A stretch of 64,000 nt of DNA from Candidatus Bathyarchaeota archaeon (lineage in GTDB: Archaea; Thermoproteota; Bathyarchaeia; Bathyarchaeales; Bathycorpusculaceae), in contig CAVZIW010000003.1 of assembly GCA_963775465.1 (NCBI GenBank), forward strand, positions 192,001-256,000, written 5' to 3'. Position numbers and translations under genes: made by a program. Positions within the stretch are counted from its first letter, which is position 1. Each line of letters opens with the position of its first letter. Below the pieces are notes generated by a model. That model was not told the origin of the DNA and searched no databases. It saw only the letters and a list, made by a program, of their open reading frames with translations. This document shows, piece by piece, positions 1-64,000 of this stretch.

Positions 1-987
1 TTTGGTTAATTTTATTGCTCGGGCGTTTTGTTCAACGGTTGTGCCTTTGCGCATTAGGTTAAGTATTTGTTGGTTTCCTGATTCAACTCCGAAATGAATC
101 AGTTGGCAGCATGTATCGTGCAGTTTTGTTAAGAGTTCCTTGGAGACTTTATCAACTCGAGTTCGGCAATCCCAGGGTAAATCAAGCTTGCGTTTCTGCA
201 TTTCATCGCAAATTGCGACTGCTCTGGGTACGTCGAAGGTGAAGGTGTCATCATAAAATGCAAAGGCGCCTGCTCCAAACTCGTCACGTAGCCATTCTAA
301 CTCATCGACTACATTGGCTGGACTGCGAGCACGGAAGCCTCTTCCACACATTTTGTACGCTGCACAGAACGCGCAGCTAAAAGGGCAACCTCTGCTGGTG
401 ATGATTGGGAGATAAGTTTTGTTTAAAATTTTGTATCTGCCTACGTCAAAATGATTGTGAGCTGGGCGGGGAAGAGCATCAATGTCTTGTATGAAGGGGC
501 GGTCGGGGTTGCGGAAGACTTGACCGTTCTTTTGGAATGTTATACCTGCAACTTGGCTGAGTTTTTTTTGGTTTCCCTCGCTAATTAGTTGAGCAAGCTC
601 TAGCATGGTCATTTCGCCTTCGCCGCGGGCAACTATATCAACATACTGACTTTCCGTAAAAGTCTCTTGATCTCTGACTGTTACATGCGGTCCGCCAATC
701 ATGGTGACTGCGTTTGGCAGGGAAGATTTTGCGGCTTTCAAAATATCCAAGGCTGGATTGTAAGTTAATGTGGCGGATGTTACGCCGATTATGTCGGGGT
801 TGAGGCTTCGAAATTTGTCTTCCAAATCCTTTTGGGTTGGGTGAGTAGTTTGGCAATCAACCACGTCTACGGTGTATCCATTCTTTTCCAGAACCGCTGT
901 TAAGTAACTAATACCTAAAGGCAGAAAGATAGCTTGCGGTGCCTCAATTGGGTAAGGTGGATTTACGAGTGCTACGTGAGCTTTCAC
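1..987 (-). CDS. Cobalamin-binding (class B) radical SAM protein, 3' end runs off the window
   Basis: Not in the ORF track because it has no stop in the window. Manual translation from GTG 987 gives MKAHVALVNPPYP...LGISYLTAVLEKNGY...IGGPHVT...RGEGE (B12-binding domain) and SRGCPFSCAFC (CxxxCxxC). Confidence 0.9.
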   Translation of the reverse strand, partial: MKAHVALVNPPYPIEAPQAIFLPLGISYLTAVLEKNGYTVDVVDCQTTHPTQKDLEDKFRSLNPDIIGVTSATLTYNPALDILKAAKSSLPNAVTMIGGPHVTVRDQETFTESQYVDIVARGEGEMTMLELAQLISEGNQKKLSQVAGITFQKNGQVFRNPDRPFIQDIDALPRPAHNHFDVGRYKILNKTYLPIITSRGCPFSCAFCAAYKMCGRGFRARSPANVVDELEWLRDEFGAGAFAFYDDTFTFDVPRAVAICDEMQKRKLDLPWDCRTRVDKVSKELLTKLHDTCCQLIHFGVESGNQQILNLMRKGTTVEQNARAIKLTK

Positions 988-1143
988 TTGGTTCCCCAAC
1001 TTAGTGTAGTCAAAAACGGTTGTTGATGCTATTATGTGTTTTGTAAAATCTGCAATCCCTCAGAATCTGCCAATAACGCAAGGTTTTTTATGCAAAGTCT
1101 TCAACTAACCCCCTAGTATCATTGTTACCTGGAGAAAATTGGT

Positions 1144-2679
1144 TTGTCAGCTGATTTGGTAATCTTTAACGCAAACGTAAGAACCCTGAACTCAAGCCAG
1201 CCCGAAGCTCAAGCAATAGCTATTATTGAAAACAAAATCGTGAAGGTTGGGTCAATCCAGCAGGTTCAACAATTAATCGGCGAAAAGACCAAGATCATCA
1301 ACCTTGACGGTAAAACGGTGATACCTGGGTTAATTGATACGCACATCCACGTGGCAGATTTTGGGAGATACCTAATGTGGCTCGAGTTAAAGAATGCCAA
1401 ATCTATCGTTGAACTCCAAAATATGCTAAAAGAAAAAGGTCAGAATATGCAAAGGGGGCAGTGGATTATTGGGCAAGGCTGGAATGAAAATCGTCTAAAA
1501 CGTTTGCCAACAACTGCAGACCTGGACGAGGCAGTGCCAGACAACCCAGTTATCCTCTATCGCGAAGCCGCAATGATTTGTGTCGCAAACAGCAAAGCGC
1601 AAGAACTTGCAGGTATAACGGAGCAGATTTCTGTCCCTTCAGGAGGATCAATCGATAAAGACTCAAAAACGGGGAAACCAACCGGAATTTTCCGCGACAC
1701 TGCAACCAACTTAATCTGGCAAGCTGTGCCTGAACCCAGTCAAGAGGAACTTTTGGATAATACAGCGTTGGCTTGCCAAAAAATCTCTCAAGCAGGGTTA
1801 ACCAGTGTGCATTGGCTTGTTTTGTCGGAAAATGAGTTGCCGATTATTCAAAAATTGTATGAACAGAAACGTTTGCCTTTCAGAGTTAATGTTATTGTTC
1901 CATTCGAACTTTTGAGCAAAATTGGGAATTTCGAACCTTTTGACCAACTGGAGTTACGTATTAGTGGCGTTACTGTAAATGTTGATGGGTATTTGGATTC
2001 TAAAGAAGCTGCATTGTTTGAACCTTACAGTGACGACCAGCAAAACAGCGGCAAAACGCTTTGTTCTGAGGATATGTTGTCGGATTCTGTTGGCAAAATT
2101 GTGGCGGTGGGGTTGCAGCCGTGTATTGTTGCTATGGGTGATAGAGCAGTTGATTTGGCTTTAAGGGTGATTGAGAAGTCACCTAAAGGCGCGCGTTTTC
2201 GTATTGAGCAGGCTGCAGTTTTAAACGAAGGCTTGGTTCAGCGTCTTAAGCAGCAACAGGTCGTTGTGTCAGTTCAATCTAAAGTTATCTCAACTGAATT
2301 TTCAGTTTGGTCTGCGGTTGAGCGTCTCGGTTTGAAACGTGCAAAATGGTTGCACCCACTTAAAACTCTGATAATTGCCGGTGTTAAAGTTGTTGGAGGT
2401 TCTGATTGCCCTATGGAACCCCTAAATCCATTGCTGGGGATTCAAGAAGTTGTTCTTCGGCAGGTCTTTCCTGAGCAGCGTTTAAGCGTTGAGGAGGCTC
2501 TCAAGATGTACACTTTGGATGCTGCTTTCAGTTCAGGTGAAGAAGCAATTAAGGGTTCCATCGAAGAAGGTAAACTTGCAGACTTGACAGTTCTCTCCAA
2601 TGACATAACTGAAGTTGCGCTTGATAAAATCAAGGATACAAAGGTTGAGCATGTTGTGGTTAATGGGATACTTCTATAG
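1144..2679 (+). CDS. Amidohydrolase_3 (YtcJ-like) family protein with altered second metal site
   Basis: PGLIDTHIH, GGSDCP and GSIEEGKLADLTVL motifs; 511 aa. Confidence 0.85.
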   Translation: MSADLVIFNANVRTLNSSQPEAQAIAIIENKIVKVGSIQQVQQLIGEKTKIINLDGKTVIPGLIDTHIHVADFGRYLMWLELKNAKSIVELQNMLKEKGQNMQRGQWIIGQGWNENRLKRLPTTADLDEAVPDNPVILYREAAMICVANSKAQELAGITEQISVPSGGSIDKDSKTGKPTGIFRDTATNLIWQAVPEPSQEELLDNTALACQKISQAGLTSVHWLVLSENELPIIQKLYEQKRLPFRVNVIVPFELLSKIGNFEPFDQLELRISGVTVNVDGYLDSKEAALFEPYSDDQQNSGKTLCSEDMLSDSVGKIVAVGLQPCIVAMGDRAVDLALRVIEKSPKGARFRIEQAAVLNEGLVQRLKQQQVVVSVQSKVISTEFSVWSAVERLGLKRAKWLHPLKTLIIAGVKVVGGSDCPMEPLNPLLGIQEVVLRQVFPEQRLSVEEALKMYTLDAAFSSGEEAIKGSIEEGKLADLTVLSNDITEVALDKIKDTKVEHVVVNGILL

Positions 2680-2683
2680 CTTT

Positions 2684-4139
2684 TTACTTCTTTTTTAGCA
2701 GCATCCTGGTCGTCTTCACTGGATGTTTTATTGCTCTTAAGACCTTGCTTCGAGTGAAGGTTGGATTTACCATGTTTGCTTTCATGCAAAGCTCCTGTAA
2801 ATCCTGCGCTGAAAAATCTGGGGTTTCAACCTGTGGTTCTGTAGCTGCTAACGCATAATCACAGAAGCCTTCTTTAAGAAAACCCTTTTGTTTGGCTTGC
2901 TCGTAGAATTCTGTGCCGTAAAGGGGCATAGCGATACTGAAGATAAAGGTGTCTGCACCTAAACTTCTTAGTTTGTAGGCGAAGTTAATTGTTTCTTCGA
3001 TGTCTTGTTTGGTTTCTCCGATAAGTCCGATGACAAAGAAGCAGCCGACTTTAATGCCCACTTTTTTGCTTAAGATAACAGCCTTTTCAACGGCTTTGAG
3101 ATCCTGATTTTTTTTGACAACTTCATTTACGATTCGTTGTACGCCTGATTCGGGGGCGATTCGAATTTTTTTACATCCTGCTTTTTTCATTTTACGGAGT
3201 AGTTCTTCGTCGAGGCTGTCTGCTCGGATTCCGTTTGGCGTAAACCACTCAACTTTAATTTTGCGTTCCACAATTAGATCGCAGATTTTCATCATGCGTT
3301 GTTTATCCAACGTCATGTTGTCGTCTGAAAAATCAATTTGTTTGATCCCAAAATTATTGACTACTTGCTCTACTTCTTCCACAACATTTTTTGCGCTTCG
3401 TGGACGCCACTTCTTGCCCCAGACTACGCAGCTTGAACAAAACACGCAATTGTAGGGGCACCCTCTGCCTAGTGATGATTATTGTATAGGGCTTGGTGAT
3501 TTCTCCTCGCAGGGGATTTTGTTTAACGGCTTTGGCGTAAACTTCCATGGGGAGTAAGTGCCTTGCTGGAAACGGCAGTGTGTCTAAGTCATCAATTACT
3601 GGACGTTTGCCTGTCAATATTGACTGGTTTTTTTCTCTGAAACCTAAACCATCGATTTCTTTAAAATCGCTTTTTTGCTCAAGAGTGCTCATCAATTCCG
3701 AGATGGTTTTTTCAGGCTCACCCACAACCACAAAATCTACATCAACGTTTTGTAGGCAATCAAGAGGCTTCGAAGATGGATGTAAACCGAACAATACAAC
3801 AATAATGTTTTTGTTGACTTTTTTAGTAGTGGCTGCGACTTCAAAGGCTGTTTTTGACCAGCCTGAAAAAGGAATCTCTATTACGACGGCATCGGGGTTC
3901 CAGTTGGCGATGCGTTTTGCAATGGTTTCTGCTGACAGCCCGACTCGGTATTTGGTTTCGTCTAGTTCTAGGAGGTTTTCCCAACCTTCAGTTGGGGCAT
4001 CGATGATGTTTACTGAGTGTTTTTGTTCTAAGACCGCGGCAACGGAAGCTATTACTATGGGTGGAAAAACGTTAGGTTTTCCCCATGCTTTGGGTTGAAT
4101 TCTTGGTGGGTTGATGAGGCAAACTCGCATTGATTGCAC
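2684..4139 (-). pseudogene. Cobalamin-binding radical SAM protein split by a +1 frameshift (pseudogene or sequencing error)
   Basis: ORF 3354-4139 holds the B12-binding domain and ORF 2684-3445 the radical SAM core. Removing one base at 3468-3469 restores IITSRGCPYNCVFC. Confidence 0.85.
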
Positions 4140-4384
4140 TTCTTAGTCAGAAATAGCTTTTTGGTTTGATTAAAACTTTGCACTAAATAGGCTTCTCGTT
4201 TTAGTTTTTGCAACAGGTGTAGAAATTTTGGTTGCTGCCTGAGGGTCGTAATCTGGCTTGAAAGCTTCTGGGTGTTTTTAGTTGCGGTTTAGGTTAAGTT
4301 GTTGAGGATTTGCCTTTAGAAGATGTAAATTTTGTGGCTGAAATGCACTATTTGTTAAGCTTCTAAATAGAAAAGGCAAAACTC

Positions 4385-5410
4385 CTAAATGGGCAAAAAC
4401 CAAATCCGCATAACTGCGATTAAAGCGATACATAATAATCCCCATAAAACAATCGTAATGTCCCTAATTCGTAGGGCACTTAAAATTTTCTCTCCGGTCA
4501 ATTGTTCTTGTTTGTCACCAAGGATGTATTGGTCAGGTTTTTCTAACTGAACTCTGAGTGCGCCGGCAATAGCAGCCATTGGCCAGCCATGGTTTCTGCT
4601 AGGAGTTTTTCGATGGTCTCGTTTAGCGATTTTCCAGGCATTTTTAGCATCCATGTGCAGAAGTCCTGCCGCCATAATCATAAGCAACGCCGTCAGCCTT
4701 GTGGGAATATAGTTTACGATTGTGTCAAGAGTTGCGCTGAACCATCCTGTGTTTATGTGTTCTTTGGTTTTGAAGCCAACCATGCCGTCGAGTGTGTTTA
4801 TGGCGCGGAAAGCAATTGCACCTGTAATGCCAAATAAAGCAAACGACATCATTGGTGATAGTTTAAAATCGATAAGGTTCTCCGACATTGATTCGATTAC
4901 TGCACTGCTTATCTGGGAACCGTTTAGGGTTCGGCTGTCACGTCTGGAGAAGTGGCTATATTTTTTTGCCTCTTCTAAGTCGTTTGCTTGAATTGCTTTA
5001 GCTGCGGCTTTTGCCCAATCTGTTTCAAGTTTGATGCATAGTGTCATTTTTAGGAGGATTACGGCGATGAAACTGTATACGAGGATGTTGAGGTAAAAGG
5101 GTAAGTATGTATAGATTGCCCATAATGCAAAGAAAGTTGGTAACGCAAAGGTTGCGATCGCTGTTAAACCCAGCAGAACGCCCAAGAATTTTTCAGTGTT
5201 TTGGTCTTTGTTCTTGAAGTAAGGCTCAATTTTTTGTATGAAATTGCCCATAAGCACAGTTGGATGCAGCTTGAAGGAAAGTTTATCAGGATAATTGGGC
5301 GAAGGGTCTCCAAAGATATATGCTAGCAAGACCGCAAAAACTAGAATTACAGTTGCGACTATACTGTTTAGAGCGTTTTGCGTCAGCAAAGAATCGATGA
5401 CGAGCCACAT
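4385..5410 (-). CDS. cbiB: Adenosylcobinamide-phosphate synthase CbiB/CobD family membrane protein
   Basis: GDP...HPT, IESMSEN, FRAINTLDGMVG, NYIPTRL and GWPMAAIAGAL motifs; hydrophobic segments. Confidence 0.9.
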   Translation of the reverse strand: MWLVIDSLLTQNALNSIVATVILVFAVLLAYIFGDPSPNYPDKLSFKLHPTVLMGNFIQKIEPYFKNKDQNTEKFLGVLLGLTAIATFALPTFFALWAIYTYLPFYLNILVYSFIAVILLKMTLCIKLETDWAKAAAKAIQANDLEEAKKYSHFSRRDSRTLNGSQISSAVIESMSENLIDFKLSPMMSFALFGITGAIAFRAINTLDGMVGFKTKEHINTGWFSATLDTIVNYIPTRLTALLMIMAAGLLHMDAKNAWKIAKRDHRKTPSRNHGWPMAAIAGALRVQLEKPDQYILGDKQEQLTGEKILSALRIRDITIVLWGLLCIALIAVMRIWFLPI

Positions 5411-5518
5411 TGTTTCGATACTTTCGGTAATGTGTTTATATCAATTACGGTTAGAAGCTGGAGCTCAATTCTAAGAGTTGCGTTTGCTTTTTTAGTATAA
5501 ACATCTCTATAGAATGCA

Positions 5519-5959
5519 GTGCTTACCTTGGAGCCAGAAGAAGAACTAAACGCTACGACCTTTCAAACTTACCTCTACCTGGTCAAGGTTGGTAAACCCG
5601 TCGGACCTAGAGATTTGATGCGTGGTGCCAACCTCAGCAGTCCCAGCGTTGCTTATCGAAACCTCCAAAAACTGATGGATTTAGGTTTAGTTGTCAAAGA
5701 TAACTATGGTGACTATGTCATAAAAGAGAAATTGAGCATGAAAGGTTACGTTTGGTTTGGAAAAAATCTTATTCCCACCTTTGCAATTTTTGGATTCATT
5801 TTTGTTGGTTTTCTAATCGCAGAGATTGCAGTTTTGATTCCCCATTTGATTGTGAGTGCACCTGTTGAGGAGTCTTTTTGGTTCCTAACTGCGATGACTA
5901 TTGCTTGTGCACTTATTTTCTTAATAGAAGGTTTGCGATTTAGAAAAAAAGCTCGTTGA
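5519..5959 (+). CDS. Winged helix-turn-helix protein with two C-terminal transmembrane helices
   Basis: VGPRDLMRGANLSSPSVAYRNLQKLMDLGLV resembles a wHTH and is followed by two hydrophobic stretches. Confidence 0.75.
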   Translation: MLTLEPEEELNATTFQTYLYLVKVGKPVGPRDLMRGANLSSPSVAYRNLQKLMDLGLVVKDNYGDYVIKEKLSMKGYVWFGKNLIPTFAIFGFIFVGFLIAEIAVLIPHLIVSAPVEESFWFLTAMTIACALIFLIEGLRFRKKAR

Positions 5960-5962
5960 AGG

Positions 5963-7357
5963 CTATTTCCTTCTCAGCTTAAGTTTAATGTTTGCAATGA
6001 AGTGCATGCCAACAATAATGGCAGTTGAAAGCTTGAATCGTCTACTTTTCTCAAGGAAGTATGCTCTCCGTAGATAGTAATGGTGGAATGCACCTTCACG
6101 TAGCTTACCCAGCTCCTTCATGCTTAGATGTGGGGTCTCAAAAATTGGTCTGGTAGTGTCGTAGAGATCAAAGTCGGTTACTCGGAGCCAACCATTCTCT
6201 TTAACTATGTCATACATAGGTGTGCCTGGGAACGGTGTGGCCACATTGTAGAAGCCGACAGCGTCGGGAGCAACTTTCTCAACGAATTTAATGGTGCTCC
6301 AAGCGCTTTCTTTAGTTTCACCTGGAAAGCCAAGAATAACGTTTGGCACAGGTTTCATACCGACTTCTCTTACCCAGCTAAGTACCTTCTCAGTCAAATC
6401 CGGGGTAATACCTTTTTTCATAGCATCTAAAACTTGCTGCGTTCCAGATTCAAGACCGCACCAGAACGAGACACACCCCGCTTCTTTCATTTTCGCTAGC
6501 AACTCTTTGGTAACCATGTCAACGCGGCTTCCGCAATTCCATTCAATCTTTAACCCGCGCTTGAGAATTTCATTGCATAATACTTCGGTTCTTTCTTGGT
6601 CCACAGTGAAAGCATCATCACAGAACGTAAATTTTCTGATACCATACGTTTTATACAAAAACTCTAGCTCGTCAACGACGTTATGTGGGCTTCGCATTCG
6701 ATATTTTCGCCCATGCATCCGCACTGTTGTACAGAACTCACACCAATAAACGCACCCTCTGCTGGCTGCTAAGTAGAGTATGTCTTCAAGTTCACGGAAT
6801 CGTTCCATTGGCCAAAGGTGTCTTGCAGGAAATGGCAAACTATCTAAGTCCTCAATGTAGGGGCGGTCTGGATTCCGCAAGATTTTGCCGTTTGCTCGAA
6901 CTGTTGTACCTATAACATTTAGGTAACTTTTACCGGCTTCAATTCGTTGAACTAGCTCTAAAAGAGTATTTTCTCCTTCTCTCCTCACGACCACGTCAAG
7001 TTCAGGGCATTCTTCAAGTGCATGATCATCCCAAAAAGTAACATGTGGACCACCCGCAACTATTACAGCGTTAGGTAAAGCTTCTTTTGCGATTTTTATA
7101 AGCTTTAAACCGGTTTGATAAGTCAACGTCGACGAAGTGACCCCAACAATGTCTGGTTTGCGCTTGCTTATTTCAGTGCGAAAATCCTCAAATGACAGTT
7201 TCAGTATCTGGCAGTCGATAACGTCAACTTGATAACCGTTTTTCTCTAAGACCGCTGCCAAGTATCCTAAACCAAGAAGTGCAAATGGCATATGCATGGC
7301 GGCGCCAATTGGCGCAGCAGGGTTAACTAGAGTTACGTGAGGTTTCATTGAGTTCAC
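5963..7357 (-). CDS. Cobalamin-binding (class B) radical SAM protein
   Basis: LGLGYLAAVL, GGPHVT and REGE motifs plus SRGCVYWCEFC; clear paralog of the gene at 1-987. Confidence 0.92.
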   Translation of the reverse strand: MNSMKPHVTLVNPAAPIGAAMHMPFALLGLGYLAAVLEKNGYQVDVIDCQILKLSFEDFRTEISKRKPDIVGVTSSTLTYQTGLKLIKIAKEALPNAVIVAGGPHVTFWDDHALEECPELDVVVRREGENTLLELVQRIEAGKSYLNVIGTTVRANGKILRNPDRPYIEDLDSLPFPARHLWPMERFRELEDILYLAASRGCVYWCEFCTTVRMHGRKYRMRSPHNVVDELEFLYKTYGIRKFTFCDDAFTVDQERTEVLCNEILKRGLKIEWNCGSRVDMVTKELLAKMKEAGCVSFWCGLESGTQQVLDAMKKGITPDLTEKVLSWVREVGMKPVPNVILGFPGETKESAWSTIKFVEKVAPDAVGFYNVATPFPGTPMYDIVKENGWLRVTDFDLYDTTRPIFETPHLSMKELGKLREGAFHHYYLRRAYFLEKSRRFKLSTAIIVGMHFIANIKLKLRRK

Positions 7358-7565
7358 TGTTAATCTTCACAATGAATATATTTTATGCTTAAACATTTCG
7401 CCTTTAAACCAAAGAAAAAAAGTTTTAAAAAAACGACTTTTTTTAATTCAATAAATTGGATTGTTTATTTTCCGTTAATTTAAAGCGAGCAATTCTTCAA
7501 ATTATATATTAATTCGAAGTCGCAACTTACTGACGAAGCTAAAACCGATCAAGAGGCAAAAAAAC

Positions 7566-8378
7566 TTGCTCCAAGACCAAACACTAAAAGAACAAATCCA
7601 CCAAGCCAACATCGAAGTCCATCGGTCTGAAGCAAAATATTATGAGGCATTACATCCAGAAGTTTACAGCAAAAAAGAACAAAAAAGAATATGGGAAACC
7701 CTTGGTGCCATAGACAAACAAATCACAGGCACCAAGAAAAATGCCTTGGATATTGGGGCAGGAACAGGTAACCTAACTAGCAAGCTTCTGTCGCTAAGGT
7801 ATAAGGTAACAGCAACTGACATTTCACCTGAAATGTGCGAGATTCTACGGAAGAAATATCGCGCTTACATACCTAAACATTTGACGATAGTTAATTCCCC
7901 TATTGAAGAATTAGCTTTTGACGAGGATAAATTCGATTTAATAACTTCCTATTCTGTTCTTCATCATCTTCCTAATTATATTTCGGCTTTAACAACTCTA
8001 GTAGGTTACCTGAAAGACGGAGGAATAATTTACATTGACCATGAAGCTTCCCCCTCGTATTGGAAAGGGGAACCCAGCAGTCTTGCCAGCTTTGTAAAAG
8101 CCATCTATTTCCACTCTAACCCAACAATCAACGCTCTGTACTTCCAAATTATCGGCTTGAAAGTACCCGTAATCGATTACACATTATCAGATTACTGGCA
8201 CAAGAAAGAACACGCTCTAAACCACCAAGAAATTGAACAGGTATTCAAAGAAGCACGGTTCACCTCCTACAAAAGAATGGACCATTACCTCCATGCAACA
8301 TGGCTTCCCAACCCACTTTCAATTGTTTATAGACTTTTATGCAGTCCTGAAATGAGTTACTGGATAGCAAAGAAATAA
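7566..8378 (+). CDS. Class I SAM-dependent methyltransferase
   Basis: LDIGAGTG, DISPEM and FDLITSYSVLHHL motifs. Confidence 0.88.
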   Translation: MLQDQTLKEQIHQANIEVHRSEAKYYEALHPEVYSKKEQKRIWETLGAIDKQITGTKKNALDIGAGTGNLTSKLLSLRYKVTATDISPEMCEILRKKYRAYIPKHLTIVNSPIEELAFDEDKFDLITSYSVLHHLPNYISALTTLVGYLKDGGIIYIDHEASPSYWKGEPSSLASFVKAIYFHSNPTINALYFQIIGLKVPVIDYTLSDYWHKKEHALNHQEIEQVFKEARFTSYKRMDHYLHATWLPNPLSIVYRLLCSPEMSYWIAKK

Positions 8379-8612
8379 CTCCTCAAAATCAAAATAGAAG
8401 ATCAGATCATGGAGGGTAAACGTTCAAACAAGGCAAGCCGCCTCTAGCTAAACGTGAGATATTGCAAAAAAACGTTGTGACTTGGATCGCTGACTGCTTT
8501 CCGTTAAAGCTATTAACTTCGCAAAATATCAAAAAAGAACAATCACACTAGAGAGGCAAACAATGCACATCTTCGAAGACAAGATTTCTAACTTTAAGGA
8601 GCAAGATCTAAC

Positions 8613-9989
8613 ATGATTCTTTTGATGACAACTGCTCCGCCTGAAAGTGGCGCATGGTATCTCGGTAAGCGGTTGCCTCCAATCGGCTTAATGTATGTTG
8701 CCGCAGCATTGGAAAAAGCTGGTTTTGAAGTGCAAATGCTCGACAACTACCTTATGAAGAAACCTGTGGAAGAAATTAGGCAATTAATCGTTAAAACTCA
8801 ACCCCAAATTGTAGGCATAACCTGCGGATCCGCTACATATCCAAAATGTATTGAGACTGCCAAAGTCATCAAAGAAGTCAAACCAGACTGTAAAATCGTC
8901 GTCGGTGGATGGCATGCATCATACCTACCCGACAGTCTCCTCGATAACCCTGAAATAGATTATGTGGTATTGGGCGAAGGCGAACGCGCAATTATTGAAC
9001 TCGCAAACGCTATCACCAACGGAACTGAAAAAGAAGCAGAGACTATCGCTGGTGTTGCCTGCAAACGCAACGGATCAAACATCAAAAACCAACCCGTTTT
9101 TATAGAAAACATGGATGAAATCCCCTATCCAGCAAGACATTTATTGCCTCTGGAACTCTACGATAGAACCATAGAGTATCTAGACGTCAAACCAGCAGAT
9201 GTTATGAGCATTAGTCGAGGCTGTGTCTTTAACTGTGGCTTTTGCGAAACGCGAAAACTCTGGGGTAACATGTGTCGAGGCTTTAGCCCGCAGCGGATAG
9301 TTGGTGAAATTAAAGACCTGCAAAGTAGGTATGGCACAAAAGGGATCTATTTCATCAATGACAACTTTACGCTCAGAAAAAAAGAAACGACTGAACTCTG
9401 TAATTTAATGCTTAAAGATAAGTTAAATCTAGAATGGGTATGTGACACACGTGTCGACTTGGTCAACGATGAACTTTTAGCATTAATGAGCAAAGCAGGT
9501 TGCAAGACAATATGGTTTGGTGTGGAGTCAGCTTCTGAGAGCGTTCTGCAACGAATCGGCAGAAACACAAAACTAGAGCAAGTTGAAACAGCCTTTAAGT
9601 TATGCAAGAAAAATCATATAAAAACCGCTTGCAGCTTCATGCTCGGCTTGCCAGGTGAAACTCTCGCGGATATGGAAGCCTCTTTGCAATTCGCCAAAAA
9701 AATCGATCCCGACTGGTGCCAATTCAACACATTCATAGCTTATCCTGATAGTCGTCTCTACAATGAACTGCTGGAGAGCGGAAAGTACGTGAAGCTTGAC
9801 GAGTTCTTGCTCAGCGTTAAGAGTGACGAATACACTTACGAGGATTTGCAGGCTATCCAGCGACGTTTTTTTAAAGAATTCCACATGACACCGAGGCAAA
9901 TTCTCAAACGTGTTCGCCGAGAAGGTGCCTTGAATTTTGCCAAACGAAGACTTTTGGGTGGCACACGTAAGACTTCTGGAATGGCTTGA
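8613..9989 (+). CDS. Cobalamin-binding (class B) radical SAM protein
   Basis: PPIGLMYVAAAL, GGWHAS and GEGE motifs plus SRGCVFNCGFC. Confidence 0.92.
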   Translation: MILLMTTAPPESGAWYLGKRLPPIGLMYVAAALEKAGFEVQMLDNYLMKKPVEEIRQLIVKTQPQIVGITCGSATYPKCIETAKVIKEVKPDCKIVVGGWHASYLPDSLLDNPEIDYVVLGEGERAIIELANAITNGTEKEAETIAGVACKRNGSNIKNQPVFIENMDEIPYPARHLLPLELYDRTIEYLDVKPADVMSISRGCVFNCGFCETRKLWGNMCRGFSPQRIVGEIKDLQSRYGTKGIYFINDNFTLRKKETTELCNLMLKDKLNLEWVCDTRVDLVNDELLALMSKAGCKTIWFGVESASESVLQRIGRNTKLEQVETAFKLCKKNHIKTACSFMLGLPGETLADMEASLQFAKKIDPDWCQFNTFIAYPDSRLYNELLESGKYVKLDEFLLSVKSDEYTYEDLQAIQRRFFKEFHMTPRQILKRVRREGALNFAKRRLLGGTRKTSGMA

Positions 9990-11092
9990 GTGGTTGTTTT
10001 GCAGAAACGGAGGCTTGGACGAACAAACCTTGAGGCTTCGTAGGTAGGATTTGGTGGAACATGGATATCCGAACTTCCAATTTCCGGCGCAATTGCAGTA
10101 GGACGCAGGGCTTTTGATTTTGGTATTAGCTATTTTGATACCGCTAAACTCGACGGTGACAGCGAAGAAAAAATAGGTGCTTCCCTTCAAGGCGTTAGAG
10201 ATCAGTGTATTATCGCCACCAAAACAGGCTCAAGAACAAAACAAGGATCAATTGAAGACATTCAAAGCAGTTTAAGACGTCTTAAAACTAATCACTTAGA
10301 TATCATTCAACTCCACGGAATAGACGATGAGACGACTCTCGCCAAAGCCATGGGTCCAAATGGTTCACTTAAAACTTGCAAGAAAGCGCAAAAGCAGGGT
10401 TTGGTTAATTTCATTGGAATAACAGGACATAAACCGCGCATTTTAGTTAAAGCAGTCGAGAGTGGCGAGTTTGACACGGTTTTGGTTCCAATTAATGTTG
10501 TGACTCGACAAGCATTGGAAGAGTTGGTGTCTATTGCCAAGGTGAATGATGTGGGTGTAGTGTTAATGAAGCCATTTTCCGCAAAAACATCGAATTTGAT
10601 AACATGCCTTTACCAACCCTCGCTCTCTTTAATCTCTCAAGAACCCGAACTCAAAGCGCTTTTAGGTGAATCTGCCGATGAGATGGTGCGAAGCGCGTTA
10701 AGGTATGTATTATCAAACGATGTTTCGGTTGTCATTCTAGGTCTAAGCAGTTTGAATGAGGTTGAGGTTACGGCGAATTTTGGAAAAGAATATACCTCAC
10801 TTAGTGTCGAGGAAAACAGCGCTTTTCATTTGACTTGGGCAATTGCTGCCGAGGCTGTGGGCAATGTCTCCCTTGTTCACAAAATGTCAATGTTCCGGCA
10901 ATACTCCGATTTTATAACCTTGACCAAGCATAAGGGTTAAAAGTCTGGGCCAAAAAACTCTACAACGGTCTAAAAGTCAAAGCCGACAAATGTGCAGGAA
11001 ACTGTGACGAATGTGAATCAAGATGCCCTTATCAGTTATCAATTAAAAATAAGTTGCAAAAAGCGCACCAAAACATGAAAACTGAATTTTAA
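9990..11092 (+). pseudogene. Aldo/keto reductase with C-terminal 2x[4Fe-4S] domain, disrupted
   Basis: Reads GTG 9990 ...KRRLGRTNLEAS*VGFGG...FDTA...IATK...IIQLHG with an in-frame TAG at 10041. A 1-nt loss near the A-run at 10813-10816 shifts out CRGCGQCLPC. A second stop (TAA 10931) lies before CAGNCDECESRCP. Confidence 0.85.
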
Positions 11093-11172
11093 AAAACTGG
11101 CGGTGTTTTAGAGTAGATCTGCTTTGACATAAGTTGTTTGCTAAAAAATTTTCTTTGGCGAAAATGAAAGTT

Positions 11173-12291
11173 TTACTCGTTTTCAATTAGTATCTGCTTT
11201 ATTTTTTCGACAAGTTGTTGGTTGTCTTTTTCCGAACGAATTGTGACGCGGAAGTGACTGTTATCCATTCCCATGAAAGTGCAACAATCACGGATTAGGA
11301 TATGATCTTTGGCGAGCAGTTCTTTGAGCATTGTGGAATTGGTTTTATCATTCAGAATTTTGACCAGGATGAAATTGGTTACTGATGGATAGATATATAA
11401 TCCTGGAATTTGGCCTAGTTTTTGGGCGAGGATTTGGCGGTTTTTGGCGATAGTTTGCTTGGTGTTTTCGATGAATTCAATATCATTAATAGCTGCCATG
11501 GTTACTTGGCAAGCTAAGCCGTTGATGCTCCAAGGCAGTCGCTTGTCTTCAAGTTTGGCAACTAAATCTTGTGCTGCCAAAGCGTAACCAAAACGGATAC
11601 CCGCCATACCATAGAATTTAGTAACTGAACGGATAACAAAAAGATTCTCGTAGTCTTCTACCATACCAGCCAGTGTGTCCTCCAAGCTTTTGTTGTCAAA
11701 TTCGATATAATTTTCGTCCACACTAAAGATAATGTCTTTTTTGTTGCAAAATTTAACCAAGTCGAGGAGCTCTTCTTTGCTGTAGAGCTTGCCAGATGGA
11801 CTATGAGGATTGCAGAGACACATAATTTTTGTGTCGTCGGTAACTGCCTCTTTTATTTTGTTTAAATTAAGACTAAAATCCTCTGGCAGCTGAACAAATA
11901 TTGGTACACCATTTACCCGAAGGGTTGCTTTCTCATATTCCGAAAATGAGGGAACAGGAATCACTGCTCCATGCCCACGTGGCAAAATTTCAGTTATCAT
12001 ATATATGAGTTCGATGGATCCATTACCCAGTAGCACGTTTTCTTCTCTAATGCCACAGCCAACATATTTGGCGATTTCAGTTTTGAATTCAACTGGGTTT
12101 GGGTCGGGATAGAATTTTATCAGTTTAGAATTCTGCTTTACGGCTTCTACAGCTTTAGGTGAAGGTCCGAGGAAGTTAATGGGTCCACTGAATTCGAGTA
12201 CTTCTTCAAGGGGTATTTTGTATTTTCTGCTAAATCCCCAGATGTCACCACCGTGGCTGACGAATCTTCGTTTTTTACATGTGCTCGACAA
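11173..12291 (-). CDS. cobD: L-threonine-O-3-phosphate decarboxylase (CobD/HisC-like class I PLP enzyme)
   Basis: N-terminal HGGD, YPDP, CNPHSPSG and RSVTKFYGMAGIRFGY (PLP lysine); other cob genes nearby. Confidence 0.8.
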   Translation of the reverse strand: MSSTCKKRRFVSHGGDIWGFSRKYKIPLEEVLEFSGPINFLGPSPKAVEAVKQNSKLIKFYPDPNPVEFKTEIAKYVGCGIREENVLLGNGSIELIYMITEILPRGHGAVIPVPSFSEYEKATLRVNGVPIFVQLPEDFSLNLNKIKEAVTDDTKIMCLCNPHSPSGKLYSKEELLDLVKFCNKKDIIFSVDENYIEFDNKSLEDTLAGMVEDYENLFVIRSVTKFYGMAGIRFGYALAAQDLVAKLEDKRLPWSINGLACQVTMAAINDIEFIENTKQTIAKNRQILAQKLGQIPGLYIYPSVTNFILVKILNDKTNSTMLKELLAKDHILIRDCCTFMGMDNSHFRVTIRSEKDNQQLVEKIKQILIENE

Positions 12292-12293
12292 CT

Positions 12294-12827
12294 CTATGTC
12301 TCCATTAATCTTGCAATTTCTTTCTCTACCAGTAAGTGAGCTTTAAAGTGTGCGTTGTATAAGTTCACGACTTTGTATAGCCAGTAAACTGCGCCAACGC
12401 CTAGCGTAATTATTGTTATTGCAGCAAATGTTTTTATCGGTATTGTCTGAGGCATAAACATCCGTTCTGGAAACGCAACTGCGAGAAAGGCATCTTGGTC
12501 GCTTTCATGCAACAGCAAGTCTCTTGATAACCTGTAAAGAATGAAGAAAATGGGTATTACAAAAATTATGCTGGCTGCCCACGCCTCTGGGTTCATTCCC
12601 TTAACTTCTCGGCTTTTAATTGGTGCCTCTCTTCCTTTGCTTTTCAGATAAGTCACAATCTGCGTTTCTAACATAGTTTCCTTTTCGAAATGCCTGTTTC
12701 TGCTCTCAACTAAACGATAAAACATGGGAAAAAAAGCTATGCCGAAAGTTACTACTGCGCCAAGGAACCACATGGAAAACCACACCTTTCTGTCAGGACA
12801 AATTCTATTGTTCATAGCGGTTTCCAT
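12294..12827 (-). CDS. DUF4234-like membrane protein, co-oriented upstream of cobD
   Basis: Repeated 'VVTFGI/IITLGVGAVYWLYK...N.H' pattern and several TM segments. Confidence 0.6.
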   Translation of the reverse strand: METAMNNRICPDRKVWFSMWFLGAVVTFGIAFFPMFYRLVESRNRHFEKETMLETQIVTYLKSKGREAPIKSREVKGMNPEAWAASIIFVIPIFFILYRLSRDLLLHESDQDAFLAVAFPERMFMPQTIPIKTFAAITIITLGVGAVYWLYKVVNLYNAHFKAHLLVEKEIARLMET

Positions 12828-12895
12828 GAAAGTTCAAACTTCTTAGCTTTTGTTGCTTACAAAGTTGGGGTAGCCAAACTTTATAAGGGCTTCCA

Positions 12896-13612
12896 TTGGC
12901 AATTAAGAATAAAATGAGCCGATCTTCAATGCTGCTTTCCATCATAATTCCCGTGTTTAACGAGGAATTGACAATAGGCAACATAATTGACCGCACCAAA
13001 ACATCGGCTGATCAGATTGGTGTGCAATATGAAGTTATTGTTGTGGATGACCATTCTTACGACAAGTCGCTTGAAGTTGCCAAGACACGCAATGTTCGGT
13101 TGTTGAGTTTAAAGCAGCATTTAGGGAAAGGCTGCGCTTTGAGAGCTGGGTTTGCCAAAGCTAAAGGGGACATTATTGTTACAATCGATTCTGACGCTTC
13201 CCATCGCCCCGAAGAACTCAGTGAAGTTTTGGAACCTATTCTGGAGGATGAAGCCGACTTAGTTATAGGCTCGCGTTACTTGAACCACAACAGCGTGGCA
13301 GCGAGAAAACTCAACGCATTTGGTGTTCGGATTTTCAATTATCTAATCCAGCTTTTTACAGGTGTTGGTATAACTGATTCCCAGTCCGGTTTCCGAGCAA
13401 TGAAGATTGAAGTATTGAAAAAGCAGAAATTGAAATCAGGCGAATATGAGATAGAATCTGAAATGTTAGTTAAGACTGCCAAACAAGGCTTTCGTGTAAC
13501 AGAAGTGCCGATTAGTTTTGAACAAAGGACTTATGGTAGGTCAGGTGTTGACCCAATGATAGACGGAGCCAAAATATTGCTATCCATAGTCTTTTCATAT
13601 GTGAAGGGGTAA
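12896..13612 (+). CDS. GT2 glycosyltransferase, polyprenol-phosphate mannose synthase-like (likely start ATG 12914)
   Basis: SIIIPVFNEE, VVDDHSYD, GKG, IDSD, IGSRY and DSQSGFRA motifs. Confidence 0.9.
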   Translation: MAIKNKMSRSSMLLSIIIPVFNEELTIGNIIDRTKTSADQIGVQYEVIVVDDHSYDKSLEVAKTRNVRLLSLKQHLGKGCALRAGFAKAKGDIIVTIDSDASHRPEELSEVLEPILEDEADLVIGSRYLNHNSVAARKLNAFGVRIFNYLIQLFTGVGITDSQSGFRAMKIEVLKKQKLKSGEYEIESEMLVKTAKQGFRVTEVPISFEQRTYGRSGVDPMIDGAKILLSIVFSYVKG

Positions 13613-13616
13613 ACAA

Positions 13617-14606
13617 ATGGCTGAAACTTCAACACCTAATGTTACAATTATTGTGGCAGCTTACAATAGCCAAGATACTATAGGGGAGTGCCTTAAATCC
13701 ATCTTGGCACAAAACTACCCCGCAAACGCATTAGAAATAATAGTTATGGACGGGGGTAGCAAAGATAACACTGTCAAAATCGCCCAACAGTTTCCAATTA
13801 AAGTGTTTTCAATTCGCCTTAACTGTCCAGCTGCTTACAACTACGCTCACAAAATCGCCAAATACTCGGTTTTAGGATTTATTGACGCTGACGCTAAAGT
13901 TGAAACAGAATGGCTTCAAAAACTTGTCTCTCATTTAAATGAGCAAAATGTGGTAGGTGTTAGCGGGAGTATTGAAACCTGGAACCAAGACAACCCATGG
14001 GCTAGAAGCATCGGATACGAACTAAAAAACCGCTACCACCGTATCGGCAAATACACAGGTCGAATTGCAACCATGAATCTGCTTATGAAAAAGGCTACGA
14101 TTGAAGAAGTAGGCGGATGGGATGAGAAGCTGCCCAGTCAATACGATACTGACCTTGGTTTTCGAATAAGTGCAAGAGGATACAAAATTGCTTATGACCC
14201 CACCGCACTCTGCTATCATTATAATCGTCCAACTTTGAAAGCATTTTATAGGCAACAGTTGCAGTATGGAAAAAACACCTTGAAACTTTATTTTAAACAT
14301 GGACGACTAGCAAGAGGCGACGAGATTACAGATGTAGGAATGAACATTCAGCCAATCCTGATTTTGGCAGCAGTGGTCTCTTTCCTATTGGGTATCCTTC
14401 CCCTGTTAAGGTTGCTCTGGGTTGCCTCTGGATTAATTTTGTTGGCGATGGTGGTTTACTTTATTTTTTCTGCAGCAAAGATCTCGCAAAAGTTTGGAGA
14501 CTGGTCGGCGATGCGTCTTTTTGTGCTTTACTTTGTTCGGTCGGGAGCATGGTTTATCGGCGCAACCATCACAACTTTGCGCTACCTAACTGGGAGTAGC
14601 AAATGA
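13617..14606 (+). CDS. GT2 glycosyltransferase with C-terminal membrane helices
   Basis: IVAAYNS, MDGGSKD, FIDAD, VGGWDE and YDTDL motifs; hydrophobic C-terminus. Confidence 0.9.
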   Translation: MAETSTPNVTIIVAAYNSQDTIGECLKSILAQNYPANALEIIVMDGGSKDNTVKIAQQFPIKVFSIRLNCPAAYNYAHKIAKYSVLGFIDADAKVETEWLQKLVSHLNEQNVVGVSGSIETWNQDNPWARSIGYELKNRYHRIGKYTGRIATMNLLMKKATIEEVGGWDEKLPSQYDTDLGFRISARGYKIAYDPTALCYHYNRPTLKAFYRQQLQYGKNTLKLYFKHGRLARGDEITDVGMNIQPILILAAVVSFLLGILPLLRLLWVASGLILLAMVVYFIFSAAKISQKFGDWSAMRLFVLYFVRSGAWFIGATITTLRYLTGSSK

Positions 14607-15802
14607 TGTCGCATAAGGTCTGCTTTATATCTCCTGAATACTGGCCCCTAACAGGAGGTACAGGAAGCTATGTCTATTACCTCACAAACGAACTGCTCAA
14701 AAACGGCTACCGAATCTATGTGGTTACAGGATCAAATCAAACACAAGACATACAAGTCAACCCTCAACTTGATGTTTCATTTCTAAAGATTCCTAAAATG
14801 CCCATAGTTAAATCCTTCATGCTTGCAGGGAACAGCAATCGCAAACTTCAAAGTGTACAAAATACTGCTAATGTCGACATTACTCATCCACAACTTCCCC
14901 TTACACCCAACTTCGCAGTGCCACCTAATTTTGGTAAAACTCTTGTTTGCACAGTCCACTCGACATGGAAAGGCGAAGCTAAAGCAATCCAAAGTGAGCC
15001 ATATACCCGCTTAAACCCAAATGAAAAATTCTTGGTTAGTTTCAACTGGTTTTTACGTTTTTTCGAAGAGGGCATGTTGCACCGGGCGAGGAAAATTATT
15101 GCAGTTAGTCACTTTACAAAATGGGAATTGATGAATTACTACAAAATTCCCGAAAGTAAAATCAAAGTTATTCATAATGGCGTGGACATTTTTAAGTTCA
15201 CCCCATCAATTGATAAACGCAAAATCAAGACAGAGCTTGGCTTTAACCCAGACGATCTGACAATCCTCTCTGTAGGTCGGTTATACGCTAGAAAAGGTTT
15301 GTTCACCCTCATTGAAAGCATGCCAGCAATCGTAAAAAGGTTCCCAAATGCGAAATTCATCATATCTGGCAAAGGGCAAAGCGACGAAATGCACAAACTC
15401 ATCACTCATGCGGAACTTCTAGGTGTTAAAAACAATATCATATTCACAGGCTATTACCCCGACAAGAAATTGCCAAAGCTCTATCAAGCCGCCGACATAT
15501 TTGCATTCTCTACATTTTATGAGCACCATCCCTTTGCGGTTTTAGAAGCGCTTTCAACAGGTTTACCAGTTGTAACAACAACTGTGGGCGGTATCCCTGA
15601 AACAATTGAAAACGGAAAAAATGGATTTCTCGTTAAGCCCTTCAATTCAAGTCAATTCGCCGACAGAATTTTATTTCTTCTTGAGCATCCGACGGAAGCA
15701 GCTGAGATGGGCAAAAAAGCCCGGCAGACAGTTGAGCAACAATTGGATTGGCGAATAGTTGTAAAAGATGCAATAAAAGTCTACAATGAAGTTTTAAGTT
15801 AA
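14603..15802 (+). CDS. GT4 (GT-B) glycosyltransferase
   Basis: IHNGVD, VGRLYARKG and EHHPFAVLEALSTGLPVV motifs; ATGA overlap with the upstream GT2. Confidence 0.92.
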   Translation: MMSHKVCFISPEYWPLTGGTGSYVYYLTNELLKNGYRIYVVTGSNQTQDIQVNPQLDVSFLKIPKMPIVKSFMLAGNSNRKLQSVQNTANVDITHPQLPLTPNFAVPPNFGKTLVCTVHSTWKGEAKAIQSEPYTRLNPNEKFLVSFNWFLRFFEEGMLHRARKIIAVSHFTKWELMNYYKIPESKIKVIHNGVDIFKFTPSIDKRKIKTELGFNPDDLTILSVGRLYARKGLFTLIESMPAIVKRFPNAKFIISGKGQSDEMHKLITHAELLGVKNNIIFTGYYPDKKLPKLYQAADIFAFSTFYEHHPFAVLEALSTGLPVVTTTVGGIPETIENGKNGFLVKPFNSSQFADRILFLLEHPTEAAEMGKKARQTVEQQLDWRIVVKDAIKVYNEVLS

Positions 15803-16761
15803 CCAACTTCGATTGATCTGCCCCGATACGCCATCGTAACTTTCTGAAAAAGTCTAACGATATCTAAAGAGCAGAAGAGAATTTTCGTTAGGTATTCATG
15901 CTGATAAACCATCATTTGAGCCTTTACTGGTAGGTCAATACGTGGAGGCTCAAAGCGGTGGGCAATTGAAGAAATGGGCAAACCTTCAACTCTGATTTTT
16001 TCTTCGAGAAAACCTGTTTTATTGGCGATGTACTGCAGATAAGTTTTTTTCCAATTAAGTTTCATGATTTTGGTAGCGATTATGTCGACTGCTAACGCAT
16101 CATCCCCAGTCAACATTAGGTTCATCTTGACTGGTTTGCCTTTTGTTGGTCCATTGCCCTCTATACCAGTTCGCGCATCCATTATCGTTAACTGTGGCTT
16201 AAATAGTGTGTAGATACGATAAAACACTTCAGGCAAGTATGGGTGGAGGTAGATGCGTTTGTTGCTGGGTACGCATCCAAACAGGTTTTTGATGGCGCCG
16301 CTGAAAACCATAAACTCGTGCGTTTTCATCAACGGCAAATCCACCACTGCATCAGCGTCAAGGATCGTTTTAGGTAGAAACAGGCGTTTAAGTGGTGTGT
16401 TACCTTGGAATTTTACTTCGACTACTTTGTCTTCGGATAGGTTTATTACGGTTCCACCTGCCTCTTTAACTGCAGCTTGTGTGCCGGTTTTGTCAAAAGC
16501 AGTCCAACAAGGGTAGTTGAATCCGTTGGATTCGCCAACAACTACTTCACTGTTACCATCTCTTAGTAACCCAACAAGTTGTTGCATGAGTTCTGGGCTG
16601 GTGACGACGCCGGGCAAGTATTCTGGATGGCTTAGGTTTGGTTTGATGAAGATTTTGCCTTTGCCTCGTAGCCCGGAATTAGCAACTGCCTTCTTCAAAA
16701 TGCTGCTTATATCATCTTTAGCGCGTAAGATTTTGACTGTTTTCTGCTGCTGCTCAAGCAT
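15799..16761 (-). CDS. DUF362 domain protein
   Basis: IKPNL, VVTSP, PLMKTH, SGAIKNLFG, GIEGNGP and DALAVD motifs. Confidence 0.85.
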   Translation of the reverse strand: MLEQQQKTVKILRAKDDISSILKKAVANSGLRGKGKIFIKPNLSHPEYLPGVVTSPELMQQLVGLLRDGNSEVVVGESNGFNYPCWTAFDKTGTQAAVKEAGGTVINLSEDKVVEVKFQGNTPLKRLFLPKTILDADAVVDLPLMKTHEFMVFSGAIKNLFGCVPSNKRIYLHPYLPEVFYRIYTLFKPQLTIMDARTGIEGNGPTKGKPVKMNLMLTGDDALAVDIIATKIMKLNWKKTYLQYIANKTGFLEEKIRVEGLPISSIAHRFEPPRIDLPVKAQMMVYQHEYLTKILFCSLDIVRLFQKVTMAYRGRSIEVG

Positions 16762-18178
16762 TTTTTGTTTTCACTCCCTGGAGGCAACCGGGGTCTCCAT
16801 TCAGCATGTCACCGTTATGGTATGCAGCTGATCGAGCTCGGCATCCGCCGCAGATAAACTTATAGTCGCATTTGCCACATGACCCTTTCAAATTAGCTCT
16901 GTTGCGGAACTTCTTGAAAAGGGGTGCGTTTAGCCAGATATCGTGAAACTTTTGGGATTTTAGGTTGCCGACTTTTACAGGCAGAAAAACACATGGATGC
17001 ATGTCTCCTTGTGGTGAGATCGAACAATATAGTCTGCCTGCTCCGCATCCGCCGATGAAATCACCAAGCGGCACAGCTTTCTTGGTAACTTTGACGGTTT
17101 GCATGTGTGCCATTGACATCGTGACTTCACCCGTGCCTCCTAAACCTTGACACTGCAAAGCCACTCGAGCCAGCTGCGGTGCAGTCGCAAGGATTGTTGT
17201 TTTACATCCGGCTGACATGCGGTTAAGTAAATAACGGAGAACTTCCTCTCGTTCCTTGGGTGACAAGTCTTGGTCAACATGTGCTTTGCCGCGTCCTGTC
17301 GGAATAAAATTAAAATAAGTAAATCGTTCAGCTTTGATGTTCTCTGCTAAATCGATAATAGCAGGTAACTCTGCCATGTTGTTTTTGCCAACAGTTGTCG
17401 CGATGCATACACACAAGTCGGCGTCCACACAATTTTTAAGTCCAGCTACCGCCTTTTCAAAGGTTCCGGGGACACCTCGGAAATCATCGTGTGTCTTGGC
17501 GGATGCACCATCGATGCTTACATCGATGTAGTTAACTTTTGCTGCCTTGATTTTTTGTACGTTTTCTTTGGTGAGAAGGGTGCCGTTTGAAGCGAGTGAC
17601 ACGTAGAGGCCACGATCGGAAGCATATCGTGCAACTTGGAAGAAGTCTTTGCGGGTTAAGGGTTCGCCGCCGCTAAACGCCAATGCCGTTACACCTGCAT
17701 CTGCAAGTTGGTCAACAACGGCCAACGCCTGTTCAGTCGTTAATTCCTGCTCTTGGATATCGCCGCTGTTGGAGTAACAGTGTTTGCAGACTAAGTTGCA
17801 TTTATGAGTGAAATCCCAAACAACCAGAAACGGCGCGGAAAGCGACATAGGTCTTTTAATGCCAAAATAAGCAAATGACCGAACTAAATTCAAAACGGCA
17901 GTCTGCGCATAGCGGTCAGCTAAAAGCTTCTTAACCTTTGCCCGCTTAAACCCGAGACTTCTGCGCAGAAACTCCACCCAAAAACTAATAACCTGAGAGT
18001 AGAAACCACTGCATTGCCCGCATTGTTTGTCTTTTTTGCTAGCGTAATCGTCAAGTGCTGCCTCCAGCACCGTTCTGCCGCATTTGGGGCATTTTTTTAG
18101 CGAGAGCTGGAGCATCTTTTTGGTCATAGGCAGAGAAATGACTGCATTCCAAAATATATCGTAGCTAAGGATGTTCAT
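16754..18178 (-). CDS. Radical SAM/SPASM protein resembling the GMGT synthase (Gms) family
   Basis: FGIKRPMSLSAPFLVVWDFTHKCNLVCKHC core, FIGGCGAGRLY...PCVFLP and CGKCDYKFICGGC SPASM domain, and an N-terminal extension with CPKC/CGQC. ATG 18178 preferred over 18268. Confidence 0.75.
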   Translation of the reverse strand: MNILSYDIFWNAVISLPMTKKMLQLSLKKCPKCGRTVLEAALDDYASKKDKQCGQCSGFYSQVISFWVEFLRRSLGFKRAKVKKLLADRYAQTAVLNLVRSFAYFGIKRPMSLSAPFLVVWDFTHKCNLVCKHCYSNSGDIQEQELTTEQALAVVDQLADAGVTALAFSGGEPLTRKDFFQVARYASDRGLYVSLASNGTLLTKENVQKIKAAKVNYIDVSIDGASAKTHDDFRGVPGTFEKAVAGLKNCVDADLCVCIATTVGKNNMAELPAIIDLAENIKAERFTYFNFIPTGRGKAHVDQDLSPKEREEVLRYLLNRMSAGCKTTILATAPQLARVALQCQGLGGTGEVTMSMAHMQTVKVTKKAVPLGDFIGGCGAGRLYCSISPQGDMHPCVFLPVKVGNLKSQKFHDIWLNAPLFKKFRNRANLKGSCGKCDYKFICGGCRARSAAYHNGDMLNGDPGCLQGVKTKNA

Positions 18179-18349
18179 ACAGTTTTCTCCGTGCCGCTTT
18201 GGTAGTAAATTGAGTGTGTGGGATGTTAAATATTTCTCTAATCGCAATGCCGATTCAAAATGATGCAAAAGGCAATATAATTAAATAATCGACTAAGGTC
18301 GCAAAACGATATAAGATTGTAAATCTCGGAATATATTTCAGGGAAGAAA

Positions 18350-19729
18350 TTGAAAAGAAGTGCTCTGCTGATTGCAACTATAGGATTGATTGCAGTTATA
18401 GTGGTATCCACGTTGATAATTTACGAACACGGCGTGCTCACCCCAGAAGGCTCCAATGTTCTTTGGCAACGCAACCTTGAGAATTTTGCCACTGCTTTAG
18501 CCACTGATAATGGAAAGGTTTTTACGATGGACATTTCTGGGAACGTCAATTGTTATGACAATCAAACTGGCAAATCAATCTGGAACGGTAGCAGTGTGGG
18601 TGGCTATTTCGCTGCAGAACTCACAGTGGCGGAAGGCAGGGTTTACGGCGGTTACAGGCATGCTTCCGTTGGATGTTTAGATGAGGCAACAGGGCAGTTT
18701 CAATGGAACCTTATTTATACCGCTGGCGTTAATCAAGCACCTGATAATCTTATCGTTGAAGATGGACAGTTGTTTGTGATTGCAGAAGGCCCCGGAGCAG
18801 GAGTTACTGCCCTCAACGCTTCAAATGGGCAGATTCTATGGCAAACACCCTACCGATTTGACATATTTGGAAATATAACTGACTCCAAGACTTGGTGGGT
18901 AAGCGGTTATCCGTTGGGAGGTGACCCCTTTGACGGCAGCAACGTTTATGCGTTAGGCGGCAACGAATCTGAGGTAAATATTTTCAAGCTGGATACGAAC
19001 AACGGCAACATACTTTGGCACAGCAACCTAACATCATTCGTGGGGATTCCAAGTGTTATAACAATATATCAAGGGCAACTAATCGTAGAGAGCGGCAACC
19101 AAATCCTAAGTCTCAACGCCACGTCAGGCGACAGCCTCTGGAACATCGACGTTGGCGCCCGAATCCATTCCGCCGCCCCCCATCAAGGTTTACTTCTTTT
19201 CGGAGCCTCAGACGGCAACTTTTATGGGCTCGATTTACAGAGCGGCACTATATCTGCCACAACCAAAGTTGATAGTCAAAACTTCTTCTCCCTCGTTAAC
19301 AGCGACAATGCCCTTACAGTTTTTCCCATACAGGTTGACCCTCAAAATCAACGGATATATTGGAGCTTTGGCATCACAGAACAAAACCAATTCAAAGCTA
19401 CTATAGTCAGCCTCGACTTAGCCATACTAAAAGTTGAATGGACAAAACAAATCCAAGATAGCACCCTCTCCTTCGACAGCCAAACGGCTTCAGCTATCAA
19501 CAAGGACGCTCTGTTTTTGACCGAGAATAATGCTCTTTGGGTTTTTAACGCCGCAAACGGTAACTTGGCTGAGAAGCCAACGCTTCGACCACTACGTGTT
19601 AGCGCCAGTGGAGGCGGACGAAGAGATGTTTGTGGCATCAGACCTCCAACTAACCGCATACAATTAATCTTAAGCGCATTAAGGCTATTAATAGAAGGTA
19701 CACTGCTCTGGAGTAAGTGTTCATTTTAG
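18350..19729 (+). CDS. Membrane-anchored/secreted PQQ-like (BamB-type) beta-propeller protein; C-terminus probably frameshifted (alternative stop 19667)
   Basis: N-terminal hydrophobic helix and repeated 'ALNAxxGxxLW' blades. An alternative frame after about 19568 gives RSQRFDHYVLAPVEADEEMFVASDLQLTAYN*. Confidence 0.8.
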   Translation: MKRSALLIATIGLIAVIVVSTLIIYEHGVLTPEGSNVLWQRNLENFATALATDNGKVFTMDISGNVNCYDNQTGKSIWNGSSVGGYFAAELTVAEGRVYGGYRHASVGCLDEATGQFQWNLIYTAGVNQAPDNLIVEDGQLFVIAEGPGAGVTALNASNGQILWQTPYRFDIFGNITDSKTWWVSGYPLGGDPFDGSNVYALGGNESEVNIFKLDTNNGNILWHSNLTSFVGIPSVITIYQGQLIVESGNQILSLNATSGDSLWNIDVGARIHSAAPHQGLLLFGASDGNFYGLDLQSGTISATTKVDSQNFFSLVNSDNALTVFPIQVDPQNQRIYWSFGITEQNQFKATIVSLDLAILKVEWTKQIQDSTLSFDSQTASAINKDALFLTENNALWVFNAANGNLAEKPTLRPLRVSASGGGRRDVCGIRPPTNRIQLILSALRLLIEGTLLWSKCSF

Positions 19730-19760
19730 AGCGAAGTGCTTAACTCTGAGAAGTTTTAAA

Positions 19761-20393
19761 TTAATCCCTAGAGAGCCTCTTTGTTCTTGTCATTATATTT
19801 TGGGCGATTTCAAGGTCTTTGGTTGTGTTGATGTTCAGGAGAAACTCTGTTTCTTCCGAGATTATTGCGCTTGTTTCAATTTTGCCTTCGCTTTGAATTT
19901 TAGTCCCGTTAATGATGTTGATTCCCGATACTGCATACCAAATTCCATTGTATTCATCGATTGAAGAAATCGATAGACCTGCGTCTTCTCTTGCTTTAAT
20001 TGGAACAAAAACCGCCAAAAAATCTTTTTTGCAGAATTCAAACTCGCTAACGATTTTGTCAAGACCTTTCCCTGTAATAGCTGGCACATCTGCTGGCAAC
20101 GTGAGCACTGGACCAGTCCAGCCCAGATTGAAAACCGCTTGCTTCAAATCATCATGGTAACCTTTGGCTTTGGTACGCAGGATTTTCCAGCCTTTGTTGC
20201 GACAGTGTTGCTCAGTTTCAGATGTATTACCGCTCGTGACAATATAGAATTCTGAAACATTTTTCGCGCTGGCAACTGCTTCGGCAACCCAGTCAATCAG
20301 AGGTTTGCCCAAAAACTGTAACATTGGTTTTTCAGACGACAAGCTCATCCTTTTTCCCATTCCGCCAGCCATTATCAAACAAGGAACCTTCAT
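19761..20393 (-). CDS. cobY: CobY-like NTP transferase (adenosylcobinamide-phosphate guanylyltransferase), copy 1
   Basis: MAGGMGKRM...EKP, ADVP, GINII and NINTTKDL motifs; overlaps cobS. Confidence 0.85.
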   Translation of the reverse strand: MKVPCLIMAGGMGKRMSLSSEKPMLQFLGKPLIDWVAEAVASAKNVSEFYIVTSGNTSETEQHCRNKGWKILRTKAKGYHDDLKQAVFNLGWTGPVLTLPADVPAITGKGLDKIVSEFEFCKKDFLAVFVPIKAREDAGLSISSIDEYNGIWYAVSGINIINGTKIQSEGKIETSAIISEETEFLLNINTTKDLEIAQNIMTRTKRLSRD

Positions 20394-21223
20394 GCGATCA
20401 CCATGAGTGCCAAGGCAAGTAAAACTAACGTTATAGCTCGTGCAACCTCGTTTGTTGCTCCAATCATATCACCTGAAACTCCGCCAAAAACATTGTATGA
20501 GACTTTTCGCATTCCAAATGCAACGGGAATACTGACTAAAACCATTCCAACACTCGCTAATCCCAAAACTAAGTTGCCGAAAAAGCCGAAGCAGGTGAAC
20601 GCTATCAATACGGCAATTGCATAAGCGGCGACGTTGAGTTTCTTTTTGGCTTTAGCAAGAAAAATTGAGCCTAAACCTTTATGTGATGGTTTGCCTGCCC
20701 AAATAATAGTTACCATTGAAAGCTTGGCCGAAACCTCAGCTGCAATAACCGCTCCGAATGCATACCCTGGATTCACTAAAAACAAGCCAGCAAACGCTAA
20801 AAACTCCACAGCTAACGCTAAAACTGCGCCTGCGTAAGTAACGGTCCAAGCATGAGCCTTCATTTTTCGGTCATGGACGTTTCGCAAACCAATAGCGTTG
20901 CCTAAATCGATTAAACCGTCAAAGTGTTGAAGCCCAGTTAAAACAGAGAGAAAAGCAATCGTCATGGCTGCAGGAATTAGGTTCCCTAGTACTGCTGTGG
21001 GCAAAGCAACAATATTTCCTGCTAACCCGAGAATAAACGAAACTACTATGTTTGAACCAATAAAATAAAATGCTCCAAGTAAACCAATAAAGCCGCCGAT
21101 TAACGGAAAAAGCCAAACATTCTCTGCTGTTGTCAAGATGAAGTCTTCTTTTCCTCCAACCGGTATGATGGTTAGGAAAGACAGCAAATCCCTAAAAGTT
21201 TTTATAGTTTTCACAGGCGACAT
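20390..21223 (-). CDS. cobS: CobS-like membrane protein (cobamide synthase), divergent copy 1
   Basis: LSFLTIIP, FPLIG, TGLQHFDGLID and GGVSGDMIGATNE motifs; lacks the DG and MxD..GxxG elements seen in copy 2. Confidence 0.82.
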   Translation of the reverse strand: MSPVKTIKTFRDLLSFLTIIPVGGKEDFILTTAENVWLFPLIGGFIGLLGAFYFIGSNIVVSFILGLAGNIVALPTAVLGNLIPAAMTIAFLSVLTGLQHFDGLIDLGNAIGLRNVHDRKMKAHAWTVTYAGAVLALAVEFLAFAGLFLVNPGYAFGAVIAAEVSAKLSMVTIIWAGKPSHKGLGSIFLAKAKKKLNVAAYAIAVLIAFTCFGFFGNLVLGLASVGMVLVSIPVAFGMRKVSYNVFGGVSGDMIGATNEVARAITLVLLALALMVIA

Positions 21224-21237
21224 ATAGCTTACAACTA

Positions 21238-21255
21238 CCTATATGAAAATATAGG
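21238..21255. promoter_or_regulatory. Perfect 7-bp inverted repeat CCTATAT-GAAA-ATATAGG in the very short divergent intergenic region; candidate bidirectional TATA box or operator
   Basis: The repeat is directly visible. Each TATA-like arm lies about 25-30 nt upstream of one of the two divergent start codons (21223 and 21272). Confidence 0.5.
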
Positions 21256-21271
21256 CTTTGTCGTGACTTGG

Positions 21272-22207
21272 ATGGCTGACCTAAAAGGAAAAAAAGTTAT
21301 GGTTACTGGCGGAGCAGGTTTTGTAGGTTATCACCTGTGTAATAAACTCCAAAATTTGACCGATGACTTAACGATTTATGATAATTTATCGAGCGGCAAG
21401 ATTGAGAATGTTAATGATGTTTCGAAAGCAAAGTTCGTGAAGGGTGACATACTTGACCTAACAGGTCTCTTTGACTTACCCAAACAGGATTTAATTTACC
21501 ATTTAGCTGCTCAGGTTGTTGTGCCGTATTCGATGGAGAATCCTATGATTGATTTTGAAACAAACGCCAAAGGCACGCTTAGCGTATTGGAGAAAGCCCG
21601 CAAAGATGATGCCAAACTGGTGTTTGCTTCTAGCGCAGCTGTCTATGGCAACCCAACCCAAATGCCAACCACGGAAGAGTACGGTTTTCATCCGGTTTCA
21701 TGTTATGGCTTATCCAAAGTTGTTGGGGAAGAATATTGCCAAATGTATAGTGAGCAATATGGTTTAGATGTTGTCATCACTCGGTTTGCTAACGTTTACG
21801 GATTGCGTTGCCATGGTGTTATCCATGATTTTCTTGACAAACTTGCTAGGAACCCCAATAAACTTGAAATCATCGGTACTGGTTTGCAGTCACGCGACCT
21901 TGTGCATATTTCTGATGTCGTTGACCTATTGATTACTGTTGGCTCGCTTCAATCAGTAAATGGAGAAACCTATAATGTGGGCTTGGGAAAAACAACCAAG
22001 ATCATAGACCTCGCAAAAATGATGCTAAAAATTCTTGGGCTTCATGACAGGACCCTGATCACAACTACCGGTGTATCCTGGCACGGCGATATTCACACTA
22101 TTTGGTTTGATAACTCAAAAGCAAAAAAAGAACTGGGCTGGAACCCAAAGGTCACCTTGGAAGATGCTATTAAAGAAGTCATCGCTGACAGGAAAATAAA
22201 GATATGA
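21272..22207 (+). CDS. NAD-dependent NDP-sugar epimerase/dehydratase (extended SDR)
   Basis: TGGAGFVG, SSAAVYG, YGLSK and RFANVYG motifs. Confidence 0.92.
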   Translation: MADLKGKKVMVTGGAGFVGYHLCNKLQNLTDDLTIYDNLSSGKIENVNDVSKAKFVKGDILDLTGLFDLPKQDLIYHLAAQVVVPYSMENPMIDFETNAKGTLSVLEKARKDDAKLVFASSAAVYGNPTQMPTTEEYGFHPVSCYGLSKVVGEEYCQMYSEQYGLDVVITRFANVYGLRCHGVIHDFLDKLARNPNKLEIIGTGLQSRDLVHISDVVDLLITVGSLQSVNGETYNVGLGKTTKIIDLAKMMLKILGLHDRTLITTTGVSWHGDIHTIWFDNSKAKKELGWNPKVTLEDAIKEVIADRKIKI

Positions 22208-23118
22208 GTACTGTCAAGCCAGCAAGAGGCCTGATAGCGCTTCTGCGACTTCCTTACTGGCTAATGACTGGTGGATTAGCAGTTTTAACGGCGTTTGCCA
22301 TCTTAAAAGGCGACTTTTCGAGCATACAAACCAATATAGGCAATATGGCTTTCGGTTTGGTTGCATTATTAACTTTTTTTTCCATGGCATTTATAGCTTC
22401 TGCAGGTTTTGCCATAAATGACTATTTTGATCGCGAAAGCGATGCAGTCATTAAACCTAGACGTCCTATTCCTTCAGGTGCACTCTCACTCAAACAGGTT
22501 GTATTTGTTTCCGGGGCACTTTTTGCGTTAGGATTGATTCTTTCATCATTCATAAATTGGCTTAGCTTTACTATCATTGCTATTGATTCACTTTTGCTGT
22601 TGCTTTACTCGTACATGGTCAAGAAGAAGTCAGGTTTTGCAGCAAACCTATTAATGGGGATTTTAACGGGTACCGCGTTTATTTATGGGCAAGCTACCAT
22701 TTCAGATACTATAAACTTAACTTCCTTTACACTTTATCCAATTGCGTTTGGCACCATTGGCGGCAACGTACTTCGAGACATTCTTAGCCTGGAGGGTGAC
22801 TCTAAAGTTGGATATCCCACGTTGCCACAGAAAATCGGGACAATTAGTGCAGCTAAAGTCGGAGCGATATTTTTTCTCTTAACAGGATTGTTAGCGCCCC
22901 TGCCAGCTATACCCTTCTTTGCGGGTCACTTCACAGTTTATTATTTGCCGCTCATTCTACTTTGGAGTATACTTTTAATCTATGCTTCTATACGTCTAAT
23001 GACTTCAGCTTCAACTGTGCAGAACATACGCAAATACGAACGTATCGTAACCATGTCGATGATATTGCTTCCTCTTGCGTTGATCATTGAAGCAGTCCTT
23101 GGGTGGCTATTAGCATGA
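22204..23118 (+). CDS. UbiA-family prenyltransferase, DGGGP synthase-like
   Basis: INDYFDRESDAVIKPRRPIPSG, degenerate second motif RDILSLEGD..GYPTLP, multiple TM helices. Confidence 0.85.
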   Translation: MSTVKPARGLIALLRLPYWLMTGGLAVLTAFAILKGDFSSIQTNIGNMAFGLVALLTFFSMAFIASAGFAINDYFDRESDAVIKPRRPIPSGALSLKQVVFVSGALFALGLILSSFINWLSFTIIAIDSLLLLLYSYMVKKKSGFAANLLMGILTGTAFIYGQATISDTINLTSFTLYPIAFGTIGGNVLRDILSLEGDSKVGYPTLPQKIGTISAAKVGAIFFLLTGLLAPLPAIPFFAGHFTVYYLPLILLWSILLIYASIRLMTSASTVQNIRKYERIVTMSMILLPLALIIEAVLGWLLA

Positions 23119-24662
23119 GTGAAACAAAAAGCATATGTCCTGAATGCCAAAAAAAAATCGATGCCCAATTAAGTCAAGCTAATGGCAAAATACAAATTAC
23201 TAAGCGATGTCCAGAACATGGAGACTTTAAAGCAACCCACTGGCAAAGTAAGCCCATATTTGAACATATGCAAAAATACGACCAATTCCAATATCTGGGC
23301 GACCTAAATGCACCCAAAAACCCTGATGGCTGCCCCTATAAGTGCGAAACCTGCACTCAACATGCTTCAGGCACGGTTATAGGCGTAATTGACGTAACCA
23401 AACGCTGCAACTTCAAATGTGCAGTTTGCTTCTCTACTTTTCCCCAACAAGACTCAGATTATGAACCAACAAGAGAAGCACTCGAAAATATGTTGATATT
23501 CGCAAGCGAAGCAAATCCTAAACCTCCAGCCATTCTCTTCTCAGGCGGTGAACCTCTTGAACGAGAAGACATGCCTGAAATAATCGCTACTGCTCATAAA
23601 CTGAAGTTCATGACTATTTTAGCAACTAACGGAACCCATTTAGTTGACACTCCTGGCTTAGCCAAGAAACTAAAAGACAGCGGTTTAAACATCGTTTATC
23701 TGTCATTTGATAGTTTTCATGAAGAATTCAACAAAAAAGTGCGGGGACTTGAGCTTGTTGACATGAAACTTAAGGCAATCGAAGTTTGCCGTAAATATGA
23801 TATGGAAATAATTCTTGTAAATACGCTCATGAAGAGCCTCAATGACAAAGAAGTTGGTGATATGATACGGTTCGCCGCCAAAAACACCGATATAATTAGA
23901 GGTTTAATCTTCCAACCCATCGCGTTTACAGGGAGAGCAACCGAAAATCCTTTCCGTGAAAACTTCCGCGAATGGAGCTTTGCCGAAGGTGTTGAAAAAC
24001 AAACTGATGGTGAAATAAAAGCTACTGATTTATATCCGATGTCGGTTATGACTTCGCCAATTAAAATTATGCGTAAATTCATGCAAAAACCTTGGCCGTT
24101 GTTCTCGTGTAGCCCACAGTGCGGTATAGTAAACTGGGTTTATGTTTCTAAAAACGGCAAAATGTTCCCAATAAACCGCTTCGTGAATTTTGACCGCTTC
24201 TTTAACAGCATTCGCAAGACCGCGGAGGCAGCTGAATCCAAAGGCAAAATGTCCTTGCTTTCGTCACTATTCATGGCATCTATGCTATCGATGGACATGT
24301 TCTTAGTTACAAAGGAAGTAGGAATGCCAACACTTGTTAAATCAATCATGCGCATGCATCTCTCACCATCGTACCAGTCGTTGGGAAAAATTCGACGCAG
24401 AATATTCCTGTTAGGCTGCATGGCCTTTATGGATTCTTTCAACTTTGACGTTAACCGCGTCCGCCGATGTGTAGTTCACTACATAACCCCTGACCTCAAA
24501 ATAATACCGTTCTGCGCCTACAACAATGTGCATCGAGTGGCTATAGAAAAAGAATACGCACAACGCCAAAGCAAAACCCAATCAAACTTACAATATACTG
24601 TTTCTAACACAAATTCTAATGAGATTACGCCAAACGCTAAACTGAAAAATACTCGCAAGTAG
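23115..24662 (+). CDS. tes: Tetraether lipid synthase (Tes / GDGT-MAS)-like radical SAM protein
   Basis: N-terminal CPEC...CPEHG, auxiliary GCPYKCETCTQH, radical SAM CNFKCAVC, and C-terminal MAFMDSFNFDVNRVRRCVVHY...IIPFCAYN. ATGA overlap with the UbiA gene. Confidence 0.85.
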   Translation: MSETKSICPECQKKIDAQLSQANGKIQITKRCPEHGDFKATHWQSKPIFEHMQKYDQFQYLGDLNAPKNPDGCPYKCETCTQHASGTVIGVIDVTKRCNFKCAVCFSTFPQQDSDYEPTREALENMLIFASEANPKPPAILFSGGEPLEREDMPEIIATAHKLKFMTILATNGTHLVDTPGLAKKLKDSGLNIVYLSFDSFHEEFNKKVRGLELVDMKLKAIEVCRKYDMEIILVNTLMKSLNDKEVGDMIRFAAKNTDIIRGLIFQPIAFTGRATENPFRENFREWSFAEGVEKQTDGEIKATDLYPMSVMTSPIKIMRKFMQKPWPLFSCSPQCGIVNWVYVSKNGKMFPINRFVNFDRFFNSIRKTAEAAESKGKMSLLSSLFMASMLSMDMFLVTKEVGMPTLVKSIMRMHLSPSYQSLGKIRRRIFLLGCMAFMDSFNFDVNRVRRCVVHYITPDLKIIPFCAYNNVHRVAIEKEYAQRQSKTQSNLQYTVSNTNSNEITPNAKLKNTRK

Positions 24663-24764
24663 TCTTGCTAAACGATATGCTCGCAAGTTTCTGTTTGTGA
24701 CCACAATTGGTATTTATATGCAGAAAAACATACTTTGGCAATGTTTTAAGGCGATGAATCAACC

Positions 24765-25433
24765 ATGACTCAGAAGTTTGCAACGACAATACTTAAGGCG
24801 CTAGAGGATACGCTGGATTTGCCCAAACTCGTAGAAACTAACGCCGATCCATTTAAAACATTAGTCGTAACGATAATTTCACAAAATACTACCGATACCA
24901 ATACCGAACGTGCCTTCACAATTCTCTCCAAAAAGTTCGAAATTACTCCTAAAATATTGGCCAGAGCCCAAACAGGTGCTATTGAAGAATGCATCAAAAT
25001 TGCGGGACTTTGCAAAAATAAAGCCAAAACAATACAAAATGCCTCAAATACAATTATGGCGAAGTTTCAAGGTTCACTTAACCCCATCTTGTCTTTGCCC
25101 ATTGACGAAGCAAGAAATATTCTTATGGACTTACCTGGTGTCGGTCCTAAAACCGCAGACGTTGTTTTATTATTTTCTGCAAATAAACCCACTATTCCAG
25201 TCGATACACATGTGAATCGGGTTTCAAAGCGGCTTGGTTTGGCGCCATCTAACAGCGGTTACGAAGAAGTGCGCGCATGTCTTCAAGCAATATTCGAACC
25301 AAAAGACTACCTATCGGTACATCTGCTGCTGATTGCGCTGGGCAGAAAATACTGCAAAGCCCGTAGACCTCTCTGTCCAAAATGCTCCGTTAACTCCGAT
25401 TGCCCCAAAAACAGTTTAGGGGTAAAGCAATGA
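24765..25433 (+). CDS. nth: Endonuclease III
   Basis: LPGVGPKTA HhH motif, VDTHV, and a C-x6-C-x2-C-x5-C FeS motif. Confidence 0.93.
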   Translation: MTQKFATTILKALEDTLDLPKLVETNADPFKTLVVTIISQNTTDTNTERAFTILSKKFEITPKILARAQTGAIEECIKIAGLCKNKAKTIQNASNTIMAKFQGSLNPILSLPIDEARNILMDLPGVGPKTADVVLLFSANKPTIPVDTHVNRVSKRLGLAPSNSGYEEVRACLQAIFEPKDYLSVHLLLIALGRKYCKARRPLCPKCSVNSDCPKNSLGVKQ

Positions 25434-27364
25434 TTAAGCTTCCAAGTGAAGCTGAAGCATACTTTCCTTACAATAGTGTACGCCCCCACCAAGATGATTT
25501 CATAAGCACAGTTTACAGCGCAGTCGATAACAAACGTTCAGTTCTAATTGAGGGCAGCAACGGGCTCGGAAAGACTATTTCTTCGTTATCAGCCTGTTTG
25601 CCTGTAGCCATTAAAAAGAATCTAAAAATCTTGTATGTTGCTAGGACCCATCGTCAGCATGACCGTGTTATTGAAGAGCTTCGGGCAGTCTACAAGCGTC
25701 ACCCTGTTTCTGGTGTTTCTATTCGGGGACGAAATGAAATGTGTCTTAACGCGTTTGCTGCTGACGGAGGATTTGATTCAAAGTCCATGATGGAGGTTTG
25801 CGAATTATTGAAAGCTAAGGGGAGGTGTCCATTCTACGTTAATGTGGACAATCGAACCTACGATTATCTCCAGCTTCAACAGCAAGTTGCCACCCACCCA
25901 TATATGGCATCTGAAATTCTGCGTTTCTGCAGAAAAAAAGAACTCTGTCCATATGAGCTCGTTAAAGGGGCTGTTTCAGACGCAAAAGTGATAGCTTTAA
26001 GCTACTTGTATGTTTTTGACCCGCAAATACGAAATGCTTTTTTAAAAAATCTAGAAACCGACTTGGGAAAAATTATACTCATAGTCGATGAAGCCCACAA
26101 TTTGCCTGAAACTGCCGTGGATATTTCAAGTAGCTCCCTTTCGTTATTCGTGATGAAACAGGCTGAGTCAGAAGCTAAGCACTTCGGCAAAAAAGATATT
26201 GAAGAGTTTGTAAGTTTTTTTAGAGATGAAGTCGAAAAAATAACTGACAAAGTCAGCAAAGAAGAAATTATTTCTCCTGACAGTTTAATTGAAATCATCC
26301 AAAAACAGGGAAACATCGCCAACCCCGAAAAATTCTTTGAACACATGCATGATGAAGGAGGAGCCATTAAGAAAACACTTTTAGCTGAAGGCAAAAATCC
26401 CCGTTCCTATGTACATGCTATGGGTGAATTTTTGCTAAAATGGCATGATACTGTAGATGATGACTCATTCATCAACGTAGCAAGCCATTATTTCACCAAA
26501 GAAAATAACAAAACTGCAAAACTAGAAATTGTCGCCCTTGACCCAGCCAAAATAACTGAGCCCATTTTCGCGTCAACCTATGCTAACGTTATCATGTCAG
26601 GTACTCTTCAGCCTTTGGAAGCTTACGCGCGAATCACTAGGCTTCCTCAAAGCACTGTAAGGTTTCTTGCACCTTCGCCATTTGCCAAAGAACATGTTTT
26701 CTCAGCAGTTAGCTGTGGCGTAACTACTTCTATGGAAAAAAGGACTCCCTTAATGTATAAAACAATGATAGAACGCATTAACGAAGTCGTGAACAGCACC
26801 CCCACCAATACAGGAGTTTTTGCAGCTTCTTTTCAAGTCCTAAACCAGTTGTTGGAGGCAGGGTTAGAGGACTCATTGCTTAAGCCCTTATTTCACGAAC
26901 ATCGCGGTATGACCTCCAAGGCAAATGAGAAGCTCGTTCAGGATTTCAAAGTCTGTGGCTGCAAAGGCGGCGCTGTGTTTCTAGGGGTTCAAGGTGGACG
27001 AACTTCAGAAGGAGTGGATTTTCCTGGTAACCAAATGGATTCGGTAATTGTTGTAGGGGTGCCTTATGCAGAGCCGACACCAAGAGTCAAAGCACAAATT
27101 GACTATTATGAGAAATGTTTTCCAGGGTTAGGCCGCGAATATGGCTACATTTTGCCAGCAATGAAAAAAGCTTCTCAAGCTGCAGGAAGACCCATAAGAA
27201 CTTTAGAAGATAAGGGAGCTATTGTGTTTTTGGACTATCGTTTTTCTACCACTTACTGCCGAAACTTCTTACCATCATGGATAACTAATTCAATGAAAGT
27301 TTTACCTGATAAAAGGGACGTTTTAGCAGTCGAAGTCAGCGATTTCTTTAGAAATCAATCTTGA
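25430..27364 (+). CDS. xpd: XPD/Rad3/DinG-family FeS DNA helicase
   Basis: GSNGLGKT, four FeS cysteines, DEAH, SGTL, SEGVDF and QAAGRPIR motifs. Confidence 0.92.
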   Translation: MIKLPSEAEAYFPYNSVRPHQDDFISTVYSAVDNKRSVLIEGSNGLGKTISSLSACLPVAIKKNLKILYVARTHRQHDRVIEELRAVYKRHPVSGVSIRGRNEMCLNAFAADGGFDSKSMMEVCELLKAKGRCPFYVNVDNRTYDYLQLQQQVATHPYMASEILRFCRKKELCPYELVKGAVSDAKVIALSYLYVFDPQIRNAFLKNLETDLGKIILIVDEAHNLPETAVDISSSSLSLFVMKQAESEAKHFGKKDIEEFVSFFRDEVEKITDKVSKEEIISPDSLIEIIQKQGNIANPEKFFEHMHDEGGAIKKTLLAEGKNPRSYVHAMGEFLLKWHDTVDDDSFINVASHYFTKENNKTAKLEIVALDPAKITEPIFASTYANVIMSGTLQPLEAYARITRLPQSTVRFLAPSPFAKEHVFSAVSCGVTTSMEKRTPLMYKTMIERINEVVNSTPTNTGVFAASFQVLNQLLEAGLEDSLLKPLFHEHRGMTSKANEKLVQDFKVCGCKGGAVFLGVQGGRTSEGVDFPGNQMDSVIVVGVPYAEPTPRVKAQIDYYEKCFPGLGREYGYILPAMKKASQAAGRPIRTLEDKGAIVFLDYRFSTTYCRNFLPSWITNSMKVLPDKRDVLAVEVSDFFRNQS

Positions 27365-27554
27365 GCTTCCTTAATATTCATATCTGCTAGAACGTTTCTA
27401 AACACAGATCCTTCGTTGGCTTCAAAATGATTTTCGTCTTTTTTCCTGATGAACCCGCACTTTGTTATTCTTCTGCGATTGTTTGCCGAGTGCTTATATT
27501 TTTCAGAAACAAGGTGAACCCAGGTAAATTTGTAAAATAAAAGTTGCCTAATTG

Positions 27555-28199
27555 CTACGAATTGTTTGTCGCAATAAGCTTCCTCCTTTTATAAACGTGC
27601 CCAGACCTGCCTGCTATACGAATGGCTGAAGAAATGTGCCTAATTTTACGGGTATGCTTTTTTTGGGGTTTGTCAGTTCCTGCTTCGTTCACCACTTCCA
27701 ACTTTACCTGGATTGGCAGAACATTATCTAGATCAATCACCAGGTCTCTGTAAATGGGCGTTCCATTTCCAATCTTAACCACAACGTGTGTATGTTCAAA
27801 GTTTACGTTTCTTGTTGCCCTAAGCGCGCTATTAGATAATTCACGAACGCTGAAATTATTACTTTCTTCAATTACTTTTCCATCAGCCAAAACAGCCAAT
27901 CCAATTGTCTCACCTGGGTCAATTCCAATAACTATTCTATCAAACATTTCTTTTCCGAGAAGAATCCTTTTGATCTCGCTAATTAAATTCTCTAACTCGT
28001 TCTCGCTTTTAAAAACAAGAATTTTTCCATAGTTTACCAGGCTCTTTTCTCTTTCGGTTGTTATTACTATCTTAACTCTGGTAAAAATTGGATTACCTGG
28101 GATTATACTGCTGAAGGCAATGTTTTGTTCTTTTAGTGCGTTAACGATTAGGAAGTATGCTTTGCCTTGGATTGTTGCAACTGCAACTTTTTCTTTCAT
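27555..28199 (-). CDS. Conserved archaeal protein with RNase H-like (GIDPG) domain
   Basis: IGIDPGETIGLAV, KIGNG, VNEAGT and HISSAIRIA motifs. Confidence 0.7.
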   Translation of the reverse strand: MKEKVAVATIQGKAYFLIVNALKEQNIAFSSIIPGNPIFTRVKIVITTEREKSLVNYGKILVFKSENELENLISEIKRILLGKEMFDRIVIGIDPGETIGLAVLADGKVIEESNNFSVRELSNSALRATRNVNFEHTHVVVKIGNGTPIYRDLVIDLDNVLPIQVKLEVVNEAGTDKPQKKHTRKIRHISSAIRIAGRSGHVYKRRKLIATNNS

Positions 28200-28274
28200 A
28201 AAGAAATCCTTAAAGTATACGTTTAAGTGCAAAACTCATTATTATCTTCAAGTTAATAATCCTGACGTGAAAAA

Positions 28275-28967
28275 ATGGTGGAAATCCAGACAGGCTGCAG
28301 TTGCATCGATACTAATATAGGCGGCGGAATCAAAAAAGACGTCATAACTCTAATTTATGGAGCTCCGGAAACAGGGAAGTCTACCCTCGCAATGCAGTGC
28401 TCCGTTAACTGTGCTATTCAAAACTTGAAGGTTCTTTTTGTGGACTGCGACAACACATTCTCAACAAAGCGGCTTGCCCAGATTTCTGGGGACAAATTTG
28501 ATGAGGTTGCTGAACGAATTATTTTAGTTAAGCCCAAGAATTTTTGTGAGCAAACTGCTTTTATAGACCAAATTCAAGATTACGTAAACAAAAATGTCGG
28601 GTTAATCGTATTTGACACTTTGACTTCGCTTTATGGAGCAGAAGTCTGCGAAACTTCAAGTAAAACTTTCTCTATTAACCGTGAATTAAACAGGCAATTA
28701 GCTATTTTGGCGCAGACTGTAAAAATCTGCAAAATCCCCCTGATAATCACCAGCCAAGTCCGAAGCATTTTAGGCGAGCAAGAAGATAATGTTCGACCTG
28801 TAGCGACTAGAGTTTTAAAGTTTTGGGCAGAAACCATAATTGCATTAAAACCAACTGAGCAGCCTCAAATAATAAAGGCGGTTCTTGAGAAAAAGCATGA
28901 GACTGATAATGAAGTTGTATGTTATGTACAAATAGGGGAAATGGGAATACAAGATAGCAACCCCTAA
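28275..28967 (+). CDS. radB: DNA repair and recombination protein RadB
   Basis: GAPETGKS Walker A; short RecA core without N-terminal domain; ITSQV; C-terminal LEKKH. Confidence 0.85.
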   Translation: MVEIQTGCSCIDTNIGGGIKKDVITLIYGAPETGKSTLAMQCSVNCAIQNLKVLFVDCDNTFSTKRLAQISGDKFDEVAERIILVKPKNFCEQTAFIDQIQDYVNKNVGLIVFDTLTSLYGAEVCETSSKTFSINRELNRQLAILAQTVKICKIPLIITSQVRSILGEQEDNVRPVATRVLKFWAETIIALKPTEQPQIIKAVLEKKHETDNEVVCYVQIGEMGIQDSNP

Positions 28968-28974
28968 TTAATGG

Positions 28975-29511
28975 TTGAAAGTCATGGATATTGCACTGCT
29001 ACTCGTTGAAGCTTTGAAATTCATTTTTCCAGCATATTGTGCCAACGGCACACCTGTCCTTGCTGGAGGCGGAACCAAAATGGATTTTGGCAAAAACTTT
29101 ATCGACGGCAAACGCGTTTTTGGCAATAACAAAACTTTCCGCGGTTTTTTTTTCGGGTGGGCAGTTGGGTTTGCTGTTGGCTTAATGGAAGGATTTGTTT
29201 TCGGTTTTGAAAATTTTCCTGTTCTGTTTGCTTTGCTTATTCCGTTGGGAGCGCTTTTGGGAGATTTGACTGGGGCTTTTGTAAAACGTAGATTAAGCAT
29301 TGCTCCAGGAGGCTTGTTACCTATTGTGGACCAGGTTGATTTTGTAGTGGGGGCTGTTGTCTTTTCTCTTCCACTTGCATTGACTATTTGGTCAACTGGT
29401 GTTATTCCTTTTTGGCAGATAGCTGTGGTCGCATTGATTATTACTCCGCCAATTCATCTATTAACTAATTTCTGTGCGTATAAATTGAAGTTAAAGAAAA
29501 ATCCTTGGTAA
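28975..29511 (+). CDS. carS: CDP-archaeol synthase CarS
   Basis: PAYCANGTP, DGKRVFGNNKTFRG, GDLTGAFVKRR, DQVDF and KKNPW motifs. Confidence 0.93.
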   Translation: MKVMDIALLLVEALKFIFPAYCANGTPVLAGGGTKMDFGKNFIDGKRVFGNNKTFRGFFFGWAVGFAVGLMEGFVFGFENFPVLFALLIPLGALLGDLTGAFVKRRLSIAPGGLLPIVDQVDFVVGAVVFSLPLALTIWSTGVIPFWQIAVVALIITPPIHLLTNFCAYKLKLKKNPW

Positions 29512-29527
29512 AAAAAGAATGAACGGT

Positions 29528-29989
29528 TTAGAAAGACTGTCCGCCCGTTGCTTTGAAACCAATAGAGCCTTCTAAGAACAGATAAGCCAAAAGTAAAAAT
29601 GTAACACCGACTACCAGCATCATGTAAGCTTGTCTTGGTTTATATGCACTCTTTGAGCTCTGGTAAACCATAAGTAATCCAACAAATCCTAAAGCATACA
29701 ATATTACCGAGATTAAAGTATCAGATATGAATTGATGACTTATATCCGGATACAGAAAAAAGAATCGCCCGTTTACATAGGCCGAGGGTTGATGAGCTGC
29801 AGCGTCTGGGCCAATCAGAGTGTACAAGCCACCGCCAAAGAGGAATATGGCATATGCGAGCCCTGTTACTGTAACTATGAATGATGAGGGTGCGTTGGTT
29901 GAGACTTTGCGGAACCACCTGCTAAGTGAAAATGATAAGTCTCCGGAAGTTTTCTTAATTTTATTAGACATCTTTGCGCTCTTCCTCAA
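29528..29989 (-). CDS. OST3/OST6/OSTC(DC2)-like three-TM membrane protein
   Basis: FLFGGGLYTLI...FLYPDISHQFISDTLIS..LYALGFVGL pattern resembles eukaryotic OSTC; aglB lies 3.4 kb away. Confidence 0.6.
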   Translation of the reverse strand: MRKSAKMSNKIKKTSGDLSFSLSRWFRKVSTNAPSSFIVTVTGLAYAIFLFGGGLYTLIGPDAAAHQPSAYVNGRFFFLYPDISHQFISDTLISVILYALGFVGLLMVYQSSKSAYKPRQAYMMLVVGVTFLLLAYLFLEGSIGFKATGGQSF

Positions 29990-30185
29990 TTAGGTACTTT
30001 GCTACATCTTTAGCCCATTCTCCAGTTAATGAATTTTTCTGAATGCGCACTAAATATTGAGTCCAAGTAACATCAAAGGCTTTCTTCCAAACCTCAAATT
30101 TCATTAGAAGATTCCTATAAGCCTTCAAATGCAACTCGCAAAACCCCTCTTCAGAGACTTCTACATCACACACTTTACATTTCAT
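29964..30185 (-). CDS. Small zinc-finger protein
   Basis: MKCKVC...FCELH; overlaps the topA stop. Confidence 0.7.
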   Translation of the reverse strand: MKCKVCDVEVSEEGFCELHLKAYRNLLMKFEVWKKAFDVTWTQYLVRIQKNSLTGEWAKDVAKYLIEEERKDV

Positions 30186-32293
30186 CGCTTTGGCTCTCTT
30201 TTTGTCGGGCAATTTTGGTTAAGGCAAAATTTCCAAGGCTTTTTACCTCGACCATAAACGGCGATGGTTGGAGAACCGCAACACTTGCAGTTGTCCAGCG
30301 GTTTAATAGTGCCCTTCTGAGGGAGAGGAAACGAGTTTTTACATTTGCCTTCAAAATAATTTGTGCAGCCTACAAAACGCTTCCCAGATTTTTTAGAACG
30401 TAGAATTATGAGTTCACCGCCGGCACATTCTGGGCAAGCTCCAACGCTTCTTTCTTGCATATTTAATTGGAGGATAGCCAGACTCAATTTTGTGCCTATA
30501 GCTTCTTCTTTTTCTTTTAACGTGGCTGCTACTGTTGATAGCGTTGCAGTTGCAGTTTGGAGGACAGATTGCTTTGTTTCTTTGCCTTGTTGGATAGCCT
30601 CCATTTCTAGCTCAAGGTTTCTTGTTAATTCAGGAGAGATTATTGTCGGACAATATTTTGAGAGAACCTCTGTTACCTTAAAACCAATGTCAGTGACGGC
30701 AAAGTTAGCAGTTCCACTTAGATATTTGCGGTTAAATAATGTCTGAATAGTTGTTGCCCGGGTTGCTTTGGTTCCAATTTGTTCTTTCTCCATCTTCATT
30801 AGTAAGCTGCGAGGATTAAACCTTGCAAGCGGCTTAGTAAAATGTAAATTTAAGGCAACACGCTTAACCTTAACTTTTTCTCCCTCAGCCAATTCAGGTA
30901 CGGATATTTCCTTGAACTGAACGTATGGATTGTAAAATTTTATCCACCCTTGGAACATTGTTCTTTCTGCGCTGTAAAGAAAAATGTTTTCGTTTATGTT
31001 TACTTTTGCATTTATGCTTTGTTTGAGTGCTGGTTCAGCAAATACGGCAAAAAAACGCTTAACAACTAAATCGAAGATATTTCTGTCAACAGTACCGAGT
31101 GGTTTTTCAGAGAGATTCCCAGTTGGGTAAATAGCTGGATGCGCGGGATCGAATTTTTTGCCTTCGTTAGGCTTTAGTAAGGGTTTAGCTAAGAGTTCAG
31201 TTGCAGCTTTGGCGTAAGTTGGTGCTTTGGATAGTTTTTTCAGAATTGTTTGGTAACCTATTGAGGCTGGAAGCTTTTGGCTGCTTGTTCGAGGATAAGA
31301 AATCATTGCATTCAAGTATAAACTTTGCAAAACATTTGAAGTTCTCATAGGAGTATATCTAAAAATACGGTAGGCTTCACTTTGCAAGGTGGTGAGGTCA
31401 AAGGGTACTGGTGGATTTTTCTCAAACATACTTATGTTAACAGCTTCTATAAAGCCTTCTTTAGTCTTACAAGTAGCCTTAACCGCAGATACTTCAGATA
31501 AAGTCTCAAGCGTTTTTTCATATTCAACGTCGAGCGTAACATCGTTTGTTTCTACTTTTGCTGTTATTGTCCAGTATGGTGTGGGTACAAAAGCTTGGAT
31601 GTTTTTTTCCCGTTTTTCTACAAATTTTAAGGTTGGACCTTGAACTCTCCCCGTGCTAAAGGTTGAATAATGGCCCGAACTGCGTTGAACTGCTTGGGTC
31701 AATGCTCTTGATAAGTTTATTCCGTAGAGCCAATCCAGTTCATGCCTTGTTAAACCTGCTTCAACCAAAGCAAAATCTAAATGTGGCAGCAGGTTTGAAT
31801 AAGATTGCTGTAGCTCCTCTTTGGTAAGTGTTGAATATTTCATTCTTTTAGCTACTTGTTCTTTGCCGTTACATGCATACTTCAGAATGTTGTAACCTAT
31901 AATGCTGCCTTCTATGTCAAAGTCGCATGCATCTACAAAGATTTCAGCTTTCTTAGCTAAATCTGAGATAACTTTCAGCCAAATCCTGATTAATGATGTT
32001 TTGCGTTCTGCTTGGTATCGTGGAACCCATTGATAGTCAAAAACTGGATAATCGCGTTTGCCTTTTTGCCTGCATGCTATCGTATATAGATGTCCCAATG
32101 CTGGAACCACCACGATTTTGCCTTTGTTATACGCTTGATAATTGGGTACGCTATTAGTGATTATTTTTTTCGCTTTTCCATTTTCATCTAGGGCATTTGC
32201 TATTTTGTTCGCTGCATCAGGCTTTTCAGTAATAATAAGCGTGTATTTTTCCAAAGACTCAGCAGACGCACTTGGCATTTCAAAAGAAAACAA
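30182..32293 (-). CDS. topA: Type IA DNA topoisomerase
   Basis: TEKP, DFDIEG, STGRVQGPTL, ISYPRT catalytic Tyr and C-terminal zinc ribbons. Confidence 0.95.
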   Translation of the reverse strand: MFSFEMPSASAESLEKYTLIITEKPDAANKIANALDENGKAKKIITNSVPNYQAYNKGKIVVVPALGHLYTIACRQKGKRDYPVFDYQWVPRYQAERKTSLIRIWLKVISDLAKKAEIFVDACDFDIEGSIIGYNILKYACNGKEQVAKRMKYSTLTKEELQQSYSNLLPHLDFALVEAGLTRHELDWLYGINLSRALTQAVQRSSGHYSTFSTGRVQGPTLKFVEKREKNIQAFVPTPYWTITAKVETNDVTLDVEYEKTLETLSEVSAVKATCKTKEGFIEAVNISMFEKNPPVPFDLTTLQSEAYRIFRYTPMRTSNVLQSLYLNAMISYPRTSSQKLPASIGYQTILKKLSKAPTYAKAATELLAKPLLKPNEGKKFDPAHPAIYPTGNLSEKPLGTVDRNIFDLVVKRFFAVFAEPALKQSINAKVNINENIFLYSAERTMFQGWIKFYNPYVQFKEISVPELAEGEKVKVKRVALNLHFTKPLARFNPRSLLMKMEKEQIGTKATRATTIQTLFNRKYLSGTANFAVTDIGFKVTEVLSKYCPTIISPELTRNLELEMEAIQQGKETKQSVLQTATATLSTVAATLKEKEEAIGTKLSLAILQLNMQERSVGACPECAGGELIILRSKKSGKRFVGCTNYFEGKCKNSFPLPQKGTIKPLDNCKCCGSPTIAVYGRGKKPWKFCLNQNCPTKREPKR

Positions 32294-32399
32294 TCATCAC
32301 AAGTATTAAAGTAACTTTTCTCTATCCAGCCAAGTTAAGGCTTAATTATAAAGCAATCAATAAATATTCCATACTCTTCTATATGGCGGGGGATTTGAG

Positions 32400-32570
32400 A
32401 TGCCGCAACGCGTAATTTGCCATGGTTGCAGTCATATTTTATATGAAGGAAATGAGCTAAAACCGCCTGACGAAGTTATTACCCTAAATGGCGGAAAATG
32501 TCCGAAGTGTAATAGAAAACTTTCTTTGTTGCCCATTGGTGTAGAAGTTAAACCAGTTAACAAGCGTTGA
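32400..32570 (+). CDS. 56-aa zinc-ribbon protein (below the ORF track cutoff)
   Basis: Manual translation MPQRVICHGCSHILYEGNELKPPDEVITLNGGKCPKCNRKLSLLPIGVEVKPVNKR, with two CxxC pairs. Its stop overlaps the next start. Confidence 0.8.
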   Translation: MPQRVICHGCSHILYEGNELKPPDEVITLNGGKCPKCNRKLSLLPIGVEVKPVNKR

Positions 32571-33271
32571 AACCTACCTTGGATAATCAGCCTGCAGTAT
32601 CCTTAGGTTTGTCAGTTGAAACTCATTGGGAGACAGCCGCTAAAACCAAAATGGGCAAGTATTTAACTAAACTTGAAACAGCCTTTATCAATAAATCTGT
32701 AATGCTTGACAAAGAAAATTTGACTGTGATGGATGTTGGCGCCGAAGCAGGACGTTTTTCCCTTATGGCATCAAACCACAATGCAACTGTGGTGAGTGTC
32801 GATGTCGATTCTTACGCACTTAAAAGACTCAAACTCAAAGACAAACAAATCAATATTATTCAAGCTGATGCGCGAAAACTTCCGCTAAGAGACGGTCTTT
32901 TCGATGTTGTTTTCATGATTGAAGTGCTAGATTATATTCCTGAACTGCAAGAAGCTTTGTTGGAGTGCAAACGTACGTTAAAAAATAACGCCTCTAGTAT
33001 TCTCTCTTTCGGTAACAAGTCAAGTCTTAAAGCAAAACTGAAATCGATCAAAGGAAAATCTTATCGACACAACTACCGAGAAGTAATAGAATGCTTATCC
33101 GAAACAGGGTTTACAATGAACATGAAAACTGGTTACAGCTGGTTGCCTTTTGGAAGGACTTCTCAAAATCAACTGATTCCTATTTTGGCAGGTGTTGAGC
33201 GATTTTTTGGGTTAAGACGAATTGTTAGGTTTAGTCCCTGGGTTATTATGTATGTAACTAAATCGTCTTAA
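32567..33271 (+). CDS. Class I SAM-dependent methyltransferase
   Basis: MDVGAEAGRF and ADARKLPLRDGLFDVV motifs. Confidence 0.85.
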   Translation: MKPTLDNQPAVSLGLSVETHWETAAKTKMGKYLTKLETAFINKSVMLDKENLTVMDVGAEAGRFSLMASNHNATVVSVDVDSYALKRLKLKDKQINIIQADARKLPLRDGLFDVVFMIEVLDYIPELQEALLECKRTLKNNASSILSFGNKSSLKAKLKSIKGKSYRHNYREVIECLSETGFTMNMKTGYSWLPFGRTSQNQLIPILAGVERFFGLRRIVRFSPWVIMYVTKSS

Positions 33272-33360
33272 TTGCTTGAGCCTTCTTCATGGGTTTTGGA
33301 AAGCCATAAATAAATCGCCAATGTGTAAAATACACACAATCGGAAAATACAGAGAAAGAG

Positions 33361-35664
33361 ATGGCTAAAGTGGGGGACTCAGTTAAGGAACGACTCGGTA
33401 ATAGCTTGTCTATTTTTAGCGGATTACGTATTCAGGTAAGTCACGGAACAATCATAGCTTATTCAGCGTTAATTCTAATTTTCTTTATTGCCTTCACAAT
33501 ACGTATTTTGCCGCTGCGATGGGAAAACCTCTCAGGAGGCACTGCTCTTCTAAATGAGTTTGACCCATACTATCAATTCAGCATAACCCAACACATGGTT
33601 AACGACGGGTTACTATCACCTTATTGGCCAACTCATTGGATAAACACCATGAAATGGTTCCCCGATGGCTTAGACATGTCTACTTCACTTCCAGCTCTGC
33701 CAATGACTGCAGCGGCACTCTACCAAATCTTCTCAGTGTTTGGAGCAAACATTGATTTAATGACATTCACTTCAATACTTCCAGCTGCAATAGCCGTAGT
33801 TTCCTGTTTCATACTCTATCTAGTCGGCAAAGACATGGGTGGACGAACTGTTGGTCTATTCTCGGCGCTATTTCTTGCCTTGGCACCATCGTTTTTACAA
33901 AGAAGTTCTCTGGGATTTTTCGACACTGAAGTCCCCGGTGTACTTGGACTAGTTCTTTTCATTTTCTTGTTCCTTAGGTCATTAGACGGTAATCGAACTT
34001 TGCGCGGATCCATAATGTACTCATTAGGTGCAGCAGCAGCATTAGGATATTTCATCGCAGGATGGGGAGCAGCTTACTACTTGATTGGCCTATCAGTACT
34101 ATTTGTTTTCGTCTTAGTTCTTCTTCGAAGATACAGCCAAAGAATGCTTATCAACTATAGCATAACTTTCGGACTTGCACTTTTTATAGGAACAAAAGTC
34201 CCGTACATATCACTTAGTTACCTCATTTCAGGTGCTGTTCTGCCCGTGGCGGCAATGTTTATCGTGCTTATAGTTGCAGAAATACTGCGTAATAACATCT
34301 CCATGAGAACAAAACTCTCCCTTGCAATAGGTACTATGATTGCAATAATTGCTGGATTTGCCGCCCTATCCCTAACAGGCTTAATGGGTAGCATCGCCGG
34401 AAAATTCATAACGGTTATTGACCCCTTCATCAGAGCATCAAACCCACTCGTTGATTCAGTAGCTGAACAAAGAATTTCAGCTTGGGGAAACATCTACATC
34501 GAACTAGGCATCAGTATACTCTTCTTTTTGGTTGGTCTATATTTCACATTGCGAAATCCAACCAACCGCAACATCTTCTTCCTGCTTTTTGCTGCAACAT
34601 CGCTTTACTTCGCAACATCCATGGTCCGATTGCTAGTGCTTTTCGCACCGGCATTTGCGATAATAGCAAGTATCGGAATCATTGGAACGCTTAAACCATT
34701 TTTCACATTGCTCCAGGAAGCACCAAGAACATTAGCAAAATCAAAACGCAAGTTGGCGCGCGTAAGCAAAGAATACAGCGGTGTAGCCGTATTTCTTTTA
34801 TTTATGATTCTTGTAACGAACTTTGCGTTTTCACCCCAAACAGGCGGAATGCCAAGAGTAGTTGATCAAGCATTCATACCTTTAGCAATCAGTGGTTCTA
34901 GTCTTCCCGTTGGCGGAGCGAACCTCAACGCGCCAGTAGGGACATGGCTGGAAGCAGTTAACTGGCTAAAGGAAAACGTTCCTTCAACCACCGCAGTGGT
35001 AATGTGGTGGGACTATGGCAACTGGCTAAGTGACCTAGGAAACGTAACTAGTTTAGCCGATAATACAACAGTGAATGCTACACAAATACAGAACGTTGGA
35101 TTCACTTTCATGGGTACCGAAAACCAATCTCTAGCAATGCTTAGCGGCTATGGACAAGACCGAGTCAAATACATCGCCGTCTTTACAGTGCTCCAAATAT
35201 CTCAGCAGGATAGTTCAACCTATGTTGCAAGCCCAGCTGGATACGGAGATGAAGGCAAATGGGTATGGATGGCAAGAATCTCAGGACAAGGAGCAGAACG
35301 ATTAGTAGAACAAGGATACATAACTAACGGAACCATGTGGACTGATGAAACTGCATTCGGTGCCACTAATCCAACGACAGGTAGATTTGAATGGAATGAC
35401 CGCGGCTTGAATTGTACTGTCTTTGAATTAATGAACTACGCTGAAGTACAATATGCCAACACTGTAACAGCTGCACTTAGCTCACAAGGAGTATCAGTAA
35501 TACCTGACCAAACAACTACTGAACCAAAATACTTCCAGATGGCAGAATTTGCGGGCATAAACGCATCACCCTACCAATATGGCGGACTAATCCCACTCGT
35601 TGCTATCTACTCAATTGACTGGGCATCATACAACGCAGACAATGGCATAACTCCTCCAACTTAG
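33361..35664 (+). CDS. aglB: Oligosaccharyltransferase AglB (STT3)
   Basis: EFDPYY, GFFDTE, SVAE, WWDYG, ADNTT and DEGK motifs; many TM helices. Confidence 0.95.
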   Translation: MAKVGDSVKERLGNSLSIFSGLRIQVSHGTIIAYSALILIFFIAFTIRILPLRWENLSGGTALLNEFDPYYQFSITQHMVNDGLLSPYWPTHWINTMKWFPDGLDMSTSLPALPMTAAALYQIFSVFGANIDLMTFTSILPAAIAVVSCFILYLVGKDMGGRTVGLFSALFLALAPSFLQRSSLGFFDTEVPGVLGLVLFIFLFLRSLDGNRTLRGSIMYSLGAAAALGYFIAGWGAAYYLIGLSVLFVFVLVLLRRYSQRMLINYSITFGLALFIGTKVPYISLSYLISGAVLPVAAMFIVLIVAEILRNNISMRTKLSLAIGTMIAIIAGFAALSLTGLMGSIAGKFITVIDPFIRASNPLVDSVAEQRISAWGNIYIELGISILFFLVGLYFTLRNPTNRNIFFLLFAATSLYFATSMVRLLVLFAPAFAIIASIGIIGTLKPFFTLLQEAPRTLAKSKRKLARVSKEYSGVAVFLLFMILVTNFAFSPQTGGMPRVVDQAFIPLAISGSSLPVGGANLNAPVGTWLEAVNWLKENVPSTTAVVMWWDYGNWLSDLGNVTSLADNTTVNATQIQNVGFTFMGTENQSLAMLSGYGQDRVKYIAVFTVLQISQQDSSTYVASPAGYGDEGKWVWMARISGQGAERLVEQGYITNGTMWTDETAFGATNPTTGRFEWNDRGLNCTVFELMNYAEVQYANTVTAALSSQGVSVIPDQTTTEPKYFQMAEFAGINASPYQYGGLIPLVAIYSIDWASYNADNGITPPT

Positions 35665-35678
35665 GCAGGAAGAAAACC

Positions 35679-36578
35679 TTGGTATTTCCAAAGGTTCCCG
35701 ACCAGCACAAAGTTGGACGACCTTTAATACCAAATGGTTTAGGCGCTATCTACGTCATAGCCACAATAGTCTATCTTTTCTCGATTTACTTCTTAAATAG
35801 AGTCTTTACTTTGGGGATAGATGCCTCAATAAACAGCGTTTCTGCCGCCTTGACACTTGCAGTTTGCATCCTGTTCGGAGGCTTCATGGGACTTCTCGAT
35901 GATTTTATGGATTTGAAATGGCGATACAAAGCCTTCATGCCGCTGATTGCAGCCCTGCCTTTAATGTATTACGTTTTTGAGGGTCTCCAAACTGGGGCCA
36001 TAAGGACTTCTATATCACTTCCATTTCTGGGAACTATACCTTTTGGAGCCTACTACGTTTTCCTTATAGTCCCCCTAATTGTAATGATTGTCACAAACAC
36101 CGTTAATCAGCTCGGCGGCTTGAACGGGCTAGAAACCATTTGCCCAGCCATAGTTATTTTGGGGTTGATTGCTCTTTCCCCTTCCCCCTCATACATTCTT
36201 ATGATTGGACCCTTAATTTTCTGGTTATTTCTCGCTTATTTTAACGTAAGAGGCAAAATTTTTGTAGGTAACACAGGCTCTTTTGCAATAGGAATAAGTA
36301 TTGCATCTTTCGCTGTAATTTCTGACTTAAAAGTTGACTTGTTAATCTCGATTTTGCCTTTCATTTTCAACTCTTCAATTATACTTCTCTCAGTCTTTTT
36401 CGTCAACAAAAAAGCTTCAGTTACCTTTGACGGAAAAAAACTCTGCTCAGACAGCAGAAAAAGTCTAGTCACCACCATAACTTACCGCCGTCCTTTAACA
36501 GAACGACGAATTGTTCAAATAATCGCTGGCATTGTGGCACTCTTTACCCTTTTAGGAGCCGTAATTCAGTTACTTTAA
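35679..36578 (+). CDS. aglH: UDP-GlcNAc:dolichol-phosphate GlcNAc-1-P transferase (AglH/MraY-like)
   Basis: DQHK...IP, GLLDD, NTVNQLGGLNGLE and IFVGNTGS motifs; directly after aglB. Confidence 0.8.
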   Translation: MVFPKVPDQHKVGRPLIPNGLGAIYVIATIVYLFSIYFLNRVFTLGIDASINSVSAALTLAVCILFGGFMGLLDDFMDLKWRYKAFMPLIAALPLMYYVFEGLQTGAIRTSISLPFLGTIPFGAYYVFLIVPLIVMIVTNTVNQLGGLNGLETICPAIVILGLIALSPSPSYILMIGPLIFWLFLAYFNVRGKIFVGNTGSFAIGISIASFAVISDLKVDLLISILPFIFNSSIILLSVFFVNKKASVTFDGKKLCSDSRKSLVTTITYRRPLTERRIVQIIAGIVALFTLLGAVIQLL

Positions 36579-36782
36579 GTATAAGCCACTATATTGAGGC
36601 TTAACTTTCAGTCTATCGATAAAACGGCACACGTAATAATTGTTAAGCAACCAAGACAGCACAAATTTCCAGATAATAATTCTTTTTATATTGTTTGTGA
36701 TTTGTTTTACAGTCATGATTAACGCACAAGCATTTACAGGTATTAGGACTTTCATTTTCTTAGAGGAGAGCGCCTTTATCTT

Positions 36783-38087
36783 TTGACCTTGGATTCTGCT
36801 TTTTCTTCCAAGGTGCATAGGTCATCTTGGGTTAGTTCAGTTCTCCCTTTTAACATCGCATTAGGCCCTGTAAGCACTCTTGTTCAGTTGTTGATATTAA
36901 ACTTCAACGGAACCGTAGTGGAGGTTGGATTGGCGCTAACCTTGTTTAACGCTGTAAGTATTCCAGCTGCTTTGTTCTGGGGTTTAGTAACGGACCGCTT
37001 TCAACAGCGTCGTCGAATGATTTTAGCTAGTTTCTTGGTAACACCTTTACTTTTAACATTGTTTCTCATTGCTAGAACGAGTTATTCGATTTCTTTCTTG
37101 TATGCATTATTATCTTTCGCCACTGCTGCTTCCACTACTCCACTAAACCTGCTTGTTATGGAAACAGAACAAAAATCTAAGTGGGCTTTAGCCTTCGCAA
37201 GATTTTCCATGATCGTAACAATAGGACAAACGCTTGGTCTGCTTTTAGGTATGGTGTGGACATTCTATATTCCTTTAGATTTATTGGTAATTCCCTTAGC
37301 TGTTTCATCCTTGATTTCAGCTGGGATGGCAGCATTTCTGATTAAAGAACCTAAAATCGTTTTTGAACGCCAAGTCTTGGTTATGCATAAACAAAGTTTT
37401 TTCCATAGGCTCCGTCATTCTCCATACTTATTTCTAAAAATTCCTCAGCACAGGGATTTTAGGAGTGTATTTAGGCATCTTCGGCATGTGCTCATCAGAC
37501 ACACTCCTCTTCTTTATCTTGCCATTTTTGCTTTCTTCTTATCCGCTGGCATCTTTAATACTTCCCTGGTTCCGGCATTAGACTCTATCGGGGTCTCCAA
37601 TTTATTGATTTTCTCCGTGATAATGTTAGGTATGATCGTTCAGATCATTTCGTTTAAATTTGCTGGACCGTACACTGAGAAAAAATCGCCGGTTAAAAGC
37701 GCTATTTGGGGGCTATTACTCAGAGCTGTTGCATATGGTTTGATAGGCGTCTTTGCCTACTTCTTAACTGGTTTTTCGTTTTTACTTGTTGTCTTGATTT
37801 TTTACCCTTTAGCCTCTGGAGTGGCTTATTCAATTTACTATACCGCTTCAAACACTTTGATTTTTTACTCGCTCAGTCCACGACGAAACGGGTCGTCTTT
37901 GGGAGTTTACAGCGCTTTAGCAGGAGCAGCAACTATGTTAGGTTCTTTCTCTTCAGGATTCTTATCGTATTACGGCGGGTTCTATTTAACATTCAGCATT
38001 TCTGCTGTGTGCTTGGTAGTTTCCGCTTGGCTGCTATCATTAATCAATCGTTCAGTTGCAGAACTTGAAACAATTAATTCTGGCTGA
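36783..38087 (+). CDS. MFS transporter
   Basis: About 12 TM segments; WGLVTDRFQQRR motif A. Confidence 0.88.
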   Translation: MTLDSAFSSKVHRSSWVSSVLPFNIALGPVSTLVQLLILNFNGTVVEVGLALTLFNAVSIPAALFWGLVTDRFQQRRRMILASFLVTPLLLTLFLIARTSYSISFLYALLSFATAASTTPLNLLVMETEQKSKWALAFARFSMIVTIGQTLGLLLGMVWTFYIPLDLLVIPLAVSSLISAGMAAFLIKEPKIVFERQVLVMHKQSFFHRLRHSPYLFLKIPQHRDFRSVFRHLRHVLIRHTPLLYLAIFAFFLSAGIFNTSLVPALDSIGVSNLLIFSVIMLGMIVQIISFKFAGPYTEKKSPVKSAIWGLLLRAVAYGLIGVFAYFLTGFSFLLVVLIFYPLASGVAYSIYYTASNTLIFYSLSPRRNGSSLGVYSALAGAATMLGSFSSGFLSYYGGFYLTFSISAVCLVVSAWLLSLINRSVAELETINSG

Positions 38088-38316
38088 TTTTTATATTATT
38101 TGTTCGCTCAACATATGAATAAACTACGTTCAAAAATTCAATAATAGCCAATAAGTACGATGAATCATCGTTATGAAAGAATATTTTTAGACTTTTCGCA
38201 GCTACCTACGATACCACCATTTTGTATTTTCAATTTGTTTCGCAATCAGACGCACACACAAAAATTGCAGCGCCATTTGTTCGATATGTTTTTTACGGTA
38301 AATCGCTAGTGCTAAT

Positions 38317-39567
38317 GTGGGAACAGTTTTGGTGAAACTCAAAGGCTTCCAAAAACTAACTCTAACTGACCAAGCAATGCAAAGTTGGTTTGACGAACTG
38401 CAACTTGGTAAACCTAAAGTAGCAAAAGTTACTTTACAGAATGCCCTAAGTAGAATTTTAGTTGAAGATCTAATTGCACAAGAAGATTTGCCTCGTTTTG
38501 ACAAGTCAGCCATGGATGGCTACGCTGTTAAAGCAGGAAATTTGGTTGGCGCAACTCAATTTAAACCTGTGATTCTCCAGTTAACCGACGCAGAACAAGT
38601 CGGAGTTAACGAAGCTAAGCAGGTTTGGACAGGAAATCCAATTCCCCACGGTGCAGATGCCGTAATTATGATTGAAAACACTCAAAAACATGAAGGGCGA
38701 TTGAATGTTGGCAGTCAACTTGCCCCGGGAGATAACATTTCAAAAAGAGGAGAAGACGTCAAGAAAGGCGATGCTGTAGCTAAAGCAGGCACACGATTGA
38801 ACCCTTACCACATCGGTATGGCAGCAGCATTAGGTTACACTTATCTTAAAGTTGCCCAGAAACCCAAAGTGGCCATCTTGCCCACAGGCAACGAACTCGC
38901 TGAATTGGGCACGGAACGCAAAACAAACCAAATTTACGATTCAAACAAAACCATGATTTCAACAATGTGCAATGAAATAGGTGCAGAAACAGTTGATTGC
39001 GGTTTGGCAAAAGACAACCTTGATGAAATCACCGAGAAAATCCAGAGCGGCCTAAAAAGTAACGACGCAATAATTACCACAGGAGGAACAAGCGTTGGCG
39101 GATTAGACTTGTTGCCTGAAGCAGTTAACAGATTAGGAAAACCGGGGGTAATTATTCATGGAGTTGCATTGCGTCCTGCCATGCCCACCGCCCTTGCGGT
39201 TTTAGATGAAAAACCAGTGCTGATTCTTTCAGGCAATCCAGTGGCCGCAGTAATTGGATTCGAAGTATTCGGCAGACCTCTAATCTGCAAAATGCTTGGA
39301 ATGCCCAAAGAAGAGCCACGTCCCATGGTCTCTGCAAAACTATCAAAAAGAGTAACCAGTGCTCTCGGCAGAAAAACATACATTCGAGTAAAAGTAACCT
39401 TAAAAAACGGCGAATTAATCGCTGAACCCGTAAGTGCAAAAGGCTCAGGTTCAATATCAACAATGACCCAAAGTAACGGTTTTCTAATTGTTCCTGAAAA
39501 TCGAGAAGGAGTTTGCGAAAATGAAACAGTGTTTATCCAGATGTTTAGCAGTTTGGAGTCAGAGTAA
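38317..39567 (+). CDS. moeA: Molybdopterin molybdenumtransferase MoeA, copy 1
   Basis: FDKSAMDGYAV, TGNEL, TTGGTSVG and LSGNP motifs. Confidence 0.93.
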   Translation: MGTVLVKLKGFQKLTLTDQAMQSWFDELQLGKPKVAKVTLQNALSRILVEDLIAQEDLPRFDKSAMDGYAVKAGNLVGATQFKPVILQLTDAEQVGVNEAKQVWTGNPIPHGADAVIMIENTQKHEGRLNVGSQLAPGDNISKRGEDVKKGDAVAKAGTRLNPYHIGMAAALGYTYLKVAQKPKVAILPTGNELAELGTERKTNQIYDSNKTMISTMCNEIGAETVDCGLAKDNLDEITEKIQSGLKSNDAIITTGGTSVGGLDLLPEAVNRLGKPGVIIHGVALRPAMPTALAVLDEKPVLILSGNPVAAVIGFEVFGRPLICKMLGMPKEEPRPMVSAKLSKRVTSALGRKTYIRVKVTLKNGELIAEPVSAKGSGSISTMTQSNGFLIVPENREGVCENETVFIQMFSSLESE

Positions 39568-40818
39568 ATGTTTAGAAAACTGTTAACTTTTGATGAAGCA
39601 AGAAAAATCATACAAAACCATTTTAAACCCACATCTCTCGGAGAGGAAGACATCGTGTTGTTGGAAGCATCCAACCGTGTGCTAAGCGAAAACGTGGCCT
39701 CAACTTTAGATATTCCGCCCTTTAACCGTTCAACCGTTGACGGCTACGCTGTTAGAGCTCAAAACACGTTTGGAGCAGACGAAAACTCGCCTGTTTCTTT
39801 AAAGGTGTGCGGTGTTGCCAATGTCGGTGAGCAACCAACCGTCAAGATTGCAGAGGGTGAAACAGTAGAGATTGTCACTGGCGCTCCGATTCCTGTTGGT
39901 GCAGACGCTGTTGTTATGGTTGAAGATACAGAACGAGAGGACAATGAACTCCAAGTTTTTGGTGCTGTTACCGCTAATGAGAATGTAATGAAGAAAGGCT
40001 CAGACATTAAGAAAGGACAATTAATCCTTAAAAAAGGACAATTGTTGGGTTCAAGCGAAATCGGGGTATTAGCAGCTTTAGGTTTAACTTCGGTTAAGGT
40101 GCTTAAAATTCCAATAGTTGCAGTTCTCTCAACGGGCGGTGAAGTAAATGAGCTGGGCAAAGAATTACCTCCCGGAAAAATCTACGACATAAATGCCTAC
40201 AGTGTAAGTACCGCCGTTATCGAAAGTGGAGGAAAACCCGTTTACTTAGGTGCAGTTCCTGATGAAAAAAATGCCTTAACAAAAGCATTGCAAACAGCTT
40301 TGGCTTCTTCGGATATGGTTATTACTTCTGGCGGTGTTTCTGTTGGTCCAAAAGATTACACGCCGCAAATTGTTGATTCATTGGGCAAACCTGGAATCGT
40401 AGTTTACGGAATTGCGGTTAAGCCGGGTAAACCAACTACTGTCGGTTTTGTTGGAGACAAACCGGTGTTCTCGTTGCCTGGTCACCCCACTTCAGCATTA
40501 CTGATTTTTTATTTGCTTGCTAGACCCCTGATTCTGCAATTGGCTGGAAGACCAGTGGGTGGTTTAAAGACGGTCAAAGCAATTGCCGGTTCCCGGATGT
40601 TTAGCGCAAGAGGCAGAAGAACCTTCGTGATGGTCAAATTAGAGTTCGATAAATCTTGTCGCTTGATTGCTGCACCTGTGGAAACCGGCGCTTCTGGCGC
40701 AATTACCACTTTGGCAAACGCCGATGGATTTATAGAAATTGCTGAAAATGAACAGTTTGTAGATGTGGACCAAGAAATTAACGTTTTTCTATTGAAGGGT
40801 TTCGGCAGAGGGGTTTAG
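39568..40818 (+). CDS. moeA: Molybdopterin molybdenumtransferase MoeA, copy 2
   Basis: FNRSTVDGYAV, TSGGVSVG, KPGKP and LPGHP motifs. Confidence 0.93.
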   Translation: MFRKLLTFDEARKIIQNHFKPTSLGEEDIVLLEASNRVLSENVASTLDIPPFNRSTVDGYAVRAQNTFGADENSPVSLKVCGVANVGEQPTVKIAEGETVEIVTGAPIPVGADAVVMVEDTEREDNELQVFGAVTANENVMKKGSDIKKGQLILKKGQLLGSSEIGVLAALGLTSVKVLKIPIVAVLSTGGEVNELGKELPPGKIYDINAYSVSTAVIESGGKPVYLGAVPDEKNALTKALQTALASSDMVITSGGVSVGPKDYTPQIVDSLGKPGIVVYGIAVKPGKPTTVGFVGDKPVFSLPGHPTSALLIFYLLARPLILQLAGRPVGGLKTVKAIAGSRMFSARGRRTFVMVKLEFDKSCRLIAAPVETGASGAITTLANADGFIEIAENEQFVDVDQEINVFLLKGFGRGV

Positions 40819-41162
40819 CTTCTTCTTTTTAGAAGCATACCGATCGCTACCAACCACGTTAGTATGACTAATGCTATCATGCTTAAAGCAACTGTTATGT
40901 TACTCAACCCAACTGCAAATAGTGTGTAGAGAGAGAAGACTGTGTTAACAATGAATAGAAAAGCAACAAGCCAAGGTGCCCACGCTCTTTTTGTGAAAAG
41001 ACTATAAGCAGTTATTAAACTCGCAATTGCCAGAAACCCTACATGTGGAGGATAACCTGAAAGTGGTAGAGATGCCAGAAAAACTATTCCTGCAATTCCA
41101 AAGAATGCAATGACTGCTAATTCTAAGCGGTTGAAACTCTTGAGTCTTTTTGCAATGGACAT
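40815..41162 (-). CDS. Small four-TM membrane protein
   Basis: 115 aa, four hydrophobic segments. Confidence 0.7.
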   Translation of the reverse strand: MSIAKRLKSFNRLELAVIAFFGIAGIVFLASLPLSGYPPHVGFLAIASLITAYSLFTKRAWAPWLVAFLFIVNTVFSLYTLFAVGLSNITVALSMIALVILTWLVAIGMLLKRRS

Positions 41163-41438
41163 GGTTTTTCGCCTTTACCTTAAGCAGTGAATGTTTTGTT
41201 AATAAATTTAATGTATTTGATTTGGCTGACTTATGCCAAAATAGGTTTAATTCGCTTTTGGTTTGTACCTTTTTCCTATAAACCTTACTATTTGCTGAGC
41301 AATGAGAATATGTTTGATGCTGAAGTATTTTGTTTCGGCAAAATTAACTCCGACTATTTATTTTAGTTCAATATGTTTCTTTGATAGCTTGATTTATTTG
41401 TAAATCTACATTATATTAATTAGAAACGAGGGATCGCA

Positions 41439-42032
41439 ATGCCTAAAGAAGAGCTATCTGTCTTAACAATTGGGCACTCTACTAGAACGCTTGAAGAATT
41501 CATTGAACTTCTGGAAGTCTACGGAATCACCTTAGTTGTCGATGTACGAACCGTTCCACATAGCAGACACAATCCCCAGTTTAATAAAGAAGCAATGCCA
41601 GCTAATCTTAAGCCCTGTGGCATTGGTTACATTCATATTCCCGACATCGGTGGTTTTCGGCGCCCTAAACCTAACTCAGTAAACTCAGCTTGGGGAAATG
41701 CTGGTTTTCGCGGATACGCCGATTATATGCAAACTAAAGAGTTTACAGAAAACTTGCTAAAGATCATCGCTCTGGCCAGAGAAAACCGTTTGGTGTTGAT
41801 GTGCGCGGAAGCGTTGCCTTGGAGATGCCACAGAAGTCTAATCAGCGACGCTCTAATTGTTAGGCATATTGACGTTGGACATATTATAAGTAAAACCAGC
41901 ATAATAAAACACAAACTAAACGAATCAGCCTACGTGGAAGGAACAAAAATAACCTATCCACTATACGCCAAAAAAACCCCTCAAAGAAGTCTAAGCGACT
42001 TTGGATCCCATTTCGAACCAAAGAATAAGTGA
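41439..42032 (+). CDS. DUF488 family protein
   Basis: TIGHS, DVRTVPHSR, GYADYM and MCAEALPWRCHRSLI motifs. Confidence 0.9.
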   Translation: MPKEELSVLTIGHSTRTLEEFIELLEVYGITLVVDVRTVPHSRHNPQFNKEAMPANLKPCGIGYIHIPDIGGFRRPKPNSVNSAWGNAGFRGYADYMQTKEFTENLLKIIALARENRLVLMCAEALPWRCHRSLISDALIVRHIDVGHIISKTSIIKHKLNESAYVEGTKITYPLYAKKTPQRSLSDFGSHFEPKNK

Positions 42033-42033
42033 G

Positions 42034-43389
42034 TTAATTCGCTTTTCCTTTTTGAAGTTTTGCAATAAAGAAGCCGTTACATTGATGGATGTGGGGGTAG
42101 AGTCTTTGACATTGGACTAAACCTTTTAGTCCTGGCAATCCAATTTTCGGTTCAATGTCTAACAGCTTGAAATCAGGATGCTCCTGAAGGAACTGCTCAA
42201 TTATACCCTCATTTTCTTCCAAGGTTATACTGCACGTAGAATAAGTCAAGACACCTCCAACGGCTACTTTTTCTGCGCAATTATTAATCATCTGCCATTG
42301 GATTTCCGACATGTTCTGAATTGATTTTGGGCTTAAGCGCCATTTCGCCGAGGGTTGTTTGGCAAAAACACCCGTACTTGTGCATGGCGGATCCAAAACC
42401 ACTAAATCTGCTTCACCAACAATTGGCAACGAAACCCTAATATCAGCGACTACTGGCTCTGCAATTTTTGAGCCCATCCGACTGTTCTCTTTTTTCCAGG
42501 TTTTCATTCGTTTAGCAGAAAAATCAACAGAAAAAATGGCGCCTTTGTTTTGCATAAGTTGGGCGAGGAAGGTTGTCTTAGCTCCTGGAGCAGCACAGAC
42601 ATCAAAAACTGTATTCCCAGGTTTGGGCGCGGCTACTTGAGTTGCAAAACAGCTTGCTTTATCTTGTATATAGAACAGGCCTTCTGCATAACTCGTAAGC
42701 GCGTTTAGAGGTTTTTTTGTTAAATTTACCTTGTAAGTATAAGGTAACTTTTCGACTTTTTGGAAATCGACACCTTCTTCGGTTAGCCTTTGCACAAAGT
42801 CATCTTCGGTTGTTCTCAACTCGTTAACACGGATATAGTTAGGGGGAGTTTTCATACTGCCTTCCAAAAGCTCTCCTGCAGCGTCTTCACCGAAAAGTTT
42901 GAAACAATACTCCACAAACCACTCAGGATGAAAAGTCTGCAAACTAACCCGCTCCAATTTAGTGACGCCTTTAATGATTGACTCGACTTTCTCGCTCAAC
43001 AAAAAGCCCAAATACGGCTCAACTTCACGCATAGTCTGCCAACCAAGGATGGCTCTGCCAAGGCTAGCGATAGACTCAGCTTCTTTAAGATTGAATTTAT
43101 CCCAGTTTTTGGTAACCCGAGTCTGATAAACGTACAATCTCAGGAAGGCTTGGATGCCAAGGTTATACTCCCCTATTTTCTTGGGCGTTACTACGCTATT
43201 GATGAATTTGTCTATGAGGTTGCGGCGGCGTTCCGTTTCAACTACTAAGCCATAAGCGAAGCGAATGGCGTCTGGGTCTTTAACGCCAAGTTGTTTCACA
43301 GTACGCATTAAGGCAGCCCGCTCGTTGAGACGACGCATCTCTATCCAACTAAGTGTTTCAATAGCAACAGTCCAAGCTTTGCGCAACAA
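42034..43389 (-). CDS. RsmB/NOP2-family RNA m5C methyltransferase
   Basis: IQDKAS, DVCAAPGAKT, LDPPCTSTG and YSTCS motifs. Confidence 0.92.
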   Translation of the reverse strand: MLRKAWTVAIETLSWIEMRRLNERAALMRTVKQLGVKDPDAIRFAYGLVVETERRRNLIDKFINSVVTPKKIGEYNLGIQAFLRLYVYQTRVTKNWDKFNLKEAESIASLGRAILGWQTMREVEPYLGFLLSEKVESIIKGVTKLERVSLQTFHPEWFVEYCFKLFGEDAAGELLEGSMKTPPNYIRVNELRTTEDDFVQRLTEEGVDFQKVEKLPYTYKVNLTKKPLNALTSYAEGLFYIQDKASCFATQVAAPKPGNTVFDVCAAPGAKTTFLAQLMQNKGAIFSVDFSAKRMKTWKKENSRMGSKIAEPVVADIRVSLPIVGEADLVVLDPPCTSTGVFAKQPSAKWRLSPKSIQNMSEIQWQMINNCAEKVAVGGVLTYSTCSITLEENEGIIEQFLQEHPDFKLLDIEPKIGLPGLKGLVQCQRLYPHIHQCNGFFIAKLQKGKAN

Positions 43390-43548
43390 ATCTTTTCACA
43401 ACCCCTAAACAATACATGTCCAATATTAAGGCGTTAAAAGAAGAAGTCTGATAATACATCCCGTAATTGAAGTCGGAGACAACCTGCATCCTATCTGCAA
43501 ATTATTTATTAGCTCAAATCAAAATAGATCTCAAAAGGGAGAACTATC

Positions 43549-44358
43549 GTGAATTCACAATCATCACTCAAAAATCAACGTAAACTTGTTTTAACACATG
43601 ATGTTGACTGGCCGTTTAAGGGTCCTGAAAAAACACATGTTTTGGCCCGGCAAGATAGATTCACTCCCGAAATAATCCAAAAAGTCAAAAATGAAGATTT
43701 CAACCCATACTTTGGGGTGCCTAAGGTCAGAGAAATTGAAGAAAAATTTGGGGTTCGTTCAACTTTCTTCTTTAGACCAATTTATGATGACGGAAGCAAA
43801 ATCGACGAATACACACAAACCATACGCGATCTTGTTGCGCATGGTTGGGAAGTTGGATTACATGCAAACAACACTTCAACTGTAGAAAATGTGAAAGAGG
43901 AAAAAGGCATAATTGAAAAAGCCTTAGGAAAAACTATTTGCGGCTGCCGTGTACATTGCCTAAAACTCTACGAAAACACATACCTCAACTTGGCATCAGC
44001 GGGCATAAAATACGACTCCTCTATTTCTTTTGACAAACGAAACATAATTCCTAAAAACACGGGTTACCTAAATAGAAACGATGTAACCATTTTCCCTATA
44101 ACATTCATGGACGCATACCTTTTCACTTACATGGGGCTTACTGAAGAAACCATCGTTCCATTTTTAGTAAAAACTACTGAAAGCCTTTATGCTTCAGGGG
44201 TTCAACTCATCATGTTGCTATGGCACGATAACTCAGTTATGATGAAAGGCGGTCGAACATACCCCCAACTTATAAAGGAACTTGCTGCCAAAGGCGATAT
44301 AACATTTTTAACTGGATTAGAAGCCTTTAACCAAGTAAGAGAGACTGAACAGAAATGA
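43549..44358 (+). CDS. Polysaccharide deacetylase (NodB/CE4-like) family protein
   Basis: THDVD, STFFF, EVGLH, YDSS and LLWHD motifs. Confidence 0.85.
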   Translation: MNSQSSLKNQRKLVLTHDVDWPFKGPEKTHVLARQDRFTPEIIQKVKNEDFNPYFGVPKVREIEEKFGVRSTFFFRPIYDDGSKIDEYTQTIRDLVAHGWEVGLHANNTSTVENVKEEKGIIEKALGKTICGCRVHCLKLYENTYLNLASAGIKYDSSISFDKRNIIPKNTGYLNRNDVTIFPITFMDAYLFTYMGLTEETIVPFLVKTTESLYASGVQLIMLLWHDNSVMMKGGRTYPQLIKELAAKGDITFLTGLEAFNQVRETEQK

Positions 44359-45440
44359 CGAACATATTGGTAACTGGAGCAGGCGGTTCAGGCGGTATCA
44401 GCTTCATCCGGGCACTTAGATTAGCTGAGAACCAGAAAAAAATAAAAATCTATGTTGCAAGCACTGACCACAACCCTCACTTTTTGAACTTCTCAGACGC
44501 CGAGGTAAAATACCACTCACCTCGACACGACGACTCTGCCTTCATACCAATGCTGCAAAAAATAATTCGTCAACACAACATTGAATTTTTGCATCCTCAT
44601 CCCAGTAGTGAAGCCCAGAAGGTCTCAGAAAATTTGGTGCAATTTAAAAACGTCAGAACATACCTCCCCAAACCCTCAGCGATTATGCCCGACAAACTGA
44701 CAATATACAAAATCCTGAGCAAAAAAGGTATTCGCGTACCCAAAACCATTGAGGTTAAAACTTACGACGATATTGAGAGAGCTTTTTCAGAAATCGGTAA
44801 ACCACTCTGGATTCGAGCGCGCCGCGGCGCAGGCGGAAGGCTTGGCTTAAAAGTGGAGACCGCAGAGCAGGCAATGCATTGGGTAGAACTTAATAGGTTG
44901 CAGGGCAGAAGTAGAGTATCAGATTTTGTAATTCAAGAGTTTCTGCCCGGTAGAGACTTAGCATTTGATTCCCTTTGGTACAAGGGGAAGCTGGTTACAT
45001 CATATTGCCGAGAACGGTTGGAGTATTTCTTAAAGCACATTTCACTTTCAGGCATCACAGGGACACCTACAATTGCTCAGACAATAATTGATGAAAAGAT
45101 TAATCGAATCGGGGTAAGTGCAGTTAAAGCCCTCGATCCAAATCCACATGGTTTTTATTCAACGGATATCAAGGAAGATTTACAAAAAAACTGCGCCGTC
45201 ACAGAAGTTGATGGTAAATGGCATACAACTGCACCGCTCTGGGGCTACAGCTTCTCAAAGGTCTTCAATAAACCAGAACTCAACATCACTTACCAATACC
45301 TCAAATTGGCATTGGAAGGAGAAACCGATGGAGATTTACCAACTTATGATCTGTTTCCAAGTGACTATTTTTTGGTAAGGCAGTTGGATGCAGGCGTCAT
45401 CCTCGAAAAAAAGAAGGATCAGACATGGCGCATAATATAA
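44355..45440 (+). CDS. ATP-grasp carboxylate-amine ligase (CarB-like, stand-alone)
   Basis: ILVTGAGG pre-grasp domain; DKL, GAGGR, IQEFLPG, STDIK and VTEVD motifs. Confidence 0.85.
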   Translation: MTNILVTGAGGSGGISFIRALRLAENQKKIKIYVASTDHNPHFLNFSDAEVKYHSPRHDDSAFIPMLQKIIRQHNIEFLHPHPSSEAQKVSENLVQFKNVRTYLPKPSAIMPDKLTIYKILSKKGIRVPKTIEVKTYDDIERAFSEIGKPLWIRARRGAGGRLGLKVETAEQAMHWVELNRLQGRSRVSDFVIQEFLPGRDLAFDSLWYKGKLVTSYCRERLEYFLKHISLSGITGTPTIAQTIIDEKINRIGVSAVKALDPNPHGFYSTDIKEDLQKNCAVTEVDGKWHTTAPLWGYSFSKVFNKPELNITYQYLKLALEGETDGDLPTYDLFPSDYFLVRQLDAGVILEKKKDQTWRII

Positions 45441-46003
45441 ATTCCAAAGTCTCAGCAGTTGCACTCGACTTCGATGGCGTAATCGTTAACTTGAAAATTG
45501 ATTGGAAAAACGCGATTGAGCAAGGCTCAAAGATAGTTGGACACGACATCAAAAGTTTATTACTCTTCTACGAGGAATGCTTTGGCACCCCCATCTTTCA
45601 GAAAGTCAGCTCGGAAACGGAAAAAATCGAGTTAGAGGCGCTAAAAAAAAGTAAACCAGTCCCACATGTTGCCGAGTTCCTGCAGAAACTTTCGGAGAAA
45701 AATATTGAAATCTACATTGTTTCCATGCAAAGCCAAAGAGTAATACAGACTTTCCTCAACCAACAAGGCTTGAATTGCTACTTCAAAGAAGTCATAACCA
45801 GAGAGCAATATCCAACTAAACAAGCCCAAGTCCAATATGTCGCAAAAACAGCATCAGGCAAGGTGTTATTTGTCGATGACTCCAAGCGCAACATTGAAAA
45901 TTGCAAAGGATTGGGAGTACTGTCTTTCTATTTTGCCCGAAACCCCGAGCCTGAAGACGCAGAAAAAGCTTGGCGTAACCTAGTGAATTTATTAGAGAGC
46001 TGA
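45425..46003 (+). CDS. HAD-superfamily hydrolase
   Basis: LDFDGVI motif I and FVDDS motif IV. Confidence 0.88.
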   Translation: MAHNINSKVSAVALDFDGVIVNLKIDWKNAIEQGSKIVGHDIKSLLLFYEECFGTPIFQKVSSETEKIELEALKKSKPVPHVAEFLQKLSEKNIEIYIVSMQSQRVIQTFLNQQGLNCYFKEVITREQYPTKQAQVQYVAKTASGKVLFVDDSKRNIENCKGLGVLSFYFARNPEPEDAEKAWRNLVNLLES

Positions 46004-46119
46004 ATTCGTTCAAAAAACACTATAAACTCCTTCTATAGACGCTCAACTAATTCAACATTTTTTAGTCAATAAGGATTTTAGTGCGTTTTCACCATAGAGG
46101 ATGCAAAGGTTCACTTTGG

Positions 46120-48834
46120 ATGTCACAGCAAAGTTTAGATTCTTTCTGGGTTACACCTAAAAAACCTCAGCAACAACCAAAACCAGTGTTGCCACAAGCC
46201 CCCAAAGCTACGTTTGACGCTAAGTCAGAACTGAAAAAACGTGAACATAAACGTCCAACATTTCCGCCTTTGGCTCCAGCGAATCTTCCCCCGTCATATT
46301 TTGTATCCGCTACATACGATGGGAAACAAAAAAAAGCAGTAATCAAACTCTATGAGCCAGAATCCGGTGAAATCTACTTCTGGTACGACAATACAGGGCA
46401 TCTGCCTTACCTATTAACTAACCTTTCAGTACATGAATTAGGCAAACTCGACAGAGTTATGCAACACGAAGGGTTTGACCACTTTGAAACTGAAGAAAAA
46501 ATTGACTCTCTGATGGATAAAAAAATCATAGTAACAAAAGTAGTCTGCAAAGATCCCCTAGCAATCGGAGGACGACCTGGCGGCACAATCAGAGATATAA
46601 TACCCGATGATTTCCCTAAAGTTGCAGAAAACTATGTTGACTCTAAAGAAATCAAAGTATGGGAATCCAAAATCAAATATTATCAAACATACATTTACGA
46701 CCAAAAGCTGTTGCCAGGCATGATCTACGAAATTAAAGACGGAAACTTGGTGGAAACGGTCATAGAGCAAGCTGCCGAGAATTTGAATAAAATCCGAGAA
46801 ATCTTCAAAGACTGTACAGTGGAAGAACAGGAATTTGTTGAAATGTGGGCAAAGCTTTTGGAGTATCCTGCACCCAAATTCCGGCGCGCAGCCATAGACA
46901 TCGAAGTCTACTCACCTTTGGCAAAACGTGTACCTGACGCACGTGAAGGCGCCTGCCCTATAATTGCCTGCTCTATATACAGTTCTGATGGGGAAAAACG
47001 TGTGCTAGTGCTCAAACGGGAGGATATGCAGCAAGGCGATAGCTCCCTATCTGAAGGCATTGACGTTGAGTTCTGCGAAACGGAAACAGAATTGCTAAAG
47101 AAAGTCTTCGAAGTACTCTGGACTTACCCATTTATCTTGACTTTTAACGGAGACGATTTTGACCTACGATACCTTGCTCACCGCGCCTACAATTTGGGTT
47201 TTAACAAAAAAGACATCCCCATTAACATCGGCAAACGCGTCTGTCTATTGCCCTATGGAATCCACATAGACCTCTACAAGTTCTTCTTCAACCGCAGCGT
47301 TCAAATCTACGCTTACGGTGGGCGCTACAAAGATGTCAGCCTCGACGATGTTGGCAACGCCTTAATCGGCACACAAAAAATCCACATAGACAAAGACTTT
47401 GGCGACCTTAACTATAGTGAACTAGCCGCTTACTGTTTACGCGATTCTGAAATCACATACAAGCTTACTAGTTTTGACAACGACTCCGCCATGAAGTTGC
47501 TGCTTGTACTTGCCCGAATCAGTAGCATGCCAATGGAAGACGTAAGTAGACAAGGTGTAAGCCGCTGGATACGCAACTTTATGCACCGGGAACACCGCAA
47601 ACGTAACATGCTTATACCTAATGCTGAAGACATCCTCACTAAGAAAGGCAAAACCAGCACAACCGCAGTTATCAAAGGCAAGAAATACAAAGGCGCTATA
47701 GTGGTGGAGCCAACGCCGGGCGTACACTTTAATGTTGCCGTTATGGACTTTCCCAGTCTGTACCCCTCTATTATCAAAGTCTGGAATTTAGGTTATCAAT
47801 CCATCTGCTGCAATCATCCAGGTTGCAAAGGGCACACGATTCCAGATACCCAGCACTGGGTTTGTATAGAGCAAAGGGCGCTTGAGAGTCTCCTTATAGG
47901 TTCGCTTAGGGATTTGCGTGTGCGATGGTACAAAAGTCGTGCCAAAGATAAATCCCTACCAGCGGAATTGCGCAGCTGGTATAATACCGCGCAGGGAGCG
48001 CTCAAAGTCATCTTAAATGCCAGCTACGGCGTCTTCGGAGCTGACAGCTTTGACCTTTACTGTCCGCCGGTCGCGGAAGCAACTGCTGCTGTCGGACGCT
48101 ATAGTATCACCCAAATCTTAAAGCATGCTGAAGCAGTGGGAATCAAGGTGCTTTACGGTGACACTGATAGTGTATTTTTGAAAAACCCAACTAAAGAACA
48201 AATCGAAGACGTTGTCCACTATACTGAACACGAGTTGGGCATGGGTATAGACATGGAAAAAATGTATCGCTACGCCGTCTTTAGTTCCCGTAAGAAAAAC
48301 TATCTGGGTGTATTAGAAGATGGCAGCGTTGACGTAAAAGGGTTGACAGGCAAGAAAAAACATATACCCCTCTTCATCAAGGACGCATTTAACCAGATGA
48401 AAGAACGGCTAGCAAAAGTCAAGAACCCAGAGGATTTCGAGAAAGCGCGAAAAGATATCGCAAACATTGTTCGGGAACGTTACAATGTTCTTAAACGTCG
48501 TGAGTGGGGCGAGATGAATGACCTTGCGTTCCATGTCGTTTTGGGTGATGCACTTGAGCATTACACTAAAACAACTCCTCAGCATGTGAAAGCAGCAAGA
48601 ATCTTAGCTGAAAGTGGTAAGGAACTCCGCGCGGGCGATCTCATCAGCTTTGTCAAAGTCAATAGTAATAAAGATCGCGTAAAACCAGTAGAGCTAGCAA
48701 CAAGAAACGAGGTTGACGTCGACAAATACACTGCCTATCTGCACAGTACATTTGATCAAGTATTAGATGCCTTAGGTCTCAATTTCGATGAAATAATTGG
48801 ATTAACACGACTTGAGAGTTTTCTTGGAGCTTAA
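46120..48834 (+). CDS. polB1: Family B DNA polymerase, PolB1 type
   Basis: Exonuclease motifs DIE, FNGDDFD and YCLRD; polymerase motifs DFPSLYPS, KVILNASYG and YGDTDS; no intein. Confidence 0.95.
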   Translation: MSQQSLDSFWVTPKKPQQQPKPVLPQAPKATFDAKSELKKREHKRPTFPPLAPANLPPSYFVSATYDGKQKKAVIKLYEPESGEIYFWYDNTGHLPYLLTNLSVHELGKLDRVMQHEGFDHFETEEKIDSLMDKKIIVTKVVCKDPLAIGGRPGGTIRDIIPDDFPKVAENYVDSKEIKVWESKIKYYQTYIYDQKLLPGMIYEIKDGNLVETVIEQAAENLNKIREIFKDCTVEEQEFVEMWAKLLEYPAPKFRRAAIDIEVYSPLAKRVPDAREGACPIIACSIYSSDGEKRVLVLKREDMQQGDSSLSEGIDVEFCETETELLKKVFEVLWTYPFILTFNGDDFDLRYLAHRAYNLGFNKKDIPINIGKRVCLLPYGIHIDLYKFFFNRSVQIYAYGGRYKDVSLDDVGNALIGTQKIHIDKDFGDLNYSELAAYCLRDSEITYKLTSFDNDSAMKLLLVLARISSMPMEDVSRQGVSRWIRNFMHREHRKRNMLIPNAEDILTKKGKTSTTAVIKGKKYKGAIVVEPTPGVHFNVAVMDFPSLYPSIIKVWNLGYQSICCNHPGCKGHTIPDTQHWVCIEQRALESLLIGSLRDLRVRWYKSRAKDKSLPAELRSWYNTAQGALKVILNASYGVFGADSFDLYCPPVAEATAAVGRYSITQILKHAEAVGIKVLYGDTDSVFLKNPTKEQIEDVVHYTEHELGMGIDMEKMYRYAVFSSRKKNYLGVLEDGSVDVKGLTGKKKHIPLFIKDAFNQMKERLAKVKNPEDFEKARKDIANIVRERYNVLKRREWGEMNDLAFHVVLGDALEHYTKTTPQHVKAARILAESGKELRAGDLISFVKVNSNKDRVKPVELATRNEVDVDKYTAYLHSTFDQVLDALGLNFDEIIGLTRLESFLGA

Positions 48835-48877
48835 CATGCACCTATCAACCTCTCCTTCTATCTGATATATTCTGAAA

Positions 48878-49759
48878 TCATGGATTCAACTTTTGGTTCT
48901 TGGTAGCAATGACTTCTCTTAAAGTTTGCTGCATTTTTCGAGCATCAATGTCCAAGATAGGTGATTCGCATATTATAGTTGGATGCATCCCAAAATCCAC
49001 GAACACCTCTGCCAGCATTCGAAATTCAGGCCCGTACCTCTCTTCGTCAAGGGTATGGTGACGTTTTTCTCCTTGACCGCTGAACTCGATTTTAGAGAAA
49101 TGGCAATGCATGTTTCGAAGGGTTTGGGTACCTAGTTTTTCCTCCACTTTTTCAGCAATTTTGCGGAAGTCCTCAACTGTCTTAAATGCGCCTTGATGCA
49201 GCGCGTGTAAATGTCCCCAGTCAATTACAAGTTGAGTTGCATCGACTTCTTGATTGATGGCGATTATTTCATCTATGTTTCCAACTTGAAATTTTCTGCC
49301 CATTGTTTCCGGTCCCAACTTGACCTTTAAGCCGAGACTTTTCATTTCAGCACTGATTTCTTTGAGGGCAGTTAAACATTGTTTGAAGGCAAAATCCTTT
49401 TCGAACTTGCCGTAAAATCCACTATGAAAAACAACAACGTAAGCTCCCATCCAATCTGCAGCAGTTGCAGCGGCAATTAAGCGTTGTTTGCTGGCTTCAA
49501 CCACTTCTTTTTTTCCTGATAAATTAACAAAGTATGAGCCATGCATGCTGAGGCGAACATCATTTTTTTTGCATTCCTTCCCAAGTTTCTGGGCGTCTTC
49601 CGTCTTTATCTGTGGTTTTGTACCCCAACGTGACGCTTGATACTCTAGAGCGTCAAGTCCTTCTTCACGCAAGAGTTTTGGTACATCAGCTGTAGTCGCA
49701 CCTAGCATCCTGAACATTGGGGGTACGCCTGCTGGACCAAAACGCGTGCGCTCAGCCAT
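48878..49759 (-). CDS. nfo: Endonuclease IV (AP endonuclease 2, TIM barrel)
   Basis: FGPAG, HGSYFVNL, VFHSG, PETMG, IDWGH, HCHFS and ICESP motifs. Confidence 0.88.
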   Translation of the reverse strand: MAERTRFGPAGVPPMFRMLGATTADVPKLLREEGLDALEYQASRWGTKPQIKTEDAQKLGKECKKNDVRLSMHGSYFVNLSGKKEVVEASKQRLIAAATAADWMGAYVVVFHSGFYGKFEKDFAFKQCLTALKEISAEMKSLGLKVKLGPETMGRKFQVGNIDEIIAINQEVDATQLVIDWGHLHALHQGAFKTVEDFRKIAEKVEEKLGTQTLRNMHCHFSKIEFSGQGEKRHHTLDEERYGPEFRMLAEVFVDFGMHPTIICESPILDIDARKMQQTLREVIATKNQKLNP

Positions 49760-49854
49760 AGAATCCCTTTTTCACCCTAAAGGCTGCGTGGGCAATAACG
49801 TTTTCTCTAAAAGTTAGTCAGTGGTGCAGATTCTACTTTTTTATATTCTTCTTT

Positions 49855-50637
49855 TTAGAGAAATTGTGTTATGTTTGGAATGGGCACAAAAAAGTGGATA
49901 TAGATAGTTACTGCAAGTATTCCTGCAGTAATTGCCAACAAACCAAAATCCCCCCTGTGCAGTTTTAGAGCATACAGATTACTGCGTCTTTTTGTTGCTC
50001 CCCAAGCACGTGACTCCATGGCTTCTGCAAGCTCAAGGCTACGCCGAATAGCGCTAACAATTAACGGGATGAGAACAGGAACGTAATTTCTAATTCTTTT
50101 AAGCAGGTTACCTTTTTCGAGTTCGAGCCCTCGAGCTTTTTGGGCATCCATGATTGTTTGGGCTTCTTCTGCCAGAACTGGAACAAATCGTACTGCAGTT
50201 GTAAAAGCAAAAGCGAATTCATAAGGTACTTTTGACTCTTCTAGCGCCAACCCCAAATGGTCAGGGGAGGTAGTTAAGAAGAAAACTGAAAACGATTCTA
50301 CTAACACCACAAACCTCAAAGTTAATGAAACCGCATTTTCCACTGCTTCAGCAGTTATTGTATACCCTGAAGTAAAGTAAACTGTTGCTACATTAACTAG
50401 AAATATGAACGTGGCCAAAAAAGCGGCGCCTCGCAAAGACCTTAACCATTGTTTTTGGACATGAGCAAGCAAAACGAAAGGAATTTGCATTAAAAACAGA
50501 ATCGCCAGTGGAATAATTTGTGAAAAAACTATTGCAACAATAAAGATTGCAATAACGTAAACAAACTTGATTCTTGGATCTAAATTGTGGATGGGAGAAT
50601 AGACTTTTCGGAACCTTAAGCCGTCAAAAACACTCAT
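49855..50637 (-). CDS. ecfT: ECF transporter transmembrane component T
   Basis: LDPRIK, RFVP, AQKARG and AMESR motifs. Confidence 0.92.
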   Translation of the reverse strand: MSVFDGLRFRKVYSPIHNLDPRIKFVYVIAIFIVAIVFSQIIPLAILFLMQIPFVLLAHVQKQWLRSLRGAAFLATFIFLVNVATVYFTSGYTITAEAVENAVSLTLRFVVLVESFSVFFLTTSPDHLGLALEESKVPYEFAFAFTTAVRFVPVLAEEAQTIMDAQKARGLELEKGNLLKRIRNYVPVLIPLIVSAIRRSLELAEAMESRAWGATKRRSNLYALKLHRGDFGLLAITAGILAVTIYIHFFVPIPNITQFL

Positions 50638-51461
50638 AGACGGCGTCGATTCTCCTTAGCTTTCATTAAGATGTCCTTTGCTTCGTAAATATCAATGACA
50701 TCTTTAGGCAATCCCAAAGCTGAAAGTTTGGTGAAAACCTGAGCAATCTGCGGTAAAACTATAGACGACATCTCCAAAATCTCTGGATCAGTTAAGATTT
50801 TTTTACCTTCACCATCAGCAACAATTTTGCCCTCTTTCATTAAGACTACGCGTGGGTTACATTCAGCTACAAACTCGACATCATGGGTTACGGTTACAAC
50901 TGTTTTCTTTTGAGTTTGCAGTTGCAAAATGAATTGACGCAATTTTTCTTTTTGCTCATGGTCCTGTCCAATTGTTGGCTCATCTAAAATCAGTGTCTGT
51001 GGATCCCACGCCAAAACCGAAGCTAATGCCACTCGTTTCCGTTCTCCACCGCTAAGCAGAAACGGAGAGGTTTTCCTATACTGGGTTAACGATAAAAGAT
51101 TCAAAGCCCAAGTGACACGTTCATCTATTACCTCAGGCTTAAAACCAAAATTTTTTAGCGCAAACCCTATTTCTTCTTCGACTGTTTCACTGAAGAGTTG
51201 ATGATCGGGATTTTGGAACACAAAGCCAACGTTTCTTGCCAGTGAGGCAACACTGGATTTGGTTGTTTCAACTCCGTTTATACAGACAGTTCCTTTAGAG
51301 GGTTTTAAGAGCCCGTTGAAGTGTTTAACAAAAGTTGATTTTCCTGCACCGTTTTGGCCCATTATCGCTACGAATTCACCGTTTTGGATGGTTAATGAGA
51401 CACCCTTCAAAGCCTCCACCTTGTTGGGATACGAATAGTGCACGTTTTCTGTCTCTATCAC
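50634..51461 (-). CDS. ecfA2: ECF transporter ATPase
   Basis: GQNGAGKS, FQNPD, LSGGE and LDEPT motifs. Confidence 0.92.
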   Translation of the reverse strand: MIETENVHYSYPNKVEALKGVSLTIQNGEFVAIMGQNGAGKSTFVKHFNGLLKPSKGTVCINGVETTKSSVASLARNVGFVFQNPDHQLFSETVEEEIGFALKNFGFKPEVIDERVTWALNLLSLTQYRKTSPFLLSGGERKRVALASVLAWDPQTLILDEPTIGQDHEQKEKLRQFILQLQTQKKTVVTVTHDVEFVAECNPRVVLMKEGKIVADGEGKKILTDPEILEMSSIVLPQIAQVFTKLSALGLPKDVIDIYEAKDILMKAKENRRRL

Positions 51462-52324
51462 TTGGGCAACAACGTCTCCAAAAGTTGATTTGCTAACTCA
51501 TCTGATGACAGCGGTGTTTTATCGGCAAGACCAAAGCTTTCTTTCTCTAACATTTGATAGAGAAGAGTTGCTTTAGGAATTCCGACACCCATTAAGCGAG
51601 TTTCTTCGGAACTTAGGATTTGGCGAGGGTTGCCTTCTAAACGAACTTTTCCCTTGTCCATCACGATAAGATGATTTGTGTATTTTGCAGTTAAATCTAA
51701 ACGGTGTTCTACCAAAACCACCGTAATTCCCTGTTGCTTGTTTAGTCTGTGAATGACTTCAAAAATTTTTTCTGCGCTGAGTGGATCAAGAAAAGAAGTC
51801 GGTTCATCCAAAACGATGATTTCAGGGTTCATCGCCAAAACAGACGCAATCGCCACCCTTTGCTGTTGACCGCCTGAAATTTCATGGGGCGACCGCTCTC
51901 GAATGTCGTATATGCCTGTTTGGTGTAATGCCCAATCAACTTTCCGACGCATTTCTTCACGAGGGACTCCGTTGTTTTCTAAGCCAAATGCAACATCTTT
52001 CTCAATTGATAAAGCAAAAAGTTGGTTTTCGGGGTTCTGAAAAACTAAGCCCACATGTTTGGCCATTTCATAGGTGTGGTGTTGCAGAGTGTTGATGCCA
52101 GCAACAGAGATTTCACCTTTTACATCGCCTTGATAAAAATGCGGCACCAAACCGTTGAAAGTTCTACATAGTGTAGTTTTTCCGCAGCCACTTGGACCAG
52201 TAATTAAAACAAACTCGCCCTTCTCTATACTGATGGATACATCATCAATGGATGATTTTGACGCACCAGGATAAGTGTAGGTGAGGTTTTTTATTTCAAT
52301 TATAGCCATTTTGTGTATGCTCAT
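51458..52324 (-). CDS. ecfA1: ECF transporter ATPase
   Basis: GPSGCGKT, FQNPE, ISGGQ and LDEPT motifs. Confidence 0.92.
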   Translation of the reverse strand: MSIHKMAIIEIKNLTYTYPGASKSSIDDVSISIEKGEFVLITGPSGCGKTTLCRTFNGLVPHFYQGDVKGEISVAGINTLQHHTYEMAKHVGLVFQNPENQLFALSIEKDVAFGLENNGVPREEMRRKVDWALHQTGIYDIRERSPHEISGGQQQRVAIASVLAMNPEIIVLDEPTSFLDPLSAEKIFEVIHRLNKQQGITVVLVEHRLDLTAKYTNHLIVMDKGKVRLEGNPRQILSSEETRLMGVGIPKATLLYQMLEKESFGLADKTPLSSDELANQLLETLLPK

Positions 52325-52357
52325 CTTAAGCGTGAGAGTTTTCTCATTTAAGCGTAG

Positions 52358-53353
52358 CTACACTTTTTTGGATATTTTCTGCTTTAACAACAAAAGACAT
52401 TGGTCAAGGGCATCTTTGATTTCGCCTTTGCCGCTTACTCCTGCAGCCATAGCGTGTCCTCCTCCTGTACCCTTCAAAAATTCTCCCAAAGGAGTTGCTA
52501 TGTCTATACCTAAATGAACCCCAGCATATTCATTAAACTGACGGATACTACGTAGGCTCAACTCAACTTTTCCATTCTTTTTTCCCGCAACAGCCGACAT
52601 GTGGGCGCCTATATCCACTAACGCCTTAGCCGCGGGAGCCTGGTAAGCGCTGACATGGGATAATGCAATTATCCATCCTTCAACCTTTACGACTTTAGCT
52701 CTTTTACATGCTTTTAGTTTTGCCACTCGCTCTGAGGGCTCAATGGGCAGAGCATATTGGGCTAAAGTTGCCTGAGCATTGATGCCTACAGCTACCAGCT
52801 TGGCAACAACTTCAAATGTTGGAGAATTAGCTAATGCAAAGTGACGTGTATCAAATGCGATGCCAACAAATAATGCAGTGGCTTCGTTAAGGTTAGGCGT
52901 AACATCTGCTTGACTGTAGAGGCGGTAGATTAATTCACAGTTAGCAGCAGCTTTATCGTCGACCATGCAAACTCTGCATACTCGTAATGTTTCTGCACTT
53001 GGGGCATGATGGTCAATTATTATTTTTGGCGCTGTAGACTTCTTTATGACATCCGCAACTTCGTCAAGCTGCTCGACGGTATTCATATCTAAAAGGACTA
53101 TGACCTCTGCGGATTCGATGTTGGGTTTAAGATTTACCGAAATCGGTATGTTATCCAATAGAGTTTTTGAAGGTTTGTTAATACCTTGTGGGCAACCTAT
53201 CTCCACAACCACATCGGGCAAGAACCTTTTTAACAATCCCTGCAAGGCGTAAGCTGAACAAATCGCGTCAGCGTCAGCATTTCGATGACACAAAAGTAAA
53301 ACAAAAGAGGCCTTTTGTTTCTTTAAGGTTGATAAGATGTCTTTAAAGCTCAT
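52358..53353 (-). CDS. DHH/DHHA1 phosphoesterase (NrnA-like)
   Basis: HRNADAD, IDHH, DT and GGGHAMAAG motifs. Confidence 0.9.
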   Translation of the reverse strand: MSFKDILSTLKKQKASFVLLLCHRNADADAICSAYALQGLLKRFLPDVVVEIGCPQGINKPSKTLLDNIPISVNLKPNIESAEVIVLLDMNTVEQLDEVADVIKKSTAPKIIIDHHAPSAETLRVCRVCMVDDKAAANCELIYRLYSQADVTPNLNEATALFVGIAFDTRHFALANSPTFEVVAKLVAVGINAQATLAQYALPIEPSERVAKLKACKRAKVVKVEGWIIALSHVSAYQAPAAKALVDIGAHMSAVAGKKNGKVELSLRSIRQFNEYAGVHLGIDIATPLGEFLKGTGGGHAMAAGVSGKGEIKDALDQCLLLLKQKISKKV

Positions 53354-53637
53354 TTTATCTTTCTCAAAAAGTTTTCAGTTGCTTTATGCGCTTCATCCAC
53401 CGCTTTCTTAACCAAAGCTTCTGCATCTATATCTTTTGCTTGGGGTGATAAGACTAGCTCGATTTCTACATTAACGTTTACGGGTTTAGTTCCCTCGGCT
53501 TCGACACTAATGTCTAACCGGTCAACTTGTTTGCTGGAAATCTCAGAGAAAACGTATTTTCGGGCTGCTTCTTCTGCGGTTTGACATAAAAGTTCGATTT
53601 GCTCAGTGGTTAGCTCTGGAATGCCGAGCTCTACCAT
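53350..53637 (-). CDS. DUF3194-like small archaeal protein
   Basis: MVELGIPELTTEQIE...; sits between pfdB and the DHH gene. Start moved to ATG 53637 to avoid overlap with pfdB. Confidence 0.7.
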   Translation of the reverse strand: MVELGIPELTTEQIELLCQTAEEAARKYVFSEISSKQVDRLDISVEAEGTKPVNVNVEIELVLSPQAKDIDAEALVKKAVDEAHKATENFLRKIK

Positions 53638-53653
53638 CAAGCATACAATCCTT

Positions 53654-54028
53654 TTAGGACAACGGTTGACCTGAGACGGGGCTAAGGTCTTCTTGAAGTT
53701 TTGTTTGGGCTTCTTTAACTTGGCTGCGTATCCTTTCTTCTTGTCTGGCAATTACGGTGCTACGTGTACCCAAAAGGTCTTTACGTTCGGTTAATTCTTC
53801 AGAGACCTTGGCTTTTTCAGCTTTAACTAGAAGTGAACCGATTGCTTTGTACATGACTGCGTCATCAGCCGTTTTTGTGAGCTCTGCCAAGGTTTGTTCA
53901 ACTTCATTCTTTTCCATTTCAACCTGCTGTTTCTGTGCCAAAATAGATTGTAAGGTCTGTTGTAGTTGCTGTAACCTCAGAAGCCTTTCTTGAACATTAG
54001 GCGGTAATTTCGATAGATCATCACTCAA
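53654..54028 (-). CDS. pfdB: Prefoldin subunit beta
   Basis: LPPNVQ, coiled coils and the YKAIGSLLVK hairpin. Confidence 0.93.
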   Translation of the reverse strand: MSDDLSKLPPNVQERLLRLQQLQQTLQSILAQKQQVEMEKNEVEQTLAELTKTADDAVMYKAIGSLLVKAEKAKVSEELTERKDLLGTRSTVIARQEERIRSQVKEAQTKLQEDLSPVSGQPLS

Positions 54029-54107
54029 ATCTAAATCCTTCCGTACCCAGAAAAGAGAAGCACTCTTAATTAAGCATTTCCAACCTAAAAAGGGATTTAG
54101 TCAGCAG

Positions 54108-55400
54108 TTAAAGGGCGGTTGAATTCCAGTAATAAACGTGGCGATAGCCCATATTAACCACTGGAAACGCGGGGTCTTGGTATACTATGTCCAGTTGGGT
54201 GCCATAGTAACCCAATAGCATGCTTGTTATCATTGCAACTTGACTTATTCGATTGTCTGTTGTTGTTGTCCAGAAACCCCAAATAGTGTCGTTAGGGTGA
54301 CGCATACCCCAGCCAAAATTCTGTGGCAACACCAAAGCTGCGTTGGGACCACTTAAATCCGGAAATTTCTGAGTTGTTATGTCGTTCCAGAATCTGTAGA
54401 GGTAAAAGAATTGGTCATTGCCCAATGTTCCATAATTTCCGTCTTGGTATGGATAGTTGAAAACGGTGATGAATTTTGCACCCGCTTGGTAGGCTGCCAT
54501 CATTTGATTGTAAATTTGGTATCCTTCGTCAAGGTAAGGTGAGGAATCGTATTTCCAGGTGATCATGGCGCCCCACTCTTTATTCTGCATGCGTGCAGCA
54601 CCTTTAACTAACGCTATCTGTTCGGCTACACTGGCATTCCAACCGAGTTCCGTAAACATTACGTTGTATCCGCCCAAATAATCCCACCAGTATAAGCCAT
54701 AATCAGAGGTGAAGGTGGTTATTCCGGCGTTGTTTAACTCGACAAAACCTGGATCAGATTTTAATACCCCGTTTACAAAGAAATTAGCTTCTAAATCATA
54801 GTTTTGAGGTAAAGTTCCGTTAATCATTGTGTCTTTCATTTTTTGGTAAATTTGGTAGAGGAGATCTGTTGTTTCCCAGCCAATTTTGTTCAAGTTTTCG
54901 CCGTTGATGAGTCTAAACCAGTTAGCCCAGTCTCCGTCAAGTTGGATTCCGCCTGGCTCATCATTGTAATATATTCCTAAGAATTTACCTCCCCAACGTT
55001 GGTTCCATCTTTCAATTGTATCATTGATTGGTTGTTGCCAAAACCATGTAGAGTCACTTTTATTGTCCACAACGTCAATGCCCAAGTTGACAATTATGTT
55101 TAAACCCTTAGCAACTGCATAATCACAAACTTCCTCCACGTTTGTTTCGTTTCGGCTAAGAGCATTTCTGCCTGAATCTAAAATGAATAGGTTTGTATAA
55201 CCCTCAACGCGGTCGATTAACGTTTTCGCATCTTCTGTGGTGTCTCCTCCATAAGCAATACCGACATAAACTCCGGGATCAGCTTTTGCTGGAGTAGCAT
55301 TAGAATAAAATAACTGGACACTAAAAATGGAAACTCCCAAAATTACAACAAGGAAGACTATACTCGCAATTTTTACTGCTCGTTTAGAAACACTACTCAT
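54108..55400 (-). CDS. Membrane-anchored extracellular protein, possibly glycoside-hydrolase-like TIM barrel
   Basis: N-terminal TM helix, GIYYNDEPGG, aromatic-rich sequence, many N-x-S/T sequons. Confidence 0.65.
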   Translation of the reverse strand: MSSVSKRAVKIASIVFLVVILGVSIFSVQLFYSNATPAKADPGVYVGIAYGGDTTEDAKTLIDRVEGYTNLFILDSGRNALSRNETNVEEVCDYAVAKGLNIIVNLGIDVVDNKSDSTWFWQQPINDTIERWNQRWGGKFLGIYYNDEPGGIQLDGDWANWFRLINGENLNKIGWETTDLLYQIYQKMKDTMINGTLPQNYDLEANFFVNGVLKSDPGFVELNNAGITTFTSDYGLYWWDYLGGYNVMFTELGWNASVAEQIALVKGAARMQNKEWGAMITWKYDSSPYLDEGYQIYNQMMAAYQAGAKFITVFNYPYQDGNYGTLGNDQFFYLYRFWNDITTQKFPDLSGPNAALVLPQNFGWGMRHPNDTIWGFWTTTTDNRISQVAMITSMLLGYYGTQLDIVYQDPAFPVVNMGYRHVYYWNSTAL

Positions 55401-55631
55401 GCTAAAGTCTGACAATACAATGTTTGTTCGTTCCCTTATATTTTCTGTAAAAAAACTAAAAAACACCTACAAAACAAGAGGTGCAAGATTTATCATTGAT
55501 ATAGAAGGGTTTGCTGCCTTACTCGAGATCAGGACAATAACTCCAAAGACTGTTTAGCATAAAAAAATTGTTGCAAGGTTATGTAGTTTGTGTGTGAAGT
55601 CTTTTTTAACTAGGCTGCGTAACCAACACTT

Positions 55632-56018
55632 ATGGAGCGAAAAATTTTGGACCGCGCTAAAGTCCTAAAAGAAGAGTTGGATCATCAGGATACACGTTTC
55701 TTAGCAGTCTACGTTGAATCTAAAAATTCATGTATGGTCATGCTAAGCGAAAAAGAAGACAAACTTGGAACAATGGCAATCGCTGTACCCAAACCCCAAA
55801 ACATGGTTGGCTCAGTCACCTCATCGATACTGTTGGGTGACAGAAACATTATTTCAGCACGTATGTTTGCTGAATATGTGGCCTCAAAAAAGGGCAAAAT
55901 CGCAGTGGTCTCAGTCTACCTAGAAAAAGCTACCGAGATTCAGGCGCAAGAGTTTTTCATGAATCTAATTGACAAGGTCCTTAAAGCCGAAAGTCAAAAA
56001 GAGCCAACCGCCATCTAA
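55632..56018 (+). CDS. Proteasome assembly chaperone 4 (PAC4/POC4)-like protein
   Basis: KLGTMAIAVP...SSILLG...SARMFAEYVASKKGKIAVVSVYL matches the PAC4 pattern as I recall it. Confidence 0.6.
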   Translation: MERKILDRAKVLKEELDHQDTRFLAVYVESKNSCMVMLSEKEDKLGTMAIAVPKPQNMVGSVTSSILLGDRNIISARMFAEYVASKKGKIAVVSVYLEKATEIQAQEFFMNLIDKVLKAESQKEPTAI

Positions 56019-56037
56019 TTCCCCATAAATTGGCGAC

Positions 56038-56535
56038 TTGATGATTAAAAAAATCACAGACCAAGATTTTAGAAAGATTTTGGAAGTAATTAATCAAGCC
56101 GCAATAGTCTACAAGGGAAAAATCCCAGTTGACTGCTGGATAGAACCATACATGCACGCCCCAGAGTTGAAGGAGGACCTCAACAGCAAAGTTCAATTCT
56201 ATGGGTATTTTGAAAATGACCGTTTAATTGCTGTCATGGCAATTCAACCCGTTAAAGATGTCACACTAATAAGGCATGCTTACACAATTCCCAGTCGCCA
56301 ACGACAAGGGAAAGGTGAAAGCTTGCTCAACTATCTATTGAATTTAGCTAGAACCCAACGCATTCTTGTAGGCACTTGGGCGTCTGCGCCGTGGGCAATC
56401 AAATTCTACCAGAAACATGGTTTTCAGCTACTTTCGAGAGAAGAAACAAATAATCTGTTAAAGAGATACTGGAATATTCCCAACCGACAAGTTGAAACCT
56501 CAGTTGTTCTTGAATTAAAAAGGCTAAAATCATGA
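56038..56535 (+). CDS. GNAT family N-acetyltransferase
   Basis: RQRQGKG acetyl-CoA motif and AIKFYQKHGF. Confidence 0.9.
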   Translation: MMIKKITDQDFRKILEVINQAAIVYKGKIPVDCWIEPYMHAPELKEDLNSKVQFYGYFENDRLIAVMAIQPVKDVTLIRHAYTIPSRQRQGKGESLLNYLLNLARTQRILVGTWASAPWAIKFYQKHGFQLLSREETNNLLKRYWNIPNRQVETSVVLELKRLKS

Positions 56536-57599
56536 AAACCATTTTGCTAAAAGTAGAGCCAGAAAATCCCGACCTAACGAAAATCCAAGTTGCAGCGGAA
56601 ATAATTCGAAATGGTGGGTTAGTTGCTTTTCCAACTGAGACGGTTTACGGTTTAGGAGCAGACGCACTAAACCCTGAGGCTGTTGCAGCCCTTTTTGAAG
56701 CGAAGAAACGACCCTTGGACAACCCTCCCATCATCCATGTTGCAAATGTGAACGAAATTGACGCCTTAGTTGAGGAAGTTCCTCAGAAAGCCAGATTGCT
56801 AATGGAGACTTTTTGGCCTGGCCCCTTGACCTTAATTTTCAAACGATCCACTAAAGTTCCAAGCTTAACTACCGCAGGCTTAGACACAATCGCAATTCGC
56901 ATACCAAACCACAAAGTTGCCCTAGCATTAATCAATCAAAGTCAACGCCCCATCGCAGCGCCTAGTGCTAACCTCGCAGGTAAACCAAGCCCTACAACCG
57001 CTCAACACGTCTGTGAAGACCTCGGCGGCAGAATCGACGTCATAATTGACGGCGGAGCAACCAAAATCGGAGTAGAATCCACCGTTGTTGACCTAAGCGT
57101 TGATCCACCATTGCTTCTTCGACCTGGCGGAACGTCTTTCGAGACATTAAAAAGATCCCTTGGCAGTTTGGAACTTCATCCATTTGTGGACGCAGAAGAA
57201 GAATTACCCCTGCAAAAAATTAGGTCTCCTGGAATGAAACATAAACATTATGCGCCAAAAGCTGAAGTGATTTTGGTGGAAGGTAATATTGAAGCTACAG
57301 TGATAAAAATCAAAGAGCTATCTGAATCTTACAGGCACAAAGGCTTCAAGGTGGGAATCTTGGCAACCGATCAAACCCAAGAAGCTTATACAACTGACGT
57401 TGTTCGATCTCTTGGCAGCCGTTTCAACATAGTTTCTGTTGCTCAAAGCCTATTTCGTCTTCTGCGTGAAGTTGACGCTTTGGGTGTTGATGTTATAATC
57501 ACTGAGAGTGTGCCCTCTGAAGGTCTTGGTTTGGCCGTTATGAATAGACTCAGGAAAGCTTCAGGCTACCACATAATTAAAGCGGGGCAGGTCTCTTAA
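56532..57599 (+). CDS. sua5: Threonylcarbamoyl-AMP synthase Sua5 (YrdC plus SUA5 domain)
   Basis: FPTETVYGLG, KKRPLDNP, FWPGPLT, APSAN and SPGMKHKHYAP motifs. Confidence 0.95.
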   Translation: MKTILLKVEPENPDLTKIQVAAEIIRNGGLVAFPTETVYGLGADALNPEAVAALFEAKKRPLDNPPIIHVANVNEIDALVEEVPQKARLLMETFWPGPLTLIFKRSTKVPSLTTAGLDTIAIRIPNHKVALALINQSQRPIAAPSANLAGKPSPTTAQHVCEDLGGRIDVIIDGGATKIGVESTVVDLSVDPPLLLRPGGTSFETLKRSLGSLELHPFVDAEEELPLQKIRSPGMKHKHYAPKAEVILVEGNIEATVIKIKELSESYRHKGFKVGILATDQTQEAYTTDVVRSLGSRFNIVSVAQSLFRLLREVDALGVDVIITESVPSEGLGLAVMNRLRKASGYHIIKAGQVS

Positions 57600-57768
57600 T
57601 TGCTGAAACTAAAGAGAATACCTGTCTGTAGGCGTGAAGGTGTAGCAGAAAACTGATTTTGTATCAACATTAACGTTGTTTATCCGAATAATTGACATAC
57701 CTCTGAGAAAAATTTATATCCTAAAGATCTGTCTTTCCGTTTAGAATTATTTGGTATTGGTGAAGAAA

Positions 57769-59445
57769 ATGTCTCAAGGTTCAGGAAACATTCCCGTTCT
57801 TGTATTAAAAGAAGGCACAGGCCGATCAACCGGTCGCGAAGCCCAAAGAAACAACATTATGGCTGCAAAAATCGTTGCCGAATCAGTTAAATCAACGCTT
57901 GGTCCATGCGGCATGGATAAAATGCTTGTAAGCAGCATGGGAGACGTTGCAATAACGAACGACGGTGCAACAATCATGAAGGAACTCGACGTTCAACATC
58001 CAGCAGCAAAAATGCTAGTAGAGGTTGCAAAAGCCCAAGACAATGAAGTTGGCGACGGAACAACTACCGCTGTTATCCTCGCTGGAGAATTACTTGCAAA
58101 AGCTGAAAGCTTACTTGACAAAAACATACATCCAACAGTTATTATCGATGGTTATAAAAAAGCCAGCGACGAAGCCATGAAGATTATCGATAAAATCTCC
58201 ATCCCCATAAAATTCGAAGATGACAAGACACTCAAAGAAGTAGCAATCACATCCATATCGAGCAAAAGCATAAACGTAGCGGAAGACCATTTTGCAAAAA
58301 TAATCGTTGAGTCGGTAAAACAAGTCAGTGAAAAAATCGACGACAAATATGTAGCCGACATCGACCTCGTTAAGATCGTAAAGAAACACGGCAAAAGTCT
58401 AGACGAAACAGAACTAGTCAAAGGTATGGTTATTGATAAAGAAATAGCAAGCAGTGGTATGCCCAAACTTGTTGATGGAGCAAAAATTGCCCTCTTAAAC
58501 GCTAAGATTGAAATCGAAAAAACAGAGTTCGATGCAAAAATCAACATTGAAAGTCCAGATCAAATGAAAATGTTCCTTGATGAAGAAGAACGCATGATTA
58601 AAGATATGGTTACATCTGTGCAGAAATCTGGTGCAAATGTAATTTTCTGTGAAAAAGGCATTGACGATATGGCACTGCATTTCCTTGGCAAAGCAGGCAT
58701 CATTGCAGTCAAGAGCGTTAGTAGCAGTGACATGGAGAAACTCTCCAAAGCGACAGGGGCAATGATAGCTGCGAGCGTAAAAGATCTTACAGCAAACTCG
58801 CTTGGCAAGGCTAAACGTGTAGAAGAAGTCAAAATAGGTGATGACAAACTCATCTACATCCGCGACTGCAAGAATCCTAAAGCAGTAACGATTGTAATCC
58901 GCGGTGCATCCAATCACGTAATCGATGAAGCTGAACGAAGTCTACACGATGGACTTTGTGTTGTTAGAAACGCAATTGAGGATGGAAAAGTAGTTGCAGG
59001 CGGAGGCGCCCCCGAAGCAGAAATATCAAAGAATCTGCGCACATTTGCAGTTAAAGTCGGAGGTCGGGAACAGCTTGCAGTTGAAGCATTCGCAAACGCA
59101 GTTGAAGAAATCCCCTTAACTCTTGCTGAGAACGCAGGCTTAGATCCCATTGACATTATGGTTGCCCTACGTAGTGAGCATGAGAAACCAAACAGCAAAA
59201 CATTCGGCATCGAAGTAACCACAGGAAAAATCGTTGACATGTACAAAAAAATGGTGATTGAACCTCTCCGGGTCAAGCAACAAGTCATAAAATCAGCTAC
59301 AGAAGCAACTAACATGATACTGAAAATCGACGATCTCATCAGCATAAAAAGCGGCGGCAAGATGCCTCCAATGCCTCCAGGAGGAATGGGCGGCATGGGT
59401 GGCATGGGCGGAATGCCTGGCGGTATGGGCGGTATGCCCTACTAA
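57769..59445 (+). CDS. ths: Thermosome subunit (group II chaperonin)
   Basis: [23 protein letters not shown] and GGGAPE motifs; GGM tail. Confidence 0.96.
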
Positions 59446-59465
59446 GCCCCAAACTTTTCTTTTTA
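59446..59465 (+). terminator. Putative archaeal oligo-T terminator after the thermosome gene
   Basis: T-rich tract (ttttcttttt) immediately after the stop codon. Confidence 0.35.
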
Positions 59466-59558
59466 GTAGTTTAATTATTAAGTCAAAGTATATTTGCTCG
59501 TTTTTCTACACTGCAATTTTTTTAGTGTAACCTTATATTCGGAATTGCAGATTTATTT

Positions 59559-60302
59559 TTGTGTCTTGGAGGCCTATCTGTGAAGCATGTAAAGATTTCA
59601 GCATTTGACTGCCCCGATGCATGGTTCAAAACATTAAATACCATATGGAGAGAAGGCGACGTTTTTCGAGTTGGTTTCGGGTCAGAGGAGACTGAGACTA
59701 AGAAACTGAATCTTTCGATTGAAATCACAAACCCTGAAAATAGACCATTAGTAAGCGAAAAAGCGCCATGTGACTTTAAGTATGTTCAAGGTTACGCACT
59801 GGAATATTTATGGTGCGGAGAAAAACAAGAGGATGAAACCTACACCTACGGCAGTCGTCTAAATCATCCGATTGACCAAGTTGAAGAAGCAATAAAAAGA
59901 TACATAGAAGAACAACAGGATCGGCAGGTCACGATGGTAATTAGGCTTCCGAGTGACATAAAAAAATACAGTGAAAACCATAAAAAAAGTGAACCGCCCT
60001 GCTTGAGTTTAATTGACACCGAAATTCTTGAAAATCGAATGCATTTTACCTGCTATTTTCGGAGTTGGGATGCATTTGGCGGTTTGCCTGCTAACATTGC
60101 TGGGCTGCAACTTTTCAATGAGGCATTCGTTAACGAAATAAACGAACGCGGCAATATGTCCATCAAGACTGGTAAACTGATTTTCCACTCAAAGAATTGC
60201 CATATATATCAACGACAATATAATCTGGTCAGAGAACTTTTGGAACCCAAAGGTAGCGTAAAAACCAGATTAGCTAAGACCCTGCAGCAAACCAAAGAGT
60301 AG
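59559..60302 (+). CDS. thyA: Archaeal-type thymidylate synthase
   Basis: YTYGSRL, PPCL catalytic Cys, FRSWD, PANI and HIY motifs. Confidence 0.85.
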   Translation: MCLGGLSVKHVKISAFDCPDAWFKTLNTIWREGDVFRVGFGSEETETKKLNLSIEITNPENRPLVSEKAPCDFKYVQGYALEYLWCGEKQEDETYTYGSRLNHPIDQVEEAIKRYIEEQQDRQVTMVIRLPSDIKKYSENHKKSEPPCLSLIDTEILENRMHFTCYFRSWDAFGGLPANIAGLQLFNEAFVNEINERGNMSIKTGKLIFHSKNCHIYQRQYNLVRELLEPKGSVKTRLAKTLQQTKE

Positions 60303-60305
60303 GAA

Positions 60306-61682
60306 TCAAAATTGTTTTTTTGTGGGGTAACTTAGTGATGTCCACGCAGTCATTCCTCCAAGAACGTTAATTGTGTTTTTAATCCCTGCACGTTCCAGTA
60401 TGCTTATTGCGATGCTTGTTCGGTTTCCAACTGAACACATGACGGCAATAGGCTTGTCGAATGGCAAGGAAGTGACTTTGTCTGGTAGATCGGCGAAGAA
60501 AATTAGTTTAGCCCCTTCAATATAGCCGTCATCTCTCCACTCGATAGGCTCGCGGACATCCAAGAGCGTAACTTCACCTTTTTCCATTTTCCTTTTAACT
60601 TCAATAACTGACATCGTCGGGTTACTGCTAAGCGGTTTTCCAGCTTCTTGCCACTCGTTTATGCCCTCGCAAAGGTAACCGCAAAGGTTGTCGAGACCTA
60701 ACCGCCTAAATCTTGGAACTACCACATCCATGTCTTCTGGTCGTTCATTTACAAAAAGCACATATTGATTGGTTTCGAGGAGAAAGCCTGGGTAAATGCT
60801 GGTTCCGCCAAGCCATATACTTAGTGAGCCCGGGATATGTGAACCTGCAAACGAGTAAGGTAACCGTGTGTCCACAATCGTTACAAACTCGTTACCTGCT
60901 TCTTCTTCAAACTCCGATTTTGATAGAGGTTTAGGGTAAGAGCACTCGTTCAGTAGGGGTGCTCCGTTCTGATTATATTCTTCCATCTTTTTGAAATATT
61001 TTGGCACAATAAACTCGTCGCGAAGACACCTTTGGATAAATTCTTCCTTGCTTAGCTGAAGATACGGGTTGGTTTTTTTCTCATAGCCGATTGTGGTCGG
61101 TTCTTGTCCGGTTATGCCGTGACCGCAAACGCTGCCCGCACCGTGTCCAGGATAAACTAGAAGGTGATTGCCCAAAGATAGTAGTTTTTCGTGGAGGCTA
61201 AAGTAAAGTTTTTCAGCCTGAATCGGTTGCGTGGTTTTGCCATAAAGGTCTGTTCGCCCAACAGAGCCAGCAAACAAAGTGTCTCCCGTGAGAACCATAT
61301 TGGGTTCAGAGCTTTTAGGGGGATAAACAAGGTAGCTTAGGGATTCATTTGTGTGTCCTGGTGTGTAGAGACTTTTGATTTTGGAGTTTCCTATGTTTAA
61401 ACTGTCGCCATCGGTGAGGTTGTGTTGACCATATTTGAAGGGCAAAGAGTTCCCATGACCAATTTCCGCCTCTGTCATGTTTTGAAGTTCAAGCGAGCCC
61501 ACAACGTAATCTTCGTTTCGATGCGTTTCAAGAATGTACTTAATTTGAACACATTTTTCTCTAGCTATTTTCGTGTAGACTTCACAGTCACGTCTAGGAT
61601 CAACGACTGCCGCTTCATTTCCATCAGATAAGAAGTAACTATTGTGAGCTAACCCTTCAGACTTTATCGTTTTCAGCTGCAT
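60306..61682 (-). CDS. MBL-fold hydrolase (persulfide dioxygenase-like) fused to two rhodanese domains
   Basis: ETHRNEDY, TPGHT, TGDTLF, GRTDL, PGHGAGSVCG and C-terminal CSVGNR motifs. Confidence 0.9.
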   Translation of the reverse strand: MQLKTIKSEGLAHNSYFLSDGNEAAVVDPRRDCEVYTKIAREKCVQIKYILETHRNEDYVVGSLELQNMTEAEIGHGNSLPFKYGQHNLTDGDSLNIGNSKIKSLYTPGHTNESLSYLVYPPKSSEPNMVLTGDTLFAGSVGRTDLYGKTTQPIQAEKLYFSLHEKLLSLGNHLLVYPGHGAGSVCGHGITGQEPTTIGYEKKTNPYLQLSKEEFIQRCLRDEFIVPKYFKKMEEYNQNGAPLLNECSYPKPLSKSEFEEEAGNEFVTIVDTRLPYSFAGSHIPGSLSIWLGGTSIYPGFLLETNQYVLFVNERPEDMDVVVPRFRRLGLDNLCGYLCEGINEWQEAGKPLSSNPTMSVIEVKRKMEKGEVTLLDVREPIEWRDDGYIEGAKLIFFADLPDKVTSLPFDKPIAVMCSVGNRTSIAISILERAGIKNTINVLGGMTAWTSLSYPTKKQF

Positions 61683-61892
61683 TTAATCACCAGGATAATT
61701 GCAGAGAAAAAAATTGAGTGCTTCGAAAACCTGGATGGGCAAATACCCTTTAATTGAGATTTATTTCTCCGCGACAAAATAATTTAGCCTCAACAAAAAT
61801 ATCAACGACCATTAAGATTTATTCTTTTCTAAGGCTTCTCCAGAGTAATATTTTATAGCTTATCGGCGTAATTGTAAATGAGGAATTAAGTT

Positions 61893-62402
61893 ATGGGTCA
61901 CAATATGGCTTCGTGGAAACTTCTGGAAGAGATGGTTATTGAAGTAAAGAAAAAAGGTGTGAGTATTCCAGAGAACATAATGGGTGATTTAAGATCCGCC
62001 AAATCCATGATAAAACTCCATTGTACTCAAGCACAAGGAGCCGGTGACGCTCTTCAGAAAGCTGAAGAATTATCGGCGAACGTCGAAGCCTTTATTGTAA
62101 CTGAAGCCCAGAAGCTTTTTGGCTCGGAAAAAGTGGATTCATGGCTCAGGAGATTAGAGGAAGCAAACGCTGAAGTCTGTGAAGAACCTGTTATTGAAAA
62201 CAAGTTTGTCACAGGTGTTCCACGAGACCAAAAATGGGTTCGTGTAGAACCAATAAATACCCTGTCAACTCAGCGTTTAGGTCAATTAGCTAAAGAGCAA
62301 AATCTTCAAATTACTCCGCAAAAAGACGGTAAACTCGTTGTGTACGGGCAAAATGAAAGTTTAAAAGAATTCATCAAAAGAATGACCCAAGAATTTAAAT
62401 AA
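61893..62402 (+). CDS. DUF2096-like archaeal protein
   Basis: WKLLEEM...DLRSAKSMI...VPRDQKWVRV...VYG pattern. Confidence 0.7.
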   Translation: MGHNMASWKLLEEMVIEVKKKGVSIPENIMGDLRSAKSMIKLHCTQAQGAGDALQKAEELSANVEAFIVTEAQKLFGSEKVDSWLRRLEEANAEVCEEPVIENKFVTGVPRDQKWVRVEPINTLSTQRLGQLAKEQNLQITPQKDGKLVVYGQNESLKEFIKRMTQEFK

Positions 62403-62456
62403 TAATCGAAGAAACCCGTTTTGATTTCAATAATGACTAAGGCGCCCTCGAGATAC

Positions 62457-63095
62457 CTATTTTTTAGACAATAGTCGTTCGGCAAGTTGAAGTTCGGCAA
62501 AGGTATTGATGTTCACAGCAAGTTCTTCTTGGGTCATCAAGTAAATGTCTTGGTCAAGCCATTCATCGCTATACCTTTTGTGGCCGTCAATAACATTTAT
62601 TCCGACTGGAACAACGTCTTTGTTGTTATTTTTGAAAGAGTATTCTATGCACATGCCTAGTCTTGCTTTGGTTTCCAGCGGAACTGCAACTGTCAACGCA
62701 GGTTTGCCGCAAACCTCATAGCGGTTAACAACGGCATTAATCATTTCAGGTTTTACCAACGGCAAGTCAGCTGAGATAGCTAAAAAAACGCCAAACTTGA
62801 GGGTTTGGACAACATAGCCCATATCTGAAACGTAGTCTTTGCCTGGAGTTTGGATCACTTCCACACCAAGCTGAAGCATCATTGCAGTGGTTTTTGGTGT
62901 ATTTTCAGTTGTAGCAACTATAATTCTATCGATTTTCTCAGCGTTTTTCAAGGCTTCAAGCACGTATTCAATAACGGGTTTCCCACAAACTCTAACAAGC
63001 GGTTTTTCCTCGTTGAGTTTCATGCGTGTGCCTTTTCCGCCAGCCATGACAAGCGCAGTTACCGTACAACCACCGCCAACAGAACAATCACACAA
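62457..63095 (-). CDS. cobY: Adenosylcobinamide-phosphate guanylyltransferase CobY, copy 2 (start uncertain)
   Basis: MAGGKGTRM...EKPL, SADLP, GINVI and NINTFAEL motifs; downstream of cobS. Confidence 0.88.
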   Translation of the reverse strand: MCDCSVGGGCTVTALVMAGGKGTRMKLNEEKPLVRVCGKPVIEYVLEALKNAEKIDRIIVATTENTPKTTAMMLQLGVEVIQTPGKDYVSDMGYVVQTLKFGVFLAISADLPLVKPEMINAVVNRYEVCGKPALTVAVPLETKARLGMCIEYSFKNNNKDVVPVGINVIDGHKRYSDEWLDQDIYLMTQEELAVNINTFAELQLAERLLSKK

Positions 63096-63841
63096 ACCAA
63101 CCTTGTTAAATCGTTAGTTGCCCCAAAGACGTCTCCAGTTACGCCCTTAAAGTGTTTATGCGCAACCGCAACCATTGCCAAACCAGCTAAAATAGCGCTT
63201 AAAACAACAAATATACCTGCTATCCTCAAAAAAATCAATCCAATCATGAAAGAAATAGTTAATGCCACCAGTAGTCTCCAGTTGCCTCCTCGACCATGCA
63301 TAGCCTCTAGAAAGGGTGAATTCATACCTTGATGGATGGATTTACCTGCCCAAGCGGCAACAACCATTGAGAGTTTTGCGCACATTTCGACAACTATGAT
63401 TGCGGGGAATACGAGGGGAACATTGAATCTTCCAACTGGTACACCTAGTGACCCTATTGCTAGTGCAGTAATTAGCATGGTCAATATACCCAATGATAAA
63501 CCTCCCGCACCTGTAAGTTGGTCATGCATTACGTCAATTTTGTGTTCAGGCGTTCCGTGTGCCATCACGCCGTCTCCAAAATCCAGTAACCCATCCGTGT
63601 GGTGTAGTCCAGTCATCCATAATAGCAATGCAAAAACTAACGCGCCTGCCACAATGTCTGGCAAAAACCGGAACGAGACTATTCCAAACAAGGCTGCTAA
63701 CAATCCGATAAACGCACCCAGGAAGGGAAAAGCCCACATGTTTCGTGCGCAGTCAGTCAGCATATCCTTATCCATGGCGACTGGGAAAACTGTTAAGAAA
63801 GATAGTAGATTTTTTAATTGTTTAACGACCAAGCGCTTCAC
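63059..63841 (-). CDS. cobS: Cobamide synthase CobS, canonical copy 2
   Basis: TGLHHTDGLLDFGDG, MHDQLTGAGG and GVTGDVFGA motifs. Confidence 0.92.
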   Translation of the reverse strand: MKRLVVKQLKNLLSFLTVFPVAMDKDMLTDCARNMWAFPFLGAFIGLLAALFGIVSFRFLPDIVAGALVFALLLWMTGLHHTDGLLDFGDGVMAHGTPEHKIDVMHDQLTGAGGLSLGILTMLITALAIGSLGVPVGRFNVPLVFPAIIVVEMCAKLSMVVAAWAGKSIHQGMNSPFLEAMHGRGGNWRLLVALTISFMIGLIFLRIAGIFVVLSAILAGLAMVAVAHKHFKGVTGDVFGATNDLTRLVCVIVLLAVVVR

Positions 63842-63999
63842 TTTATGCCCATCAGTAAGGCATAGTTACGCTCTATTTCCTTAAGAAGTATATCCTTTGT
63901 GACTGCGCTGCCTGTTTTTGCCATCGCTGCGATCGATGCACCGCCTGCTCCTACTCCTTCTTTGACCAGTCCAGTCTCATAGATTCGCAAGCCAGGGTA
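63838..63999 (-). CDS. cobT: C-terminus of archaeal CobT (nicotinate-nucleotide:base phosphoribosyltransferase), 5' part outside the window
   Basis: Manual translation YPGLRIYETGLVKEGVGAGGASIAAM...GIK*, with the VKEGVGAGG signature and a GTGA overlap with cobS. Confidence 0.8.
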   Translation of the reverse strand, partial: YPGLRIYETGLVKEGVGAGGASIAAMAKTGSAVTKDILLKEIERNYALLMGIK

Positions 64000-64000
64000 C

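Follow-up and report, generated by a model that had tools for sequence, protein, structure and literature searches.

Gene content of the locus

The window analysed here comprises 64,000 nucleotides of contig C3 from a 2.42-Mb genome of a soil or wetland member of the Bathyarchaeia, and its left part carries genes for radical SAM enzymes, glycosyltransferases, lipid synthesis and cobamide assembly. An earlier account made from the sequence alone (the sequence-only reading) had listed most of these genes, and all those listed were found in place by ORF calls and by Pfam and NCBIfam searches. Missing from that list were an Amidohydro_3 protein, a PQQ propeller, an aldo/keto-reductase fragment and two small membrane proteins (5519–5959 and 12294–12827), which are described here with the rest.

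The first B12-binding radical SAM gene, B12a (1..999, minus strand, Pfam B12-binding and Radical_SAM), is clipped by the window start; the whole gene reaches position 191530 of contig C3, encodes about 490 residues and has orthologs of 66–70% identity in two related genomes, G012 and G014. It is followed by an Amidohydro_3 metallo-amidohydrolase (1144..2679, plus, Pfam 304 bits), present in one copy in this genome, which adjoins B12a and B12b in the same two relatives (57–63% identity). B12b (2684..4139, minus) is read as two ORFs, a B12-binding half and a Radical_SAM half, so that the four B12-binding radical SAMs of the sequence-only reading are all there, but one is split by a frameshift. 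The frameshift amounts to one base, directly ahead of the CxxxCxxC motif; the base at 3468 is absent from the contigs of four of four public runs, and the frame is thus whole in near-identical strains. Orthologs of B12b are also intact in G012, G014 and G040, the last a member of another family. B12c (5963..7357, minus) was recognised by Pfam and NCBIfam models, none reaching an equivalog cut-off; it has a G040 ortholog (61% identity) and forms a separate subfamily in the tree. B12d (8613..9989, plus, Pfam) falls in a deep separate subfamily that includes a G040 ortholog (stem 1.41, support 100).

The B12 radical SAM proteins of the locus have 458–490 residues. Their best NCBIfam matches are BchE for B12a, B12c and B12d, always below the cut-off, and HpnJ and a P-methyltransferase model for the two halves of B12b. 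These below-cut-off matches, with BchE and HpnJ on top, count against a lipid-tailoring role of the B12 radical SAMs. Among these genes lie a class I SAM-dependent methyltransferase (7566..8378, plus, Pfam Methyltransf_11/12/25), with orthologs of 48–70% identity in G012, G014 and G040, and an aldo/keto-reductase fragment (10350..10940, plus) that matches the C-terminal part of the Pfam Aldo_ket_red model alone (profile positions 122–274 of 291) and is retained in G012 and G014. A small protein (5519..5959, plus) with a weak TrmB-like winged helix (Pfam E 0.0012, below cut-off), two hydrophobic segments by hydropathy and three paralogs in the genome is possibly a membrane-bound regulator, judging from these features.

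The glycosylation genes comprise a GT2 resembling polyprenyl-phosphate hexose transferases and AglJ (12896..13612, plus, Pfam Glycos_transf_2; TIGR04182 152.6, below cut-off), a GT2 with a hydrophobic C-terminal part (13617..14606, plus, Pfam and hydropathy), and a GT4 (14603..15802, plus, Pfam Glycos_transf_1 and Glyco_transf_4). The 177-residue protein beside them (12294..12827, minus) shows three hydrophobic segments by hydropathy and no Pfam family above cut-off, and always adjoins the CobD2 and GT genes, G040 included. Further right lie a PQQ-like beta-propeller with a hydrophobic N-terminus (18350..19729, plus, Pfam PQQ_2) and an NAD-dependent sugar-nucleotide epimerase/dehydratase (21263..22207, plus, Pfam Epimerase and GDP_Man_Dehyd; GalE model 164 bits, below cut-off).

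The radical SAM/SPASM protein encoded at 16754..18178 (minus, ORF open to 18268) matches TIGR04545 (AhbD) with 308.5 bits over residues 148–496, the cut-off of 500 being unreached. The protein probably has 474 residues, its relatives having 474–475, and carries an N-terminal extension of about 100–117 residues with a CxxC...CxxC pattern, found also in distant relatives and common to about 50 of the best 150 representatives. Published Gms is described as an AhbD homolog bearing an N-terminal extension (PMC11214058, PMC11186832), and the identification as Gms-like made from the sequence alone agrees with this architecture, on which our assignment of the protein as Gms-type likewise rests. The start of the adjacent DUF362 gene (15799..16761, minus, Pfam 167.8 bits) overlaps the Gms stop; DUF362 adjoins Gms in 53 of 80 loci and was not found in the f7 loci of the synteny comparison.

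Second copies of lipid and cobamide genes

At the right end of the cluster, the stop of the epimerase gene overlaps the start of UbiA2 (22204..23118, plus), which is translationally coupled to Tes2 (23103..24662, plus). Tes2 scores above the curated cut-off for tetraether synthase (NF045702, 463.8 versus 450), and its alignment with GDGT-MAS (PDB 7TOL, E 1.8e-112, residues 7–486) spans the full length, confirming the Tes-family membership proposed earlier, and it retains all ten cysteines that are invariant in Tes1. It is nevertheless a diverged paralog: the Tes1 gene of this genome, on contig C13, scores 672.3, the two proteins are 37% identical, and Tes2 forms its own clade with a stem of 1.56 changes per site. 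UbiA2 matches DGGGPS-type models best (NF009523 160.4, NF009521 151.6, both below cut-offs) and chlorophyll synthase models more weakly; the UbiA copy on contig C15 scores higher (224.9 and 178.3) and is 29% identical. With stronger Tes and UbiA copies elsewhere, this is therefore not the core synthesis locus that the sequence-only reading had supposed. GGGPS and two CDP-alcohol transferases are scattered through the genome.

The cobamide-assembly genes noted earlier, cbiB, cobD, cobY and cobS, are indeed present, but all four are second copies beside a canonical set. CbiB2, an adenosylcobinamide-phosphate synthase paralog (4385..5410, minus), reaches 280.9 on NF002281 (cut-off 273), versus 321.2 for CbiB1 on contig C8, to which it is 40% identical. 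CobD2, a threonine-phosphate decarboxylase paralog (11173..12291, minus), scores 269.7 on TIGR01140 (cut-off 290.55) and matches PDB 1LC5 with an E-value of 1.2e-41; the other cobD copy, on C8, is broken into two ORFs. CobY2, a guanylyltransferase paralog (19761..20393, minus), stays below the cut-offs of TIGR00454 (119.9) and NF045495 (99.1), being out-scored by CobY1. CobS2, a diverged membrane phosphotransferase paralog (20390..21223, minus), lies above the Pfam CobS cut-off (90.7) and below that of TIGR00317 (101.5 versus 110); it forms a separate clade (support 100), in which H-to-Q and D-to-N changes are fixed at two positions invariant in CobS1.

The canonical genes stand in their usual operons, cobY1-cobS1-cobT and cobD1-cbiB1. 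In the window, cobY1 (62457–63095) and cobS1 (63059–63841), together 62457..63841 on the minus strand, are followed past the window end by cobT; CobS1 scores 151 on TIGR00317 (cut-off 110) and CobT 400 against a cut-off of 240. The cobY1-cobS1-cobT operon is retained in the f1 and f11 genomes, and in five of five f7 genomes CobS and CbiB are each two-copy, with the weaker copy near Tes2. The second copies keep different company: cobD2 lies with the GT genes, cbiB2 with the B12 genes and cobY2-cobS2 with UbiA2-Tes2, and the cluster holds no CobT paralog. In the Tes2 and CobS2 trees, each protein lies on one side of a support-100 branch, with parallel inner topologies.

Extent of the island and conservation of gene order

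Extending the contig to the left, as had been suggested, showed that the island continues for at least 28 kb beyond the window and there includes B12 radical SAMs at 164.6, 166.4 and 185.5 kb of contig C3, CbiZ and more radical SAMs; a HemN-like radical SAM and at least one PQQ propeller gene also lie in this flank, and the wider island holds MtrH and MetK as well. In total, seven of the 12 B12-binding radical SAM genes of the genome (13 with one weak match included) lie within 37.4 kb. Because of this concentration, and of its recurrence in related genomes, the co-location is beyond chance. The sharp border at nth-xpd is particular to this genome: of 80 related loci, a single one has nth after Tes2, and 10 have xpd in the flank. 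CarS, the CDP-archaeol synthase (28975..29511, plus, NF003114 182.4 versus a cut-off of 148), lies 4.3 kb right of this border and in two genomes (G001 and G010) adjoins the block at its cobY2 end; it is a nearby housekeeping gene outside the conserved block.

The synteny comparison proposed by the sequence-only reading revealed gene order conserved across two families. The block cobY2-cobS2-(epimerase)-UbiA2-Tes2 is retained in all 15 loci compared, which represent nine genera of these families, in one order: cobY2-cobS2-UbiA2-Tes2 are adjacent in 7/7 loci of one comparison, and in a second the block is adjacent in 8/8, with cobY2 in seven, one locus being cut. Among 80 named Bathyarchaeia loci, the block genes are each present in 61 (CobY2) to 79 (UbiA2), and in the 63 whose upstream flank reaches 9 kb or more the counts are 62 for UbiA2, 61 for the epimerase, 60 for CobS2, 53 for CobY2 and 52 for Gms. 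The named relatives of the genus represented by the window include Ca. Bathycorpusculum (Bathy-6), and the Tes2 copy of the second family has relatives labelled Ca. Bathyarchaeum and MCG-1; beyond the two families, Tes2 was not found in the samples searched. In G040, whose proteins are 41–61% identical, a 26-kb span holds four B12 radical SAMs, the methyltransferase, Gms, GT4, both GT2, the 177-residue protein, cobD2, cobY2, cobS2, Tes2, UbiA2 and the epimerase, with CbiB2 3.4 kb outside.

Could such an arrangement simply be inherited order in a slowly rearranging region, without any functional unit? The modules do part in some genomes: in G001 the B12 genes lie 45–70 kb from cobY2-cobS2-UbiA2-Tes2, and Tes2 is 36 kb from Gms, and the B12 genes of G008 and G015 sit on separate contigs. 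Against this, block adjacency outlasts inversion, epimerase loss, insertion of a HemN-like radical SAM (directly between cobS2 and Tes2 in f7) and 40–60% sequence divergence between the families, and the flanking housekeeping genes nth and xpd are unconserved, which makes inherited order a very remote explanation.

The persistence of cobY2-cobS2 beside UbiA2-Tes2 through these rearrangements, and their separation from the B12 genes in G001, would also be expected if CobY2 and CobS2, perhaps with CobD2 and CbiB2, had been recruited into lipid synthesis, beside prenylation by UbiA2 and tail coupling by Tes2. In such a scheme, an amino-alcohol phosphate would come from CobD2, CobY2 would couple GMP to a phosphate monoester to activate it, and CobS2, in the membrane, would pass the phospho-group to the hydroxyl of a lipid or sugar; this route would be parallel to that of CarS and the CDP-alcohol transferases and would yield an unconventional head group or backbone. 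It would also suit the mixing of the second set with lipid and GT genes while the canonical set keeps its operons, the sub-cut-off equivalog score and fixed substitutions of CobS2, and the maintenance of both paralogs in two families. However, the joint duplication of all four loop-assembly enzymes suits a second cobamide pathway better than recruitment of a single enzyme, and it can be argued that, with all four steps duplicated, the pathway as a whole has been retained. Moreover, the PDB matches of CobY2 are to M. jannaschii CobY only and its glycine-rich nucleotide-binding motif is retained, CbiB2 lies above the CbiB cut-off, CarS and the two CDP-alcohol transferases already serve ordinary head groups, and we know of no lipid with the head group that this scheme requires. 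We regard recruitment as unlikely, if the most serious of the alternatives.

Proposed tailoring of tetraethers

In our view, at a rough probability of just under 60%, the locus is part of a conserved, lineage-restricted supercluster for the tailoring of membrane-spanning tetraethers, with the second cobamide set probably feeding its B12 enzymes; the lipid-related, BGC-like character proposed earlier for this bathyarchaeial locus is supported. GDGT would be made by the housekeeping pathway, whose genes are located elsewhere in the genome. The Gms-type enzyme would cross-link both biphytanyl chains, and the B12 radical SAMs, of at least four anciently split subfamilies, would carry out C-H functionalisations, candidates being methylation, ring closure or desaturation as in Gmm, Grs and Ted. 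Sugar head groups would be attached by GT2, GT2 and GT4 with the epimerase, the Tes2/UbiA2 pair would make or couple a variant core lipid, and CobD2, CbiB2, CobY2 and CobS2 would most likely build or remodel a cobamide for the B12 radical SAMs. The locus thereby offers concrete candidate genes for the unusual lipids of Bathyarchaeia.

The tailoring reading is favoured by the Tes2 and Gms family assignments, published precedent, clustering, synteny and paralogy. It is weakened by the second cob set not having a cofactor-operon layout, by the CobS2 substitutions and by the missing CobT paralog, and its cofactor-supply step by the way cobY2-cobS2 tracks UbiA2-Tes2, which have no cobamide need, even where the B12 genes are distant.

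A further weakness is the published view of B12 radical SAMs in Bathy-6, whose MAGs carry 7–20 COG1032 genes each and for which a role in lignin metabolism was suggested (PMC11697101). Accordingly, the B12 radical SAMs, PQQ propellers and methyltransferases might serve catabolism of lignin-derived or recalcitrant substrates, the lipid genes being mere neighbours in a cobamide- and SAM-rich region, and the PQQ genes here and in the left flank, together with MtrH, CbiZ and MetK, are in line with this. Yet no catabolic enzyme family was recognised within the cluster, in the second family three B12 subfamilies still have their place next to Gms, the GT genes and Tes2, the PQQ position is kept in just 7 of 80 loci, and characterised combinations of gms and B12 radical SAM genes act on tetraethers (PMC11214058), so that we consider the catabolic interpretation improbable.

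The family matches themselves raise another alternative, in which AhbD-, BchE- and HemN-like radical SAMs act on a tetrapyrrole or corrinoid macrocycle, UbiA2 prenylates it in the manner of chlorophyll synthase or heme O synthase, and the cob paralogs complete the molecule. AhbD/NirJ is the top NCBIfam match of the SPASM enzyme and BchE that of three B12 proteins, the left flank has a HemN-like gene, as have the f7 loci, UbiA2 has its weaker chlorophyll synthase matches, and CbiZ lies inside the island. All the tetrapyrrole-type matches, however, are far under family cut-offs, the AhbD-like protein bears the extension that marks Gms, UbiA2 prefers DGGGPS-type models, Tes2 is a bona fide member of a family with no known tetrapyrrole role, and the presence of three glycosyltransferases does not fit. 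Macrocycle modification is therefore quite improbable.

Returning to tetraether tailoring, the sequence-only reading had considered such genes usually scattered, which is contradicted by published gms-gmm-grs clusters and multi-copy Gmm2 (PMC11214058; 10.1101/2023.10.20.563219). Joint clusters of gms, gmm and grs in archaea of several groups, Thermococcus guaymasensis among them, and multiple Gmm2-type copies in Bathyarchaeota, some sharing one scaffold, were already known (Garcia et al. 2024, PMC11214058). Our locus resembles these clusters in having an extended AhbD-like radical SAM beside B12 radical SAM genes, but its B12 radical SAMs number seven and represent four or more deep subfamilies, and it also encodes three glycosyltransferases, an extra Tes/UbiA pair and paralogs of four cobamide loop-assembly enzymes, additions not described in the text of that article consulted here. 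The earlier mention of calditol synthase as a B12-binding enzyme is likewise not borne out by the portions of a review drawn on here, where it is not so described (PMC13459092).

Tes2 shares full length, the N-terminal zinc-ribbon and the Tes1-invariant cysteines with M. jannaschii Tes (GDGT-MAS, 7TOL/7TOM, NF045702), but constitutes a long-stem separate clade. A comparable extra paralog alongside a functional Tes is MA_1114 of Methanosarcina acetivorans, which on expression yielded no GDGT and only trace amounts of macrocyclic archaeol, evidence that paralogs of this kind can serve other functions (Zeng et al. 2022, PMC8941075); unlike MA_1114, Tes2 is translationally coupled with a UbiA paralog and has CobS2 and CobY2 as linked neighbours. 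With archaeal cobamide salvage and loop assembly (CbiZ, CbiB, CobD, CobY, CobS, CobT) the cluster shares the same four Pfam families, but as lower-scoring second copies spread among lipid genes, outside any cob operon and with no CobT partner. In the ted-hgs-grs genes of Ca. Bathyarchaeota B1_G15, a B12 radical SAM acts on GDGT tails, illustrating that methylation is not the only reaction open to Gmm-like enzymes (Garcia et al. 2025, preprint 10.1101/2025.10.20.683597). Both loci place a bathyarchaeial B12 radical SAM with further lipid genes, but no AttH-like hydratase was recognised at ours, and Ted homologs are stated to have at least 500 residues, exceeding the B12 radical SAMs described here.

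Gene content and extent of the locus

Every gene that the sequence-only reading had named at 1–24662, which it took for a cluster for modified tetraether (glyco)lipids interleaved with cobamide-assembly genes, was recovered by open reading frame listing and family scans. The stretch opens with a B12-binding radical SAM gene on the minus strand (B12a, 1–999, truncated by the window start), followed by an Amidohydro_3 protein (1144–2679), a second B12 radical SAM (B12b, 2684–4139), CbiB (CbiB2, 4385–5410), a small protein (5519–5959), the B12 radical SAM B12c (5963–7357), a class I SAM methyltransferase (7566–8378), a fourth B12 radical SAM (B12d, 8613–9989) and an aldo-keto-reductase fragment (10350–10940). 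Next come a CobD-like decarboxylase (CobD2, 11173–12291), a 177-aa membrane protein of no family (12294–12827), two GT2 and one GT4 glycosyltransferases (12896–15802), a DUF362 protein (15799–16761), an AhbD-like radical SAM/SPASM protein with an N-terminal extension (16754–18268), that we call Gms-like, a PQQ propeller (18350–19729), CobY-like and CobS proteins (CobY2 and CobS2, 19761–21223) and, in overlapping reading frames, an epimerase, a UbiA and a Tes (UbiA2 and Tes2, 21263–24662). The suffix 2 marks the cluster paralogs and the suffix 1 the canonical copies elsewhere in the genome. To the right of Tes2 lie nth, xpd, a RadA-like gene and CarS, and the remaining window is housekeeping (topoisomerase, STT3, MoeA, PolB, thermosome); no tRNA genes were found in a search of the 64-kb window.

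A one-base frameshift immediately ahead of the CxxxCxxC motif splits B12b. In the contigs of all four public runs one letter is absent relative to the window at position 3468, so B12b is intact in these near-identical strains. The contigs of all four runs also have three additional letters behind window position 2676, at the extreme end of the amidohydrolase gene. For window 15799–24662, a search for RNA data sets containing the sequence gave none.

The island is longer than first proposed: extended leftwards in the window's genome (2.42 Mb in 15 contigs, 92% complete), it goes on past the window start. The left flank contains a further methyltransferase, an 844-aa PQQ protein, a 363-aa radical SAM/SPASM protein, a B12 radical SAM, a HemN-like radical SAM and an RnfD–FrhB fusion, and farther left are a 367-aa radical SAM, a bacterial-type S-adenosylmethionine synthetase, CbiZ, two more B12 radical SAMs and MtrH. 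The segment from 164.6 to 202.0 kb of C3, the contig that contains the window, holds 7 of the 12 B12-radical-SAM genes of the genome (13 in total with one weak match). The best-supported interpretation of the whole is a tetraether-tailoring supercluster of three modules. Module A would consist of cobY2-cobS2-(epimerase)-UbiA2-Tes2, module B of cobD2, the 177-aa protein, the three glycosyltransferases, (DUF362) and the Gms-like gene, and module C of the B12 radical SAMs, the methyltransferase, cbiB2 and the amidohydrolase.

The S-adenosylmethionine synthetase (C3 174701–175969), which lies within the radical-SAM-rich island left of the window, has all three S-AdoMet_synt domains and may provide a local SAM supply. 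The fusion (C3 179884–182055, 723 aa) joins an RnfD/NqrB-like membrane domain to FrhB/FdhB domains, has relatives within the clusters of two of the genomes compared, G014 (55% identity) and G040 (47%), and may be an electron donor to the radical SAM enzymes. The protein at 5519–5959 belongs to a small 146-aa family whose members combine a weak TrmB-like helix with two hydrophobic segments; radical SAM genes lie within ~2 kb of the paralogs at C3 179.2 kb and C4 159.5 kb and ~3 kb from the one at C15 19.2 kb. Just right of the window, at C3 258.4–260.4 kb and near the canonical cobY1-cobS1-cobT operon, there is a GT4 + GT2 pair ~30% identical to the cluster's GT4 and GT2a, and a similar pair directly follows Tes2 in genomes G001, G010, G232 and G078.

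Conservation of the block in two families

The clustering is borne out by the synteny comparison that the sequence-only reading had proposed, the block being conserved in loci of two families of the same Bathyarchaeia order, that of the window (f1) and a second one (f7). Of 301 genomes taken from the order, 118 had Tes2-level matches (94/147 in f1, 23/60 in f7 and 0/93 in ten other families), and a sample of 401 genomes across the phylum gave no match above the ordinary Tes1 level (40–43% identity) in any lineage other than f1 and f7. The arrangement cobY2-cobS2-epimerase-UbiA2-Tes2 is contiguous in 7/7 genomes, with up to 60 kb examined. In eight additional loci, from five other f1 genera and three f7 genomes, CobS2, UbiA2 and Tes2 are always together, with CobY2 in seven (one locus is cut) and the epimerase in six. 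The f7 genome G040 (41–61% identity) has nearly the entire gene set in 26 kb, in a different order, and a second CbiB 3.4 kb beyond that stretch. In three f7 genomes, G097, G066 and G224 (loci L119, L120 and L118), a HemN-like radical SAM is found between cobS2 and Tes2; it is 47–51% identical to one at C3 184.1 kb in the window's genome.

We further counted genes within 10 kb in 80 named loci with a Tes2 identity of 82–97%, and found UbiA2 in 79, the epimerase in 78, CobS2 in 74, CobY2 in 61 and Gms in 56; when the count is restricted to the 63 loci whose upstream flank extends over 9 kb or more, these numbers are 62, 61, 60, 53 and 52, respectively. Another five genomes from the genus all have orthologs of Gms, B12c and CbiB2, usually on the same contig as Tes2, and in G001 the distance from Tes2 is 36 kb to Gms and 45–70 kb to the B12 genes. 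The sharp border at nth-xpd, also proposed from the window, is a local feature: both genes do follow the cluster here, but the flanks are not conserved, and nth comes after Tes2 in 1/80 named loci.

The 80 named records are labelled, bar a few, Candidatus Bathyarchaeota or Bathyarchaeia, several of them being Ca. Bathycorpusculum or isolates named Bathy6, and the handful of other labels comprises Nitrososphaerota, Thermoproteota, Crenarchaeota, 'uncultured archaeon' and one Ca. Acidoferrum. The relatives of the G040 Tes2 with 80–82% identity are labelled Ca. Bathyarchaeum sp. and MCG-1 archaeon SG8-32-1, and, judged solely by these labels, f7 would correspond to the Bathyarchaeum lineage. Bathyarchaeum is described in the accessible text of PMC10477458 as genus BIN-L-1 of family BA1, order B26-1, the 'former subgroup-8'.

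Second copies of lipid and cobamide genes

The suggestion that the locus covers core lipid synthesis did not hold, as the Tes and UbiA found here are second copies, with higher-scoring ones on contigs C13 and C15, and GGGPS, two CDP-alcohol transferases and CarS are scattered in the genome. Since every 'core' and 'cob' gene of the locus is a second copy, it encodes paralogs and not core lipid synthesis. Tes2 scores 463.8 bits with NF045702, above the curated equivalog cut-off of 450, and Tes1 on C13 scores 672.3; these two, which are 37% identical, are the Tes matches of the genome over the curated cut-off. Tes2 matches the solved GDGT-MAS structure 7TOL over residues 7–486 (E 1.8e-112), has the Pfam Zn_ribbon_HMPTM domain and retains 10/10 of the cysteines invariant in Tes1. 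In a tree of 27 rows (14 Tes2 versus 13 Tes1), Tes2 is not orthologous to the housekeeping Tes of its lineage, forming a separate clade (SH-aLRT 100, stem of 1.56 changes per site) in which the f1 and f7 parts are reciprocally separate, with Tes1 of the same genomes on the other side of the tree. UbiA2 falls below both DGGGPS equivalog cut-offs (151.6 versus 296 and 160.4 versus 269), and the UbiA on C15 scores higher on the DGGGPS-type models (178.3 and 224.9), yet also below the cut-offs. A protein search with the G040 Tes2 listed only near relatives, none with a functional name. According to the accessible part of PMC8941075, second Tes copies occur in 22/322 methanogen genomes, and one of them, MA_1114, made no GDGT.

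The canonical cob set outscores the cluster set on every model. CobS2 exceeds the Pfam gathering score (PF02654, 90.7 versus 23.2) and falls below the TIGR00317 cut-off of 110 (101.5, versus 151 for CobS1), and CobY2 is below the cut-offs of NF045495 (99.1 versus 250) and TIGR00454 (119.9 versus 174.7), as is CobY1 (126.5 and 155.6, respectively); the PDB matches of CobY2 are to CobY only. CbiB2 is over the equivalog cut-offs of NF002281 (280.9 versus 273, with 321.2 for CbiB1 on contig C8) and TIGR00380 (235.6 versus 165.9), whereas CobD2 narrowly misses that of TIGR01140 (269.7 versus 290.55, the two halves of the other CobD copy totalling 283) and matches PDB 1LC5 (E 1.2e-41). The other CbiB and CobD copies adjoin each other on C8, and the other CobY and CobS copies are at window 62457–63841, followed by CobT. 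The canonical cobD beside cbiB1 is split into two overlapping ORFs (C8 125797–126928), by a frameshift or an assembly error.

In its tree, CobS2 forms one side of a branch with support 100 (12 rows versus 9), with an inner topology that matches that of Tes2; it keeps 24 of the 48 CobS1-invariant columns and shows four fixed differences from CobS1, including H-to-Q and D-to-N. All five f7 genomes examined have two Pfam CobS matches, one of 85–96 bits beside Tes2 and one of 128–139 bits elsewhere, and two CbiB matches, the weaker copy being on the Tes2 contig, 26–34 kb away, in 4/5. CobS of any kind is found in 136/301 genomes of the order, nearly all of them from f1 and f7.

An entire cofactor-finishing pathway is duplicated and embedded among its likely client enzymes, which suggests either a dedicated cobamide supply or the recruitment of that chemistry for other substrates. 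We favour a dedicated cobamide pathway serving the B12 enzymes, because all four loop-assembly steps are duplicated. It is unlikely that the second-set enzymes instead build a phosphodiester-linked head group or backbone, but we retain this alternative because the second set is dispersed among the lipid genes, which speaks against a simple cofactor role, and because the CobY2/CobS2 pair tracks UbiA2-Tes2, which need no cobamide, rather than the B12 genes. A fuller form, which we hold to be similarly improbable, is that CobY2 and CobS2, with CobD2 and perhaps CbiB2, were captured by membrane-lipid synthesis and form with UbiA2/Tes2 a second, GDP-dependent line for an unconventional tetraether, whose backbone or chains would be methylated by at least one B12 radical SAM, as in BDGT/PDGT or Me-GMGT. 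If so, the 'unconventional' lipids that have been reported from subgroup-8 Bathyarchaeia would have their genetic basis in this cluster, and the same lipids would be predicted in Bathy-6.

De novo corrin synthesis was considered for the window's genome and rejected, its sole TP_methylase match being diphthine synthase; a search for corrin-ring synthesis in this genome and in G003 found none, with a single TP_methylase match in each. Genomes G014, G250 and G040, which carry the same cluster, have six TP_methylase matches each, five of them in one locus.

Radical SAM enzymes and candidate lipids

Bathyarchaeia are among the most abundant archaea of sediment and soil, and lipids of this class, namely GMGTs in peat, methylated tetraethers and BDGTs, serve or have been proposed as biomarkers. 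For most of these modifications, the literature accessible to us assigns no gene within the class. The cluster narrows the gene search to one Gms-type enzyme, four B12-radical-SAM subfamilies, one Tes/UbiA pair and three glycosyltransferases. This candidate set is conserved both in Bathy-6 and in the second family, the one with relatives labelled Ca. Bathyarchaeum, and each of its genes can be tested in hosts that have already served to express Gms, Gmm and Ted. In the accessible text of PMC12694404 and PMC13003381, which cite Dong et al. 2025, BDGTs are given as a biomarker for Baizosediminiarchaeum, a subgroup-8 genus, and the literature accessible to us, in part as excerpts, names no gene for BDGT backbone methylation. 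In a literature search covering Bathyarchaeial Tes paralogs, BDGT radical SAM genes and cobS/cobY with archaeal lipids, the Tes2/UbiA2/CobS2/CobY2 block was undescribed; the supplements of PMC11214058 and PMC11697101 may show the neighbourhood.

The four B12 genes of the window all have B12-binding and radical SAM domains (Pfam), with NCBIfam matches all under the cut-offs. The B12 radical SAMs form at least four deep groups, and since three of these (b, c and d) have f7 orthologs they are not recent tandem copies. Their co-location with the Gms-like gene is observed in the window and in genomes G012, G014, G010 and G040, and in an ESM Atlas search B12c matched only clusters with the generic name 'B12-binding radical SAM'. 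From the accessible portions of the respective papers, Grs enzymes are members of the B12-binding megacluster (PMC13459092), one Bathyarchaeial Gmm-like enzyme acts as a tetraether desaturase (10.1101/2025.10.20.683597), and the many B12 radical SAMs were ascribed to lignin metabolism in a Bathy-6 MAG study (PMC11697101).

The Gms-like protein scores 308.5 bits with TIGR04545 (AhbD) over residues 148–496, below the cut-off of 500, and contains the Pfam Radical_SAM and SPASM domains. Its likely form has 474 aa, as in its relatives, which is over the length of at least 400 aa used as a criterion for Gms, and the AhbD-like core starts at about residue 118. The N-terminal extension (~117 aa) has a conserved CxxC...CxxC, where the Pfam matches are weak zinc-ribbon ones, and ~50 of the best 150 representatives (30–47% identity) align from within the first 40 residues of the protein. 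In a FastTree phylogeny of 109 rows, with extension-bearing and short AhbD-like proteins, the former were not recovered as one clade (14 changes needed versus a shuffled mean of 33.5), and the rows nearest the query are all extension-bearing. A protein search with the Gms-like protein listed only near relatives, none with a functional name. As defined in the accessible part of PMC11214058, Gms is an AhbD homolog with a ~100-aa N-terminal extension (COG4001), a layout of core and extension that the window protein appears to share. According to the same text, gms is found in clusters together with gmm and grs, both in T. guaymasensis and in several further lineages, and Bathyarchaeota account for 188 Gms and 307 Gmm sequences, with multiple Gmm2 copies in many of them. 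At C3 35662–36729, inside a 727-aa open frame, there is another AhbD-like radical SAM/SPASM core, which shares 36% identity with the Gms-like protein; it has relatives of ~700–736 aa in genomes G001, G003, G008 and G015.

Follow-up and report, generated by a model that had tools for sequence, protein, structure and literature searches.

A second set of tetraether-lipid genes travels with a cobS paralog in a conserved Bathyarchaeales gene cluster

The closest described relatives of the genes analyzed here belong to archaeal lipid synthesis and to cobamide synthesis. For DGGGP synthase (PDB 6M31/7BPU; PF01040), the activity of the M. jannaschii enzyme (MjDGGGPS) is strongly lowered by D183A, and the enzyme tolerates the opposite glycerol enantiomer. 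The tetraether synthase Tes, or GDGT-MAS (MJ0619, PDB 7TOL/7TOM; NF045702), binds head groups non-specifically. Methanogens are known to have second Tes homologs too, and MA_1114 yielded mere traces of macrocyclic archaeol. Gms combines an AhbD-like radical SAM/SPASM core with an N-terminal extension of ~100 aa, and many Gms homologs as well as multi-copy Gmm2 were reported from Bathyarchaeota (Garcia et al. 2024, PMC11214058). In cobamide nucleotide-loop assembly, CobD, CbiB, CobY and CobS (TIGR01140, TIGR00380, TIGR00454, TIGR00317) act together, and the D89A variant of Salmonella CobS is inactive. Finally, BDGT and PDGT lipids occur in Methanomassiliicoccus luminyensis and Baizosediminiarchaeum; radical-SAM methylation is the proposed route, and the literature passages available name no BDGT enzyme.

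We analyzed a window of 64,000 nucleotides from a Bathycorpusculum-type Bathyarchaeon, in which genes for an epimerase, a UbiA paralog (UbiA2) and a Tes paralog (Tes2) follow each other (Table 1). The original prediction, made from the letters alone, had read this trio as specialised paralogs, linked by ATGA overlaps and acting on an atypical backbone. Both overlaps are present (22204-22207 and 23115-23118) and are kept across related loci more than by chance: a start/stop overlap (ATGA, GTGA or TTGA, with GTG and TTG as putative starts) recurs at the epimerase stop in 67/80 loci and at the UbiA stop in 64/80, against a genome background of 85 of 1151 long ORFs (7%). The conserved unit is bigger than the trio, as CobS2, the Gms-like enzyme, CobY, CobD, CbiB, glycosyltransferases and B12-radical SAMs travel along, so that all four nucleotide-loop families are represented. 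The three glycosyltransferases accompany the cluster in distant genera too. The same island stretch carries seven B12-radical SAMs, CbiZ, a corrinoid protein and MtrH; the B12-radical SAM gene that is split in our assembly has a single 495-aa ORF as its counterpart in genome G090. CarS (28975-29511) was rejected as a member, lying nearby in just 9/80 loci.

Table 1. Features of the gene cluster, with positions in the window.
Feature	Position	Strand	Remarks
SDR epimerase gene	21272..22207	+	ATG start at 21272; 311 aa
UbiA2 gene	22204..23118	+	304 aa; DGGGP-synthase-like prenyltransferase paralog
Tes2 gene	23115..24662	+	515 aa; tetraether synthase paralog
Spacer between divergent cobS2 and epimerase starts	21224..21271	.	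48 bp
CobS2 gene	20390..21223	-	divergent cobamide synthase paralog
CobY2 gene	19761..20393	-	adenosylcobinamide-phosphate guanylyltransferase family
Gms-like radical SAM/SPASM enzyme	16754..18178	-	AhbD-like, N-terminal extension ~115 aa
DUF362 protein	15799..16761	-	Pfam; <=10 kb away in 50/80 loci
Glycosyltransferase GT2	12896-13612	+	<=10 kb away in 42/80 loci
Membrane glycosyltransferase GT2	13617-14606	+	<=10 kb away in 44/80 loci
Glycosyltransferase GT4	14603-15802	+	<=10 kb away in 49/80 loci
Small membrane protein, adjoins cobD2	12294..12827	-	no Pfam family; <=10 kb away in 40/80 loci
CobD2	11173..12291	-	threonine-phosphate decarboxylase family
B12-binding radical SAM enzyme	8613..9989	+	absent from same five genomes as epimerase
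Class I SAM methyltransferase	7566..8378	+	Pfam; close to cluster in a distant genus too
B12-binding radical SAM enzyme	5963..7357	-	one of seven in ~40 kb of contig
CbiB2	4385..5410	-	adenosylcobinamide-phosphate synthase family
B12-binding radical SAM gene, two overlapping ORFs	2684..4139	-	split across two frames in assembly

The closest solved relative of UbiA2 is MjDGGGPS, by sequence (~30% identity) and by fold, and the equivalents of its N62/D66/D70/Y125/K130/D180/D187 are present. The first aspartate-rich motif, predicted to be kept, reads NDYFDRESD; N72, D76, D80, Y135 and K140 of UbiA2 (motifs 1 and 2) are invariant in 13/13 sequences. The second aspartate-rich motif had been called non-canonical and indeed reads GNVLRDILSLEGD. 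UbiA2 differs from MjDGGGPS by D183->S, R175->G, E176->N and RPxN->RxPYW, which leaves the motif 3 aspartates D180/D183/D187 incomplete, and the alignment places the changes on residues tied to GGGP binding. The full variant motif is found in 107/109 UbiA2 sequences. The consensus given as typical of DGGGP synthases, RE..KD.ED.EGD, proved only in part a yardstick: UbiA2 departs from it, but so does the housekeeping DGGGPS-type copy located elsewhere in the genome, which is 29% identical to UbiA2 and reads REITKGIVDVKGD. Housekeeping UbiAs keep RE..KG (20/21) and lack D180 instead (20/21); motif 3 is thus not a strict criterion in Bathyarchaeia. Both copies score below the NF009521 cut-off of 296 (UbiA2 151.6, housekeeping 178.3). 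In the tree, UbiA2 forms a long-stem clade of its own, a subfamily separate from the housekeeping clade. Close relatives in Halobacteriota-labelled genomes have neither Tes nor CobS nearby (72/74 metagenome loci). A search of the ESM Atlas yielded clusters for UbiA and CobS only, with a Chloroflexota UbiA match.

Tes2 matches GDGT-MAS (7tol) with an E value of 2e-112 and passes NF045702 (463.9 bits, cut-off 450); a housekeeping Tes elsewhere in the genome, 37% identical, scores 672.7. Tes2 shares the four-domain layout of GDGT-MAS; the predicted Tes2 model, of low confidence (pLDDT 61) and used for the fold match only, gave a TM of 0.75. The cluster-binding motifs are kept as predicted (C8/C11/C32/H35, C73/C77/C80/H83, C98/C102/C105), with the rubredoxin site, the N-terminal cluster and the CX3CX2C ligands present across the clade and C77 shifted or replaced in a few members. 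The VVHY tyrosine motif is likewise kept. M436 and Y456, corresponding to M439 and Y459, are invariant in 12/12 sequences together with C336/C452/C467, which may be the ligands of the C-terminal cluster. The predicted deviations CSPQC and CMAFMD are real: MAFMD occurs in 100/100 Tes2 sequences, and HxHC is missing in 100/100. Of the motifs that the original prediction gave for ordinary Tes, the housekeeping copy of this genome has both HPHC and SMHF, but M. jannaschii GDGT-MAS has HQHC. MHF is present in 20/20 housekeeping Tes, a count that leaves out three TrsS-like rows (L018, L019, L021) of the 'tes1' group; HxHC is absent from two housekeeping Tes as well. The Tes2 clade has a support of 100 and a long stem, and the best 120 matches of a protein search were close Bathyarchaeia-type relatives only.

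UbiA2 and Tes2 are thus specialised paralogs rather than the housekeeping copies, as originally predicted, with second copies elsewhere in the genome and motif changes that have become fixed in the paralog clades but are seldom seen among housekeeping sequences. The views that they are the sole copies or that their motifs are standard in the lineage were both rejected, the first by the housekeeping paralogs and the second by the MHF and RE..KG counts. Both clades are under purifying selection (dN/dS 0.094 for UbiA2 and 0.043 for Tes2; 0.04-0.14 overall), and together with the fixed motifs these values rule against a pseudogene or drift. Because the genome has a single GGGPS and a single CarS, the duplication covers selected lipid steps only.

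The motif changes are no proof of a new substrate, since the serine of D183->S is also found in an active chlorophyll synthase, MjDGGGPS tolerates the opposite glycerol enantiomer and HxHC is missing from two housekeeping Tes too. Nor do the changes in Tes2 demonstrate a changed backbone, because head-group binding by GDGT-MAS is non-specific and the residues changed differ from those mutated in the GDGT-MAS study. The likeness of the second UbiA2 motif to chlorophyll synthase bears on a reading that we consider highly unlikely, in which the product is a prenylated cofactor or electron carrier, UbiA2 prenylating an aromatic or tetrapyrrole acceptor and Tes2 catalyzing another C-C coupling. Sister UbiAs have methyltransferases and a geranylgeranyl reductase as neighbors, esterification of bacteriochlorophyllide is reported for a Bathyarchaeal UbiA of a different subgroup, no known quinone pathway was found in the Bathyarchaea examined, and the further radical SAMs of the island are AhbD/HemN-like, all of which would suit such a product. 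However, DGGGPS is the nearest solved and modelled relative of UbiA2, Tes2 passes the Tes cut-off with the M439 and Y459 equivalents kept, and the Gms-like partner points to tetraether tails. The archaeal 'bchG' clone is probably not a UbiA2, as it belongs to a different subgroup.

The original prediction passed over the Gms-like enzyme and the more tightly tied partners on the opposite strand, CobS2 and CobY2. The cobS2 gene is back-to-back with the trio in 77/80 loci; the remaining three stop at contig edges. The spacer measures 47-53 bp in 77/77 loci, and a recurring ATATAGG..TTTGTCGTG stretch was seen in the 25 loci viewed. Here, the 48-bp spacer is likely a bidirectional promoter; a sigma-70 promoter scan, of a type that does not cover archaeal promoters, gave no match. 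A distance of 2-5 kb separates cobS2 from the trio in genus g18, where they are not back-to-back, and five genomes have ubiA2 itself as the back-to-back neighbor of cobS2. CobS2 exceeds the Pfam PF02654 cut-off and falls below that of TIGR00317 (101.5 vs 110; canonical copy 151). It keeps the equivalents of H80, D82, D86 and D229 as well as GDxxG, with D252 and G255 of the GxxGDxxG motif invariant in 12/12. Unlike canonical CobS, it reads HxDxxxDxxN for HxDxxxDxxD (N in 99/100), placing asparagine at the D89 equivalent, has the MHD motif replaced, carries ~18 extra residues before HxDxxxDxxN and is tied to lipid genes. A canonical CobS, sitting with CobT, is present in 32/32 UbiA2-positive genomes, so CobS2 is not needed to finish the ordinary cobamide.

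Presence was profiled in 74 genomes picked by UbiA2 status (32 positive, 42 negative). CobS2 occurs in 31/32 positive and 1/42 negative genomes, the one negative being an assembly break; in genome G255 (88% complete), UbiA2 and Tes2 are present and CobS2 was not found. CbiB2 occurs in 31/32 positive genomes, the Gms-like ortholog in 30/32 vs 1/42, and the ortholog of the B12-radical SAM at 8613..9989 in 27/32 vs 1/42. The Gms-like enzyme is thereby a third lipid-tail-type enzyme with the profile of UbiA2 and Tes2. Its best NCBIfam model is AhbD (308 bits, below the cut-off of 500), and we likened it to Gms by the published description of core and extension; several B12-radical SAMs are nearby, as for Gms/Gmm, whereas here, set against the described features only, the candidates accompany a second Tes, UbiA and CobS. 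The module spans >10 genera. Since carriers form one or two related clades, the profile represents few independent events. Genomes without the module mostly have no CobS or CbiB at all (40/42 each), so the co-occurrence could also reflect one B12-salvage island serving many B12-radical SAMs.

The remaining cobamide-type genes bear on what CobS2 may use as a donor. The solved relative of CobY2 is CobY (2mzb/3rsb). CobY2 is the sole CobY in 8/10 relatives tested, and in eight genomes, including two that consist of a single contig, one CobY accompanies two CobS, which makes GDP-cobinamide the likely donor of CobS2. A CobY1-type gene beside cobS2 (8/68 loci) was dropped as proof that the CobYs are interchangeable, because an inversion that retained both genes would account for it just as well. 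CobD2 scores below the TIGR01140 cut-off (269.7 vs 290.6) and is the best CobD in 5/5 relatives, above the cut-off in two. CbiB2 lies above the TIGR00380 cut-off (235.6 vs 165.9), and the genome has a second CbiB on contig C8. In genome G277, with CbiZ and a single CbiB, the cluster copy is the sole match of CobD grade. CobQ was found in none of the 5/5 genomes tested.

These findings could also be accommodated by two unrelated functions on one island, an explanation that we find unlikely. CobD2, CbiB2, CobY2 and CobS2 would complete another soluble cobamide, one whose lower ligand or linker is unusual and which serves the B12-radical SAMs of the island, while UbiA2, Tes2 and the Gms-like enzyme would be co-regulated isoenzymes for ordinary or cross-linked, methylated (GMGT-type) tetraethers. 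The scores of CbiB2, Tes2 and, in two of five relatives, CobD2, the shared CobY, the corrinoid-related genes on the same stretch, BzaCDE homologs reported in Bathy-6 genomes and the reported abundance of Gms and Gmm2 (PMC11214058) fit this explanation. It leaves unexplained, however, why cobS2 and the lipid operon remain back-to-back, even where the epimerase has been lost, why the acceptor-side changes of UbiA2 are fixed and why CobS2 lost the D89 equivalent.

The epimerase is an extended SDR of the NDP-sugar epimerase/dehydratase family (Pfam Epimerase/GDP_Man_Dehyd; GalE model 164 bits vs cut-off 262). It lies 5' of ubiA2 in 80/80 loci, but its ortholog was not found in 5/5 genomes of genera g9/g101/g102, which keep UbiA2-Tes2. 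The epimerase is accordingly accessory, lost in one lineage, and was rejected as the defining partner; the suggestion of a sugar-derived backbone, drawn from the coupled NDP-sugar enzyme, is weakened. The butanetriol or pentanetriol backbone also predicted would make the module a BDGT/PDGT branch, which we regard as rather improbable. A B12-radical SAM would methylate the head-phosphate carbon, UbiA2 and Tes2 would accept the methylated backbone, and CobY2 and CobS2, normally handling a -CH(CH3)-O-phosphate end, might by analogy to aminopropanol-phosphate activate it and attach a head group. One producing genus does carry the module: UbiA2 occurs in 18/18 sampled g18 genomes (from a survey that gave 86 matches across 84 genomes), two proteins of g18 belong to clusters that bear the label Ca. 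Bathyarchaeum, and the M17C strain of this genus is counted as Baizosediminiarchaeum, the reported BDGT producer. The BDGT methyl sits at glycerol C-3 and derives from methionine by a radical route, and the motif altered in UbiA2 is the one linked to GGGP binding. However, a review has the methyl added to finished GDGTs in Methanomassiliicoccus, making a second DGGGPS or Tes unneeded; head binding by GDGT-MAS is non-specific; no UbiA2 relative is labelled Methanomassiliicoccales, most relatives having no label. BDGT is reported for one genus and the module for >10, CobD2 and CbiB2 go unexplained, and BDGT cores do not need the amide- and phosphodiester-forming enzymes present here.

We tentatively prefer, at somewhat less than an even chance, the reading that the trio consists of second copies within a conserved Bathyarchaeales cluster that builds a parallel tetraether branch with a head attached by CobS2, and we infer its reactions and products from gene content, linkage, co-inheritance, motifs and selection. 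The fixed changes at acceptor-side residues suggest that the acceptor to which UbiA2 would add a geranylgeranyl chain is not plain GGGP. Tes2, with its ligands intact, would use the usual GDGT-MAS reaction to connect the ends of the chains; cross-linking or methylation of the product would fall to the Gms-like enzyme and the B12-radical SAMs. A GDP-activated amide-phosphate would come from CobD2, CbiB2 and CobY2; since these are the sole copies in some salvaging genomes, it would most likely be GDP-cobinamide derived from salvaged corrinoid. In place of ribazole, CobS2 would then use a hydroxyl of the lipid, or of its sugar head, as the attachment point of the activated unit, forming a phosphodiester. 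Optional decoration would be provided by the epimerase and one B12-radical SAM. A cobinamide head, that is, a lipid-anchored corrinoid on a cross-linked, glycosylated tetraether, is possible though doubtful; another donor as the head is improbable. We know of no lipid-bound cobamide.

Lipids of Bathycorpusculum- and Bathyarchaeum-type archaea, groups that are dominant in many soils, peats, digesters and marine sediments, serve or have been proposed as biomarkers; carriers of the module are soil, gut and sediment archaea. Enrichment cultures of one carrier genus exist, and a Bathyarchaeal lipid enzyme has already been expressed in Methanosarcina and Thermococcus. The co-inherited, putative second tetraether pathway provides a short list of genes for an undescribed lipid and candidate enzymes for the BDGT question. 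The CobS family is known only from cobamide synthesis, and a CobS paralog acting on a lipid, if true, would be new chemistry. A lipid-anchored corrinoid, if true, would amount to a B12 analogue tethered to the membrane and would constitute a new class of archaeal lipids.

The three ORFs of the epimerase-UbiA2-Tes2 trio, the two ATGA overlaps and the motifs quoted in the original prediction are all present in the window sequence. We compared the trio with the best 80 related loci from GTDB, which share 65-99% identity with the window, are not independent of each other, and are nearly all labelled Bathyarchaeia (several Ca. Bathycorpusculum, a few with other labels). The start/stop overlap is conserved at the epimerase stop in 67 of the 80 and at the UbiA stop in 64, against a background of 85 among 1151 long ORFs in the window's genome. 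A CobS-CobY pair, here cobS2 and cobY2, diverges from the trio over 47-53 bp in 77/80 loci, and the remaining three lie at contig edges. CarS is near the trio in only 9/80 loci. GT2 and GT4 genes accompany the tes2 cluster in 61/80; in the window's genome they and the DUF1616-like membrane protein gene are 40 kb distant.

Locations of the module genes and of neighbouring or compared features
Feature	Location	Strand	Remark
Upstream island	G000:C3:162817-193059 (L124, L125)		Extends upstream of the window, in the window's own genome (G000)
B12-radical SAM gene	window 2684-4139	-	Split in two frames
cbiB2	window 4385..5410	-	Cluster paralog
B12-radical SAM gene	window 8613-9989		
Aldo-keto reductase ORF	window 10350-10940	+	Shorter than relatives (363-372 aa, genomes G316 and G090)
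cobD2	window 11173..12291	-	Cluster paralog
Gms-like SPASM gene	window 16754..18178	-	
cobY2	window 19761..20393	-	Cluster paralog
cobS2	window 20390..21223	-	Cluster paralog
Epimerase	window 21272..22207	+	
ubiA2	window 22204..23118	+	Cluster paralog
tes2	window 23115..24662	+	Cluster paralog
Endonuclease III, XPD helicase, RadB, single CarS	window 24765-29511		After tes2
GT4, GT2, DUF1616-like membrane protein	L105 8425-10907; L004 3592-6001		Tail-to-tail with tes2 in most relatives
Housekeeping-type cobD	G000:C8:125797-126929 (L104 7798-8929)		Beside cbiB1; split over two frames (frameshift or assembly error)
Housekeeping Bathyarchaeal UbiA	L001:6486-7448		Compared together with L153-L172

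The upstream island adds a further four B12-radical SAMs and a pair of AhbD-like SPASM enzymes, along with a HemN/HutW-like enzyme, CbiZ, a corrinoid protein plus MtrH, a SAM synthetase and an RnfD-FrhB fusion. Several of these genes are found again close to the cluster in G090, G219 and G304.

UbiA2 and Tes2 had been proposed to be specialised paralogs, and tblastn indeed found second copies of both in the genome: a DGGGPS-type UbiA on contig C15 (29% identity to UbiA2; motif REITKGIVDVKGD) and a Tes on contig C13 (37% identity to Tes2; motifs HPHC and SMHF). The C13 copy scores 672.7 with the Tes model and Tes2 463.9, at a cut-off of 450. GGGPS and CarS are each single-copy. In quick trees, Tes2 forms one clade (support 100) with splits that follow host family, and UbiA2 with its sister group sits on a long stem separate from housekeeping DGGGPS. 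UbiA2 occurs in 84/201 genomes of the order, with cleanly gapped scores, and Tes2-grade matches occur in 15/151 genomes of the class and 0/117 of other orders. Median dN/dS is 0.043 for Tes2 (287 pairs), 0.094 for UbiA2 (380 pairs) and 0.142 for CobS2 (799 pairs). A TrsS-like third Tes-related family (L018, L019, L021; 28-31% identity) is sporadic in the order and adjoins methyltransferase or molybdopterin genes.

The Tes motif variants are not standard in this lineage: MAFMD was found in 100/100 Tes2 sequences, whereas housekeeping Tes carries MHF in 20/20. HxHC is missing from all 100 Tes2 and from two of the 20 housekeeping proteins. Tes2 keeps all metal ligands and the equivalents of M439 and Y459. 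Since head-group binding by GDGT-MAS is described as non-specific, and M439A and Y459F/L remain active (PMC9433317), these differences set the clade apart without revealing its substrate.

Counted along the alignment to M. jannaschii DGGGPS (6M31), with the register checked by F148 and S171, UbiA2 has N62, D66, D70, Y125, K130, D180 and D187 unaltered and carries S in place of D183, G for R175 and N for E176; in 106/109 its N-terminal RPxN reads RxPYW. In the M. jannaschii enzyme, D183A and D180A are reported to reduce activity, and motif 1 and motif 3 mutants to weaken GGGP binding, motif 3 positions being taken from the mutant list of that review, which elsewhere numbers this motif inconsistently (PMC9385802). 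However, chlorophyll synthase likewise aligns S with D183, and housekeeping Bathyarchaeal UbiA replaces D180 by G (REIxKGIxD) in 20/21, as do Odin- and Baldrarchaeia-labelled relatives, which cautions against over-reading the motif changes.

A representative search returned full-length UbiA2 relatives outside the order at 150-265 bits. Neither Tes nor CobS was found at 72 of their 74 metagenome loci, the other two being the Bathyarchaeal module itself; neighbours include methyltransferases and geranylgeranyl reductase, and labels include Halobacteriota. Thus, the UbiA2 fold type can work without CobS. The sister UbiA family NVLKDxLTxEGD (L173-L246) comes from metagenome contigs of peat and permafrost type that carry Halobacteriota labels; its genes, some of them in tandem, neighbour those for SAM methyltransferases, a geranylgeranyl reductase and TrmB-like regulators.

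Five genomes (92-97% complete) have ubiA2-tes2 directly back-to-back with cobS2, so the epimerase, originally described as coupled to the other two genes, is accessory and not core to the module. The best SDRs of these genomes score 222-275 bits, an unrelated GalE 251 and true epimerase orthologs 458-602. The B12-radical SAM gene at 8613-9989 was not found in the same five genomes and is present in the other 27/32. Because the four of the five sampled in the Tes2 quick tree cluster together, the epimerase was probably lost in one event. A separate second cobamide route with isoenzymes is an unlikely explanation of the module; it does not account for cobS2 staying beside ubiA2-tes2 even after this loss. 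The canonical cobT-cobS-cobY is located elsewhere in the genome, and CbiB and CobD are likewise present twice.

Profiles were drawn from 74 genomes chosen by UbiA2 status (32 positive, 42 negative). CobS2 and CbiB2 each occur in 31/32 positives and 1/42 negatives; in the lone CobS2-bearing negative, G286, a contig end interrupts the operon. A SPASM gene of AhbD-like type, extended at its N-terminus as is described for Gms (PMC11214058), occurs in 30/32 positives and 1/42 negatives, with three weaker matches (44-46%) among negative genomes. As neither CobS nor CbiB has any match in 40/42 negatives, one B12-salvage island accounts for part of this co-occurrence. The final D of HxDxxxDxxD is N in 99/100 CobS2, and D89A is reported to destroy Salmonella CobS function (PMC8092220); CobS2 also has no MHD motif and bears an insertion (median 18 residues). 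The CobY beside cobS2 belongs to the other clade in 8/68 loci, and the CobY pair of G304 has traded positions with respect to its two CobS genes (L065, L074, L080, L082, L085, L090, L102, L103 and L129/L130 for both observations).

A single CobY, located in the cluster, is present for two CobS in the five epimerase-less genomes and in three genomes of genus g18 (two single-contig), where the second CobS is canonical in 3/3; two g1 genomes have two CobY. G277 carries CbiZ plus a single CbiB and a single CobD-grade gene, these last two both in the cluster, and CobQ was not found in 5/5 genomes searched. A deficiency in cobalamin synthesis is described for B. tardum (PMC10477458), whereas most B12 genes are reported for Bathy-6 (PMC11697101). 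The single CobY, the salvage set of G277 and the missing CobQ suggest that CobD2, CbiB2 and CobY2 likely make real cobinamide-GDP, at least in those salvaging genomes, and that CobS2 likely uses it with an acceptor differing from the usual one. It is linkage alone that points to a lipid acceptor. That the module instead makes a non-lipid prenylated cofactor seems very improbable.

The extended backbone first envisaged, a BDGT/PDGT branch, appears quite improbable. UbiA2 occurs in 18/18 sampled genomes of g18, the genus of BDGT-linked strain M17C: two of its proteins belong to clusters that bear the Ca. Bathyarchaeum label, and M17C, a strain of Bathyarchaeum tardum, is counted among Baizosediminiarchaeum, the reported producer of BDGT (PMC12694404). 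However, the extra methyl of Methanomassiliicoccus, derived from methionine, is described as added to the finished GDGT (PMC11767167).

The accessible text of literature on Bathyarchaeia tetraether synthase or butanetriol, cobalamin/CobS, BDGT and radical SAM (PMC11868695, PMC13003381, PMC8941075, PMC3930316, PMC10988981, 10.1101/2025.10.20.683597) does not describe the module; some of its genes may appear in Fig. S10 of PMC11697101 and in the PMC11214058 datasets. The module is real, conserved and undescribed, and is composed of known families. We tentatively read it, at slightly below an even chance, as a parallel tetraether branch whose head would be attached by CobS2; that this head is cobinamide is conceivable, if somewhat unlikely.
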